Below, piece by piece: positions 1 to 40,278 of a stretch of DNA of 40,278 nucleotides. The notes under the pieces were generated by a model. That model had not been told where the DNA came from, did no database searches, and saw only the letters and a list, made by a program, of their open reading frames with translations. The DNA comes from a virus. Lineage: Duplodnaviria; Caudoviricetes. How positions within the stretch are numbered: the stretch's first letter is position 1; each line of letters starts with the position of its first letter. The stretch spans positions 1 to 40,278 of IMG/VR virus record IMGVR_UViG_3300035042_000148; one strand, written 5' to 3'. The position numbers were made by a program, and so were the translations under genes.

Positions 1-115
1 AATGGGGCTCGAAACGTTATCTGAATATGGATCTTCTCAAAGAACAGGAACTGGAACTAGCGACCGAGGCAAGCTAACCCAATGGGGCACTGCCGAAAAA
101 AAAGCGAAAGATTCT

Positions 116-382
116 TTACACTACCCGCTGTTTTGAGGCAACCAACACCCCAAGGTCTGTTTCACTCTCATCCAGATTGAAACCAAGGTCCTGCAAAACA
201 GCATTGCAAGAACTGATAATGTTTTTTTCATCGTTGGTATCAAAATATCTGGTTTGTAGTTGTCGTGTTTTGATGCTTTGGGGGCTTAAAGACAATGCTT
301 CCTTAGGAACTCTGGTAGTGCAACCGGCAAGTAAGCATGCAGATAGAGCAAGAAAAACAGTAAGCGGCTTAATCCATTTCAT
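116..382 (-). CDS. Putative lipoprotein, possibly C-terminally truncated
   Basis: Signal peptide with lipobox LLAGC; directly downstream of the lipoprotein at 394-855. Confidence 0.55.
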   Translation of the reverse strand: MKWIKPLTVFLALSACLLAGCTTRVPKEALSLSPQSIKTRQLQTRYFDTNDEKNIISSCNAVLQDLGFNLDESETDLGVLVASKQRVV

Positions 383-393
383 TTGTTATTTCC

Positions 394-855
394 TTAAAAG
401 CTAGATTGCCGATAAGCGAAGTCTCTTACCTTGCTCTGTTCGTCAAATTTGACGATTACCGTAAGAGTCCTCTGTGACGTTGAAGCTGCCCCTGCATTAT
501 TTTGATATGATGCGCTGCCTGCACCGCCACCACCAGCGGCACCGCCAAATAAACCGCCGAAAATGAGAGCCGAAACCCCACCGGAACTTGTTGAATAAAC
601 GTGCTCAGTGGCGATTTTGTCGTAAACCCATACTTCACGACGCTGGGAATCGGTTGTAACAACATTGGGCGATCCAAGAACCTCAATTACCTCAGCAGAG
701 GACATTCCTACTTTGATTTCTCGTTGAACTTTACCGGCAGATATTCTATCCCCCGTGTCATCACGTACGTCTTGGCGATGCCTTCCGGCTGAAACACATC
801 CTGCCAAAAACAGCAAAACAAGCCCTAAATACAAGAATTTTCCAATTAGCTTCAT
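394..855 (-). CDS. Lipoprotein with BamE/SmpA-OmlA-like domain
   Basis: Lipobox FLAGC; motif IKVGMSSAEVIEVLGSP...WVY and C-terminal VKFDEQSKV; RBS-like AAGGAGG before the ATG at 855. Confidence 0.7.
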   Translation of the reverse strand: MKLIGKFLYLGLVLLFLAGCVSAGRHRQDVRDDTGDRISAGKVQREIKVGMSSAEVIEVLGSPNVVTTDSQRREVWVYDKIATEHVYSTSSGGVSALIFGGLFGGAAGGGGAGSASYQNNAGAASTSQRTLTVIVKFDEQSKVRDFAYRQSSF

Positions 856-1009
856 GACCCCTCCTTTTAAATTAGAAACGTTCATATTTTTACCTAATGT
901 CATTATTTGTCAATAATTTTAATGTTAAGCAGAATCTTTAATGCAAATTAACAAAACAGGTGCAATCGATAACTTACATGAATATTTGCCTTGAGGGCCT
1001 TTTTCAGGA

Positions 1010-1168
1010 TTGGGCGAAGGACGGCAGATCGTTTTACGATACATGCAGCGCGGAAAATATTTCCGGATCGTGGCCGATGTTTATGTGGACGGGAGCGACT
1101 TGGGACAAGAGTTGATCGAGAAGGGGCTTGCAAAGCCATACCATGGAGAAAAAAAGCCGAAGTGGTAA
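1010..1168 (+). pseudogene. C-terminal fragment of a thermonuclease (SNase-like)
   Basis: Manual translation QRGKYFRIVADVYVDGSDLGQELIEKGLAKPYHGEKKPKW* resembles the SNase C-terminus; an in-frame TGA at 992-994 lies just upstream, so the N-terminal half is missing. Confidence 0.55.
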
Positions 1169-1385
1169 GCTAGCCTTATTTACTGGAGAAGATTTAAAAG
1201 ATGAATTACAGCGCCTAAGATCCAGAGCAGAACAACTGCAAAAAGAGGTTGAGAGGTTGAGTGCGGAGGTTTATAGACCACCTGACCGAGCACATGAAAT
1301 AATTCGGTTAACGTTGGCTGGCCGAAAAAAAGAGGCAAAGGCATTAAGACTCAACAAACCATATAAAAGGAAGCCGGAACCCTTT

Positions 1386-2048
1386 CTATTGAGCCTTCAT
1401 AAGCAAGCGGAACTCCTCTATGAGGGCGCTTCTTACTTTGTCTGTTCTTTGGCTCCAAAGGTTATAAGCAACTTCCATCGTTGTTGTCTCAGGGACTTTT
1501 TTATCTTCATTAGCAGAATTCTCCGAGTCTTTTAAAAATTGTATCGTCTCCAAGGCAAATTCAGCACACTGGTTGATATAAACAAGCATTCGATCATATA
1601 GATCCGATTTGAAATAAATAGCATTTTCTACAAGGGCGCACACAAGCCTTTTAGACTGATTATCAATATCCTCGCAAGCTTTAGAAACCAGTTCCGCCCT
1701 CTCCCTATCCCCCTCTCCACACAGCTGAAACGGTTCTCTTATGTCTATACAGAACAGCCTATGCAATGCATATATTTCACCGTAAACATTTTTGATTGCC
1801 TCCGCCCTCTGCTGGTCGATGCGTGAAATCCCAACCTGCTGTTCATGGGCATAAACACTGAGCTCTGCTTTTAAAACTTCAGCTTTTTGCTTTAACTTAG
1901 AATCGTAATCCTTGAGACGCTTATCGAAAAAATGTGTGATATGTTTTCTTACACAGAAATACGCGATAGCTCCGCCTCCTGTGGCCCCGGCAAGGTATTT
2001 CAACACCTCTTTACTCAATTCCGCCATTTCCATTAACACACCCTCCAT
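1386..2048 (-). CDS. Hypothetical protein with N-terminal membrane anchor
   Basis: 220-aa low-GC ORF; hydrophobic/Gly segment near the N-terminus followed by helical sequence. Confidence 0.6.
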   Translation of the reverse strand: MEGVLMEMAELSKEVLKYLAGATGGGAIAYFCVRKHITHFFDKRLKDYDSKLKQKAEVLKAELSVYAHEQQVGISRIDQQRAEAIKNVYGEIYALHRLFCIDIREPFQLCGEGDRERAELVSKACEDIDNQSKRLVCALVENAIYFKSDLYDRMLVYINQCAEFALETIQFLKDSENSANEDKKVPETTTMEVAYNLWSQRTDKVRSALIEEFRLLMKAQ

Positions 2049-2203
2049 ATGCTATGAATATGCCCATCTATAACATCGGAGGCCGATCTCTGTCACTTTT
2101 TTTAAAACCCACTCATTCTTCTTTTTCTATTTTTGCAACTGGTAGGCGGTTTTTCTGGTTTTTTTCTCCTTCCTTCTGTGCTTACAGTGTGCTTACAAAA
2201 ATA

Positions 2204-2234
2204 AAGGGGTTAGGTCACAATGGCCTAACCCCTT
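2204..2234 (-). terminator. Stem-loop just 3' of the att/tRNA 3' end
   Basis: AAGGGGTTAGG (2204-2214) / CCTAACCCCTT (2224-2234), followed on the minus strand by a T-rich run. Confidence 0.6.
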
Positions 2235-2242
2235 GAATTTAT

Positions 2243-2288
2243 TGGTGGGCGTTACTGGGATCGAACCAGTGGCCCCTGCCGTGTGAAG
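2243..2288. repeat. Prophage attachment site (46-bp duplicate of the tRNA-Val 3' part)
   Basis: TGGTGGGCGTTACTGGGATCGAACCAGTGGCCCCTGCCGTGTGAAG is identical to 40180-40225. Confidence 0.95.
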
Positions 2289-2395
2289 ACCGTGTCCCTG
2301 TCGGAAAAATAGCTGTTTTTTCAATGGTTTTAAATAGTTAAAATACAATTTAATTGTCTTGCGTTGCTCAAAATTGGCCTATTTTGCAGAAAATA

Positions 2396-2455
2396 TGAAA
2401 CGAAAATGGAAACGAGGAACGTTTCCTTGGAAAATTGTGCGCAAAAATGGAAACG
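2396..2455. repeat. Putative integrase arm-type sites (TGGAAACG), left end
   Basis: TGAAACG 2396, TGGAAACG 2407 and 2448, inverted CGTTTCC 2420; the same motif clusters at 40080-40148. Confidence 0.65.
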
Positions 2456-2459
2456 AAGG

Positions 2460-5189
2460 TCAAGCCAGCAACACCAAACCTATGACATCCATTCGCTCTG
2501 TACTGCCCGGGGAGAACCGCACTTCTTGGATCTCGCCTACAACGTTGTCGGAGAAACCGAGCGTCACGGCATCAGCGAACTCGAGCTCGCAGTGATCGAG
2601 AAAGACCTCGGGTGCATGTTGCCATCTCCTGGTGGCGTACTGACCCAGGTAAAAGCCCAACAACGATTCCGCCATATCTGCGTCCCTGACAAAATCCATC
2701 ATGAACAGATCCGGCCTTTCCTGCTCACCATGTGCCGCTATAGAGGTTTGGTCCGTGTCTGAGGTCGATGCTTTATAAGCGCTATCCCCTTTCGACTGGG
2801 TCCAGTCTCGGTCGTAAAGAAGGTTGATTACGTTGAGCACGTCGCTGTAGCTGACTTTGGTGCGGCTGTAGACTTTACGGCCGTCACTGATGCGGCAGGC
2901 CGGAATGGTTTTGACGCTGGTCAATGCATCCGGGCGGGCGATCAGCAGGCCTTGCCCGAGATGCATGCGGAAGTAGCAGCGGGACTGGAGCGCGATATCG
3001 TTTAGCCAGTCGATAGCTCTGCGGTATTCGGTGATGGCTCCATCGATGCGGTAGGTCGCGGGCAGGCTCCCTCGCTGCGCAAAAGATGCGACTCCGCAAT
3101 ATGTCGAAAGGATGTCCTCGACCACGGCTCCGGGAGTGGAGACGTTGCGTACCACATCCACCATTACCGTGTCGCCCACCAGGGTATTGGCAACCGAGTT
3201 ACCGGCAAGGGTTGCCGTGCCGGTTTTTACGACGGTACCTGTTTTGGTCACGGATCCTCCCAGGCTGACATCGCCCGTCAAGGCAACCGTGCCGGACTTA
3301 TCGACCGAGCCGCTCAAACCAACGTCCCCGCTCAGGGCGACCGATCCACTGCGGTCGACCGTACCCGTCTTACTTACCGCGCCGGATTTTGAAACCGTCC
3401 CGGTTTTGCTGACGGTGCCGCTCTTGCTGACAGTGCCGGTGAGATCAACCGTCCCTGTCTTGGATATATTCGCCTGGGCAAAACCGACACCGACTCCGGA
3501 TGCGTAATATTTTACCTCGAGCCAGACCTCCCAGACACGGGCCTGCCCGCCGATAGCGCCGAAATCGATACTCTTGCCGTCGATAGTATTCCAGGATGAC
3601 AACGTCTTCCAGGAGCTATACCAGACCGTTTTCGAGGTCGAGTCCGGCAAAGTATAGACGCCATCAACCTTGAGCCCCTTTGAATAGGTGCTGTCGCCGT
3701 ACATGATGGCCCAGCGGTAGCTGACCGGTGTGCCGCTTCCGGAATAGTTGGCCACTCGCGTAACCGTCGCGTCGCCATAGGATGACCTGTTGTTCAGAAT
3801 GGCGGCCGTGTTGGTATCGTCATCAATCGCGTTGCCCTTGGGAACAACCCAGAAGAGCCCCGATGCGCCCTCGATGGAGTCCGGCTGCACGTTTACGGTC
3901 GAGGTCTCTGCCTCATGCTCATGCCCCTCGTCGGCCACGATGATGTCCTCGCTGAGGGCGAGAGTGTCGGACAACGCGATTAGATCATCGATGCCGATGC
4001 CATCAAGAATGGTGATCAGGTCATCGATGCCAATGCCATCATTGATGGTCAAGGTGTCGCTGATACCGAGCGTCGAGGCGACGGATAGCAGGTTATCGAT
4101 GGTGATGGTGTCGTTCACGCCAAGATCGGAAAAGATAGCCAGATCGTTGAGAATGGACACCGTGTCCTCGATGGCGATCCCGTCATTGACCCACATCTGC
4201 ACAGCCTGCTGCACAGTGATATACCCGGGAATAGTGGCAACTGCCATGCCAGGATAAGAGGGATGCTCATCACCGGTTTTCCCGGTGTAGCAGGTCGCCG
4301 CGGAAGATATGTCAACCTCGGCATCGCCAAGACGGGCATAAATCTTTGGCATACTGTCCACCGGATGTGACGCCACCACGTAGGCAAACACCGACTTGAC
4401 CTGCCACACCACGGCTCCCTTGAGGTGGGATGCTGCGGCGGTCGATTCTGATCCGCGCGTGACCTGCAGGGTATCGTCGATGATGCTCGTGATGGTCATG
4501 CGCTCATCGTCGATCTGCAGTACCATATCGACCGCCAGGCCGGTCGCGTCGGAAACGTCGAATTCTGTGGCTGATTCGGATATGGCCGCAGGCAGAGACG
4601 TTTTAACGCCGGCATCGACCGCCCGGGCCGGAAGCTTGCTGACCGATCCATAGACGATGGGCAACACCTTGCCGATATCATCCTGGTCGGCATTGGGATA
4701 AGTCGTTCGATCGACCTTTGTGCCGATGTATTTTTCCAGGCGACTGCTTTCGTCTTCGATGGTCAGGCGTACCGTGGCATCGTCCGGCAATGCGATATCA
4801 CGCACATAGCCACGCAGGATCTCCTGCGGCGGATCGGTGGACGGGTCGAGGTCGGCAAACCACAGATAGAGGGATGCCGGCGAGGCCTCCAGCTCGTACT
4901 GGGTGGCGATATCCTCCGCGTTGGGCGAGGCGTCCGGGTCGATCAGCAGCTCCACGTTAAAATCTGACATACGGATCTCGCCCAGCGTGCCGGAAACGCC
5001 CTCGCGGACCTCACCCCAACTCGATACCCACGGCAACGTGTTGACATCGCCGTTCCACTCCTGCAGATAGACGACATCGCCGGACAGGTAATAGTCCTCG
5101 CCGCCAGCGGTAAGCTTGAGGATCCAGACCGGAGCGATGCCGGTTTTTTTGTTTTTCTCGGAGGCAAACTCGACAGGGAAGGTTTTCAT
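2460..5189 (-). CDS. Tail tip / hub-like protein with internal hexapeptide-repeat stalk
   Basis: 909 aa, last gene of the tail module; LPIVYG motif typical of tail-tip proteins; two ~14-15-unit hexapeptide tracts around a globular insert. Confidence 0.75.
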   Translation of the reverse strand: MKTFPVEFASEKNKKTGIAPVWILKLTAGGEDYYLSGDVVYLQEWNGDVNTLPWVSSWGEVREGVSGTLGEIRMSDFNVELLIDPDASPNAEDIATQYELEASPASLYLWFADLDPSTDPPQEILRGYVRDIALPDDATVRLTIEDESSRLEKYIGTKVDRTTYPNADQDDIGKVLPIVYGSVSKLPARAVDAGVKTSLPAAISESATEFDVSDATGLAVDMVLQIDDERMTITSIIDDTLQVTRGSESTAAASHLKGAVVWQVKSVFAYVVASHPVDSMPKIYARLGDAEVDISSAATCYTGKTGDEHPSYPGMAVATIPGYITVQQAVQMWVNDGIAIEDTVSILNDLAIFSDLGVNDTITIDNLLSVASTLGISDTLTINDGIGIDDLITILDGIGIDDLIALSDTLALSEDIIVADEGHEHEAETSTVNVQPDSIEGASGLFWVVPKGNAIDDDTNTAAILNNRSSYGDATVTRVANYSGSGTPVSYRWAIMYGDSTYSKGLKVDGVYTLPDSTSKTVWYSSWKTLSSWNTIDGKSIDFGAIGGQARVWEVWLEVKYYASGVGVGFAQANISKTGTVDLTGTVSKSGTVSKTGTVSKSGAVSKTGTVDRSGSVALSGDVGLSGSVDKSGTVALTGDVSLGGSVTKTGTVVKTGTATLAGNSVANTLVGDTVMVDVVRNVSTPGAVVEDILSTYCGVASFAQRGSLPATYRIDGAITEYRRAIDWLNDIALQSRCYFRMHLGQGLLIARPDALTSVKTIPACRISDGRKVYSRTKVSYSDVLNVINLLYDRDWTQSKGDSAYKASTSDTDQTSIAAHGEQERPDLFMMDFVRDADMAESLLGFYLGQYATRRWQHAPEVFLDHCELEFADAVTLGFSDNVVGEIQEVRFSPGSTERMDVIGLVLLA

Positions 5190-5548
5190 CAGGCGTCCTC
5201 GAGGATGAAGCTGACCAGATGACGATCGGGGCCGGTCCGCCGGCTCTGCATGCGCGTCTCAGCCAGTTTTACGCGGCGCTGGACATCGTCCTGATCAACC
5301 CATGTGAAGGCGCGCCGAACGCCCTGGACCGTATCGGATACAAAGTTCAGCAGCTCGTCGAGCTCGGCATTGCTTACGGCGACGGTCACCGGGTACGTGC
5401 CGACGGCAACCACATTGGCGGCATACACATAGACCGCGCCGGAGGAGTCGCGCTCGCGGGCCTGGCGCAGGCCGAGGGAGTTATCGCCGGCACGCCGCAA
5501 GGGCGCGCCGGTTAGGGTGACGGTGTGGCTGCCATAAATCAACTGCAT
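5189..5548 (-). CDS. Minor/distal tail protein (putative)
   Basis: Stop overlaps the start of the tail-tip gene; LLNFVSDTVQGVRRAFTWVD resembles distal-tail-type proteins. Confidence 0.6.
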   Translation of the reverse strand: MQLIYGSHTVTLTGAPLRRAGDNSLGLRQARERDSSGAVYVYAANVVAVGTYPVTVAVSNAELDELLNFVSDTVQGVRRAFTWVDQDDVQRRVKLAETRMQSRRTGPDRHLVSFILEDA

Positions 5549-5552
5549 GGGA

Positions 5553-5978
5553 TCAACCCTCCATCACCGTCAGCGTTACGACGTAACGCCCGGGAGCGGT
5601 CTCGGCGTAGGTGATTTCCGGAGATGCCAATCTCACCACCTCACCTCCTGCGGGGATGAAATCCTCCTGCCCCCCGGCGCCGTCATCGGACTGTAATCCA
5701 ACGCCCTCATAGAGGCGCATGGGCTCACCTAAAACAAAGGTTTCGTCCATAAACTGCAGATCGTCGCGGACGAAAGTCAACAGCGCCTCCAGGTCGGCGA
5801 TGCTCATCCCCTCCCAGCGCAGCGGCCATGTCCGCTCATCGGCGACCGCCGCGCCACCGAAACGCACCCCGGCGACGCTGGCGGGGACGGACTGCACCAC
5901 CTCCAGACTGCGTGTCGTGCGAGCCGGATACCGCGATAACGTGACGGACGCATCGCCGCAAATGAGAGACAAGGCCAT
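5553..5978 (-). CDS. Minor/distal tail protein (putative)
   Basis: Position in the tail module; weak resemblance to 5189-5548 (LEALLTFVRDDLQ vs LDELLNFVSDTVQ). Confidence 0.55.
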   Translation of the reverse strand: MALSLICGDASVTLSRYPARTTRSLEVVQSVPASVAGVRFGGAAVADERTWPLRWEGMSIADLEALLTFVRDDLQFMDETFVLGEPMRLYEGVGLQSDDGAGGQEDFIPAGGEVVRLASPEITYAETAPGRYVVTLTVMEG

Positions 5979-5987
5979 GAGACAACC

Positions 5988-6164
5988 CTAAGAGGAGGCC
6001 CGGCAGCTGACGATGATCACGCCGTCCCCGCCAGCCGTTTCGGCCTCGTCGTTGGCATTGCGCTCGGCCAATAGAGGCGAGAAGGTTTTCAATAACATTT
6101 TGCGATCGGGACAGATGTCTTTTTTGCTGCAGGCGTGGCAGCGATTCATGTCGATGGTCCACAT
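5988..6164 (-). CDS. Small Cys-containing hypothetical protein
   Basis: RBS GGAGGGA before the ATG at 6164; CxxC-x5-C motif. Confidence 0.55.
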   Translation of the reverse strand: MWTIDMNRCHACSKKDICPDRKMLLKTFSPLLAERNANDEAETAGGDGVIIVSCRASS

Positions 6165-6177
6165 TTTTGTTCCCTCC

Positions 6178-6600
6178 CTATAGGCCAATCTTAGCGCGCT
6201 CGACGCGGCCCCAGGCGCGCACGTCTTCTACAAAGGTTTGATACTCAGTAACCAGGTCCGATTCACCAGGCTCAAACACATAGGCCCCCTGCAACACTCC
6301 AACCGCGATACGCGTCAGATACATCTCATCCTCGGCGCTGTATTTGGCCCGAATCTGCTCCTGCATGCGCTGATTAATCAGGCGACAGTGCGGACTCGAT
6401 GCTTTGATCTGCTCGCGCAACTCCGGGGTTATCGTCACCGGTTCGACAGTGATCTGATTCGGCTGCGGCGGCAAATCATCTGGACCGCTGATATACGTGT
6501 AGCCGTCCTCAAGCGTACACAGCTCTACGACATCGCTTCCTTGGGCATTATAAGTTGTATAGTCGTCGGACTCTTTTCGATAGCGGTAGATTTTTGCCAT
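6178..6600 (-). CDS. Hypothetical protein, possible tail-fibre assembly chaperone
   Basis: RBS GGAGAG before the ATG at 6600; start overlaps the 3' end of the RT gene; helical C-terminus. Confidence 0.55.
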   Translation of the reverse strand: MAKIYRYRKESDDYTTYNAQGSDVVELCTLEDGYTYISGPDDLPPQPNQITVEPVTITPELREQIKASSPHCRLINQRMQEQIRAKYSAEDEMYLTRIAVGVLQGAYVFEPGESDLVTEYQTFVEDVRAWGRVERAKIGL

Positions 6601-7552
6601 TATCACTCTCCCTGATGGTTTTTGCCAAGTGCGGCATGCTGGCCGTGCCTTTTGCGTGTCCGAGTATAGACACAACGGTATCTACATCGCCCCGCTTTAA
6701 GGCTCGGCGGAATCGATAAAGACTGTGCTTGCGCAACAAGCGACGATCGGCCCAAGTTCGCCAGCCTACGAAGTTGACGCCGCGACACGTACGCGCAATG
6801 GTAGTTTTTGAGAATTCAAGGTTGAGGTTGTCGGCGATAAACTCTTTGATGCGCTGCCTGATCGCCACGGCCGCATCTCGAGCGAGACCTATCAGCACCA
6901 GGTCGTCCACATAGCGTGCGTAGTGTCTGATTTTTAGATCGCGCTTGATGTAATGGTCAAGCGGGTTGAGGTAGATCAAGGCATAGAGCTGACTGAGTAG
7001 GTTGCCTATGGGGATCCCCAGAGGCCCATCCTGCTCTGCGTACATCATCATGACGTTAAGCAGGCGTTCGTCTTTGATTTTTCGCTCGACCAGCACGCGC
7101 AAAATGCGGCGATTGATCCGGTAGAAAAACTTTCGGATGTCCAGCTTGAGGACATAAGTTTCTGGATCGCATCTACGCAATGCATCCTGGACATGCAGGC
7201 TCGCTCGATGTGTCCCGTATCCGATGCGGCAGGCAAAGGACTCAGGGGCAAAGATACGTTCAAAAATAGGTCCTATCATCCGATAGATGGCGTGCTGCGC
7301 TACACGATCGCGGAATGCCGGAGCGGATATCAGTCGAGGCTTCGGCTTCTGCACCCAAAACTGCCAATACGGCCGTGGTCGATAAAACCCGGAGTGGATT
7401 TCATCGTAAAGGGCCGCCAGGTTCCCGCCAAGATTGGTTTCAAACTCAAAGGTGGATCGTCGGTTGCGCTTGCGCTTGCGCGCGTCGAGATAGGCCTGAT
7501 ACAGGTTGTCTCGCGTGAAAACCTTATCAAACAGCTGGCCATAGCGCTTCAT
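6548..7552 (-). CDS. brt: DGR reverse transcriptase
   Basis: KPRLISAPAFRDRVAQHAI, LKLDIRKFF, GIPIGNLLSQ, YARYVDD and GVNFVGW motifs; likely start MKRYGQLF after GGAGG; adjacent to TR and avd. Confidence 0.96.
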   Translation of the reverse strand: MKRYGQLFDKVFTRDNLYQAYLDARKRKRNRRSTFEFETNLGGNLAALYDEIHSGFYRPRPYWQFWVQKPKPRLISAPAFRDRVAQHAIYRMIGPIFERIFAPESFACRIGYGTHRASLHVQDALRRCDPETYVLKLDIRKFFYRINRRILRVLVERKIKDERLLNVMMMYAEQDGPLGIPIGNLLSQLYALIYLNPLDHYIKRDLKIRHYARYVDDLVLIGLARDAAVAIRQRIKEFIADNLNLEFSKTTIARTCRGVNFVGWRTWADRRLLRKHSLYRFRRALKRGDVDTVVSILGHAKGTASMPHLAKTIRESDNGKNLPLSKRVRRLYNL

Positions 7553-7684
7553 ACGGGCGCCTCCGGTCTTCGGCCCTGCGGGCTTACCAAAAGGAGGCGG
7601 GTCATCGATTTCGCGTGACGCTGGACGGTACATCCCTGTCGTATCCACTGCGCACTTGCTGTGCCTTGAGGTAGAGAAGAGAGT

Positions 7685-7795
7685 CGGCCCGGAGCCCCAC
7701 GTTGTTGTTGGAGTTCGTCCGGTTGTTGTTCAGGTTCAAGCCCCAAACGCCCGCATTCGAGCCGTTGTTCCAGTTGTACGACGCGATCGGGCACA
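7685..7795 (-). ncRNA. DGR template repeat (TR)
   Basis: 111 bp with 12 AAY codons; matches 8259-8369 except at 13 positions, all A on the minus strand; lies between avd and RT. Confidence 0.96.
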
Positions 7796-7814
7796 TGTAG
7801 AGGCACCGCCCATT

Positions 7815-8216
7815 TTACCATCTGTGCATTTCCTTCATTTTGACTATCCATCCGCCGATCATGCGGCCGAGTTCATCACACAGGTCGCCGATGTGGGTGT
7901 AACGCTTCTGCTCCAATTTTTCCGGATGTTCATCCTTGCGGCCATCGCGATACCGGAAATAGCCGAGCTCAAACGCGAGGAACAATTGCATGCGCAAGCG
8001 TTCGTGGGCTATGTCGAGACTGGATAGCGTGGTCTTTTTCGTGTAACGCTTTTCGCCCTCGACCACCAGATCGAACACCTCATAGGCGGTATTCCGAATG
8101 CGATTCGCCAGGGCGTATTTCTCCGATTTCGGAAAATGGTTGAGATAGCCGTTCAAGCGCTGAATAAAAATAACCAGCTTGCGCACCAGCTGAGCTGCTG
8201 CATGTATATTGCTCAT
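7815..8216 (-). CDS. avd: DGR accessory variability determinant (four-helix bundle)
   Basis: 133 aa, basic; FPKSEKYALANRIRN and ELGRMIGGW motifs; position between target and TR. Confidence 0.92.
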   Translation of the reverse strand: MSNIHAAAQLVRKLVIFIQRLNGYLNHFPKSEKYALANRIRNTAYEVFDLVVEGEKRYTKKTTLSSLDIAHERLRMQLFLAFELGYFRYRDGRKDEHPEKLEQKRYTHIGDLCDELGRMIGGWIVKMKEMHRW

Positions 8217-8238
8217 CTTAAAAGCCCTTCGCTACCGC

Positions 8239-9831
8239 TCAGGCCCCAGGGTAACAGGCGGCCCGGAGCCCCACGTAGTAGCTGGAGTACGCCCGGGAGT
8301 TGTACAGGTGCAAGCCCCAAACGCCCGCAGTCGAGCCGCTGTACCAGCTGTACGACGCGATCGGGCACAGTTCGTTGCGGATATAGCGGTAAAAATAGTC
8401 CGTACCGAAAAGGTTTGTGCCCGATGTCGACTGTCCATCCGTAAGCGGGAGCCCAAGGCAGGTGCGACGCCAGCTATCTCCGGATACATCCTCAGCCAAA
8501 ACCTGATTGGCTCCGTCGCCCATTTTCATCGAGATGGCACCGTCAGCTAAGACCAGTGGCAGCGCATCCATCATGGCGGCGGCTCCGGTAGCGCCCCAGT
8601 GGTCGGTGGCTGCTGAGTTCCCGGAGGTGAAATCGCGCATTGCGGTCGCTTCCTTGGCCGCGTAAAACGTGCCGTAGGTCAGCGATCCACCGCTGGTATA
8701 GGCTGCGTAGCCGGTGCTGTCCACACCATCGAGGGTGATATTGTCGGCATCAACCACAGTGACCGTAAATATCCTGTCGTTCAGCTCGGTCATGCCGTCG
8801 ATGCTGGTCACAAGGGCCTGCTGCCCCGTAACCAACCCATGCCCGACAACCTCAATCTGGCACGGATTGGCCTGGCTGGCAGCGCTGATCGATTTGCTGG
8901 TCGCGATACATGTCAGGCCGATCTGGATCTCGTACATCAGGCCATTGACGTCGGCGACACCGCAGGCCTGGCCGTTGTGCGTGGTCTTTGCAAACGGCAC
9001 TCCGGATCCGGTTTTGCCGCAGTTGCTGTACCCGTCAGATTGATAGCTGACGGTGGCATCATTGGCGTCTCCCAGGGCGTTATTATTGCAGCCCTTTGGA
9101 TAGTTCTCCGCGCCGGATGCGTCGTACCATGCACAATATGTTGTCGATGTAGCGGCCTGGCCATGCGCAAGAGACAGCAGGGCCAGCGCAGCCCATTGAA
9201 AACGGCTGGCGCAGTGGAAAATACTGTCTGCGTTAACCGCGCCATCCACCCCGTCGCGGGCGCGACAGGCGTTGAGTGCCTCAAAATACGCGTTGCTGCC
9301 ACACGCCGTCAGGTCGGCGATGGGGTTGTGGTCAGAGTGCGTCGATATTGGCAGACCACCGGCTATGGACGACGCAACGTACCCGGAACCCAGAGCGTTT
9401 TTGCTGCACATAAATTTATCGATGAAAAAGCCGGCTTGCTCCACGCCGCCATCGATGAAGGCTCGGTGCAGGGCGTAGCCTGCAGCCTCGGCGGCGGCGC
9501 GGGTGGTGTATGTCTTAACGCCTTCGACGTCGATGCTGTTGACCCCGTGGGCGCCGTAGGTGGGGTTGCTGGCGTGGGCGATGCGATAATAAAATTTTGG
9601 CACCCAGACCATGATGGACCCGTCGGCGTATTTGTAGTTGCCGTAGTTGGCGTGCGTCGGGTCGGTGTAACCGTAGAGCGGCGTCATCCCATCAGGGAGT
9701 GCCTCGGGCGGAGCTACGCCGACACCGAACCCGGCCGAGCCTGCCGTGCCGATGGAATTGAGCACGCCAATGAGCGACCCGACGGCGGCGTCAATTTGCG
9801 CGCCGGTGTATTGAGATTGATAATAAGACAT
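8239..9831 (-). CDS. DGR target protein; probable receptor-binding protein (Mtd-like, C-type-lectin fold)
   Basis: C-terminal VR ending VGLRA; IMVWVPKFYY, GFFIDKF and GVADVNGLMYE motifs; located in the tail module. Confidence 0.88.
   Translation of the reverse strand: MSYYQSQYTGAQIDAAVGSLIGVLNSIGTAGSAGFGVGVAPPEALPDGMTPLYGYTDPTHANYGNYKYADGSIMVWVPKFYYRIAHASNPTYGAHGVNSIDVEGVKTYTTRAAAEAAGYALHRAFIDGGVEQAGFFIDKFMCSKNALGSGYVASSIAGGLPISTHSDHNPIADLTACGSNAYFEALNACRARDGVDGAVNADSIFHCASRFQWAALALLSLAHGQAATSTTYCAWYDASGAENYPKGCNNNALGDANDATVSYQSDGYSNCGKTGSGVPFAKTTHNGQACGVADVNGLMYEIQIGLTCIATSKSISAASQANPCQIEVVGHGLVTGQQALVTSIDGMTELNDRIFTVTVVDADNITLDGVDSTGYAAYTSGGSLTYGTFYAAKEATAMRDFTSGNSAATDHWGATGAAAMMDALPLVLADGAISMKMGDGANQVLAEDVSGDSWRRTCLGLPLTDGQSTSGTNLFGTDYFYRYIRNELCPIASYSWYSGSTAGVWGLHLYNSRAYSSYYVGLRAACYPGA
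8259..8369 (-). repeat. DGR variable repeat (VR)
   Basis: Encodes CPIASYSWYSGSTAGVWGLHLYNSRAYSSYYVGLRA at the 3' end of the target gene. Confidence 0.96.
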
Positions 9832-9832
9832 G

Positions 9833-10045
9833 TCATACCTCCCGTTGGATAGCAAACGGCCGCCCTGCGGAGGTCGTTAGCCGTTCGTGACCGCCGATGG
9901 TGTCAGCGGTCAAAAAAAGATTACCCGTGGCGAAATCCCGTACCTGCATCGCCACCGCTGGTGACGCCTCGGCCAGATAGCGCAGAGACAACCCTACAGG
10001 ACTCCCCAGGTGGATCGCGTCTTTACTGCCGCCGAAAAGCTTCAT
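9833..10045 (-). CDS. Hypothetical protein
   Basis: 70 aa; tightly packed between neighbours, with a TGATG overlap at its start. Confidence 0.55.
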   Translation of the reverse strand: MKLFGGSKDAIHLGSPVGLSLRYLAEASPAVAMQVRDFATGNLFLTADTIGGHERLTTSAGRPFAIQREV

Positions 10046-10407
10046 CAGCTCACCCCGCGTCCGAACAGGTTGCAGCGGAACACCGTCTGTAATGTTGCGC
10101 CATTGGCGTAGACCAGACGGAAAAACGGCAGGATCACATCGACAACGAAGCCACCGGTGGCCTGCCCTGCCGCTACGGTGATCGTCTCCTCGTGATCGAC
10201 GTTGGTTCCGTCGGCGCTGAACTGGATCTTGAGCGTGCCAGCTTGATCACTATACGCAGCACCGAGAAGTTTGCTCAGATTGTCGCCGCGTACCCAGTCG
10301 CTGGTCGAGGATGCGGACGCAGCCAAAGGCGTTACATCGGACAGGATATGCAGCGGACCGTGATAGCGCAGGTTTTTAGTGGGCTGGTTTTTGACCTCGA
10401 ATCCCAT
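10045..10407 (-). CDS. Hypothetical virion-associated protein
   Basis: Beta-rich 120 aa directly after the tape measure gene, with RBS. Confidence 0.65.
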   Translation of the reverse strand: MGFEVKNQPTKNLRYHGPLHILSDVTPLAASASSTSDWVRGDNLSKLLGAAYSDQAGTLKIQFSADGTNVDHEETITVAAGQATGGFVVDVILPFFRLVYANGATLQTVFRCNLFGRGVS

Positions 10408-10422
10408 GGAATCCCCTTTCCA

Positions 10423-13020
10423 TTAGCCGACCTTGCGGCGGTCGTATTCCTTGAACTTGCGATACAGAGCACGAGCGGCAGACTCCCCTATCTCGTTGCC
10501 GATCTGCGCGCCCGATTTATTGGTTCCCTCAACCGAGATGGAGATCCCGCCGAGGTGAATTGTCGTGTTCCCGCCCTTCCCCGCGTTATTGCGCGTAAGC
10601 ACCTCCTCTCCGCGATGAAGCTGGTAGAGACCTGTGCGCGGAATATAGGCTGTGCCTATGGCAAGGCCTGGCCCTTTGTTTATGTCCGCTATGGACATAA
10701 CTTTAAACCCGGCAGAATTCGTACCGCCTGAACTTGCACCAGATGTTGATGCGGAAGCCTTACTTGAAAGACCGACAGACCCAGGTACGTTGCCAGGTAC
10801 GTTGCTGACGTAATTCACGGTGATGGTGATTTCCTTGTCCTGCAGCTTATTGAGGGCCGCCTGAACTGCGTCAATCTTGCCGGTTGCCTGGTCGTCTGCC
10901 GAGAGTACGACTGTTTTTGACAGGGCGAGGATCCGTGCATCGAGTGCGATCACGCGCTGTTGCAGCTCATCCATGGCAGTCTGGGCCGTGGCCATCTCTG
11001 CGGCCAGGTTGGCGGCTGATTGTTTGGCCTGATCGACTTCGGCCTTCTTGGCGGCTTCGGAGGCGGCCTGCATGGCTTCGAAACGTTGCTGCGCCTGGTC
11101 GTATATCTCGAGGCTGCTGATGATAACCTGGTCGCCGTCGCGCACTTCGTTGGGCAGCTGCTTGAGCTTGTTCATCGCCTCCTGTAGGGCATCGATGCGC
11201 TTCTGCCCGGTCAGCTGCATGGCCTGTGCCTGGGCCTGGTCGATGCTTTCCAACTGCTGAAAATACTGCTCATAGGCGCTGAGTTGTTCGGCAGGCGCGT
11301 ATTTGTCGGATAACTCAGCACCAAGATCGGAGCCGAATTTCTTGACTGCGAGCAGCTCATCCTGCTTTTTCTTCATGGTCTCCAAGGCCGTCTCATGCAT
11401 GGCCTGAAGCTTGTCGTAATAGCTCTGCCATGCGCCAAGGCGCGCCTGCGCCCAGGTCTTTTCCGTCTCGGCGATATTGACCTGCTGCTGTGCCAGATCC
11501 GCCTGCTTGACCTTCACCCCATCGAGGACCGTGCCGATCTCTTTCTGTGCGCCGGCCTGAGTTGCATAAATCTGATCGAGCACGGACAAGTATTGCCGCA
11601 GAGGCTGGGCCAGGTTGCTTGCCACCCTTCCCGTTCGCTCGAAATACTCGGCCTGCCGATCCAGATCCCTGCCGTAACCGCTTTCGGCGACCTTGAGTTG
11701 TTCCTTGCCGAGATCCTTGATCAACGAGCTGTAGCGCGATATCGCCGAGCTGGCCGAGTCAACGGCTTTGGCCTGTTCCTCTGCGCTGTTGGCCGCATCC
11801 TCCCCGGCGGCCGTAGCGGCCGCCATGGCGGAGGTAGCCTCTCCTGCCTTGCCGCTGATCACGTCCCAGGCCGTGGCGAGAGAATCGCGGCCATCGTCGG
11901 CCAGATTGTCTGCAGCGGCAAGCGAGGCATCTGACATCATACGAATCTCTTCTGCAATCGGACGCACGGCCCGACCGAGTATGGGAACTTTAGCGGCAAG
12001 CTCGGCAACGCTCGCGATATATTTCGTGATGGCCCCATAGGCAAACGTAATGGCAGACGCCACACCCTGGAATATGCCCAAAACAGCTGTTCCAAAAGCA
12101 AGCAGTGCCCGCCCGCCTGTCTCGCGAAGATTGGTCATGGTGGCCTGCATTCGCTGCAGACGTTCCGCAGCCGTCACGCTGGACATACCAACATCGTCGA
12201 TGATTTCCTGGCCGGCGGCCATGGTGGCGTTGAGAAACGCCTGCTTGCGGTCTGCGTCCGTCAATTTGTCCGCCGTTATACCGAGGCTTGCAGCATAAGC
12301 CTCATTGGCTCCCTCGACATCGAGCATGATGCCGAGGTTGTCGAGGATCTGCTTGCTCTGCCGGCCGACGGCGAGGGAGAGATCCTCGAAGCTCTTCGTG
12401 ATCGTCTGTCCGGTAACGCGGCTTGAAGCCCGAGCTATCTCCATGAGCTTGGGAAGATACTCACCCTCGATGCCGAGCAACATGGAGGTGCCCGCCTTTT
12501 CGATCAGCTCCTGGGTGGATATGGTGCCGGCAGAGATCTTTTTCAAATCCGCCAGCAACTGGTCGGCATTCAACCCTTTGGACAAAGACAGATTGCCAAA
12601 GGCTTGCCGCTTCTGCAGGCCCATGGCAGCGTTTTCGGCCTCTCGAAAGCCCTGATACATGGCCGCGACAGCCGCGCCAACGGCGGCCGTCACGCCCAGC
12701 CATTGAGACTTGAACTTTTGCAGCAACGACTCGCGCCGCCCGAACTGTTCGGTGTCGATCGCTTCCAGCTTGCCGGCAAGGGCACGTTCGGCGCGCTCGA
12801 TCTCATCGGCCGTGGTCAGGCTACTGCTTTTGATGCGTTCATATGCAGCCGTGGCGGCTTCGCGCTTGCGATCAAAGGCCACGCTGCTCTTGGTGCCGAG
12901 CTGGGCGAAATCACGCTCGAGCACATGTGCCACGTCCGATCCAGTCCGCTGCATTTTGCGCATGGCGGCTTCGGCGCTCTTGACGTTTCCACCTATGATG
13001 ACGCGGATATCCTTGGCCAA
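10423..13020 (-). CDS. Tail tape measure protein
   Basis: 865-aa Ala/Gln-rich helical protein after the tail chaperones; GRQSKQILDNLGI motif. Confidence 0.9.
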   Translation of the reverse strand: MAKDIRVIIGGNVKSAEAAMRKMQRTGSDVAHVLERDFAQLGTKSSVAFDRKREAATAAYERIKSSSLTTADEIERAERALAGKLEAIDTEQFGRRESLLQKFKSQWLGVTAAVGAAVAAMYQGFREAENAAMGLQKRQAFGNLSLSKGLNADQLLADLKKISAGTISTQELIEKAGTSMLLGIEGEYLPKLMEIARASSRVTGQTITKSFEDLSLAVGRQSKQILDNLGIMLDVEGANEAYAASLGITADKLTDADRKQAFLNATMAAGQEIIDDVGMSSVTAAERLQRMQATMTNLRETGGRALLAFGTAVLGIFQGVASAITFAYGAITKYIASVAELAAKVPILGRAVRPIAEEIRMMSDASLAAADNLADDGRDSLATAWDVISGKAGEATSAMAAATAAGEDAANSAEEQAKAVDSASSAISRYSSLIKDLGKEQLKVAESGYGRDLDRQAEYFERTGRVASNLAQPLRQYLSVLDQIYATQAGAQKEIGTVLDGVKVKQADLAQQQVNIAETEKTWAQARLGAWQSYYDKLQAMHETALETMKKKQDELLAVKKFGSDLGAELSDKYAPAEQLSAYEQYFQQLESIDQAQAQAMQLTGQKRIDALQEAMNKLKQLPNEVRDGDQVIISSLEIYDQAQQRFEAMQAASEAAKKAEVDQAKQSAANLAAEMATAQTAMDELQQRVIALDARILALSKTVVLSADDQATGKIDAVQAALNKLQDKEITITVNYVSNVPGNVPGSVGLSSKASASTSGASSGGTNSAGFKVMSIADINKGPGLAIGTAYIPRTGLYQLHRGEEVLTRNNAGKGGNTTIHLGGISISVEGTNKSGAQIGNEIGESAARALYRKFKEYDRRKVG

Positions 13021-13023
13021 GAT

Positions 13024-13700
13024 TTACTCCTGATCGGTTTGCGGTTCGTTGGCCTTAATCTCTTCCTCGACGATCGCGAGCAGTTCGAGATCGTCCCTGT
13101 CCACTTCGCAGATCCGGCAGATCGTGCCGGGATCTACTGCGCCGTGCAGCCTGACCAGCAGACTGCGGATCTCCATGATACGGACCGCTCCGCCCGGCAG
13201 CGGCGACACGGGGCAGCCCACATCCGTCTCACACTCGGGCGTCAACCCGTCCACCTCACGCGCTTCGGCGCAGGCCTCGCAGCTTACGCCGGGGAAGTCG
13301 GCCCGGGCGCGGAGGTGGTATCGGAGTTTTTTTCCAGTTCAGCCTTTTCGGCCGACAACATCTTGTCGAGGCTGCACGGCGCGTCCAGGACCAGGAGTCG
13401 GAACTCCGTGCATTCCTGCATCATGAATTCGATGTTCTCAGGCGTACAGGGATAGTCCGCCTCGCCGTCCTTGAGACCTCGCCAATCCTCGACAACCGCC
13501 TTGGCCAGGTCGGCGCGAAAACGTCTGTCATCGAGCTTTTCCACGCGCTGATGCGTGCGCGGGTCAAACCGGACGGCGGTGGCTGCGGCCTTGATGGCGT
13601 CAAACTCCCCCTGGGGAATATGCCGACACAGCACGTCAACATCGTCGAACAGGGGCAGCCAGACTTTGAGGTCCTTCTTTTTCAATCGGGAAATATCCAT
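13024..13700 (-). CDS. Tail assembly chaperones G (13284-13700) and GT (-1 frameshift product ending 13024)
   Basis: Slippery A AAA AAC at 13326-13332; the -1 frame is open into ORF 13024-13254; lies between tail tube and tape measure. Confidence 0.85.
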
Positions 13701-13794
13701 TGCATACTCCTTCGCCGCAGGCTACGGCGGCACAAATCCTCACATGTCAGGGTTAAAAATCGGGGCCGGGCCCGGCCCCATGGCATCCGTCTGG

Positions 13795-14853
13795 TTACGC
13801 CAGCGGATCGGCAGACCGCTGGTTTGTGCCGCTGATGCGGAACGGCTTGGTGATGCCGGTCATGCCTGTCGGTGCCGTGCTTGCTCCGTGACAGACGAAC
13901 TCGGCAGGCTCCTTGATGATGCCGGCTTCGTCGACGATGTCGACGCTCTTGAACTGCAGATGCGGGAGCTCGATCTTGAAAAGACGCGGGATAGAGCCTT
14001 CGATAACCGGTCCGGTAAAGGTGATATCCATCTTCTTGCGGGTATCGTTGCCCAGGTCGGTCAACCGCGTTTTGCCGGTATGCCGGGGAAACTGCAGCTT
14101 GAGCGATATCTCAGGCATACCGTCATTGGTCGGCTCGTCGATCACGTCGCGGGGGTTGGTGCCGCCGCTGGTGAATTCGCCGGTGTACTGCCCGGCCAGT
14201 TTGCGCGAGGCGCTCAGCTCGAAGCTCGAGGGATAGATCACATCACCGGAGCCGAGAGCCGCACCGCCCTGGTCGTTCATGCGGAACACGCCCTGGGCAA
14301 AGTGGATCCGGTTCTTTGTCTCGGCAATGGTCACGTTGTTGAATGTGGTGGAGCTGTTGACTCCGTCCTGAACGGCGAAATCCCCGATGCCATCGGCAAT
14401 GAGTTGCAACGGTTTGCCGCGCTCGCCCTTGATGGTTATTCCTGCGATCTTGAGAGAGCGGACCTCTTCGACGTAGTTTTTCCAATTGCGCACAAAGGTG
14501 GCGAACAAGCCGTCGATGTTATCCGCCAGATCATAGACAAAATCGTAGCTGGCCGATCCGCCATCATGCAGAGACGGAGATCCGGCCACACCCATGAACA
14601 ACGCAATCAGCAGATCGCAGCCGTCGTAGCGCAGATACCCGGGCACGTCGCCATCGACCTTCACCGCGCCGGGCGTGCCGTCCTGCGAAAAGAACAGCCC
14701 CTGGCTGTCATCGACATCGAGCGCGGCATCGCCGGACTTGACCCCGGTCGGCAGCAGCAAAAGGCCGTCGTTGGCCCCTGCCGCAACAGCCGTGCCCCAC
14801 TCTGTGCCCTTGACCAGGGCGTATTTCATCTCAACGCCTGCAACTCCGGGCAT
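13795..14853 (-). CDS. Major tail (tube) protein
   Basis: 352-aa beta-rich protein upstream of the chaperones and tape measure; no sheath gene recognised. Confidence 0.8.
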   Translation of the reverse strand: MPGVAGVEMKYALVKGTEWGTAVAAGANDGLLLLPTGVKSGDAALDVDDSQGLFFSQDGTPGAVKVDGDVPGYLRYDGCDLLIALFMGVAGSPSLHDGGSASYDFVYDLADNIDGLFATFVRNWKNYVEEVRSLKIAGITIKGERGKPLQLIADGIGDFAVQDGVNSSTTFNNVTIAETKNRIHFAQGVFRMNDQGGAALGSGDVIYPSSFELSASRKLAGQYTGEFTSGGTNPRDVIDEPTNDGMPEISLKLQFPRHTGKTRLTDLGNDTRKKMDITFTGPVIEGSIPRLFKIELPHLQFKSVDIVDEAGIIKEPAEFVCHGASTAPTGMTGITKPFRISGTNQRSADPLA

Positions 14854-14856
14854 GGC

Positions 14857-15066
14857 TTATTCTCCTTTCTTGTCGGCCTTCACGGAGGCCGATTTCTTTT
14901 TGTACTTTTCGCGTTCCCAGGGGGCCAGCCAATCAGACGAGGGCCGCTCGTAAAGCTGATCGGCAAACTCGTGCTCTTCGATTGTGTAGGCCCGGCCCTT
15001 GACGATCGGACCGTGCTTGGGATGCACCCCGGCCGTTATCTTGGCCTTTACCTCGACCATGGCCAT
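14857..15066 (-). CDS. Small hypothetical protein
   Basis: RBS GGAGGT before the ATG; fills the gap in the operon. Confidence 0.6.
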   Translation of the reverse strand: MAMVEVKAKITAGVHPKHGPIVKGRAYTIEEHEFADQLYERPSSDWLAPWEREKYKKKSASVKADKKGE

Positions 15067-15067
15067 G

Positions 15068-15592
15068 TCAGCACCTCCAAATGGAGTGTTGGGCAATGAG
15101 TGCCGAGACCTGAGTACCGGAGCGCGCACGGGCAGCTTCAGAAATCCAGTGCAACACCTTGGCAACACGGACCTTGCGTTCATTTGGATCGACGATGCCG
15201 GAATCGTTCAGCCGCTGCGCAATGGCATCCGCCGCGGAATCGACCACGGACAGGATCAAACTGCGCTCGGCATCGTCGAGCTTGTCCCAATGGATACGGC
15301 TGGTCACCTCATCCTGCAGACGATCGAGGCTGACCAGGCCTTCCGATTCCAGCTCCACAGCGACCGCATCCGCAATCTCTGCAGCGGGAGCGGCCCACTC
15401 CGGATGAGCGGTAAGCACCTGCCCGACGCCAACATTGACAGCGAGGCGGATGATCGACTCGTTGCGGTTAAAGGCCGCGCCGATAGGATCTTCTCCGGGA
15501 TTCGTGGTGCAGCAGCCGACCAGCATGGCGGCGGCGAGGAGCACCAGGACGAGCCCGAGGGGAAAAGCAAGACGTTCCATGTTCATGATCAC
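15068..15592 (-). CDS. Lipoprotein, possibly lysis-associated
   Basis: Signal peptide with lipobox LVGC; lies in the lysis cluster. Confidence 0.6.
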   Translation of the reverse strand: MIMNMERLAFPLGLVLVLLAAAMLVGCCTTNPGEDPIGAAFNRNESIIRLAVNVGVGQVLTAHPEWAAPAAEIADAVAVELESEGLVSLDRLQDEVTSRIHWDKLDDAERSLILSVVDSAADAIAQRLNDSGIVDPNERKVRVAKVLHWISEAARARSGTQVSALIAQHSIWRC

Positions 15593-16119
15593 CTCCAGAT
15601 GGGGTAAAGAGTTTGACAGTGTTCGGCGATATCGCCGGGGTCGGCCGTGCGCGTGATGCCGTCATAGCCGGAGCAGCGCCAGACCTCTTGCGTAAATGTG
15701 CTGCAGACCTTTTGCCGTACCGGTATGCGGCACTGGATCAGCTGACTGAGCCAAACCTTGACCAGGCTGAGATACCCGTAAGACCGCTGCAGCAGCGACG
15801 CGGTCTTGTAATACTCGGCAGCGGCCCGCACCTTGACGGGTGATGCCGGGACAGGATCCGGGGCGACACCAAAAGACAGGATCTGGCCATCCCTGTCTTT
15901 AAGCCAGGCATCGAGAGACAGGGTCTGATGTCCGACGCCCTCGACAAACTCATAGATCATGAGATCATTGCCGCGTGCGCCGGGAACCCAGATCAACACG
16001 GCCACATGGCTGTAGCTCTCCCCTGTAAAAACCCGGATTAGCTTGCCGATGGCCGAATCGGACTTGACCAGCAGCACATCACCGTTGCTTGCACGTTTTT
16101 TCAGTTCGCTGAGATTCAT
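15589..16119 (-). CDS. Permuted papain-like NlpC/P60 (YiiX/YebB-like) enzyme
   Basis: GDVLL...YSHVAV at the N-terminus and VCSTF near the C-terminus (His before Cys). Confidence 0.75.
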   Translation of the reverse strand: MNLSELKKRASNGDVLLVKSDSAIGKLIRVFTGESYSHVAVLIWVPGARGNDLMIYEFVEGVGHQTLSLDAWLKDRDGQILSFGVAPDPVPASPVKVRAAAEYYKTASLLQRSYGYLSLVKVWLSQLIQCRIPVRQKVCSTFTQEVWRCSGYDGITRTADPGDIAEHCQTLYPIWR

Positions 16120-16233
16120 CGGTCTCCTCTTCGTGACCAGGGCAGGTGGTAGCGGCGCAGACAAGCGCGCCCTTCCCCGCCGCCGGGCAGATGCCTGTCA
16201 GGCTGTAACGACAACGGCCTTCGGCAGCGCTAC

Positions 16234-16650
16234 TCATGGATGAACAATCCGGATGCGATCCGGGATGTTGCGACAGTCGAAGTGCAGCCAGTTCACGTCC
16301 GCCTCGATACAGTTGATGAAAAGAAATCGCGGATCGTCGCGGTGCGCCAAGATGACCTTGCGGACCTGCTCCGCACTGACGCCGGCAACATCGCAGTCGA
16401 AGGCGTTGCCGAGGCGATGCTGACTGTATTCCGCCCCGACGCTGCAGAATCGCGGCCGCAAACCGCGGAACTGGAACCGCCCTCCGGCATGATAGTTGTT
16501 GACAATCACCGGGGCGTCGAAAAAGTCCCGGATGCCGTCGAGGGCCTGCAAAGCCAAGGGATTGAGGAACATCAAAGCCTGCAGGCCGAAGCGGTTGAAC
16601 GTGGCCCGGTCGACAAGCTCATAGATTTTGAAGTGACGCGGAAGATACAT
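16234..16650 (-). CDS. Endolysin, peptidase M15 family
   Basis: HFKIYEL start, GLR, SQHRLGNAFD and WLHFD zinc-binding motifs. Confidence 0.85.
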   Translation of the reverse strand: MYLPRHFKIYELVDRATFNRFGLQALMFLNPLALQALDGIRDFFDAPVIVNNYHAGGRFQFRGLRPRFCSVGAEYSQHRLGNAFDCDVAGVSAEQVRKVILAHRDDPRFLFINCIEADVNWLHFDCRNIPDRIRIVHP

Positions 16651-16657
16651 AAGCCCC

Positions 16658-16897
16658 CTATTTCCCGGATTTCAAAGTGCGCTGCGCCAGCTTGGCAACC
16701 TCGTGCGCAGGAACACCGGCCTTGATGGCAAGCTCGACAACCAGGGTGCGGATCTGATCGACCGCCTGGCGTGTTTCGCAGGAATGGCAATCATCCTCAG
16801 TGCGGTAGCGGGTCCCGATGGTGTGCCGGAAAAACGCAGACACTGCCCAACTGATACCACTGCCACAAACCATTCCAACGATCATCCCTTCCGGCAT
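16658..16897 (-). CDS. Small membrane protein, possible holin
   Basis: One N-terminal hydrophobic helix; directly upstream of the endolysin. Confidence 0.45.
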   Translation of the reverse strand: MPEGMIVGMVCGSGISWAVSAFFRHTIGTRYRTEDDCHSCETRQAVDQIRTLVVELAIKAGVPAHEVAKLAQRTLKSGK

Positions 16898-16906
16898 CAG
16901 CTCCCC

Positions 16907-17365
16907 CTATTGCTCTCCGTAGGCGGTCACATAAAAGATAGTGGCGGTTACCTGGGCGAAACCGAGGAAGCCCTCTTCTCCTCCGTCCTCAATCTCAGCG
17001 CTGCTGTTTATCGCTCCGGAATACCCCTCGGTCAGCCCTCCAAAATACGGATCTGTCTTGAGGGCCTGAAGGATGTCCTGCCGCAGGGCCTGTCCCTGCG
17101 CGCCCGTCTCATCGTCGGCGATCCAGCCTTCGATGGTTACGGGCAGATAGTGATTCTCCTCCCCCTGGCTCGGAGGGGTGTCGCCATCCAGGGTATCGGT
17201 AACCTCGCCCGGGAAAAAGATCAGGCAAGGCACTTCTTTCGGCGCGGTCTTGTACTCCAGATTGATAAAGACGCGCTCCCCCGCGTCGGTGCGATAGCCG
17301 ACCGCCGTGCGGATCTCTGCTAGGCGCTCCGTCAGTGCGGTTATGATGTCGTCGTAACGGCTCAT
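16907..17365 (-). CDS. Tail terminator / completion protein (gpU-like)
   Basis: Acidic 152 aa; LAEIRTAVGYRTDAG motif; gene order. Confidence 0.7.
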   Translation of the reverse strand: MSRYDDIITALTERLAEIRTAVGYRTDAGERVFINLEYKTAPKEVPCLIFFPGEVTDTLDGDTPPSQGEENHYLPVTIEGWIADDETGAQGQALRQDILQALKTDPYFGGLTEGYSGAINSSAEIEDGGEEGFLGFAQVTATIFYVTAYGEQ

Positions 17366-17682
17366 GCTTTCACCAGATAGGCCACGGTCATCCCCGTACC
17401 GTCAGTTTGAATATCTCCAAAAATGCGATAGGCGATGCCGGTTTTGATTCTTGTGTACGTGTGGCTTTTCCCAAAGCCGTCGTAATCTTCATCCAGAAAA
17501 GCGACCGCAGGCCTGACCACCACGGTATCGGCATCATGCGGGGAGATCGTCTCGACGGCCTCATCAAAAATCCCTTGGATGGTATCGATCGTCGCCCCGT
17601 TGAGCTTGACGATAAAATCCTCCCCACCAAGCCGATTAATGGCTGCGCTGTTGGCCCGGCTGACAAGATCGTCGAATCCCAT
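17362..17682 (-). CDS. Head-tail joining protein (gpFII-like)
   Basis: 106 aa after the capsid gene; GIFD and DGTGMT motifs. Confidence 0.7.
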   Translation of the reverse strand: MGFDDLVSRANSAAINRLGGEDFIVKLNGATIDTIQGIFDEAVETISPHDADTVVVRPAVAFLDEDYDGFGKSHTYTRIKTGIAYRIFGDIQTDGTGMTVAYLVKA

Positions 17683-17710
17683 ATATCTCCCTTTGTTCGG
17701 ATACTCCAGA

Positions 17711-17737
17711 ATGGGGAGGAGGTCGACTCCTCCCCAT
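17711..17737 (-). terminator. Stem-loop after the major capsid gene
   Basis: ATGGGGAGGAG-GTCGA-CTCCTCCCCAT perfect inverted repeat. Confidence 0.6.
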
Positions 17738-17757
17738 GGTTGCAGCCGCCGAACGGC

Positions 17758-18717
17758 TTACTTGAGGTTACTCATCAGATAAAGAGCGCCGGTAAATACA
17801 AACGCCTCGTCGACATTGTGACGGGCCCGGTAAATATTGCTGCGGGTCTGCTCTTCACGATACTGCTCAACAACAAGGTTTTCCGGGCTGTCCTCGATCC
17901 AGAGGAAGGTGCGGCCGATGCATGGCTCCTTGAGGTTGAGCGGTTGCGTCGCGACCCGGGCCACGAATCCCTTGGAATCCGACCAGATACTAGTCGCGGA
18001 AAAGCTCTGACCTTTTTTGGCACCGTCGTACACGGCATTGCCGACCAGAACACGATCAACGCCGAGATACTGGGCGACCAGTTGCTTTTGCACTTCGAAA
18101 ACTTCCATCAATGCCTGGCTGACATATTTCGTCGCCTCCTGGAATTCGGCTGTCAGCAGGATATTGTCGAAGGTGGTTTTCGAGCAGCAGAATGCGTTTG
18201 CATCGAGGCCGGTCGCGTTAAACAGGCTCTGCTTGGCGTCGCGCACGTCGGCGCGCGGGGTGGCGGTAGCGGAAACGTCCCACTTGGTGGAAACGTTGTG
18301 CGTGCCGAAAGTGGCGGTACTGGTCAGCTTGTCCGCGATGCGCTTTTCCTGGTTGCGCAGCAAAACATCGACGGCGCGCATGGTTGCCACCTCTTCGGCA
18401 TCGAAGAAATTGGCGTACATGGCCGCCTCGACATCATCGACCGGTTCTTCCCATCCGAATTCTTTGCAGGAGAAGGTCCCGTCGCCGAATTCATAATCGC
18501 TGCGGCCGTAAGCGCTGCGCGCCGCCCGCTTGGCATCCTGCAGCTTGAGCAGGGCCTCGATGGGGATCACGGGATAATTGGCCGATTGCACCATGGTTTC
18601 AAAAATCGGCATCAAGGCCAGGCCGATAAAACCGCGCTGGCTGGCCTCGAGGGCATATTCGTAAGCCACCGCGCCGAGATCTTGGCGGAGGGTGGCACCG
18701 GACTTGAGTCTGGGCAT
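17758..18717 (-). CDS. Major capsid protein
   Basis: 319 aa following the protease and decoration genes; followed by a hairpin. Confidence 0.85.
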   Translation of the reverse strand: MPRLKSGATLRQDLGAVAYEYALEASQRGFIGLALMPIFETMVQSANYPVIPIEALLKLQDAKRAARSAYGRSDYEFGDGTFSCKEFGWEEPVDDVEAAMYANFFDAEEVATMRAVDVLLRNQEKRIADKLTSTATFGTHNVSTKWDVSATATPRADVRDAKQSLFNATGLDANAFCCSKTTFDNILLTAEFQEATKYVSQALMEVFEVQKQLVAQYLGVDRVLVGNAVYDGAKKGQSFSATSIWSDSKGFVARVATQPLNLKEPCIGRTFLWIEDSPENLVVEQYREEQTRSNIYRARHNVDEAFVFTGALYLMSNLK

Positions 18718-18744
18718 GGATTATCTCCTTTCCATCACCGACCG

Positions 18745-19131
18745 TTAGCTGACGGTCTCGGTGGCGTTGTAGTCGTAGGGGATCACTTCGATAATGTCGC
18801 CGTCGGCCGTCGCGGCCTCCAGGGCCTTGCCGATCTTGCGATAGGTTCCGGCAGCGGCGGGAAGAGCCTGAACCTTGCCATCGGCGGCAGCGAACACATC
18901 GGCATCCGCATCAATGGCCCCGGCGGCGGTCATCTCGAACGTCCCGGCATCGTTGAGCAGCCGCGCGGCGAGCAGATCGCCCTGGGCTGCGGCGGCATAT
19001 TCGGACACCCCGATGGGGTCGTCGGTATCCGTGACGGTGTTATGCACCACCTGCCCGCTCGAGAGTTTGACCAGGCGCTTGGCGGAAACCGCCCCGCCGG
19101 CCTCGAAAGTTTTCTTTCCGTTTTCGGTCAT
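18745..19131 (-). CDS. Capsid decoration / cement protein (DUF2190-like)
   Basis: Ala/Gly-rich 128 aa ending IGKALEAATADGDIIEV. Confidence 0.8.
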   Translation of the reverse strand: MTENGKKTFEAGGAVSAKRLVKLSSGQVVHNTVTDTDDPIGVSEYAAAAQGDLLAARLLNDAGTFEMTAAGAIDADADVFAAADGKVQALPAAAGTYRKIGKALEAATADGDIIEVIPYDYNATETVS

Positions 19132-19164
19132 GGGTAAATCCTCCGTAAAGGGATGGTTTCCTGG

Positions 19165-20592
19165 TTATTTCGCCTGCTGATCCTTATCGAGCCAGGCCTT
19201 GTGCAGATCGGGATACTCCCTGGCCATGGCGCTGACAGCTTTGCCCTTGCCGCAACCGTGCTCTGCGCGATAAGCCTTGACCTTGGCCTCAAAATCTTCC
19301 GTATCCTCCCCCTTGGTTTTGCCCAGGGGCTGCTGGCCGTTCTCGCGCAAGCCTTCAAGGATCTCCTGACGGCTTTCCAGATCGGCTGAAGAGTCGCCCC
19401 CCCCGAAAGAGATGCCCAAAGCGCCGATATCTTCGGCGGTCAGGCCTTTTTCGACCACGGCGGAAAACTTCTTGCCCGGCTCTTCGCCGAACCCGGCGGA
19501 AACCAGGGCAACAATACGCGTGCGCTCATCGGCGACGCTCTGTTTGGCCGCTTCGGCGCTTTCCTCCGCAGCGGACTCGCGGCCTTCATCCAGCACAGCC
19601 TGGTAAAGCTCGGGATGCTTGGCCTTCAATTCTTCTTTGTTCATGGCGTGCTCCTCAGTTGAAGGTTTCGCCCCGGCATCACCGGCCGCGGCTTTCTGTT
19701 TTTGCGTGCGCCGGTCGGGCTGTGTGCCCGAGGCCAGCTGATCTATGAGTTCATCGAGAGTGGCAACACCGTCCACCAGCCCGACGCTTATGGCCTGCGA
19801 ACCGAGAAAAACCCGCCCGTCGGCCCATTGCTTGTGATCCTCGACACTCAGCCCGCGATGCTCTCCGGCAAAGTCGGTAAAGGCGGTGTAGATATGGTCG
19901 AGCTGCGCCTTGATATAAGAGCGGCCTTCTTTGGTCAGAGGCGAATAAGACGAAACGACCCGTTTAAAATCCCCTGCCGTGATTTCGGTAATGCGCTCTC
20001 CATACATCTCCATCCGCTTTGACACGTCGACATGAGCAGCGACAACGCCGATGGAACCGATGGGGTTGGTATCGCTGGAGATATAGATCTCGTCGCAGGG
20101 CGCGGCCATCCAGTAACCTGCCGAGCAGATCATGCCGTCGGTGAAGCCGATCACGGGCTTGTTGCCGCGAAACTTGGCCAGCAGTTCGGCGGCCTCCGCC
20201 GTGCCGTCAACCGTGCCGCCCGGCGTGTCGAAATACGGGATGATGCCGACAATGCCGGGGTCGTTCTGCGCAGCGGCAAAATCCCGCATGAAGATCTGGC
20301 TGGAGCAGCCCCCGCAGATCTCCATGAACCAGGTCATGCGCTTGGCGATGACATCGTGCACGGGGATGACGGCCACGTTGTCGATCACCATGTAGGTGCC
20401 CCGGCCTTCGACGCGACGACCTTCGGAGGCCGCCACGATCGCGGCGACGGCTAGAGGATCGCGTTTTTCGATGCCGAGATCCTTGATATTGATCTTGTCG
20501 CCTTTGAGATGGCGCTTGTAAATGTCCTGGATCTCCCGATGGGTTTCCGACAGGATTGCCCAGGGACCATTGACGATGTCGATAAGACGCAT
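19165..20592 (-). CDS. Prohead protease (S49, lambda gpC-like) with C-terminal scaffold region
   Basis: DTPGG, CSAGYW and IGSIGV motifs; possible internal start MNKEELKAKHPEL with GAGGAG RBS. Confidence 0.9.
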   Translation of the reverse strand: MRLIDIVNGPWAILSETHREIQDIYKRHLKGDKINIKDLGIEKRDPLAVAAIVAASEGRRVEGRGTYMVIDNVAVIPVHDVIAKRMTWFMEICGGCSSQIFMRDFAAAQNDPGIVGIIPYFDTPGGTVDGTAEAAELLAKFRGNKPVIGFTDGMICSAGYWMAAPCDEIYISSDTNPIGSIGVVAAHVDVSKRMEMYGERITEITAGDFKRVVSSYSPLTKEGRSYIKAQLDHIYTAFTDFAGEHRGLSVEDHKQWADGRVFLGSQAISVGLVDGVATLDELIDQLASGTQPDRRTQKQKAAAGDAGAKPSTEEHAMNKEELKAKHPELYQAVLDEGRESAAEESAEAAKQSVADERTRIVALVSAGFGEEPGKKFSAVVEKGLTAEDIGALGISFGGGDSSADLESRQEILEGLRENGQQPLGKTKGEDTEDFEAKVKAYRAEHGCGKGKAVSAMAREYPDLHKAWLDKDQQAK

Positions 20593-20602
20593 AACTTCCC
20601 CT

Positions 20603-22189
20603 TTATTGCTCAGGCTGACTGGCCAGCTTCGCCAGGTCGAACCCGGGCAGATCGGCCATGGTCAGTCCGAGTTCTTTCATCAACTCGCGCTCCTTGGCTA
20701 TCTGCCGCAGCTCCTCTTCGTAATCCTTGCCCTGTTCGGCATACCAGTCGGCCATGGTCATCATGTTGGAGACGAGAGCCTCCTTGCCGGAGGCGATCTC
20801 CTTGACCGGATCGATATGGCCGCGCTTGGGCGGGGTCCAGGTGGCGTTTGTCCACAGCGCTTTGGCGCGATAGAAATCGGGCGCGCCGGCAGGCAGATGG
20901 ATACGTCCGCGCAACCAGGCCTCTTCGAAAACCATCTCCCACACCGGCTGACAAAAATGATTGACCAGCCAGTTCTGATAAAACTGAATCAGCCGCCAGG
21001 CCTCCAGCAGCGCGGCCCGTGCGGAGGAGTAATTCGTCTTGCTGAAATCCTTCGACACCACTTCATAGGGCAAACCGCATGCGGCCCCCATGGCGCGCAG
21101 CAGCGTCTCGACAAACACCGGGAAGCTGTTGCCGGGACGATTGTTGTTGCCGAGGATGTGGGGCTTTTGATTGAGCGAACCGTAAAGGACCTGACCCGGA
21201 TGGTATTCCTTGACCTTCTGAGTTCCCCCGGATGCCGTGGGAGTATCGGTCGTCTCTCCGGTATACTCCCCCGGTTCTTCCCCGTCAGGTGTCTCGATAA
21301 AAACCGGGAATGACGCGGCCAAGATGGCCCCAATCACTTCGAAATCCATGTAATCGTCATAATCACGGAAGAGCTTGATCACCGGAGCCAGCGCAGAAAC
21401 TCCGCGCACCTGCTCGGCATCTTTGCGATGGAACCCGTGGAAGATGCCACGGCGGTGTCCCCTCCACGCGGGGATCTCCCGAAAATGCTGGCTGGTCAGG
21501 GTGGTGGTGAGATGGCCGTCGTCCGGATCGGCGACATAGTAACGAAGCCGCTCGCTATGCGGGCCGAGACGAATGCCGTCGCGGATATCCTTATCGCTGA
21601 AAAGATTATGAGGAGTGCGCAGGCGGCGCGGATCGAGCACCTGGATGGCGAGATCGAAGGTTCGGCCAGGGCCGGAGACATTGACGGGCAGATTGAGATA
21701 CTCGCCGCCACCTATCATGTTGCGGATGGTTAGATACTGAATATCGGAAAAATGATCTTCACCCTCGGCATCCGCCTGGCGGGACCATTCCCAAAAACAC
21801 CACTCCACCTGCTCGGCGATTTCGGCGGCGGCCTCTTCGCTAATGCCAAGCCGCTTGAAGGCCGGCTTGCTCTGCGGGAGAAGACCCGGCCCGCCGACCG
21901 TAGACATGGCGGTTGAATCAACAATGCTTGTTGCGTGGGGATTGTTGGCGATCAGATCGGCGGAGCGATCGGAGATGGTGAGACGTTCGCGCTCTTCGGA
22001 GTAGCGGTTGAGCCGCCGGACAAACCAGTTACCGAGGCTGCCCTTGCGGCCCGCTCCGGTACGGGATACCCCGCCCGCCATAAAGCCAAGAGCCGTGCGG
22101 GCCTTGGCCCGACGCAAGGCGCGGCCAGGGGAAAAATAGCCGATGGCGCGATCCAGCGCATTCATCTGCAGGAGAGCCTTGCGCTTCAT
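20603..22189 (-). CDS. Portal protein, lambda family
   Basis: QVRGVSALAP, DFSKTNYSSARAALLE and HIDPVKE motifs. Confidence 0.93.
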   Translation of the reverse strand: MKRKALLQMNALDRAIGYFSPGRALRRAKARTALGFMAGGVSRTGAGRKGSLGNWFVRRLNRYSEERERLTISDRSADLIANNPHATSIVDSTAMSTVGGPGLLPQSKPAFKRLGISEEAAAEIAEQVEWCFWEWSRQADAEGEDHFSDIQYLTIRNMIGGGEYLNLPVNVSGPGRTFDLAIQVLDPRRLRTPHNLFSDKDIRDGIRLGPHSERLRYYVADPDDGHLTTTLTSQHFREIPAWRGHRRGIFHGFHRKDAEQVRGVSALAPVIKLFRDYDDYMDFEVIGAILAASFPVFIETPDGEEPGEYTGETTDTPTASGGTQKVKEYHPGQVLYGSLNQKPHILGNNNRPGNSFPVFVETLLRAMGAACGLPYEVVSKDFSKTNYSSARAALLEAWRLIQFYQNWLVNHFCQPVWEMVFEEAWLRGRIHLPAGAPDFYRAKALWTNATWTPPKRGHIDPVKEIASGKEALVSNMMTMADWYAEQGKDYEEELRQIAKERELMKELGLTMADLPGFDLAKLASQPEQ

Positions 22190-22422
22190 CGGGCAGGCCT
22201 CCCGATGACGGTAACCGAAGCGCGGCGACCGAGCAAGCGGGCTTTTTCCTTGCCGAGCCAGTCGAGCGTGCGGCGGATCTCCGGCAGGTCGGCGCTTGTC
22301 CAGGTGCGATCGGAGCCGCCCGGCGTGGACATGCGCACACTTTGACCGCCGGCACAAGCCTTGAGGGCCAGTTTATATTCGGCGATCTGCTCTTCGATCT
22401 CTGTGAGGGTAAATACAGACAT
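22186..22422 (-). CDS. Head completion protein (gpW-like)
   Basis: 78 aa just upstream of portal; GQSV...RTWTSADLPEI motif. Confidence 0.75.
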   Translation of the reverse strand: MSVFTLTEIEEQIAEYKLALKACAGGQSVRMSTPGGSDRTWTSADLPEIRRTLDWLGKEKARLLGRRASVTVIGRPAR

Positions 22423-22461
22423 GCCGCGATGATTTCAAAAATATCGCGGCATGTCATTTAC

Positions 22462-22488
22462 GTGGTGGACGAGGTTGACGTGGTTGAC
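22462..22488. promoter_or_regulatory. Three tandem 9-mers upstream of the head operon
   Basis: GTGGTGGAC GAGGTTGAC GTGGTTGAC in an intergenic gap. Confidence 0.5.
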
Positions 22489-22521
22489 AAAATATTTAGA
22501 ACAATCGCATTTTTTCTAAAT

Positions 22522-22755
22522 CTATGCCCCATCATCGGTCTGCCGACGCTTGTAATCCTCTATCGAATCGATATAGAGCCGCAGCCCCCTCCCGTTGCCG
22601 ACAAAGTACCCCTTAATATCTGTACGATGATAAAGGTTGTAGATATGTTGCCGCGAGGGAGGATGCTCAGGGCAAAGATGATAACGGGCTTGCTCGACAT
22701 TGCATGTCGGGCGGCGGTCACCCTGGGCATAGGGTATCGGAGTACGGTATGGCAT
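22522..22755 (-). CDS. Small winged-HTH (excisionase-like) DNA-binding protein
   Basis: SRQHIYNL...GRGLRLYIDSIEDY; RBS GGAGGAG. Confidence 0.65.
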   Translation of the reverse strand: MPYRTPIPYAQGDRRPTCNVEQARYHLCPEHPPSRQHIYNLYHRTDIKGYFVGNGRGLRLYIDSIEDYKRRQTDDGA

Positions 22756-22756
22756 A

Positions 22757-24745
22757 TCATCTCCTCCTGTTGAACCATCCGGGACGATTGCGTCCGGAAG
22801 GTTGAGCACTGAAACGGTCATTGTTATCCGATGCCGGCTGAGCCTGGGGCGTTTCTATTTTGGGCTTTTCCTCTTCCTTGCCCCGCGCTTGCATGGCCAG
22901 GGCCTCCGCCAGCTTGGCATAGTTCGGGTTGAGGATCTGCCGAACGGCCATGTTGCCGACACGCACGTCCAGGGCCTCATTGCGCTGAAATCCGTCACGC
23001 AGAACCCAGACGGTTTCCAGTTTGCCGGTTTTGCGGTTCTTTGCCTTTTTGGGGCGCTCGGCGCAGAGCATGCGGAAATACTCGAAGTCGTATCCCATAT
23101 GCCAGTGGCAGCAGCGAGGGCCCGACTCGGTCGCCGTCAACCAGGACATCAGCAGATCCTTGCCGGTATCGACACCAAGCTCATAAAACGGCACCTTGTA
23201 TTTTCGGCTCTTGCTGGGCTTGCGAGGCACCAGCGGCAGCCCCCTGAGGTTGCTGCCCTTGTGCGCGATATACCTGCGGGACCGTCGGACGAATTTTGCC
23301 ACCATGTCGGCACGATAGCCGAGGTCAACCCCGAGGCGAACGATGGATAGCTCTGCGCCGGACTCATGGATATATACGGTCTCCTGCGCCCAGTCGTGCA
23401 GCTGGTCCCATACTTCGTCCTTGCTCGTGTCGCCATGAAAGACGCGATACTCGATGCTCCAACTCTGGTGCCCTTCGCCCCAAGCGACAGCCTCGACCTC
23501 GATGCGGTTGAGCTGCACGTCCGCATCGGCCGTAATCACCACAGCTGCCAAGGGCACCTTCCAGCTTGCGCCTATCGGCCAGTAATCCCGTCGACGTTCG
23601 TAAAGCTCTTTTTCTCCGGTCAGCTCGCCTTCGGTGTCTTCCGGAACCGGCAGGCCGAGGCAATCGTTATAGTAATACTGCAGATTGGCGTCCGACGGCT
23701 CGACCAGCGTCATCACATAAGCCTGGGCGATCTTGTGGAACGGCACGAACCGCGAGATCAGCGGCGGGATGTGCGCCCACACGCGTGAGGCGCGATCGAT
23801 AGGAACGCCTCCAGGCCGGGGCCGCCAACCGTGCCATACCTGCGGCGGATCGTGTAGGGCAGCCGCCTGCCGCACGGCTTCGTTCCGGTCTTCTTCGTCC
23901 CACTTAGCTTGACAGTGTGGGCACTCGTACCAGGCGCTGCCCTTGTCGGCCAACTGAGCAGGATCGATCACGCCATCGGGCCAGCGGACGTGCGCGGCAT
24001 CCATGATATGGGCCTCGCCGCAAGAAGGGCATACCGGCCAGAAATCGATAAGGACCTGGGCGAGCTTCTGAGCCGCCCAGATCCGTCCCTCCTCGACCGA
24101 TGCCGTACATGCCTCGATGATCTTGTAGCTGTCCTCAAATGCCCTGAGGCGCGCACGGGCCTTGCGAATTGCGGACTCAGGCCACAGATCCACTTCATCG
24201 AAAAAGCCATATCGGATCGGCTTGGAGGCCAGACGCCCCTCGGACTGCGCCCAGCCGAGATAGGTGATCATGCCGTTACGCAGCCGAATGCGCTTTTTGC
24301 TGATATCGTCGGGGTTCCCCGTCTTGATCCGGCGCAGCGACGGGGTGTTGTCGATCATCGGTATCAGGCGATCGTCGAGCGTCTCGGTACCGGTATCGCG
24401 GTCCTGCATGACGATCAGCGAGGGGCCGGGATCGTGAACAGCGTTACCCCCCCAGCAGGTATGCATGAAGTCGGATTTCGCCGACTGGCTGCCGCCAGGC
24501 AAAAACAGTTCGCGCAAATGTTCCTGGCAATAAAGATCGAGCAACCCCTTGAGATAGGGTGTCACATCGCCGTCATACGGGCCTGGCATGGAGCTGACCG
24601 CAATATAGCGCTCCCCCTGGGCCCACTGGCTGAAGGTCTCATCCTCCTGAGCACGGAAGACCTGCTTTTCCCCCTGCAGCAGCTTGAACTTGCGCGGCGG
24701 CGGGGATGGAAGCCAGTCGTATGTTTCGGCGAGGCTTGTCGTCAT
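22757..24745 (-). CDS. terL: Terminase large subunit, lambda gpA family
   Basis: TPYL, GGSQSAKS (Walker A variant), FFDEVD, CPSC/CPHC, ADVQLNRIE and RNEALD motifs; ATG overlaps the intI stop (ATGA). Confidence 0.93.
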   Translation of the reverse strand: MTTSLAETYDWLPSPPPRKFKLLQGEKQVFRAQEDETFSQWAQGERYIAVSSMPGPYDGDVTPYLKGLLDLYCQEHLRELFLPGGSQSAKSDFMHTCWGGNAVHDPGPSLIVMQDRDTGTETLDDRLIPMIDNTPSLRRIKTGNPDDISKKRIRLRNGMITYLGWAQSEGRLASKPIRYGFFDEVDLWPESAIRKARARLRAFEDSYKIIEACTASVEEGRIWAAQKLAQVLIDFWPVCPSCGEAHIMDAAHVRWPDGVIDPAQLADKGSAWYECPHCQAKWDEEDRNEAVRQAAALHDPPQVWHGWRPRPGGVPIDRASRVWAHIPPLISRFVPFHKIAQAYVMTLVEPSDANLQYYYNDCLGLPVPEDTEGELTGEKELYERRRDYWPIGASWKVPLAAVVITADADVQLNRIEVEAVAWGEGHQSWSIEYRVFHGDTSKDEVWDQLHDWAQETVYIHESGAELSIVRLGVDLGYRADMVAKFVRRSRRYIAHKGSNLRGLPLVPRKPSKSRKYKVPFYELGVDTGKDLLMSWLTATESGPRCCHWHMGYDFEYFRMLCAERPKKAKNRKTGKLETVWVLRDGFQRNEALDVRVGNMAVRQILNPNYAKLAEALAMQARGKEEEKPKIETPQAQPASDNNDRFSAQPSGRNRPGWFNRRR

Positions 24746-25752
24746 AAAAGGCGATCCAGAGGACTGCAAACGGCATTCGGTTGTTGCATGACATGGGTAT
24801 AGACCATGGTGGTTTCAAGCTTCTTGTGACCGAGGAGGGATTGCACTGTTCGAATATTTTCCCCGCCCTCAAGCAAATGAGTCGCAAAGCTGTGACGAAA
24901 GGCGTGCGGCGTGACGTGTTTGACAATTCCGGCCTTGCGGGTGGCCACTGCGACCGCCTTTTGCACCGCCGTTTCGTGTAAATGGTGGCGGCCCTGTTCT
25001 CCTGTCCGTCTGTTTACCCAACTGGACGTTGCCGGAAAAACATACTGCCAGCCCCATTCGAATGGAGCCCTTGGATATTTGCGGGGCAGGGCTCCGGGCA
25101 AAGGGGCCGCGCCAAAACCGTCCCGAAGATCCCGCTCGTGAATTTCTTTGACCTTCTGCAGGTGCCTTTTGAGACGGTCCACAATCATACATGGCAAGGG
25201 AACGACTCGGTCTTTATTACCCTTGCCCTCGCGAACGACAATCTGCATCTGTCCGAAGTCGACATCCTGAACGCGGAGTTGCAAAGCCTCGACCTTATGT
25301 CGCAAACCGGCACCGTACATGATGGCGCAGATCAGCCAGTAATCACCGCGAAGGTAATCCAGCACGGAAACAACCTCATCTCTGGTCATGACCACAGGCA
25401 AACGTTTGGCGCGTTTAGCCCGAAGAGCATCGATCTTGCCAAGGTTAATGCCAAGCACTTCCTGGTACAAAAACTTCAGAGCATTAAAGGCAACGCTTTG
25501 AGTTGACGCCGACACTCTCTTTTTAACCGCCAGGAAGGTTAGATACTGTTCGATCTCGTTTTCCGCCATATCTTGAGGATGCCGCTTTCCATGAAAAAGG
25601 ATGAATTCACGGCAGTAATTGCAATAGGCGCTAGCGGTAACATCGCTGCGGCGCAAAACCCGGCATTTTTCACGGAGGCGGTCCAACAATTTCGGCGGCT
25701 TTTGCGGACTGCGTTGGATGGGATAGGCGTTTGTTTTTACAGAATTTTCCAT
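24742..25752 (-). CDS. intI: Integron integrase (IntI-type tyrosine recombinase)
   Basis: N-terminal domain (FHGKRHP...VSASTQ); catalytic GLR, GKGNKDR, HAFRH, LGH and YTH; IntI-specific insertion LPGALPRKYPRAPFEWGWQYVFPA...RHH; C-terminal SPLD; RBS AAGGAGG. Confidence 0.92.
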   Translation of the reverse strand: MENSVKTNAYPIQRSPQKPPKLLDRLREKCRVLRRSDVTASAYCNYCREFILFHGKRHPQDMAENEIEQYLTFLAVKKRVSASTQSVAFNALKFLYQEVLGINLGKIDALRAKRAKRLPVVMTRDEVVSVLDYLRGDYWLICAIMYGAGLRHKVEALQLRVQDVDFGQMQIVVREGKGNKDRVVPLPCMIVDRLKRHLQKVKEIHERDLRDGFGAAPLPGALPRKYPRAPFEWGWQYVFPATSSWVNRRTGEQGRHHLHETAVQKAVAVATRKAGIVKHVTPHAFRHSFATHLLEGGENIRTVQSLLGHKKLETTMVYTHVMQQPNAVCSPLDRLL

Positions 25753-25779
25753 AAAAACCTCCTTCCTGCTAAGATGCCG

Positions 25780-25805
25780 GTTTGGGTGGTTAACAGTCGT
25801 TGTTT
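25780..25805 (+). other. Candidate attI site (crossover G|TTGTTT at 25799/25800)
   Basis: GGTGGTTAACAGTC-GTTGTTT just upstream of intI; GTTGTTTTGC is the exact complement of GCAAAACAAC at the cassette's attC. Confidence 0.65.
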
Positions 25806-25807
25806 TG

Positions 25808-25933
25808 CTATTCGTTCTCGCAACTTTCGCAGACACACTCAGGGCAGAGAACAGCCCCGCATTTTTCACATTCATGAGCATCTTCTTCCGGGAAATCGCA
25901 GCCACAATTTTCACACAATGTCGTTATGTCCAT
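25808..25933 (-). CDS. 41-aa Cys-rich acidic microprotein (cassette 1; absent from the ORF track)
   Basis: MDITTLCENCGCDFPEEDAHECEKCGAVLCPECVCESCENE*, four CxxC; RBS GGAG; fills the attI-attC interval. Confidence 0.7.
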   Translation of the reverse strand: MDITTLCENCGCDFPEEDAHECEKCGAVLCPECVCESCENE

Positions 25934-25958
25934 TTTCGTCTCCGTAGGATGCAGCGCA

Positions 25959-26016
25959 AAACAACCAGTCAATCAACACGGACTCGTAAACTCGCCGGTT
26001 ATCGGCATCGTTAAAC
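25959..26016 (+). other. attC site (58 bp)
   Basis: R'' AAACAAC, L'' CAATCAAC, ACGG...CCG, L' GTTATCG, R' GTTAAAC (GTTRRRY); the bottom strand folds with extrahelical G and T. Confidence 0.85.
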
Positions 26017-26571
26017 AACAAACACCCCTCGACGATGCAGCTCATATACAATCAGAGCTTCATGCAGAGCGTCATCGGCACCACGGTGCAATTCAACATA
26101 TTCTTCATCCGGGAAAAGCTCAGACCATGCTTCCTCGACTTTTGGCCATTTGTATGAACCGTAGCGCAGAGGGTAAAGCTTGCAGATTGGAGTGGCCAGC
26201 AGCATGGGGCAAGGGAGCTTTTTACCAAACCGGACACCCCGACTTTCCAAAAAACCAAAATCGAACGACCGATTATAGGCAGTCGCACCCAAAGGATGCT
26301 TATCAATGATCTCCTGAATATCTGGGAGCAAATCATGAAGCATCGGCCCCTGCCGCACCTCTTCAGCCGTGAGAGTTGAGTTACGGAATATCCAGCCCAT
26401 TGGGGCCTCAAAATGTTGATCATTTAAGGTGGTCTCCTGGCAGACCGTGTTAAAAACCGTATCGACATTTCCAGTGCTGAGGTCGAGAGACACAATACCT
26501 ACCTCGACAATACTTCCACCTTCTTTTTGAAACCCTGTAGTCTCTATGTCTATGACTAAAATTTTCTCCAT
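26011..26571 (-). CDS. DEDDh 3'-5' exonuclease (DnaQ-like), cassette 2
   Basis: VIDIETTG, AYNRSFDFGFL and HRGADDA motifs; stop codon lies inside R' of attC; visibly more AT-rich than the phage backbone. Confidence 0.9.
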   Translation of the reverse strand: MEKILVIDIETTGFQKEGGSIVEVGIVSLDLSTGNVDTVFNTVCQETTLNDQHFEAPMGWIFRNSTLTAEEVRQGPMLHDLLPDIQEIIDKHPLGATAYNRSFDFGFLESRGVRFGKKLPCPMLLATPICKLYPLRYGSYKWPKVEEAWSELFPDEEYVELHRGADDALHEALIVYELHRRGVFVV

Positions 26572-26607
26572 TCCATCATCCTCCGAATCCCTGCTGGTCG
26601 GTAACTG

Positions 26608-26739
26608 TTATCTTCCCATCCGCCGCGCCTCGCGCATGGCGGCGTTCCACGTCTCTACGTCGTACCGTTTCGACAACGGCACCAGATAGCGGCTATCGTA
26701 ATGTTTGACGATATAGGCAATGAGTTTCTCAGCCGGCAT
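26608..26739 (-). CDS. 43-aa hypothetical protein
   Basis: MPAEKLIAYIVKHYDSRYLVPLSKRYDVETWNAAMREARRMGR*; fills the gap; absent from the ORF track. Confidence 0.5.
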   Translation of the reverse strand: MPAEKLIAYIVKHYDSRYLVPLSKRYDVETWNAAMREARRMGR

Positions 26740-26742
26740 TAT

Positions 26743-27216
26743 TCATCCCCCCCCCCTGTAAGGCATTGCTCCGAAAGGCCCGACGATCCTGTCCACCGGT
26801 TCCAAAACCAGTTCGAACTGTTCGCGCATCCTCTGCAGAACCGTCACAGGCACGCGGTGCAGGTTGCCGAACTGCTCCCCGCAGGTAACGATGCGGAAGG
26901 CGGTGCCATGCTGCTCGGCAAGCTCACGATATGCATCCATCTCACTCAGCTCAGCGAACACATCACTCACCACCACGGACTCTCCCCGCGCCAACGCAAA
27001 ATCGGTCATAGTCCACACCCAGCGACAAGCCTGGTCCCAGATCTGGGCATCGAACCGGTAGCGGCCCTGCGTATCGCAAAACAGGTGGTCCGGTTCATAA
27101 TGGAGATGGCCGGAAAACTCGCGGCGCGCCCGAGTGCTTTTGCCGCTGCCTGGAAGGCCGCGAATAATCACAAGTTCGGGCTGTAGCGGCCTCCGGCCGG
27201 TGTCAGAATCGATCAT
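26743..27216 (-). CDS. P-loop kinase (AAA_33-like)
   Basis: LVIIRGLPGSGKST, VVVSDVF and HRVP...LQRM motifs. Confidence 0.85.
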   Translation of the reverse strand: MIDSDTGRRPLQPELVIIRGLPGSGKSTRARREFSGHLHYEPDHLFCDTQGRYRFDAQIWDQACRWVWTMTDFALARGESVVVSDVFAELSEMDAYRELAEQHGTAFRIVTCGEQFGNLHRVPVTVLQRMREQFELVLEPVDRIVGPFGAMPYRGGG

Positions 27217-27265
27217 GGGAGGAATTCTCCTTTCGTCGCTTAAAGGTTTTTGAAACCGGAGGCCG

Positions 27266-27493
27266 CTACAGCCTCGACTGAACTTCCACCAATTCAACCG
27301 AGCCGGGTACGTAGAGCCCGGATGGAGACAAGGTGCCGGGCCCGGATATCCTGAGCTGAATGGCGATACCGCAGGCCGGACATTGATACGTCCCTCGCGT
27401 AAGCTCGCCATAAATGGGAGTCGAGCAGAATGCGTCTATATCATCAATGTGTCCGCACTTACCGCAAGACATCAGCATCCAGGGCATGATCAA
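27266..27493 (-). CDS. Zinc-ribbon protein
   Basis: CGKCGH...CPACG; start overlaps the upstream stop. Confidence 0.65.
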   Translation of the reverse strand: MIMPWMLMSCGKCGHIDDIDAFCSTPIYGELTRGTYQCPACGIAIQLRISGPGTLSPSGLYVPGSVELVEVQSRL

Positions 27494-28185
27494 TCCTCCT
27501 CGATTTCTTCGAAGCCGGCGATCGGTCGGCTGTAGTTGTCCATCGCCTTGCGAAACATGCCGAGCATAAAGGAGATCAACTCCGGCGATTTCTGAGGATC
27601 TCCATCGACGATCTTGATGATGCGCCCGGAGCTGGAGCGGGCAACAGCCTCAAGGTAGGTACGCAGGTTGATGGCACGTTCCGCCAGTTCAATCTCGACC
27701 TGGTTGCGCGGTATAAGCTCTCCGGTTGCCGCCCTGCGCTTGAGTTCACGCATCCTGCGATCCTCGCGGATCCGGAGCATCTCCTCCCGTGCTTTTTCTT
27801 CCTGCAAGTTCTGGGTCTTGTGCCCAGACGTACCGTCCTTACGTTTCAGGTAGGCTCTGGCATATTCCATGGCCATGGTTTCAGAGATAGTGCCGTCATC
27901 ACGGAGCTTGAGCTTGCCCTGATCACGATGCTCATAGGCGGATGAGTCGGAGACTTTCCACCCTTCGTCCTCGAGGGCAGCAACCATCTCGGGAATATTT
28001 CGATACACCATCTCGCCGACATCTTCCGCCTGGGCGTTCCGAAATACCTCGAGATCCGCCTCAGCCTTTTTGTAGGCCTTACGGTTTTTTACCGTAGGGC
28101 GCAGCCGGGCAGCCTCAAATGCTGCGTCACGCTCAGCAATGAGTCGTTCCTCTTCGGCGGCTATGGCGGTGTTCAGATCGGCCAT
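27490..28185 (-). CDS. Probable terminase small subunit (Nu1-like)
   Basis: wHTH-like middle, coiled coil, then GELIPRNQV typical of Nu1-like TerS; lies between cos and terL. Confidence 0.7.
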   Translation of the reverse strand: MADLNTAIAAEEERLIAERDAAFEAARLRPTVKNRKAYKKAEADLEVFRNAQAEDVGEMVYRNIPEMVAALEDEGWKVSDSSAYEHRDQGKLKLRDDGTISETMAMEYARAYLKRKDGTSGHKTQNLQEEKAREEMLRIREDRRMRELKRRAATGELIPRNQVEIELAERAINLRTYLEAVARSSSGRIIKIVDGDPQKSPELISFMLGMFRKAMDNYSRPIAGFEEIEED

Positions 28186-28205
28186 GCTCTAACTCCCTTG
28201 ACGTA

Positions 28206-29366
28206 TCAATCGCACTTTGTTTGCGGGCTCCCATACGGCATCACGACTTCGAGCCGCTCATCGAAGCCGGTATGATCCACCGGTACCAGGAGCATGGCCG
28301 GACTGTCGCCGCCATATTTGATAAAGATCTCGCCATCGAAAGCCTTGAGGGCTTTTACCAGATAGCTCGAATTCGCCATCAAGCTGTACCCTTCACCACC
28401 GATGCATGGAACGCTTGCCTTGGCCACGCCGTTAGCTCCCAGGGCGGACACTTCGAGACCTTCGCCGTGCAACGACTCAGGGGCCTCGATCGAGACGCTT
28501 CTTGACTTGCCTTCGTTAACCACGGCTACATCCTCGGTGGCCTCCGCAAGAGACGACGCCTCAACGTTAAAAAATTGGTCGTGATCAGAGGGAACGACAC
28601 GGCGGTAGGCAGGAAAATCGCCGCCGATCAGACGCACGGTAAGATCGAAACCACCAGCCTCGAAATACACCTGGCTGCCCCCTGCCTCATCCTCGGTGTA
28701 AACACAGATCCCGGTTTCTATGCCGGATAATATCCGTACCGCTTTGGAAGGGATCAAAAACCCGGACAGGAGGTCAACGCCGTCCACCACCAACCCGGAG
28801 ATAGACAGTCGATGCCCGTCCGTGGCGACGGCTGTAAGACGACCATCCTCCTGGCACAAATAAACGCCACACAGGTTATTTTTCTGATGATCCTGGCACA
28901 TGGCATGGTTCACAGATCGCAGCAGGCGAGGCAAAATGCCAGGAGCAAAGTGACAGACAGCGGGACCCCAGTGGCAATCTGGATCGGGGAATTCGCACGC
29001 TGGGAAACAGGCAATTTCGAAATGCCGGTCACCACCCTCGATAACCAGGCGCATGTCATTGTGCAGCGTAAAAGTCACGTCGCCATGCAGTCTGGAAAGC
29101 ACGCCCTTGAGAAGCTCGGCCGGCACGCAGGCATCTCCTCCGGCCCCGGGTATATCTGCCTTAAATTCTGTCACGGCCCTCACTTCAAGATCCGTTGCGA
29201 CGAACTGAACGGCTCCACGTAATAGAACATCGAGCTTGATATTTTCCAGTATGGGAATCGTACTGCGCTTGTCGACAGCTCCAAGCACGCGGGAAAGCGC
29301 CGCTGAAACGGTGTCAACATGAGAAGAGAAAGACCACTTGTTTTCGTTGCTTGCTTTTTTCGTCAT
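28206..29366 (-). CDS. dnaN: DNA polymerase III beta sliding clamp homolog
   Basis: KRSTIPILENI, VATDLE, AVATDGHRL, RLIGGDFPAYRRVVP and VVMP motifs; 386 aa. Confidence 0.92.
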   Translation of the reverse strand: MTKKASNENKWSFSSHVDTVSAALSRVLGAVDKRSTIPILENIKLDVLLRGAVQFVATDLEVRAVTEFKADIPGAGGDACVPAELLKGVLSRLHGDVTFTLHNDMRLVIEGGDRHFEIACFPACEFPDPDCHWGPAVCHFAPGILPRLLRSVNHAMCQDHQKNNLCGVYLCQEDGRLTAVATDGHRLSISGLVVDGVDLLSGFLIPSKAVRILSGIETGICVYTEDEAGGSQVYFEAGGFDLTVRLIGGDFPAYRRVVPSDHDQFFNVEASSLAEATEDVAVVNEGKSRSVSIEAPESLHGEGLEVSALGANGVAKASVPCIGGEGYSLMANSSYLVKALKAFDGEIFIKYGGDSPAMLLVPVDHTGFDERLEVVMPYGSPQTKCD

Positions 29367-29427
29367 GAGATCCTCGCTTTATAATTGGAGCAGCAGGCCC
29401 TTCACCCCGCCCCGCCGCGCGCCCTTT

Positions 29428-29841
29428 TTATCCCTGGGCTGTACGGAGCTGATCAGATGATGCCGTGTGACCTTCCAGACCTGCAGCATCCCAGATCCGG
29501 ATCCGTTCGAGCATGTCGCGGATGCAGCCGGAGCTCTTGCTGAGACTTGCCGCCATCTGTGCCGTGGTCCGCCCGGCTTCAACCAGTAGTAACAACTTGA
29601 CCAATTCCTCCGGCTGCCAGCTCGTTTCGTGGATCGGCGTGCCCGAGGTCGGCCGGAAGGTATGCCCGCAGCCGGCGCAGTACACCTTGCGGAGATCCTG
29701 CCAGGCCGCCAGCGCCCGGGTCCCGGTGATCGGCGACTGGCACGACGGACAAACAGGCCCGGACTGGAGGTATCTGCGCTGCATCCACTCCCAGGCCGCC
29801 AACCTGGTCACCACGGCAAGAAGCTCTTCAGTCTCGATCAT
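29428..29841 (-). CDS. Zinc-ribbon + HTH protein (resembles the IS1595 transposase N-terminus, no DDE domain)
   Basis: GPVCPSC...YCAGCGHTFRPTSGTPIHET followed by the HTH-like TTAQMAASLSKS. Confidence 0.65.
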   Translation of the reverse strand: MIETEELLAVVTRLAAWEWMQRRYLQSGPVCPSCQSPITGTRALAAWQDLRKVYCAGCGHTFRPTSGTPIHETSWQPEELVKLLLLVEAGRTTAQMAASLSKSSGCIRDMLERIRIWDAAGLEGHTASSDQLRTAQG

Positions 29842-29913
29842 CGTTGCAACTCCTTGTATTTTCAGCATCTTCCAAAATTCCGGACCTCGAAAAACTCAAA
29901 ACTCACACGTTTT

Positions 29914-29959
29914 CTGCGCGCTTGCTCGCCCGCAGTGGGCCACCCCGTGGGAAGGACCC
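29914..29959 (-). other. Predicted cos site (cosQ + cosN)
   Basis: Minus strand GGGTCCT (identical to lambda cosQ), 17 nt, then CTGCG-[GGCGAGCAAGCG]-CGCAG dyad around a 12-nt core. Confidence 0.7.
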
Positions 29960-29966
29960 GCGACCA

Positions 29967-30596
29967 TCACGCGAGACCAGCCTGCTGCATACGCCAGGAC
30001 AGCTCATGCTCGAAGGTGCGCTCGAGGTAATCCATCAGCCCTTCCTCGAAAGCATCGGCCGTCGCGGCCTCGGCAAACATACTGGCCGGGGAGATGGCGG
30101 CCTTGATCTGCACGGGGTAGCGGCTCTTGCCCTTGCGCCTCATCACCATCATGTGGCCACTGCTGGCCTGCTGCATGAACGCGCCCGACAGTTTCGTCTT
30201 GCGTCCCTTGACAACCTCGACCCGCACCCCCTGGAACTTGGAGCGCCGTTTATTCTCCCTGGTCTTGGTGCGCGTGATCACACGATTGCGGGCATACTGC
30301 TTTGCACCGAAATAACTCAGCGAGAGCGACATGCCGCGGATGGTTATCTCGAAGGATTCGTAGTGCCGGCCGCCACGACTGCCAACCCGGATCCGGATCT
30401 TCTTATCCAGGTCGCGCTTCTTGATGTTCCACTTCTTTCGGATCTCCGTACTGAGGAGGGTCCGCGCCTTGCGACGGACCTTGCTCATGGTGCTGTAGAC
30501 AGCCTGCTTCACGAGCTCCTCCATCTCCCCGACGGCACTGGCCAGAGCATCTTCGAAGATATCCGCGTCGAACCATATCATTTGATTTTTAGCCAT
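29967..30596 (-). CDS. Lambda gpZ-like minor tail protein
   Basis: Highly basic 209 aa; IRKKWNIK, GVRVEV, GAFM and RYPV motifs. Confidence 0.7.
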   Translation of the reverse strand: MAKNQMIWFDADIFEDALASAVGEMEELVKQAVYSTMSKVRRKARTLLSTEIRKKWNIKKRDLDKKIRIRVGSRGGRHYESFEITIRGMSLSLSYFGAKQYARNRVITRTKTRENKRRSKFQGVRVEVVKGRKTKLSGAFMQQASSGHMMVMRRKGKSRYPVQIKAAISPASMFAEAATADAFEEGLMDYLERTFEHELSWRMQQAGLA

Positions 30597-30606
30597 CGAG
30601 CACCAC

Positions 30607-30897
30607 CTTGTCCGGCTTGTCCGGCTTTGTCCGCCCTAAAAAACAACAAACCGGACAGAAAATTAAAAACGATTTCGGTTACTTATCTTTACTTGTCCGG
30701 CTTGTCCGGAAAAATAACAACTCCCAAGGCTGATTTGACTAAGCCCCCATATACACGCGCACGCACGCGCATACGTAAGGGAGTTGTAAGTTAGCCGGAC
30801 AAGCCGGACAAATGCACCCAACTTGCCGTTATCAATAAGTTTTCCGTGTCCGGCTAACACATTTTTTGACCGGACACAACCGGACAAGCCGGACAGC
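30607..30897. repeat. Iteron cluster (CCGGACAAG-like, both orientations); putative replication origin
   Basis: About a dozen CGGACA/TGTCCG cores in a gap directly downstream of the helicase. Confidence 0.7.
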
Positions 30898-30925
30898 CTT
30901 GACGGCACGGACATTGCGAACACAC

Positions 30926-32440
30926 TCATGAAGCGCCTCCGGCGGAGGGGGACGGGGGAGGAGGAAAGGCGTCGGGCTCTTCGCCGTGGCACTTCTCCTC
31001 GACCAAGCGGATACCTGCATAAGCATTCGGCCTACGGCCGGACATTTCATCTCTGGGCAGCTTGCCGTCCCTCACATCGATACACTTCTCATCCAGCAAC
31101 CTGTTAAACTCCCTACGGAACTGCGGCTCGCCGATCGGCAGCAGGTTCCACGAACGACAACGCTTCACATAGTCCTCATACAGAGCATCCTTGCCAGCCT
31201 TCCCCCTGGGGTCCGCCTCCACATGTTTCTCGATGTAATAGAGGATGTTGTTGTTCATGCGCTTGTAGTCCTGCAGGGACGACTGCATTTCCGCCACCTC
31301 GCTGAATCCCTCATCCCTAAGCATGACCAGACCGGCCAGCGCCCAGGCGAAGATTCCAGGCAGTTCCTGGATCAGTTCGTCATACAGGAATATATTCGCC
31401 CTCTTCCTCTTGACGAACTGCCCCTTAAACTCGATGATCATGATCTTGCGAAAGAACCCGTCCGAGTTGTCCAACATCTTGGGTAGGCGATTGGTGGAAT
31501 AAACCAGTTTGCAGAACGGCTCGAAATCGAAAGGAGTCTGGTTTTTAAAGGATGCCGAGATCGGATCACCCGAGACGATCGCCTTGATCTCCTGGCTTTG
31601 CATCGCCCTGGACTCCACCTCGGTACTCATGTTGACCAGCTTGTCCACCAGACGGGACAGATAGAACTGATCCTCAAGACGACCCATGGGAATATGAGAA
31701 CAGTTCTGCTCCCCGACCAGGGCACGGAGGATCTTCATCACCGTCGATTTTCCATCACCGCCAGGGCCGTAGAGGAGCAGCATCTTTTCATAACGTGTCT
31801 CCCTGGTCAGACAGTAGCCGAAGAATTTCTGCAGTTCCCTGATGACCGCATCGGCCGGATTCCACTCCCTCAACCGCTCTTTCCAGGAAGGACAATCCGG
31901 CACATTCTCCGGATCGAATTCGATCGGCAGCATATGGGTTGCAAAATACTTCTTGTCATGCGGCAGGACCTCGCCCGTCCTCAGGTTGAACATGCCATTC
32001 TGTAGACAGATCAGATCCTTGTTGTCGTTGAACTCCCGTCCGACCGGCAGAGTCGACAGGTCGCGGATCATCCGAGCCACATCGTCAGCCTTGCTGCTGC
32101 TCGCCTCATCCTCGAGCATCCGCAAAGCCTTCTGCCGGATAAACGCCAGGTCGTAAGGCTCCCAATAGCGCCCCTCCCAGCGGTAAACAAGACCGCTCTC
32201 AGGGTCGGAAACGATATCCACATCCTCCATGATCGCCTTGGTGAGAAGCGCCGGCGCGAACTTTCTCCCATTGAAAAAGCGTTCGACACCAGGAGACCTG
32301 TCGTTCTGCTTCGGCTTCTCGACAATCTCAGCCGAGGCCAACAGATCAACCAGATCGGCGACACTGAAAGCATGCTTGACGAACCAGTCCGTCAGATCCT
32401 GGCCGTGATTCTTAGGATAATAGGATGGAGACTCAGACAT
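30926..32440 (-). CDS. P4/D5-family SF3 helicase (C-terminal part of primase-helicase)
   Basis: LICLQNGMFNL (D5-N-like), Walker A GPGGDGKST, STN motif C, GFFRK. Confidence 0.9.
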   Translation of the reverse strand: MSESPSYYPKNHGQDLTDWFVKHAFSVADLVDLLASAEIVEKPKQNDRSPGVERFFNGRKFAPALLTKAIMEDVDIVSDPESGLVYRWEGRYWEPYDLAFIRQKALRMLEDEASSSKADDVARMIRDLSTLPVGREFNDNKDLICLQNGMFNLRTGEVLPHDKKYFATHMLPIEFDPENVPDCPSWKERLREWNPADAVIRELQKFFGYCLTRETRYEKMLLLYGPGGDGKSTVMKILRALVGEQNCSHIPMGRLEDQFYLSRLVDKLVNMSTEVESRAMQSQEIKAIVSGDPISASFKNQTPFDFEPFCKLVYSTNRLPKMLDNSDGFFRKIMIIEFKGQFVKRKRANIFLYDELIQELPGIFAWALAGLVMLRDEGFSEVAEMQSSLQDYKRMNNNILYYIEKHVEADPRGKAGKDALYEDYVKRCRSWNLLPIGEPQFRREFNRLLDEKCIDVRDGKLPRDEMSGRRPNAYAGIRLVEEKCHGEEPDAFPPPPSPSAGGAS

Positions 32441-33414
32441 CACCCCATCACCTCCGGCCACTGAATAATCCGCACGCTCTTCGCATGCATCACAATCGAT
32501 TTCGCCGCCACATGAGCGCCCTTGTGCCCGGCCTGATCCGCGTCATAGGCAATAATCACATCGCGCCCGGCCATCGCCTCGCTGAACTCATCGCGCCAGG
32601 TGCCACACCCAGCCGTCTGTGTCACGGCATTGAGGCCGTTCGATATGGCACAGATCAGATCCGGTTCCCCCTCCACCAGCCACAGCGGCCCAGTCTGTTT
32701 CCAAACCGTCGGCGCAGGGAAAAGCCGGGTCGCCCCATAGCAATTCGGACTCGCCCCGCACCCCTTGCAGACCTTTGCCTTATCCACCGTTTTCCAGTGC
32801 CCCCCGCAGGCCTTGCAGGTGCGGTCATACCAGCTGATCATCTTGCAACGCTCCGCGCCAGGTTGATACAACCTGATATTGCAGAGCCGCCCCTGATCGT
32901 CTCTGATCGGGATGGCGATCTTTTTGTTGTGCCCGTCGTCAAATTCGCGCAGATCGAGCATCTCGACCGCCTGGGCAGACCATCCGCGCAGCCGTCTTAA
33001 TTCGGTGAGCCGCTTCGCCGGGAGGGGCGGGAGGGCCTCGAGTTCCTCTTCGTCAACAAAGACATCGGGGGCCGGATCCGGCTCTTTTTTCGGTGGTGAT
33101 TTCCGCTTGCGCGGCTTAGATGATGGGGACAGCCCGTTATCCACGAACTCTTTTTTAAACTGGACGAACCCGTCGCCGTGGCTGTCGAGCCCGTTAAGCT
33201 CGCACCACAACTTGACCAGGTCGCCTCCGGCGCTACAGGACCGGCACTTATACCAATCCTCCCCGAAGTGATAGCAGAACGACGCGCTCTTCTGATCGCC
33301 ATGGATCGGGCAAAAACCGTGCAGCTTCTGCCCGTAAACCTTCTCTACTTCAAACAACCCCTCGGCAATTTCACGGCAACGCTGCGAGCCCAATTCATCC
33401 AGAGCGAATCCCAT
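32440..33414 (-). CDS. Primase: CHC2 zinc finger + TOPRIM
   Basis: CPIHGD...YKCRSC, LVEGEPD and IIAYDADQAG motifs. Confidence 0.9.
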   Translation of the reverse strand: MGFALDELGSQRCREIAEGLFEVEKVYGQKLHGFCPIHGDQKSASFCYHFGEDWYKCRSCSAGGDLVKLWCELNGLDSHGDGFVQFKKEFVDNGLSPSSKPRKRKSPPKKEPDPAPDVFVDEEELEALPPLPAKRLTELRRLRGWSAQAVEMLDLREFDDGHNKKIAIPIRDDQGRLCNIRLYQPGAERCKMISWYDRTCKACGGHWKTVDKAKVCKGCGASPNCYGATRLFPAPTVWKQTGPLWLVEGEPDLICAISNGLNAVTQTAGCGTWRDEFSEAMAGRDVIIAYDADQAGHKGAHVAAKSIVMHAKSVRIIQWPEVMG

Positions 33415-33794
33415 CAGAGCACCTCATCAAAGAGGAGCTGTTTCCCCTGAAATTCTACGCCCATGATTCGCCGGAAGAATCCTTCCGAGCTTTCCAAGCG
33501 CGGCAGTCTGCCTGTCGATAGGATTAACTTGCAAGAAGGCTTAAAACCGGAAAAGCACAGACCTCTGAATGACGCCGAGATAGAGTCTCCAGAGATAAGC
33601 CCCTTGATTTCCCTGGCCGTCAACCTCTTGCCCGTATCGTGCACAGTTAAAACATCACCCGTCAAAACGCCGGCCATTGTCACGTCAACAGGCACAAACT
33701 CAATGCCGCACAGATGCTCCAGGTTCATTTCACGACGCTGCTCCTCGGTCACCTTCCCCAGGAGCTTCCCGTCTGCAAAAAGTTGATACATCAC
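33414..33794 (-). CDS. Small protein containing a paralogous SF3-helicase fragment
   Basis: EIKGLISGDSISASF...CKLILSTGRLP...EGFFRRIMGVEF aligns with the downstream helicase. Confidence 0.7.
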   Translation of the reverse strand: MMYQLFADGKLLGKVTEEQRREMNLEHLCGIEFVPVDVTMAGVLTGDVLTVHDTGKRLTAREIKGLISGDSISASFRGLCFSGFKPSCKLILSTGRLPRLESSEGFFRRIMGVEFQGKQLLFDEVL

Positions 33795-34141
33795 TTAAAC
33801 AATCCTCCCTGAACATCTTGAATCAGTCGGGTTTTATACAAGTCGAAAGCCCGACGATACCCCTCCATGTAGGACCTCAAGGCCTTGCGCAACCGCTCGA
33901 TATCCTGATCAATGGCAGCCTCATCGACCTCATCCTCAACCTTACACATATACGCGATCACGTCCGGCCGTTCATCACGCAACCATTGCAGGGCATTGTC
34001 CGGGTGCTCGTCAGCCACAACGGCAATCGCCTCGCGTAACAGCCGCTGGATCTCCGGCCGACGATCTTCCGAAGGTGCAGGCACAGATGCCGATCGATGT
34101 TTCTCAAGCCCAGGGATGCGCCCCGCCAGCCCATCAGCCAT
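33791..34141 (-). CDS. Hypothetical protein
   Basis: RBS GGAGGGG; stop overlaps the next start. Confidence 0.6.
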   Translation of the reverse strand: MADGLAGRIPGLEKHRSASVPAPSEDRRPEIQRLLREAIAVVADEHPDNALQWLRDERPDVIAYMCKVEDEVDEAAIDQDIERLRKALRSYMEGYRRAFDLYKTRLIQDVQGGLFK

Positions 34142-34300
34142 GACACCCCTCCACGCCATGCCAGTAATGAGGCTCAGCCTGCCGGCATTCCGGAGCCGGC
34201 TTGCCCTTCCCCATGGCAAAAAATGCCTTTCGGCACAGAGTCTCTTCGTGAGAACAGCGACCCTGCAGACGGCAACGGAAACACTCCACAGGCGGCATCC

Positions 34301-34780
34301 TCATGACAAACCCTCCACCATCTGCGCCACAACCGGGTCGACATGCAAAACCGTCCGCCCCGAGTCCGATCGGCGACTCGACAAAGCCGCCCTTGATGGA
34401 TCCGTAGGCCCGACGCCCTCGAAACGGGCCTGCACAACCGCCAACTCCCGCAACGCCTCGAGGACATCCTCCCGCACCACGACATACCCCTCCGGCGGCA
34501 CGAACCTCTCCGCCGCCATGGCCGCGCGAACAGCCTGCACCGCCTCAAAAAGATGACGCAGCAACACCTGCCTCTTATCAAACGGACGTTCCTTGACCAC
34601 CTCATCGAGCAGATTGACGACCCGGCGAGCTACCCTGTCGGTACGCCATCCAGCGTGGATCCACTCCCGTTCCTCGATGGTCAGATCCAGATCCCCGACA
34701 AGCTGGTCGAGCCGTTGCTGAAAGCTAGCGTGCGACATAGCCATACTCCAGATGGGATTTTTCCGATTTTGGAGGCTCAA
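34301..34780 (-). CDS. Hypothetical protein (start probably ~34744)
   Basis: Minus-strand ORF in the early operon with GGAG before MAMSH. Confidence 0.55.
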   Translation of the reverse strand: MSLQNRKNPIWSMAMSHASFQQRLDQLVGDLDLTIEEREWIHAGWRTDRVARRVVNLLDEVVKERPFDKRQVLLRHLFEAVQAVRAAMAAERFVPPEGYVVVREDVLEALRELAVVQARFEGVGPTDPSRAALSSRRSDSGRTVLHVDPVVAQMVEGLS

Positions 34781-34990
34781 GCGACGGAGCCAGAGCCTCG
34801 ATCTCCTCTCGGCTCAACCTACGCACCTGGCCGGAAAGAGAAGCCCTCAACTTGGCCTCAGCCTCATGCATCTCCGCGATAAACCGGTCACGAGCCAAAA
34901 CAAAACCCCCGTAAAATCTGAGCCGCGATCATCAGGACAGCGAACCACACAGCCCCAGCAGCGGCACCATCCAAAATTCTGTCGATGCGA

Positions 34991-35185
34991 TCACCTTGCC
35001 TCACAAGCCACCTCCACACCGCGATCAGAAAGAGGCATACTCACAGACGCACCCACACCTTCTTCAAGCCAGCGCAGAGCAAACGGCTCACAGGCAGGGC
35101 AAACACCATCGGACACACCAGACACCCCACGGCCAGGCTTTCGACCGTATTCCGCTTTGCAAAACATGCACACGCTGATCAACAT
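34991..35185 (-). CDS. Small CxxC...CxxC protein
   Basis: CMFC...SDGVCPAC; RBS GGGAGGG. Confidence 0.6.
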   Translation of the reverse strand: MLISVCMFCKAEYGRKPGRGVSGVSDGVCPACEPFALRWLEEGVGASVSMPLSDRGVEVACEAR

Positions 35186-35304
35186 GAGAGCCCTCCCTTG
35201 TCTTCACATTGCCACCGAACACCGGCCGGCCAGGAGAAAAGAACCGGCCGGCAACGGCACAAGCACGCCTTTTTCACTTACCGGGAGGCGTCAGCCCAGC
35301 CTGA

Positions 35305-35580
35305 TCACGAAGAGAGCTTTTTTTCATACGTCTCAATCTCCGCGAGCAACCTTTGCGCATTCAACCGTCCCTTACTCAGAGCTTCAGTGATAGCAGCTTC
35401 GCGAGTATCCCCATGTCCCTGGATCAAGAACGTCGAACCAAGGCCAAAATCCAGCGCAGCATGAAAACGTATGCTAAAACCGCCGCCTTTCTCGGCGACA
35501 TCCCCGACTTTTTTCCCGTCGACGAAAATATCCTCTTCCTTTTTAATTTCCGGAGCCTTATCAACAAATGTGACATTCAT
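35305..35580 (-). CDS. Hypothetical protein
   Basis: 91 aa with RBS AGGAG. Confidence 0.65.
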   Translation of the reverse strand: MNVTFVDKAPEIKKEEDIFVDGKKVGDVAEKGGGFSIRFHAALDFGLGSTFLIQGHGDTREAAITEALSKGRLNAQRLLAEIETYEKKLSS

Positions 35581-35603
35581 GACCTGTTCTCCTGGCTATA
35601 TGG

Positions 35604-35948
35604 TTAAAAAGTCCCGACGGGCGGAAGGTGGCCCGCCGGGCACGCGTTTGGCCCGTCGCCGAGGAGGCGGGGCCCGGTCGGATGGGCCGAGCCGACCGGG
35701 TGCTGAGGCGCAAGCTGCCTTTCGGCAGCCGCCGTGAAGATACTCGTTACCGGATCTTTCGCGCAGGATATACAGATAACGATGTCCCTGAGTCCGGAAG
35801 GCCCCAACTCCACAGCACGAACACCAGGGCCATACAGACGCCGACCGCACAACTCGCAATCCTGACGCTCCTCAATAGCCTGCCGTATGACCTCCTGCAA
35901 TCTCCTGCGCACCTTCCGCCTCTCAATGAAACGTTGAATCAAAGACAT
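35604..35948 (-). CDS. Hypothetical protein with two CxxC motifs
   Basis: CELC...CISC; RBS GGGAGG. Confidence 0.5.
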   Translation of the reverse strand: MSLIQRFIERRKVRRRLQEVIRQAIEERQDCELCGRRLYGPGVRAVELGPSGLRDIVICISCAKDPVTSIFTAAAERQLAPQHPVGSAHPTGPRLLGDGPNACPAGHLPPVGTF

Positions 35949-35979
35949 GACGCCTCCCTCTTCATGGTTTCTGCGGATC

Positions 35980-36216
35980 TCAGCCAACGCTCTCCAAAAA
36001 CTCCAACACCTGGTCACGGCTGAAAACGCCTCCTTTGCTGATTTTCAACCGCCGCAGCTTCCGCTCGTGAACCAGCTCATTGATCCGCTGCCGCGAAACA
36101 CCCAGATACACGGCAGTCTCATCCGCAGTCCAATGCGGATAATCCATCATTCGCGCCTTGAGAGCCGCCGCATCAAGAGGAGAAAGACGCTCACGCAGTC
36201 CTGCATCCGTAGCCAT
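35980..36216 (-). CDS. HTH DNA-binding protein, excisionase-like
   Basis: WTADETAVYLGVSRQRINELV...FSRDQVLEF. Confidence 0.8.
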   Translation of the reverse strand: MATDAGLRERLSPLDAAALKARMMDYPHWTADETAVYLGVSRQRINELVHERKLRRLKISKGGVFSRDQVLEFLESVG

Positions 36217-36746
36217 CAGAGCACCTCCTCAGCCTTTTCAATGGCCGCCAGATAAGTCAGCGCCTGCCGCACCAACTCCTTGACCTCCCGCCGCAACTCC
36301 TCAACCTCGCCACGCTTGATGCGGCGGTCAAAGATCGCCTTGCCGTGCGCCTCGACAACATCCGAAAACTCCCGGATATAATTCGCAAACTCCTTGTTCA
36401 GATCCTCCGGAGGCGCATCGGGTTGCGGAATTGGAAAAGCCACCCGCCCCACCGCAAACTCCAGATCATCCAAAAAGCTCAAATCGCCCAGCAGCCACAT
36501 GTGATCAATCAAGCGGCGCAGCTGATAATTGCATTTCGGAATATCCGGATTCATGCTGTTCGCCAGCGTTGACTCAGGCAAACCAAGAGCCTCAGCCTGC
36601 AGTCGAATCGTATAGGAGTGATTCTGAGCCCACAGCTGCAGAGACTTCTCGATCGACTCGCAAAGCATGGCTGCACGACAGATCTCCAGCCGCTTCTTGG
36701 CGGCCTGGATCGTTTCCCCCGGCTGGTAATACGTAAATCGCGGCAT
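36216..36746 (-). CDS. CII-like phage regulatory protein
   Basis: HTH AEALGLPESTLANSMNPD and C-terminal DRRIKRGEVEEL; follows the cro-like gene. Confidence 0.75.
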   Translation of the reverse strand: MPRFTYYQPGETIQAAKKRLEICRAAMLCESIEKSLQLWAQNHSYTIRLQAEALGLPESTLANSMNPDIPKCNYQLRRLIDHMWLLGDLSFLDDLEFAVGRVAFPIPQPDAPPEDLNKEFANYIREFSDVVEAHGKAIFDRRIKRGEVEELRREVKELVRQALTYLAAIEKAEEVL

Positions 36747-36767
36747 AGTTAGGATTCTCCAATCACG

Positions 36768-37013
36768 CTAATTGACGGAACTTTCCCTACCCTGTACGCT
36801 CGACTCGGCGGCCTCCACCAGCAGACCTTCCGACCGGAGCCGCTCGATCGCAGAACGCGCACCAGAAACTCGACGGCGCAGCCCCCACCCTTCGTCCAGC
36901 GTCCGGTAAAAGCTCCGCCGGCTGATCTCGGCAGCCTGGCAAAAAGCCTTTACCGACCCGTACTTTTCGCGGACGTTCTCGATGGTTGCGCGCTTGTCGT
37001 AGGGATTTTCCAT
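36768..37013 (-). CDS. Cro-like regulator
   Basis: YGSVKAFCQAAEISRRSFY HTH; divergent from the repressor. Confidence 0.65.
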   Translation of the reverse strand: MENPYDKRATIENVREKYGSVKAFCQAAEISRRSFYRTLDEGWGLRRRVSGARSAIERLRSEGLLVEAAESSVQGRESSVN

Positions 37014-37337
37014 TTGCCAAAACCCTTCATTGTTGCTAATGTTCACATGCGAACGTTTAGAATTTTTCTTATTTCTCTAACTGGCCAGACAAGCCCTTGA
37101 GAGATAAGGTTTTTTGTGCGTCCACTGCTTCACAAAGAGAGCAGTTTTCGGTTCACTTGTGTGGTTTCCTATATCGGAAACCTTGGACATGTCCTGCCCT
37201 ACAGATCGGCACGGATCAAAGTCCACCCCGCTTGCGCCGCACCTGCGGCCTGGGCTGGGTCCAAAAATATTCAGTTCCGTATTACTAAACGCTTTCGTTT
37301 TTAGAGCAGCACTGTTTTTCATAACGTGCGTATGTGA

Positions 37338-37366
37338 ACAATAATAGCCAGGCTATTATTTGTCAA
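37338..37366 (-). promoter_or_regulatory. Leftward sigma70 promoter overlapped by a palindromic operator
   Basis: Minus strand TTGACA-17-TATTGT; AATAATAGCC-A-GGCTATTATT (37340-37360) fills the spacer. Confidence 0.75.
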
Positions 37367-37381
37367 TAGAAAATTATTACT

Positions 37382-37825
37382 ATGGCTAAAATTATTGGCG
37401 AGAGAATAAAAGAAGCTCGAAAAAAACGCGGGCTTACCCAAGGGGAAATGGCTGAAAAGCTATCGATTTCGCAGGGTTTTTTATCGCACGTTGAAAAAGG
37501 AAGGAACAATCCAACAACGGAACTCGTTAATAGCATTGCAAATATTCTTGGGGCAGACGCCGGATGGCTCCTGACTGGATCAGGACACATGGAGCCTAGC
37601 AAAGATATAAAAGGGATTGAAACCCTTGATCAAGACCTGGCCAAGGCCGTGATCGCCGAACGACAAGACCGCGACGGGTCTGCTGAGCCGATGACCCTGA
37701 CCACCACTGAGGCCGAGATCATCGAACTCCTGCGCGACCTCCCGGAAGACGCCAGGTTCGACGAATACGACAACATCCGCGCACTGTGGCTGAGTCTCTG
37801 CAGAGGCAAAAATCCACCAGAATAA
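37382..37825 (+). CDS. Prophage repressor (XRE HTH, no S24 peptidase domain)
   Basis: IGERIKEARKKRGLTQGEMAEKLSISQGFLSHVEKG...WLLTGSG. Confidence 0.88.
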   Translation: MAKIIGERIKEARKKRGLTQGEMAEKLSISQGFLSHVEKGRNNPTTELVNSIANILGADAGWLLTGSGHMEPSKDIKGIETLDQDLAKAVIAERQDRDGSAEPMTLTTTEAEIIELLRDLPEDARFDEYDNIRALWLSLCRGKNPPE

Positions 37826-37915
37826 CAGCTAGATAAATTATTAAAAAGACTATATTTTTTTGCCTTTACGGTTAAAAATCCTCCATGACTTATGTTTTAC
37901 ATAATGGAGGGTTTT

Positions 37916-38065
37916 ATGCGGACTTTGTCACTATCGGTAACACCGGAGGAAGCTGAGACAATAGTTGATCTACGCAAACTTCACCCGTCAAACCGAGCAC
38001 GTATCAGACGAATAATTCGGAGATTGCTTGGATCTGATGCAGGGCAAAACATAAGCGGAGGGTGA
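37916..38065 (+). CDS. 49-aa protein resembling the repressor C-terminus
   Basis: MRTLSLSVTPEEAETIVDLRKLHPSNRARIRRIIRRLLGSDAGQNISGG*; RBS GGAGG; absent from the ORF track. Confidence 0.6.
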   Translation: MRTLSLSVTPEEAETIVDLRKLHPSNRARIRRIIRRLLGSDAGQNISGG

Positions 38066-38066
38066 T

Positions 38067-38468
38067 ATGGAGGAGAACTCGCCACACGCCGACGTAATGA
38101 GGGCGAGAGGGCTATCGCCTGGTGTTAAAGCAGCATTGGTCCTTTTGTGGTTTGTACTGATGGCCTCTATGTGCGTGAAGCTAAACAAAGACGCCAACAA
38201 GCCGAGGCCCATTACAGATAAAGATGCCGCCATAATGGCCCAGGTGTACGTTAAATATCGCTTAAAATCTCCAGCAACTGCTAAATTCCCTTCGACAGAC
38301 CATTTTCTCGTTAAACGAAATAGCCCGGCTGGAGATACGTTAACGTGGGAAGTGAGAGGATATGTGGACGCGCAAAACAGCTTCGGCGCTACCGTTCGTG
38401 AGCGCTTCACGTGCCGCATAGAAAGACAGGGTGGCCAATGGGGCCTTCTCGATTTGAAGTTCCACTAA
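38067..38468 (+). CDS. Membrane-anchored hypothetical protein
   Basis: TM segment plus LKSPATAKF...GYVDAQNSFGATVR motif. Confidence 0.7.
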   Translation: MEENSPHADVMRARGLSPGVKAALVLLWFVLMASMCVKLNKDANKPRPITDKDAAIMAQVYVKYRLKSPATAKFPSTDHFLVKRNSPAGDTLTWEVRGYVDAQNSFGATVRERFTCRIERQGGQWGLLDLKFH

Positions 38469-38482
38469 AAAGGGGGAGTGAA

Positions 38483-38872
38483 ATGAAATGCATTGCAGCG
38501 CTGCTTGCTATGATCTTATGGACAGGATCCGTCCTGGCCGCCTCGCCGCTCATACAAGAATCTACCGGATGCATTAAAACCAGTTGGCTGTTCAGCGAAA
38601 GAGTTCAAACGAGATTTGAAACCGTTATCTACCAATTCCTGCTCGACGTCCGCAACAGCTGCGGCGTTGCCGGCCAGGTGCATGTCCGCGTCGTGGGAAC
38701 CGACGCCCTGGACCACGAGGTCGATTCCTTCGTCATGACCTCCAGGTTGGGACCGTGGCAAAGTATGACCATGACGGACAAGGTCCCGCTCCCTGCAGAA
38801 AAAGACCTTTTCATCAATCGTTGGGATATCCAGAGCGTCAACTTCCTCTACGATACGATTGGACAGCTTTAG
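38483..38872 (+). CDS. Secreted hypothetical protein
   Basis: Signal peptide ending SVLA; beta-rich mature part. Confidence 0.65.
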   Translation: MKCIAALLAMILWTGSVLAASPLIQESTGCIKTSWLFSERVQTRFETVIYQFLLDVRNSCGVAGQVHVRVVGTDALDHEVDSFVMTSRLGPWQSMTMTDKVPLPAEKDLFINRWDIQSVNFLYDTIGQL

Positions 38873-38957
38873 AACTATTCCGAAACGCTAAACATCCAAA
38901 CCGAATTGCCGGTTATGTTACAAGGGACACTTTCGGTCCCAAAACACGACTAAAATC

Positions 38958-40046
38958 ATGGCGAAAATATTTCACAAATGGGCATGCCCCTCCCCTAAAT
39001 GCCGCCGCTGGTACCGCACCCCAGGCACATGCAAATGCGGCGCGGAGCTTATCGAGCGCAGTGAATATTCCGTCGACTACCGCGATGGAGATGCAAAACG
39101 CCGCATCGAGGATCTCGACACCACAAGTAAGCGGGTAGCCGAACGCGAGTTGGCCATAAGGATTGGAGAGGCCAGCAAAGGCAAGAGCCGTCCTCAGCGC
39201 CGCACCCTCGTTTCCATCTGCCAGGAATACATGGAAACGAAGAGCATCCACAACGCCGACGGCGGCCGCCGCGATGGGCATTCGTTTCAACACGTTCTCG
39301 AACATTTCAAAACCCGCACTCTCGAGAACATTTCCCAGCGCGAGATCCAGGCCTACGTCAACGCCAGGCGCAAGAAAAAGGCCGCTGCCGGCACAATCGA
39401 AAAAGAGGTAGGGCTTATCAAGCGCGTATGGAAATATGCCCGCACAAACAAAATGGTGCATCATTTCCCCTTCGAGGAAATCAAGATCCCAGGCAAAAAA
39501 ACAGCTGCCATGCGCCCGATCAGCGTCAAGCAGGAGGAAGCCCTCTGGGAAGCCCTGCCGGCATCGTCACTGCCCTACTACAAATTTGTAGCCTATACCG
39601 GCTGCCGCATGTCAGAGGCCCTGAACCTCACCTGGGACGATATCGACTGGCAAGAGAAGGTCGCCTGGGTATCCTCCGGCAAAAACCGGCACGGTGAGGT
39701 GGAGCTCCAACCGGTCTTCCTGGGCAAAAAAGCCCTGGCGATCCTCAAAGATCTGCACCACAGAAAGCTCTCGGATACTTGGGTCTTCATCAACCCCGTC
39801 ACCGGAGAACCCTACAAAAACCCCAAGAACACCCTACGGCGTGCCATTAAAAAACTAGGCCTGCCCATGCGCTCAGTTCACGATCTAAGGCACCTTTTCG
39901 GATCCCGCCTGGTGGAAAGCGGCATCGACAACGTCACTGCCAGCATCCTGATGCGACACAAGGACATCCGCATGATGCGACGATACACACACCTGTCCAG
40001 CGGACACCTGCGAAAGACCCTCGACAAAGCCCAGAAAAAAGACTAA
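38958..40046 (+). CDS. int: Phage integrase (tyrosine recombinase)
   Basis: TGCRMSE, HDLRH, MRH and Y (RRYTH); adjacent to att/tRNA. Confidence 0.95.
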   Translation: MAKIFHKWACPSPKCRRWYRTPGTCKCGAELIERSEYSVDYRDGDAKRRIEDLDTTSKRVAERELAIRIGEASKGKSRPQRRTLVSICQEYMETKSIHNADGGRRDGHSFQHVLEHFKTRTLENISQREIQAYVNARRKKKAAAGTIEKEVGLIKRVWKYARTNKMVHHFPFEEIKIPGKKTAAMRPISVKQEEALWEALPASSLPYYKFVAYTGCRMSEALNLTWDDIDWQEKVAWVSSGKNRHGEVELQPVFLGKKALAILKDLHHRKLSDTWVFINPVTGEPYKNPKNTLRRAIKKLGLPMRSVHDLRHLFGSRLVESGIDNVTASILMRHKDIRMMRRYTHLSSGHLRKTLDKAQKKD

Positions 40047-40068
40047 GGCCCCTTCCGGGGTCTTTTTT
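40046..40068 (+). terminator. Probable intrinsic terminator after int
   Basis: AGGCCCC-TTCC-GGGGTCT followed by a T-run. Confidence 0.6.
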
Positions 40069-40079
40069 AATGACTAAAG

Positions 40080-40148
40080 TGGAAACGAAATGGAAACGAA
40101 GGGCAAAATCAATGAAAGGAATCAGCAAAAAATGGAAACGGGTTTCCA
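40080..40148. repeat. Putative integrase arm-type sites (TGGAAACG), right end
   Basis: TGGAAACG at 40080, 40091 and 40133; inverted GTTTCCA at 40142. Confidence 0.65.
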
Positions 40149-40179
40149 ATGTAAACTATTGAAAACCCGTCATTATTTC

Positions 40180-40254
40180 TGGTGGGCGTTACTGGGATCG
40201 AACCAGTGGCCCCTGCCGTGTGAAGGCAGTGCTCTCCCGCTGAGCTAAACGCCC
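40180..40254 (-). tRNA. tRNA-Val(CAC); includes att core 40180-40225
   Basis: GGGCGTTTAGCTCAGCGGGAGAGCACTGCCTTCACACGGCAGGGGCCACTGGTTCGATCCCAGTAACGCCCACCA folds as a cloverleaf with anticodon CAC and a CCA end. Confidence 0.97.
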
Positions 40255-40278
40255 GAAGTGGTCGATCTTATACCAAGC

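What the first reader, a model, noticed from the sequence alone, without database searches (positions are those of the whole stretch)
6548..26616. Two independent diversification engines in one 38-kb phage
Seen: a DGR (point hypermutation) and an integron (gene capture) in the same prophage, each embedded in an essential operon. Inference: the phage varies both host recognition and accessory cargo. I am not aware of this combination being described, but cannot check.
Basis: inference. Interest (0 to 1): 0.8.

Follow-up and report, generated by a model that had tools for sequence, protein, structure and literature searches.

The report
Phage with hypermutator and mirror-image integron
This dormant bacterial virus carries two separate variation systems: a retroelement that has rewritten the tip of a likely host-binding tail protein, and a gene-capture system (integron) beside its DNA-packaging gene whose small cassette faces backwards compared with bacterial integrons and is also found, letter for letter, in an unrelated virus, so phages likely trade genes through integrons of their own.

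Summary
Both parts are real and the contig is not chimeric. The 38-kb prophage (att core in tRNA-Val) has an intact DGR: 14 of 14 VR/TR mismatches lie at adenines, and a relative's target gene differs only in the VR. It also has a true integron integrase (TIGR02249 397 bits, cut-off 265) whose stop overlaps terL's start, an attI-like site and one 211-bp attC cassette (one, not more). Two other viral records hold both modules. The cassette gene lies on the attC bottom strand, the mirror image of bacterial integrons. The identical cassette, cut at the crossover points, sits in an unrelated integrase-less phage. At least 65 distinct IntI loci occur in IMG/VR records, and their arrays mostly share this polarity. 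The pairing itself looks coincidental: a complete DGR with IntI was seen in only 2 lineages among 70 records, with no enrichment or shared part. The integron is often broken in relatives, and this attC folds poorly. My literature searches found no report of the combination or of the mirror polarity. This scan noted mirror cassettes before on other DNA, mostly without an integrase.

The parts
2243..2294 (.). attL core, 52-bp repeat of the tRNA-Val 3' end
   Evidence: joined to the right end (attP form) in relative L008
6178..6600 (-). 140-aa ORF overlapping the RT 3' end; a similar ORF follows the RT remnant in G045; function unknown, possibly travels with the DGR/tail module
   Evidence: likeness seen by eye; no PHROG hit
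6548..7552 (-). DGR reverse transcriptase, intact, YVDD motif
   Evidence: PF00078, phrog_1423, translation
7682..7795 (-). DGR template repeat (TR), AAC-rich; identical in relative G030
7815..8216 (-). avd accessory gene
   Evidence: PF22296, phrog_3206; NF033474 at 74.5 bits, just under its cut-off of 80
8256..8369 (-). DGR variable repeat (VR) at the C-terminus of the target; the only VR in the window
   Evidence: 14 of 14 mismatches at A; no second VR found
8239..9831 (-). DGR target, 530 aa, in the tail module; predicted fold most like the DGR variable protein TaqVP, with an inserted FCCH-like domain; likely receptor-binding
   Evidence: AlphaFold mean pLDDT 91, Foldseek 5vf4 E 1e-11, TMq 0.40, PHROG tail hits
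22757..24745 (-). terminase large subunit; its ATG overlaps the intI stop codon
24742..25752 (-). integron integrase IntI, 336 aa, intact; R151 K177 H283 R286 H309 Y318 invariant in 20 homologues; integron-type insertion aligns with V. cholerae IntI4
   Evidence: TIGR02249 397.5 vs 265, PDB 2a3v E 1e-75, alignment
25753..25805 (+). attI-like site with crossover G at 25799; similar sequence in L003, L007, L044, L045, which diverge right after the crossover
   Evidence: contig branches at 25797 and 25802
25800..26010 (+). gene cassette, 211 bp; its first bases are complementary to its own R'' box over 10 bp; identical copy in unrelated virus records L158/L159
25808..25933 (-). cassette ORF, 41 aa, Cys-rich (CxxC) with an RBS-like site; coded on the attC bottom strand, pointing towards intI
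   Evidence: no PHROG hit
25959..26016 (+). attC site (top strand +, bottom strand -; 6- and 5-nt spacers and extrahelical G and T on the minus strand); weak folder
26011..26571 (-). DEDD exonuclease; its stop lies in the R' box; fixed flank of the array, shared with G030 (90% aa)
26743..27216 (-). AAA_33 / kinase-like ATPase; part of the roughly 2.5-kb insert absent from relative L012
27490..28185 (-). terminase small subunit (weak PHROG hit)
   Evidence: phrog_57 E 4e-7
38958..40046 (+). prophage integrase, separate from IntI (TIGR02249 only 40 bits)
40180..40254 (-). tRNA-Val(CAC) holding the attR core

Best explanation
A temperate phage carries two mechanistically independent modules: an ordinary DGR that has rewritten adenines in the tip of a likely receptor-binding tail protein, and a phage-resident integron between terS and terL whose integrase likely swaps mirror-built cassettes with other phages. 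Shown: anatomy of both modules; VR-only divergence between relatives; cassette sets that differ from the G|TT crossover onward; an identical cassette in an unrelated phage; cassette genes on the attC bottom strand. Inferred: the whole region is likely one leftward lytic transcript running through the array into intI and terL, so no integron promoter (Pc) is needed. IntI would be made together with terminase, when replicating phage DNA exposes single strands. IntI picks the attC bottom strand (Nivina 2016), so only cassettes whose ORF lies on that strand would be read in this operon, which would explain the mirror polarity. Bacterial-type cassettes would land antisense and stay silent. The two modules share no part and co-occur because both are common add-ons in this group of temperate phages.
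For: DGR: (14 differences in 1593 nt, all in the VR at TR adenines). IntI. Crossover-exact divergence from G030 at both ends of the array, and G030's two contig ends branch into two different attC after the same AAC. Loose ends at 25797, 25802, 26009 and 26013 in 4 runs. The 211-bp cassette is identical in L158/L159, which share only 220 nt with the window; that 100%-complete record G097 has no match to IntI or to this terL. Polarity: 107 of 114 seed attC hits have the bottom strand on the intI-sense strand (duplicates included). Pfam hits in phage-type arrays: 29 of 130 ORFs on that strand vs 1 of 122 on the other (P 2e-8). The reverse holds in the chromosomal-type array L071 (0 of 8 vs 4 of 14) and in hand-picked ORFs of bacterial genome loci (0 of 7 vs 9 of 10). 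Independence: RT matches in 8 of 70 IntI records; a complete DGR in only 2 lineages; DGR in 3 of 25 terL relatives without IntI; no enrichment.
Against: No expression or recombination data. The resident attC does not adopt the recombinogenic fold as its lowest-energy structure (pfold about 4e-5, about 3e-3 as a circle; median 0.10 for 85 phage sites; shuffle z only -1). IntI is frameshifted in G030 (73-nt deletion) and internally deleted in L006/L007, so a host IntI could be doing the moving. No promoter or terminator beyond chance near the array. The TM-score to TaqVP is modest (0.40). The attC detector is my own heuristic, trained on these loci. IMG/VR records are often fragments, and some may include host DNA.
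Confidence: 0.72

Rival explanations
1. The integron is a passenger: a bacterial intI with attI was captured once and is decaying, and the cassettes are moved by host chromosomal integrases, not by the phage enzyme.
For: IntI is broken in 2 close lineages; the array has one weak attC; an IntI-less phage carries the same cassette; viral IntIs are scattered over the tree among bacterial ones (FastTree, weak deep support); Qi 2023's complete phage integrons are fragments of bacterial ones.
Against: The IntI belongs to a well-supported clade of full-length homologues at 70-82% identity with all catalytic residues. It has an RBS and overlaps terL. 31 of 32 viral IntIs tested pass TIGR02249. Cassette polarity is opposite to the bacterial arrays tested, so the cargo is not simply bacterial.
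Confidence: 0.17
2. The two engines are functionally coupled or selected together, for example DGR modules moving as cassettes or both being needed for broad-host life.
For: A second unrelated phage has IntI plus a full DGR (G065; 13 of 13 mismatches at A). In L059 a DGR ends with its RT cut off at an attC of an IntI array. Relatives L027 and L028 carry a two-target DGR at the same terS/terL junction.
Against: In the window the modules are 15 kb apart with no attC near the DGR. There is no enrichment (3 or 4 of 65 vs 3 of 25, P 0.3-0.4), and only 1 of 18 IntI records at least 90% complete has any RT match, a remnant without avd or TR.
Confidence: 0.08
3. The inverted ORFs come from occasional top-strand mis-insertion of normal bacterial cassettes, or the contig is chimeric.
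For: Top-strand recombination does insert cassettes backwards (Nivina 2016, passages); assembly graphs branch at the array.
Against: Mis-insertion would keep the ORF on the attC top strand; here ORF and bottom-strand features lie on the same strand. Two other records hold both modules on one contig.
Confidence: 0.03

Closest known systems
Integrons and CALINs in phage genomes (Qi et al. 2023, PMC9892861)
   Same: IntI, attI, attC and cassettes in temperate phages; DNA methyltransferases among the cargo; phage attC sites recombined by IntI1 in their assay.
   Different: They found 3 complete integrons and 1 In0 in 10,705 genomes, of bacterial type (Shewanella M16-3 has ORFs divergent from intI). 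The parts I read (abstract, part 2 of 7, section 3.4) report no ORF-on-bottom-strand polarity, no intI-terL overlap, no cassette shared between phages and no DGR. Supplements not seen. Here one scan gave 87 IntI matches in viral contigs.
Bacterial integron (IntI/attI/attC; V. cholerae IntI4 PDB 2a3v; attC anatomy per Nivina 2016, PMC5027507)
   Same: IntI passes TIGR02249; attC has R and L boxes, 6/5 spacers and extrahelical G and T; attC orientation relative to intI is the usual one; the cassette ends are complementary.
   Different: The cassette ORF is on the bottom strand and points towards intI; expression would come from an upstream phage operon, not from Pc; intI is embedded in the packaging genes; no recalled LexA-type box was found upstream of intI.
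Bordetella BPP-1-type phage DGR (target-avd-TR-RT; name recalled) and TaqVP (PDB 5vf4)
   Same: Same gene order, adenine-specific VR/TR differences, C-terminal VR in a protein that folds like a known DGR variable protein, location in the tail module (Roux 2021, passages: viral targets are mostly tail proteins).
   Different: Nothing substantial; the target has an inserted FCCH-like beta domain, and 2855 homologues were found. No significant hairpin was found after the VR.
Bacterial integrons as anti-phage defence banks (bioRxiv 10.1101/2024.07.02.601686; listing and start of abstract only)
   Same: Cassette arrays as stores of conflict genes.
   Different: Here on the phage side. Cargo in related arrays includes 12 methyltransferases, Mom, Lar and 2 Acb2/Tad1-like genes (16 of 130 ORFs), but enrichment over neighbouring genes (2 of 55) is not significant (P 0.10).

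Membership tests
Diversity-generating retroelement | RT of DGR type, intact | tested here: met
Diversity-generating retroelement | TR/VR pair differing only at TR adenines | tested here: met
   14 of 14; relative's VR also differs only at A positions
Diversity-generating retroelement | Avd accessory gene | tested here: met
   PF22296 above cut-off; NF033474 74.5 vs 80, just below
Diversity-generating retroelement | VR at the C-terminus of a CLec-type target | tested here: met
   best fold match is TaqVP, E 1e-11, TMq 0.40
Diversity-generating retroelement | DNA hairpin downstream of VR/IMH | tested here: inconclusive
   TR and VR diverge after a GC-rich end, but the fold is not better than shuffles (z +0.85)
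Diversity-generating retroelement | Target binds a host receptor | not testable with these tools
   inferred from position and fold
Integron | IntI-family tyrosine recombinase with catalytic residues and the integron-specific insertion | tested here: met
Integron | attI next to the intI start, where new cassettes enter | tested here: met
   conserved site with GTT crossover; relatives diverge right after it; assigned by position and conservation, no attI model available
Integron | attC with R''/L''/L'/R' boxes and extrahelical bases | tested here: met
   own detector, score 23 vs shuffles; weak folding
Integron | Cassettes move as units cut at G|TT | tested here: met
   identical cassette in other contexts, with exact ends
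Integron | Cassette ORFs on the attC top strand, read from Pc away from intI | tested here: not met
   ORFs on the bottom strand, 29 of 130 vs 1 of 122 Pfam hits; window ORF likewise
Integron | IntI catalyses attI x attC recombination | not testable with these tools
   needs an assay
Integron | SOS/LexA control of intI (common, not universal) | tested here: inconclusive
   three recalled box patterns gave no hit upstream of intI; host unknown

The most novel reading that the evidence does not exclude
Phages run their own integron network, separate from the bacterial one. IntI-bearing temperate phages like this one make the integrase together with terminase and act as helpers that shuffle mirror-built cassettes, many of them anti-defence genes, among co-infecting phages, including integrase-less ones. 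The mirror polarity keeps host defence cassettes silent in the phage and phage cassettes silent in the host. With its DGR, this phage would vary both how it enters cells and how it beats their defences.
Probability: 0.45. Interest if true: 0.9.

Novelty: new variant of a known kind. Interest (0 to 1): 0.68.

Why it matters
Integrons are seen as bacterial systems, recently as banks of anti-phage defences, and complete ones in phages were thought to be rare captured fragments. Dozens of phage-resident integrases with mirror-built cassettes shared between unrelated phages point to a phage-side counterpart and to a source of IntI for the integrase-less phage arrays. This window supplies a complete, small, testable set (IntI, attI, attC, cassette) plus evidence of recent exchange. 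The DGR-plus-integron pairing gives one phage in which point hypermutation and gene capture could be followed side by side, but the pairing alone says little.

Tried and rejected
Second attC or cassette around the exonuclease: none. Second VR elsewhere in the window: none. Rfam: only the tRNA. First heuristic attC scans missed the window's own site because of its second bulge; the profile-based scan found it and was not seeded with it, although a similar site from L044 was among the seeds. Longest-ORF and stop-position tests of polarity were noisy (79 sense vs 41 antisense; antisense stop matches also occur in the canonical array), so Pfam and blastp evidence was used instead. One search used wrong frames for RT and IntI and was redone. 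Promoter/terminator scan: at chance level. No RNA holder listed. Metagenome scan for the cassette start: 0 hits; 2 of 6 viral hits (L162, L163) were chance matches of about 20 bases. Anti-defence enrichment in arrays: not significant (P 0.10). Host not identified: the flank gene has no named homologue; names among homologues (Desulfobacula, Geobacteraceae, Syntrophotaleaceae) and oil-field runs only hint at an anaerobic Desulfobacterota host. The 909-aa gene has no family beyond viral hypothetical proteins. The IntI tree left out 11 loci with broken or partial ORFs, and deep nodes are weak, so no claim of monophyly. A second look at further runs over the array was not obtained, so within-population cassette variation rests alone.
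Full report
Setting. The window is one virus record of 40,278 bases. It is a prophage bounded by a 52-bp repeat at 2243 and 40180, the latter in tRNA-Val, with its own integrase and repressor at the right end. Nearly all other genes run leftwards: replication, terS, terL, lambda-type portal, protease, capsid, tail tube and tape measure. A relative (G030/L008) has the two ends joined through the 52-bp core, so this phage group excises. The best sequencing-run holders are oil-field and aquatic metagenomes. The host was not identified.

The DGR is ordinary and recently active. The order is target-VR, avd, TR, RT, downstream of the tape measure gene. All 14 of 14 TR/VR mismatches are at TR adenines. 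In G030 the TR and RT are identical, while the 1593-nt target gene differs at 14 positions, all in the VR and all at TR adenines. The target model (pLDDT 91) best matches the DGR variable protein TaqVP (E 1e-11, TMq 0.40). Receptor binding is inferred from this fold and from the tail location. No second VR exists, and the expected hairpin after the VR was not significant.

The integron is real but minimal. IntI passes TIGR02249 and aligns with V. cholerae IntI4 over its length. It keeps the catalytic residues; a one-residue insertion after R151 is shared by its clade of 70-82% homologues. Its stop overlaps the terL start. Upstream lie an attI-like site (crossover G25799), a 211-bp cassette with a 41-codon Cys-rich ORF, and a single attC. 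The isolate-derived relative L012 has terS, a small ORF and terL with none of this 2.5-kb insert. Among terL relatives the terS-terL gap runs from 11 to about 5,000 nt. IntIs only 41-52% identical to this one sit at that junction in L015, L018, L023, L025 and L026, so it is a hotspot.

Cassettes move. G030 shares the exonuclease and attI but diverges right after the AAC at both ends and holds other cassettes. Its two contig ends share about 140 nt and then branch into two different attC sites. Contigs of 4 runs have loose ends at 25797, 25802, 26009 and 26013 (one run may be the source sample). The window's cassette is identical in L158/L159, which share nothing else with the window (220 nt in all) but also carry G030's first cassette (438 nt, 97.7%) and one of its attC sites. 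Its first 138 nt also occur in L160, behind a site that is not an attC. The 100%-complete record behind L159 has no IntI match and no match to this terL. Against activity: the resident attC has pfold about 4e-5, in the low range that Loot 2017 (passages) links to poor excision. IntI has a 73-nt frameshifting deletion in G030 and a large internal deletion in L006/L007.

Polarity. On the gene strand the attC reads AAC, 6-nt spacer, L', loop, L'' with extra G and T, 5-nt spacer, GTT. I take this as bottom-strand anatomy: extrahelical bases near L'' and AAC in R' are from Nivina 2016 (passages); the spacer lengths are recalled. So attC lies the usual way relative to intI, but the ORF is on the bottom strand and points to intI. 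An alignment-based scan of viral contigs gave 87 IntI matches (79 loci kept). With the other loci these make 65 distinct integrases; 31 of 32 tested pass TIGR02249, and 37 phage-type loci have 110 attC sites upstream. I gave Pfam the longest 140 of 187 sense and 140 of 170 antisense ORFs. Leaving out three isolate-derived loci treated as chromosomal-type controls, hits were 29 of 130 sense and 1 of 122 antisense. L071 gave 0 of 8 and 4 of 14, and hand-picked ORFs from five bacterial genome loci gave 0 of 7 and 9 of 10. Cargo includes 12 DNA methyltransferases, Mom, Lar and 2 Acb2/Tad1-like genes (16 of 130), against 2 of 55 in neighbouring ORFs (P 0.10): suggestive only.

The combination. RT matches were found in 8 of 70 IntI records. 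Two belong to this lineage and three to one unrelated phage with a full DGR (13 of 13 mismatches at A). One is a DGR whose RT is cut at an attC (L059), one is an RT remnant (G045), and one is a group II intron-like RT (L049, judged by eye). Among records at least 90% complete the count is 1 of 18. Among 25 terL relatives without IntI, 3 have DGRs (L010 left out because it was found through its RT). The rates do not differ (small numbers, fragments). So the pairing is real, recurs and is uncommon, and nothing links the two mechanisms.

Mechanism, as committed. The DGR rewrites the target tip by the established route. The integron likely works inside the packaging operon: IntI is made with terminase, picks folded bottom strands, and inserts cassettes at attI just ahead of intI. 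Because transcription flows towards intI, only mirror-built cassettes would be expressed. Loss of intI would freeze the array. Transcription and catalysis are untested.

Literature. Searches. None returned a report of DGR with an integron in one phage (0 papers; 6 papers, of which one, PMC11054128, was checked by passages and is unrelated, the others seen only as listings), nor of mirror polarity. The library lacks most subscription papers. Qi 2023: abstract, part 2 of 7 and section 3.4 read; supplements not seen, and they may show ORF strands. Roux 2021: passages; 0 occurrences of 'integron' in the main text. In GenBank phages, 9 of 50,697 records match IntI at E 1e-40 or better. Earlier notes of this scan describe mirror cassettes in other phages, mostly without integrase; I read them. 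No note held the DGR-IntI pairing.

Verdict. The DGR is a known kind; the integron is a new variant of a known kind; the pairing is probably incidental. Interest 0.68, carried by the complete phage-type integron with direct evidence of cassette exchange.

Noticed in passing
L027:6841-9804 and L028:1-2850: terL relatives carry a two-target DGR (small duplicated targets, avd, TR, RT) at the terS/terL junction, the same hotspot that holds the integron here.
   Followed up: partly
L059:4135-5338: A DGR (VR/TR, avd) whose RT ends after 147 codons at an attC of an IntI array; possibly a cassette inserted into the RT gene.
   Followed up: partly
L160:2950-3138: The window's cassette start sits behind a long palindrome that is not an attC, suggesting insertion at a secondary site in another phage.
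   Followed up: partly
L114, L094, L092, L113 attC loops: Several attC loops appear to hold an RBS and ATG on the bottom strand, so ORFs may start inside the site (seen by eye).
   Followed up: no
L005, L057, L060, L063, L065, L076, L082, L086, L087: IntI is followed by a primase or by the prophage integrase instead of terL, so phage integrons sit in several operons.
   Followed up: no
window 30608-30895: Nested inverted repeats of a TGTCCGG-type unit after the primase/helicase gene; likely the phage origin.
   Followed up: no
window 28206-29366: Full-length beta sliding clamp (dnaN) gene just upstream of terS, conserved in many relatives.
   Followed up: no
window 2460-5189: 909-aa likely tail protein with short internal repeats and no family match beyond viral hypothetical proteins.
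   Followed up: partly
L156 (KX853513, Rctr41k) 4680-5678: A GenBank phage has an IntI-like gene annotated as xerD, in line with its neighbours; no attC was found by my detector.
   Followed up: partly
L049:7369-8715: Group II intron-like RT about 1.3 kb upstream of an IntI-terL locus; could be an attC-targeting intron (idea recalled, not tested).
   Followed up: no
L016:2520-7488: About 5 kb of small genes with weak attC-like sites between terS and terL and no IntI; it shares a cassette gene with IntI-bearing L015.
   Followed up: partly

Follow-up and report, generated by a model that had tools for sequence, protein, structure and literature searches.

The window (the whole 40,278-nt stretch of DNA analysed here) carries a prophage that spans 38 kb of it and is inserted in tRNA-Val (Table 1). 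Between terS and terL lie a conserved 75-aa gene, an AAA_33 ATPase gene, a DEDDh exonuclease gene, a single gene cassette flanked by attI and attC, and intI, whose stop codon overlaps the terL start in a 4-nt ATGA. The placement between terS and terL that the first-pass annotation had proposed is confirmed by the phrog_57 and gpA matches, as is the presence of a separate integrase of the prophage. The same prophage also contains a diversity-generating retroelement.

Table 1. Features of the prophage and its terminase cluster in the window
Feature	Position	Strand	Basis or remark
Prophage end repeats (attL/attR)	2243-2294 and 40180-40231	.	partner 40180-40231 in tRNA-Val
terL, lambda gpA-type terminase large subunit	22757..24745	-	gpA match
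intI, integron integrase, 336 aa, intact	24742..25752	-	ATG at 25752; TIGR02249, residues
attI	25770..25805	+	crossover G/TT at 25799/25800; 47 nt from intI start codon
Cassette 1, 211 bp	25800..26010	+ (attC polarity)	shared unit in L283/L284
Cassette gene, 41-aa cysteine-rich peptide	25808..25933	-	opposite in direction to attC; ribosome site GGAG
attC, 58 bp	25959..26016	+	R'' 25959-25965, R' 26010-26016; covariance model
DEDDh exonuclease gene, resident	26011..26571	-	PF00929; stop codon inside last R' box
AAA_33 ATPase gene	26743..27216	-	between terS and array; no cassette by attC model
75-aa conserved gene after terS	27266..27493	-	directly before terL in integron-free relative L009
terS, terminase small subunit	27490..28185	-	phrog_57, E 4e-7
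Own integrase of prophage, non-IntI	38958..40046	+	TIGR02249 only 40 bits

The intI product (a longer 390-aa reading of the frame begins at a GTG upstream of the ATG) scores 398.2 bits against TIGR02249, with all 315 model positions covered and a cut-off of 265, and the XerC and XerD models give 138 and 131 bits, far under their own cut-offs. In the PDB, the protein comes closest to 2A3V, the integron integrase of Vibrio (E 1e-75). The catalytic set comprises R151, K177, H283, R286, H309 and Y318, and the IntI insertion is present at residues ~221-241. In the IntI tree the protein falls within the IntI part, with the Xer rows outside, and the earlier reading of an intact IntI-type integrase is borne out. 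The tree further places it in a 12-row clade (support 95) without any host chromosomal rows; the phage IntIs do not form a single clade. All 30 hand-picked phage-linked proteins exceed the IntI cut-off, and 564 relatives found by pattern are not countable as IntIs because one of the patterns is general. The dN/dS of intI is 0.02-0.16 across six phage pairs and, for the window compared with relative L003, 0.066 alongside 0.077 for terL; judged by these ratios, phage intI is under purifying selection.

The candidate attI suspected near 25799 was upheld by comparison, positions 25770-25801 being conserved in L003, L006 and L007 and the sequences diverging directly after GTT. The spacing from crossover to intI start is 47-88 nt in 14 phage loci compared with 106-287 nt in 9 host loci, and the attI sequence goes along with its IntI clade. 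Because first rule-based scans missed the attC of the window, we built a covariance model of our own on a set of 47 sites (chromosomal, plasmid and Vibrio), with phage-family sites left out. Three matches were returned in the window, of which the attC ranks first (24.4 bits, E 0.0044; runner-up E 1.9). The 58-bp site described earlier stands on this match and on its R'', L'', L' and R' boxes, the alignment making visible the extrahelical G and T together with one extra bulged T. Unaided minimum-energy folding did not recover the structure expected of an attC (z -1.98; equal stability in 11 of 200 shuffles). An 18-bp inverted repeat at 27179-27273, considered as a further attC, was ruled out by the covariance model. 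The 10-bp complementarity noted between the cassette ends is present (25799-25808 and 25956-25965), and runs of this length are typical of phage and host cassettes alike (at least 10 bp in 10/40 and 16/78, respectively); the R-box scar is found in 25/40, against a mean of 1.9 after shuffling.

The 41-aa cassette peptide is likely zinc-binding and gave no family match in the PHROG search. The exonuclease gene is the distal anchor of the array, and it recurs in L249/L003 behind a longer array. Its candidacy as a second cassette was rejected, there being no attC upstream and, of 34 homologous loci, just one with an attC nearby; of the range 24742..26616 originally assigned to the integron, the integron parts are retained and the exonuclease portion is reassigned to a resident gene.

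Cassette genes are reversed relative to attC and run in the same direction as terS, intI and terL. This inversion is the more unusual feature of the integron and was absent from the first-pass annotation. The attC top strand is plus and intI is minus, so intI does not have the attC orientation; the canonical Pc-type layout, with genes along the attC direction and away from intI, is not that of the window. For Pc and Pint, a crude sigma-70 scan at chance level gave no match near attI. By a longest-ORF test, host cassettes (n=141) were 112 forward, 7 reverse and 22 unclear, compared with 5 forward, 34 reverse and 28 unclear in the phage set (n=67); other viral contigs (n=94) had 13 forward and 46 unclear. 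A reverse-strand ribosome site with a start at R'' was found in 40/66 phage against 11/141 host cassettes, and PHROG matches were obtained for 28/89 reverse ORFs and 0/85 forward ORFs. The reverse ORF fills the cassette bodies nearly end to end, starting at R''.

Closest relatives have the same attI with different cassettes: the first cassette differs between the window, L003 and L006/L007, and likewise between L012 and L015. Cassette 1 itself recurs in an unrelated phage (L283/L284), between two attC sites of the replication region, with both ends at G/TT and 99.5% identity over 220 nt; no other DNA is shared with the window. Its first 138 nt occur once more in L285, at a host-like attI ahead of an unrelated terminase. 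L287 was discarded as a further example, the cassette gene there lacking an attC on a contig whose first base lies 10 nt inside the cassette. In metagenomes, contigs branch at, or no more than 4 nt from, both crossovers, and in run X3 a separate contig carries cassette 1. Among the bodies of 187 phage cassettes and 145 host cassettes, five matches were phage-phage and none phage-host; in 251 host-class genomes the cassette body was not found, the sole match being 32 nt that are part of attC. The shared and diverging sequences show cassettes exchanged as units, at the G/TT points, between arrays of related and unrelated phages. Gene content in relatives varies exactly at the crossover, which supports the earlier proposal that the phage uses the integron as a gene-capture hotspot; none of the three grounds for refutation named with that proposal (no IntI match, a low attC score, invariant gene content) holds. 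The cargo of these phage arrays comprises DNA methyltransferases, PAPS-reductase-like and queuine tRNA-ribosyltransferase-like genes, and many small unknowns.

Among 28 relatives sharing the terminase, 15 have intI and/or attC upstream of terL, 8 of these having attC without intI, and the other 13 have neither. The term CALIN (attC cluster without intI) fits L013, L049, L055 and L063; the window itself has an adjacent intact intI. In the closest relative (L002/L003), and likewise in runs X5, X6 and X7, intI has a 73-bp deletion; stubs of the gene are left in L006/L007 and L020. In the integron-free relative L009 the homolog of the 75-aa gene sits directly before terL. Near-identical intI copies stand ahead of unrelated terminase modules. 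The idea that intI, attI and the array move together as a single unit bounded by attC found no support, since the intI/terL border has no GTT junction relative to the empty L009 and the homology of the near-identical intI copies extends by a few bases into the following gene.

Based on this collective evidence, we consider it probable that the terminase cluster contains a complete integron whose IntI likely moves cassettes at attI, and whose backward genes would be read together with intI from the phage transcript in the direction from terS to terL. Cassette capture by the window's own IntI is what we infer, and the genomic comparison suggests that phages likely run a gene-swapping system of their own. 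Once the prophage is induced, one transcript would run from terS through the resident small genes and the cassette genes to intI and terL. Since this single induced transcript includes intI, IntI would be made during lytic replication, which may supply the single-stranded DNA in which attC folds. In bacterial integrons, the use of single-stranded attC is an established mechanism. Incoming cassettes would insert beside intI, at the end farthest from the promoter; as terL is located downstream, each cassette would be expressed regardless of rank, in contrast to bacterial arrays with their Pc gradient. The cargo would likely aid the phage against host restriction. Arrays stay short, with intI often lost, and platforms without intI would depend on IntI supplied in trans.

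Alternatively, sites and cassettes could be real but moved mainly by host or helper IntI in trans, combined with homologous exchange among phages, the phage intI being an optional passenger. Many arrays lack intI, L285 combines its host-like attI with the absence of intI within 4 kb, and an IntI that exceeds the cut-off is encoded by 128 of 251 genomes from the class to which the host likely belongs; the intI deletions in close relatives and the near-identical copies before unrelated terminase modules point the same way. We nevertheless regard this account as unlikely, given the strong purifying selection on phage intI, an attI sequence that travels with the IntI clade, and the well-supported clade of the window IntI that excludes host chromosomal rows.

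Rather less probable still is that the cassettes represent lysogen morons with promoters of their own, reversed merely to spare the terminase operon from interference. Morons are often located in head operons, and a methyltransferase cargo could function in lysogeny; yet the reverse ORF nearly fills the cassette bodies from R'' onward, and a crude sigma-70 scan (a weak test at chance level, with 4 matches found against 3.1 by chance) gave no minus-strand match from 29248 to intI. Accidental acquisition and passive carriage of a host chromosomal integron fragment, as in Vibrio anguillarum prophages, has a precedent in print (PMC9892861), and the attC does look like host site L207:8262-8319. This origin is largely refuted and has the slightest probability of all: host cassettes are forward and those of phages backward, the cargo is of phage type, matches among the compared cassette bodies join phage with phage only, the cassette body was not found in the 251 host-class genomes, and the integron sits mid-prophage, at least 15 kb from each end, with intI overlapping terL.

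A broader proposal is one that we advance tentatively as somewhat short of an even chance: temperate phages may maintain a parallel integron system of mirror polarity, in which phage genes are packaged as inverted cassettes, circulate among unrelated phages in a shared pool that stands largely apart from that of the host, are expressed from lytic operons and are reshuffled as the phages replicate, those without an integrase borrowing IntI. Integrons are usually viewed as bacterial devices, rare and accidental in phages; in this phage group, an integron is built in among the packaging genes, and its inverted cassettes pass between unrelated phages. If active, it would be a phage-dedicated device of gene capture, likely for anti-restriction genes. 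Were the mirror-polarity system true, phages would be active cassette builders, offering a testable route to how cassettes arise. With attI only 47 nt away from intI and a single 211-bp cassette, the platform is compact and easily assayed. Phage hotspots in head operons, including morons, share with the window variable genes between conserved packaging genes; those of the window type differ in being bounded by attC and swapped at a precise crossover point, next to which lies a dedicated recombinase. Cassettes of phage genes also bear on the first building of cassettes and on the viral origin of integrons that is speculated upon in PMC4792948.

The premise that integrons are typically borne on chromosomes, plasmids or transposons requires amendment, phage integrons being in print, though rare and mostly host-derived pieces (Qi et al. 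2023, PMC9892861). That study surveyed 10,705 phage genomes and reported three complete integrons, one In0 and 17 CALINs; the complete ones were host chromosomal or class 1 pieces, and attC sites were shown to recombine with IntI1. Integron parts in temperate phages and methyltransferase cargo are common to both studies, and no terminase-embedded or inverted-gene type is described in its main text; the literature searched contained no inverted, operon-embedded phage integron. With the inverted integron-integrase group (Treponema and others; PMC4889954, section 18), the window has in common that intI and the cassette genes point the same way. In that group, as in host loci L211, L221 and L223, it is intI that is flipped relative to attC, whereas in the window the intI/attC arrangement is canonical and the genes within the cassettes are flipped. 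Compared with canonical integrons (class 1; Vibrio and other chromosomal ones; Cury et al. 2016, PMC4889954), the IntI insertion, the location of attI upstream of intI, the divergent polarity of attC and intI, the G/TT crossover and the R-box scar are all shared; the phage element is distinguished by cassette genes inverted to attC and co-directional with intI, and by its location inside a phage operon, with the intI-terL overlap, the short attI-intI distance and the phage-type cargo.

The window integron is real, and all of its parts are present. The intact IntI-type integrase claimed in the first-pass annotation scores above the profile cut-off, keeps R151, K177, H283, R286, H309 and Y318, and has a Vibrio IntI as its best structure match. 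The attC proposed there is the sole good match in the window to a covariance model built from 47 chromosomal, plasmid and Vibrio integron sites that were chosen by a rule-based scan; unaided folding of the window site did not give the attC fold. The ends of the first cassette are indeed complementary over 10 bp, and this R-box scar is general: 25 of the 40 phage cassettes have matching bases at the four variable positions, against a mean of 1.9 after shuffling, and so do 62 of 78 host cassettes. The terL start and the intI stop overlap by four bases and no clear ribosome site is seen ahead of terL in the window, so that the two genes are probably coupled in translation.

Features of the window
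Feature	Position	Detail
Direct repeat pair	2243-2294 / 40180-40231	52 nt; second copy in tRNA-Val
Diversity-generating retroelement (DGR)	6548-9855	
DGR reverse transcriptase	6548-7648	
DGR repeat pair	7682-7795 / 8256-8369	114 nt, 88%; second copy ends a tail gene
DGR Avd	7815-8216	
intI	24742-25752 (-)	TIGR02249, 398 bits (cut-off 265)
attI crossover	25799/25800	G|TT
Cassette 1	25800-26010	211 bp
attC	25959-26016	24.4 bits, E 0.0044 (E-values rough)
DEDDh exonuclease anchor	26011-26571	distal end of array
90-bp segment	26594-26683	most of a 43-aa ORF
Inverted repeat	27179-27196 / 27256-27273	18 bp, perfect
DNA polymerase beta clamp	28206-29366	phage-encoded, upstream of terS; TIGR00663 above cut-off
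Nested inverted repeats	30609-30895	CCGGACA/TGTCCGG units
Separate integrase	38958-40046	

Relatives carry different cargo at this place, as the annotation had anticipated. Locus L003 (IntI 93% and TerL 96% identical to the window) and L006/L007 have the window's attI up to G|TT and diverge beyond it, and L012 and L015 are likewise alike up to G|TT and different after. L249 lies at the far end of the contig that carries L003 and has the exonuclease anchor as in the window together with additional cassettes. The opposite ends of this contig hold almost the same cassette (L003:136-222 and L249:4424-4527) with a different attC ahead, which suggests array variants within one population. L009 (TerL 91%) has terS, a 75-aa gene and terL, with nothing in between. 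Cassette 1 recurs in L283/L284 (99.5% identity over 220 nt), flanked by two attC amid replication and recombination genes, in an array that also contains the first cassette of L003; beyond cassette 1, these loci share no DNA with window 22001-30000. Its first 138 nt, to the contig end, stand in L285 behind a host-like attI (3840-3935) directly upstream of a terS-terL-portal operon with terminase and portal unrelated to the window's, and no intI lies within 4 kb. Among contigs of eight metagenome runs, other sequences join cassette 1 at 25797 (X1, X2, X3, X8, X9) and depart from it at 26013 (X3, X9); such contigs may come from different phages in the community. Comparison of 187 phage and 145 host cassette bodies, a small sample, gave five phage-phage matches (one a duplicate contig), five host-host and no phage-host matches.

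The gene of cassette 1, a 41-aa cysteine-rich peptide with a GGAG site, lies on the minus strand, opposite to attC. Such inversion is the rule in phage cassettes by three tests, from which matches below 24 bits and duplicates were excluded. The longest ORF was forward, reverse or unclear in 112, 7 and 22 of 141 host cassettes, in 5, 34 and 28 of 67 from the phage set, and in 13, 35 and 46 of 94 from other viral IntI loci. A reverse-strand ribosome site and start at R'' were present in 40/66, 46/88 and 11/141 cassettes (phage set, other viral, host), and a forward stop at R'' in 18/66, 23/88 and 108/141. On the same DNA, 28 of 89 reverse and none of 85 forward ORFs matched PHROGs, some first cassettes being unbounded and possibly taking in a neighbouring gene. 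The matched cargo includes seven DNA methyltransferases, two PAPS-reductase-like proteins, a queuine tRNA-ribosyltransferase-like protein, a DHH phosphoesterase, an HNH nuclease and a radical SAM protein.

The integron's parts, their polarity and the exchange of cassettes are observed; the most likely mechanism, in which transcription, timing and catalysis are inferred, has IntI acting in lytic growth. It would then be expressed from the transcript of the phage and would recombine single-stranded, folded attC into attI; the inverted cassette genes would be transcribed in the same direction as the terminase genes terS and terL, equally at every position. The distance from crossover to intI start is 47-88 nt for 14 phage loci, compared with 106-287 nt for nine host loci (hand-picked), which fits a presumed lack of a promoter of its own. 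The main rival has the cassettes moved by a host IntI acting in trans. Despite a low dN/dS of 0.02-0.16 (six pairs), the phage intI is often damaged: the closest relative has a deletion of 73 bp in this gene, and L006/L007 and L020 carry stubs.

Thirty-eight terminase relatives (TerL at least 49% identical) form 28 groups. An intI, whole or as a stub, is present in 7 of the groups and an attC upstream of terL in 12; 15 groups have at least one of the two and 13 have neither, 3 of these with less than 1.5 kb of upstream DNA. In one relative that lacks intI, a gene for a reverse transcriptase (L024:8704-9567) lies between the two terminase genes. All 30 hand-picked phage-linked IntIs exceed the cut-off, two chromosomal prophages (L227, L240) have intI upstream of terL, and only 9 of 50,697 GenBank phage records contain IntI matches. 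Of 70 loci scanned from the 80 best viral IntI loci, 16 have terL as the main downstream gene, 4 have portal and 12 have another integrase. The window IntI falls in a 12-row clade of viral and prophage rows (support 95; quick tree, 123 rows), and phage IntIs are spread over several clades of this tree, which is undersampled on the host side because its host rows are ~30 high-scoring long-contig loci from 128 positive genomes. Near-identical intI genes stand ahead of unrelated terminase modules, which points to exchange between phages.

The 52-nt repeats bound a ~38-kb prophage which, as claimed, has a separate integrase, and its head genes resemble those of lambda (gpA terminase, lambda portal). 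Its host is probably Desulfuromonadia-type, since the closest named terminase relatives (56-59%) are from Geobacter and Deltaproteobacteria assemblies; nearly the whole stretch was found in two runs, both oil-field metagenomes, from which it may originate. The prophage holds both a DGR and an integron. The 18-bp inverted repeat brackets the ribosome site and start of an AAA_33 gene and is likely an RNA hairpin; in L249 bases are changed in both arms with pairing kept, and L009 has one arm only. The nested repeats, after the primase-helicase genes, are a possible origin or packaging site. The 90-bp segment is missing from runs X5, X6 and X7.

Phage integrons are already published: Qi 2023 (PMC9892861) reports integrons and CALINs in phages as rare, the layout of the window integron not being described in its main text. 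Phage integrons that are inverted or embedded in terminase genes were the subject of no paper in the literature covered, which leaves out most subscription journals; further sources are PMC4792948, PMC11551772 and bioRxiv 10.64898/2026.09.14.751636. According to Cury 2016 (PMC4889954), transcription of cassettes mostly runs counter to that of intI, and an inverted-integrase group is described there; the host integrons L211, L221, L223 and L239, with arrays downstream of intI, are of this inverted-integrase type.
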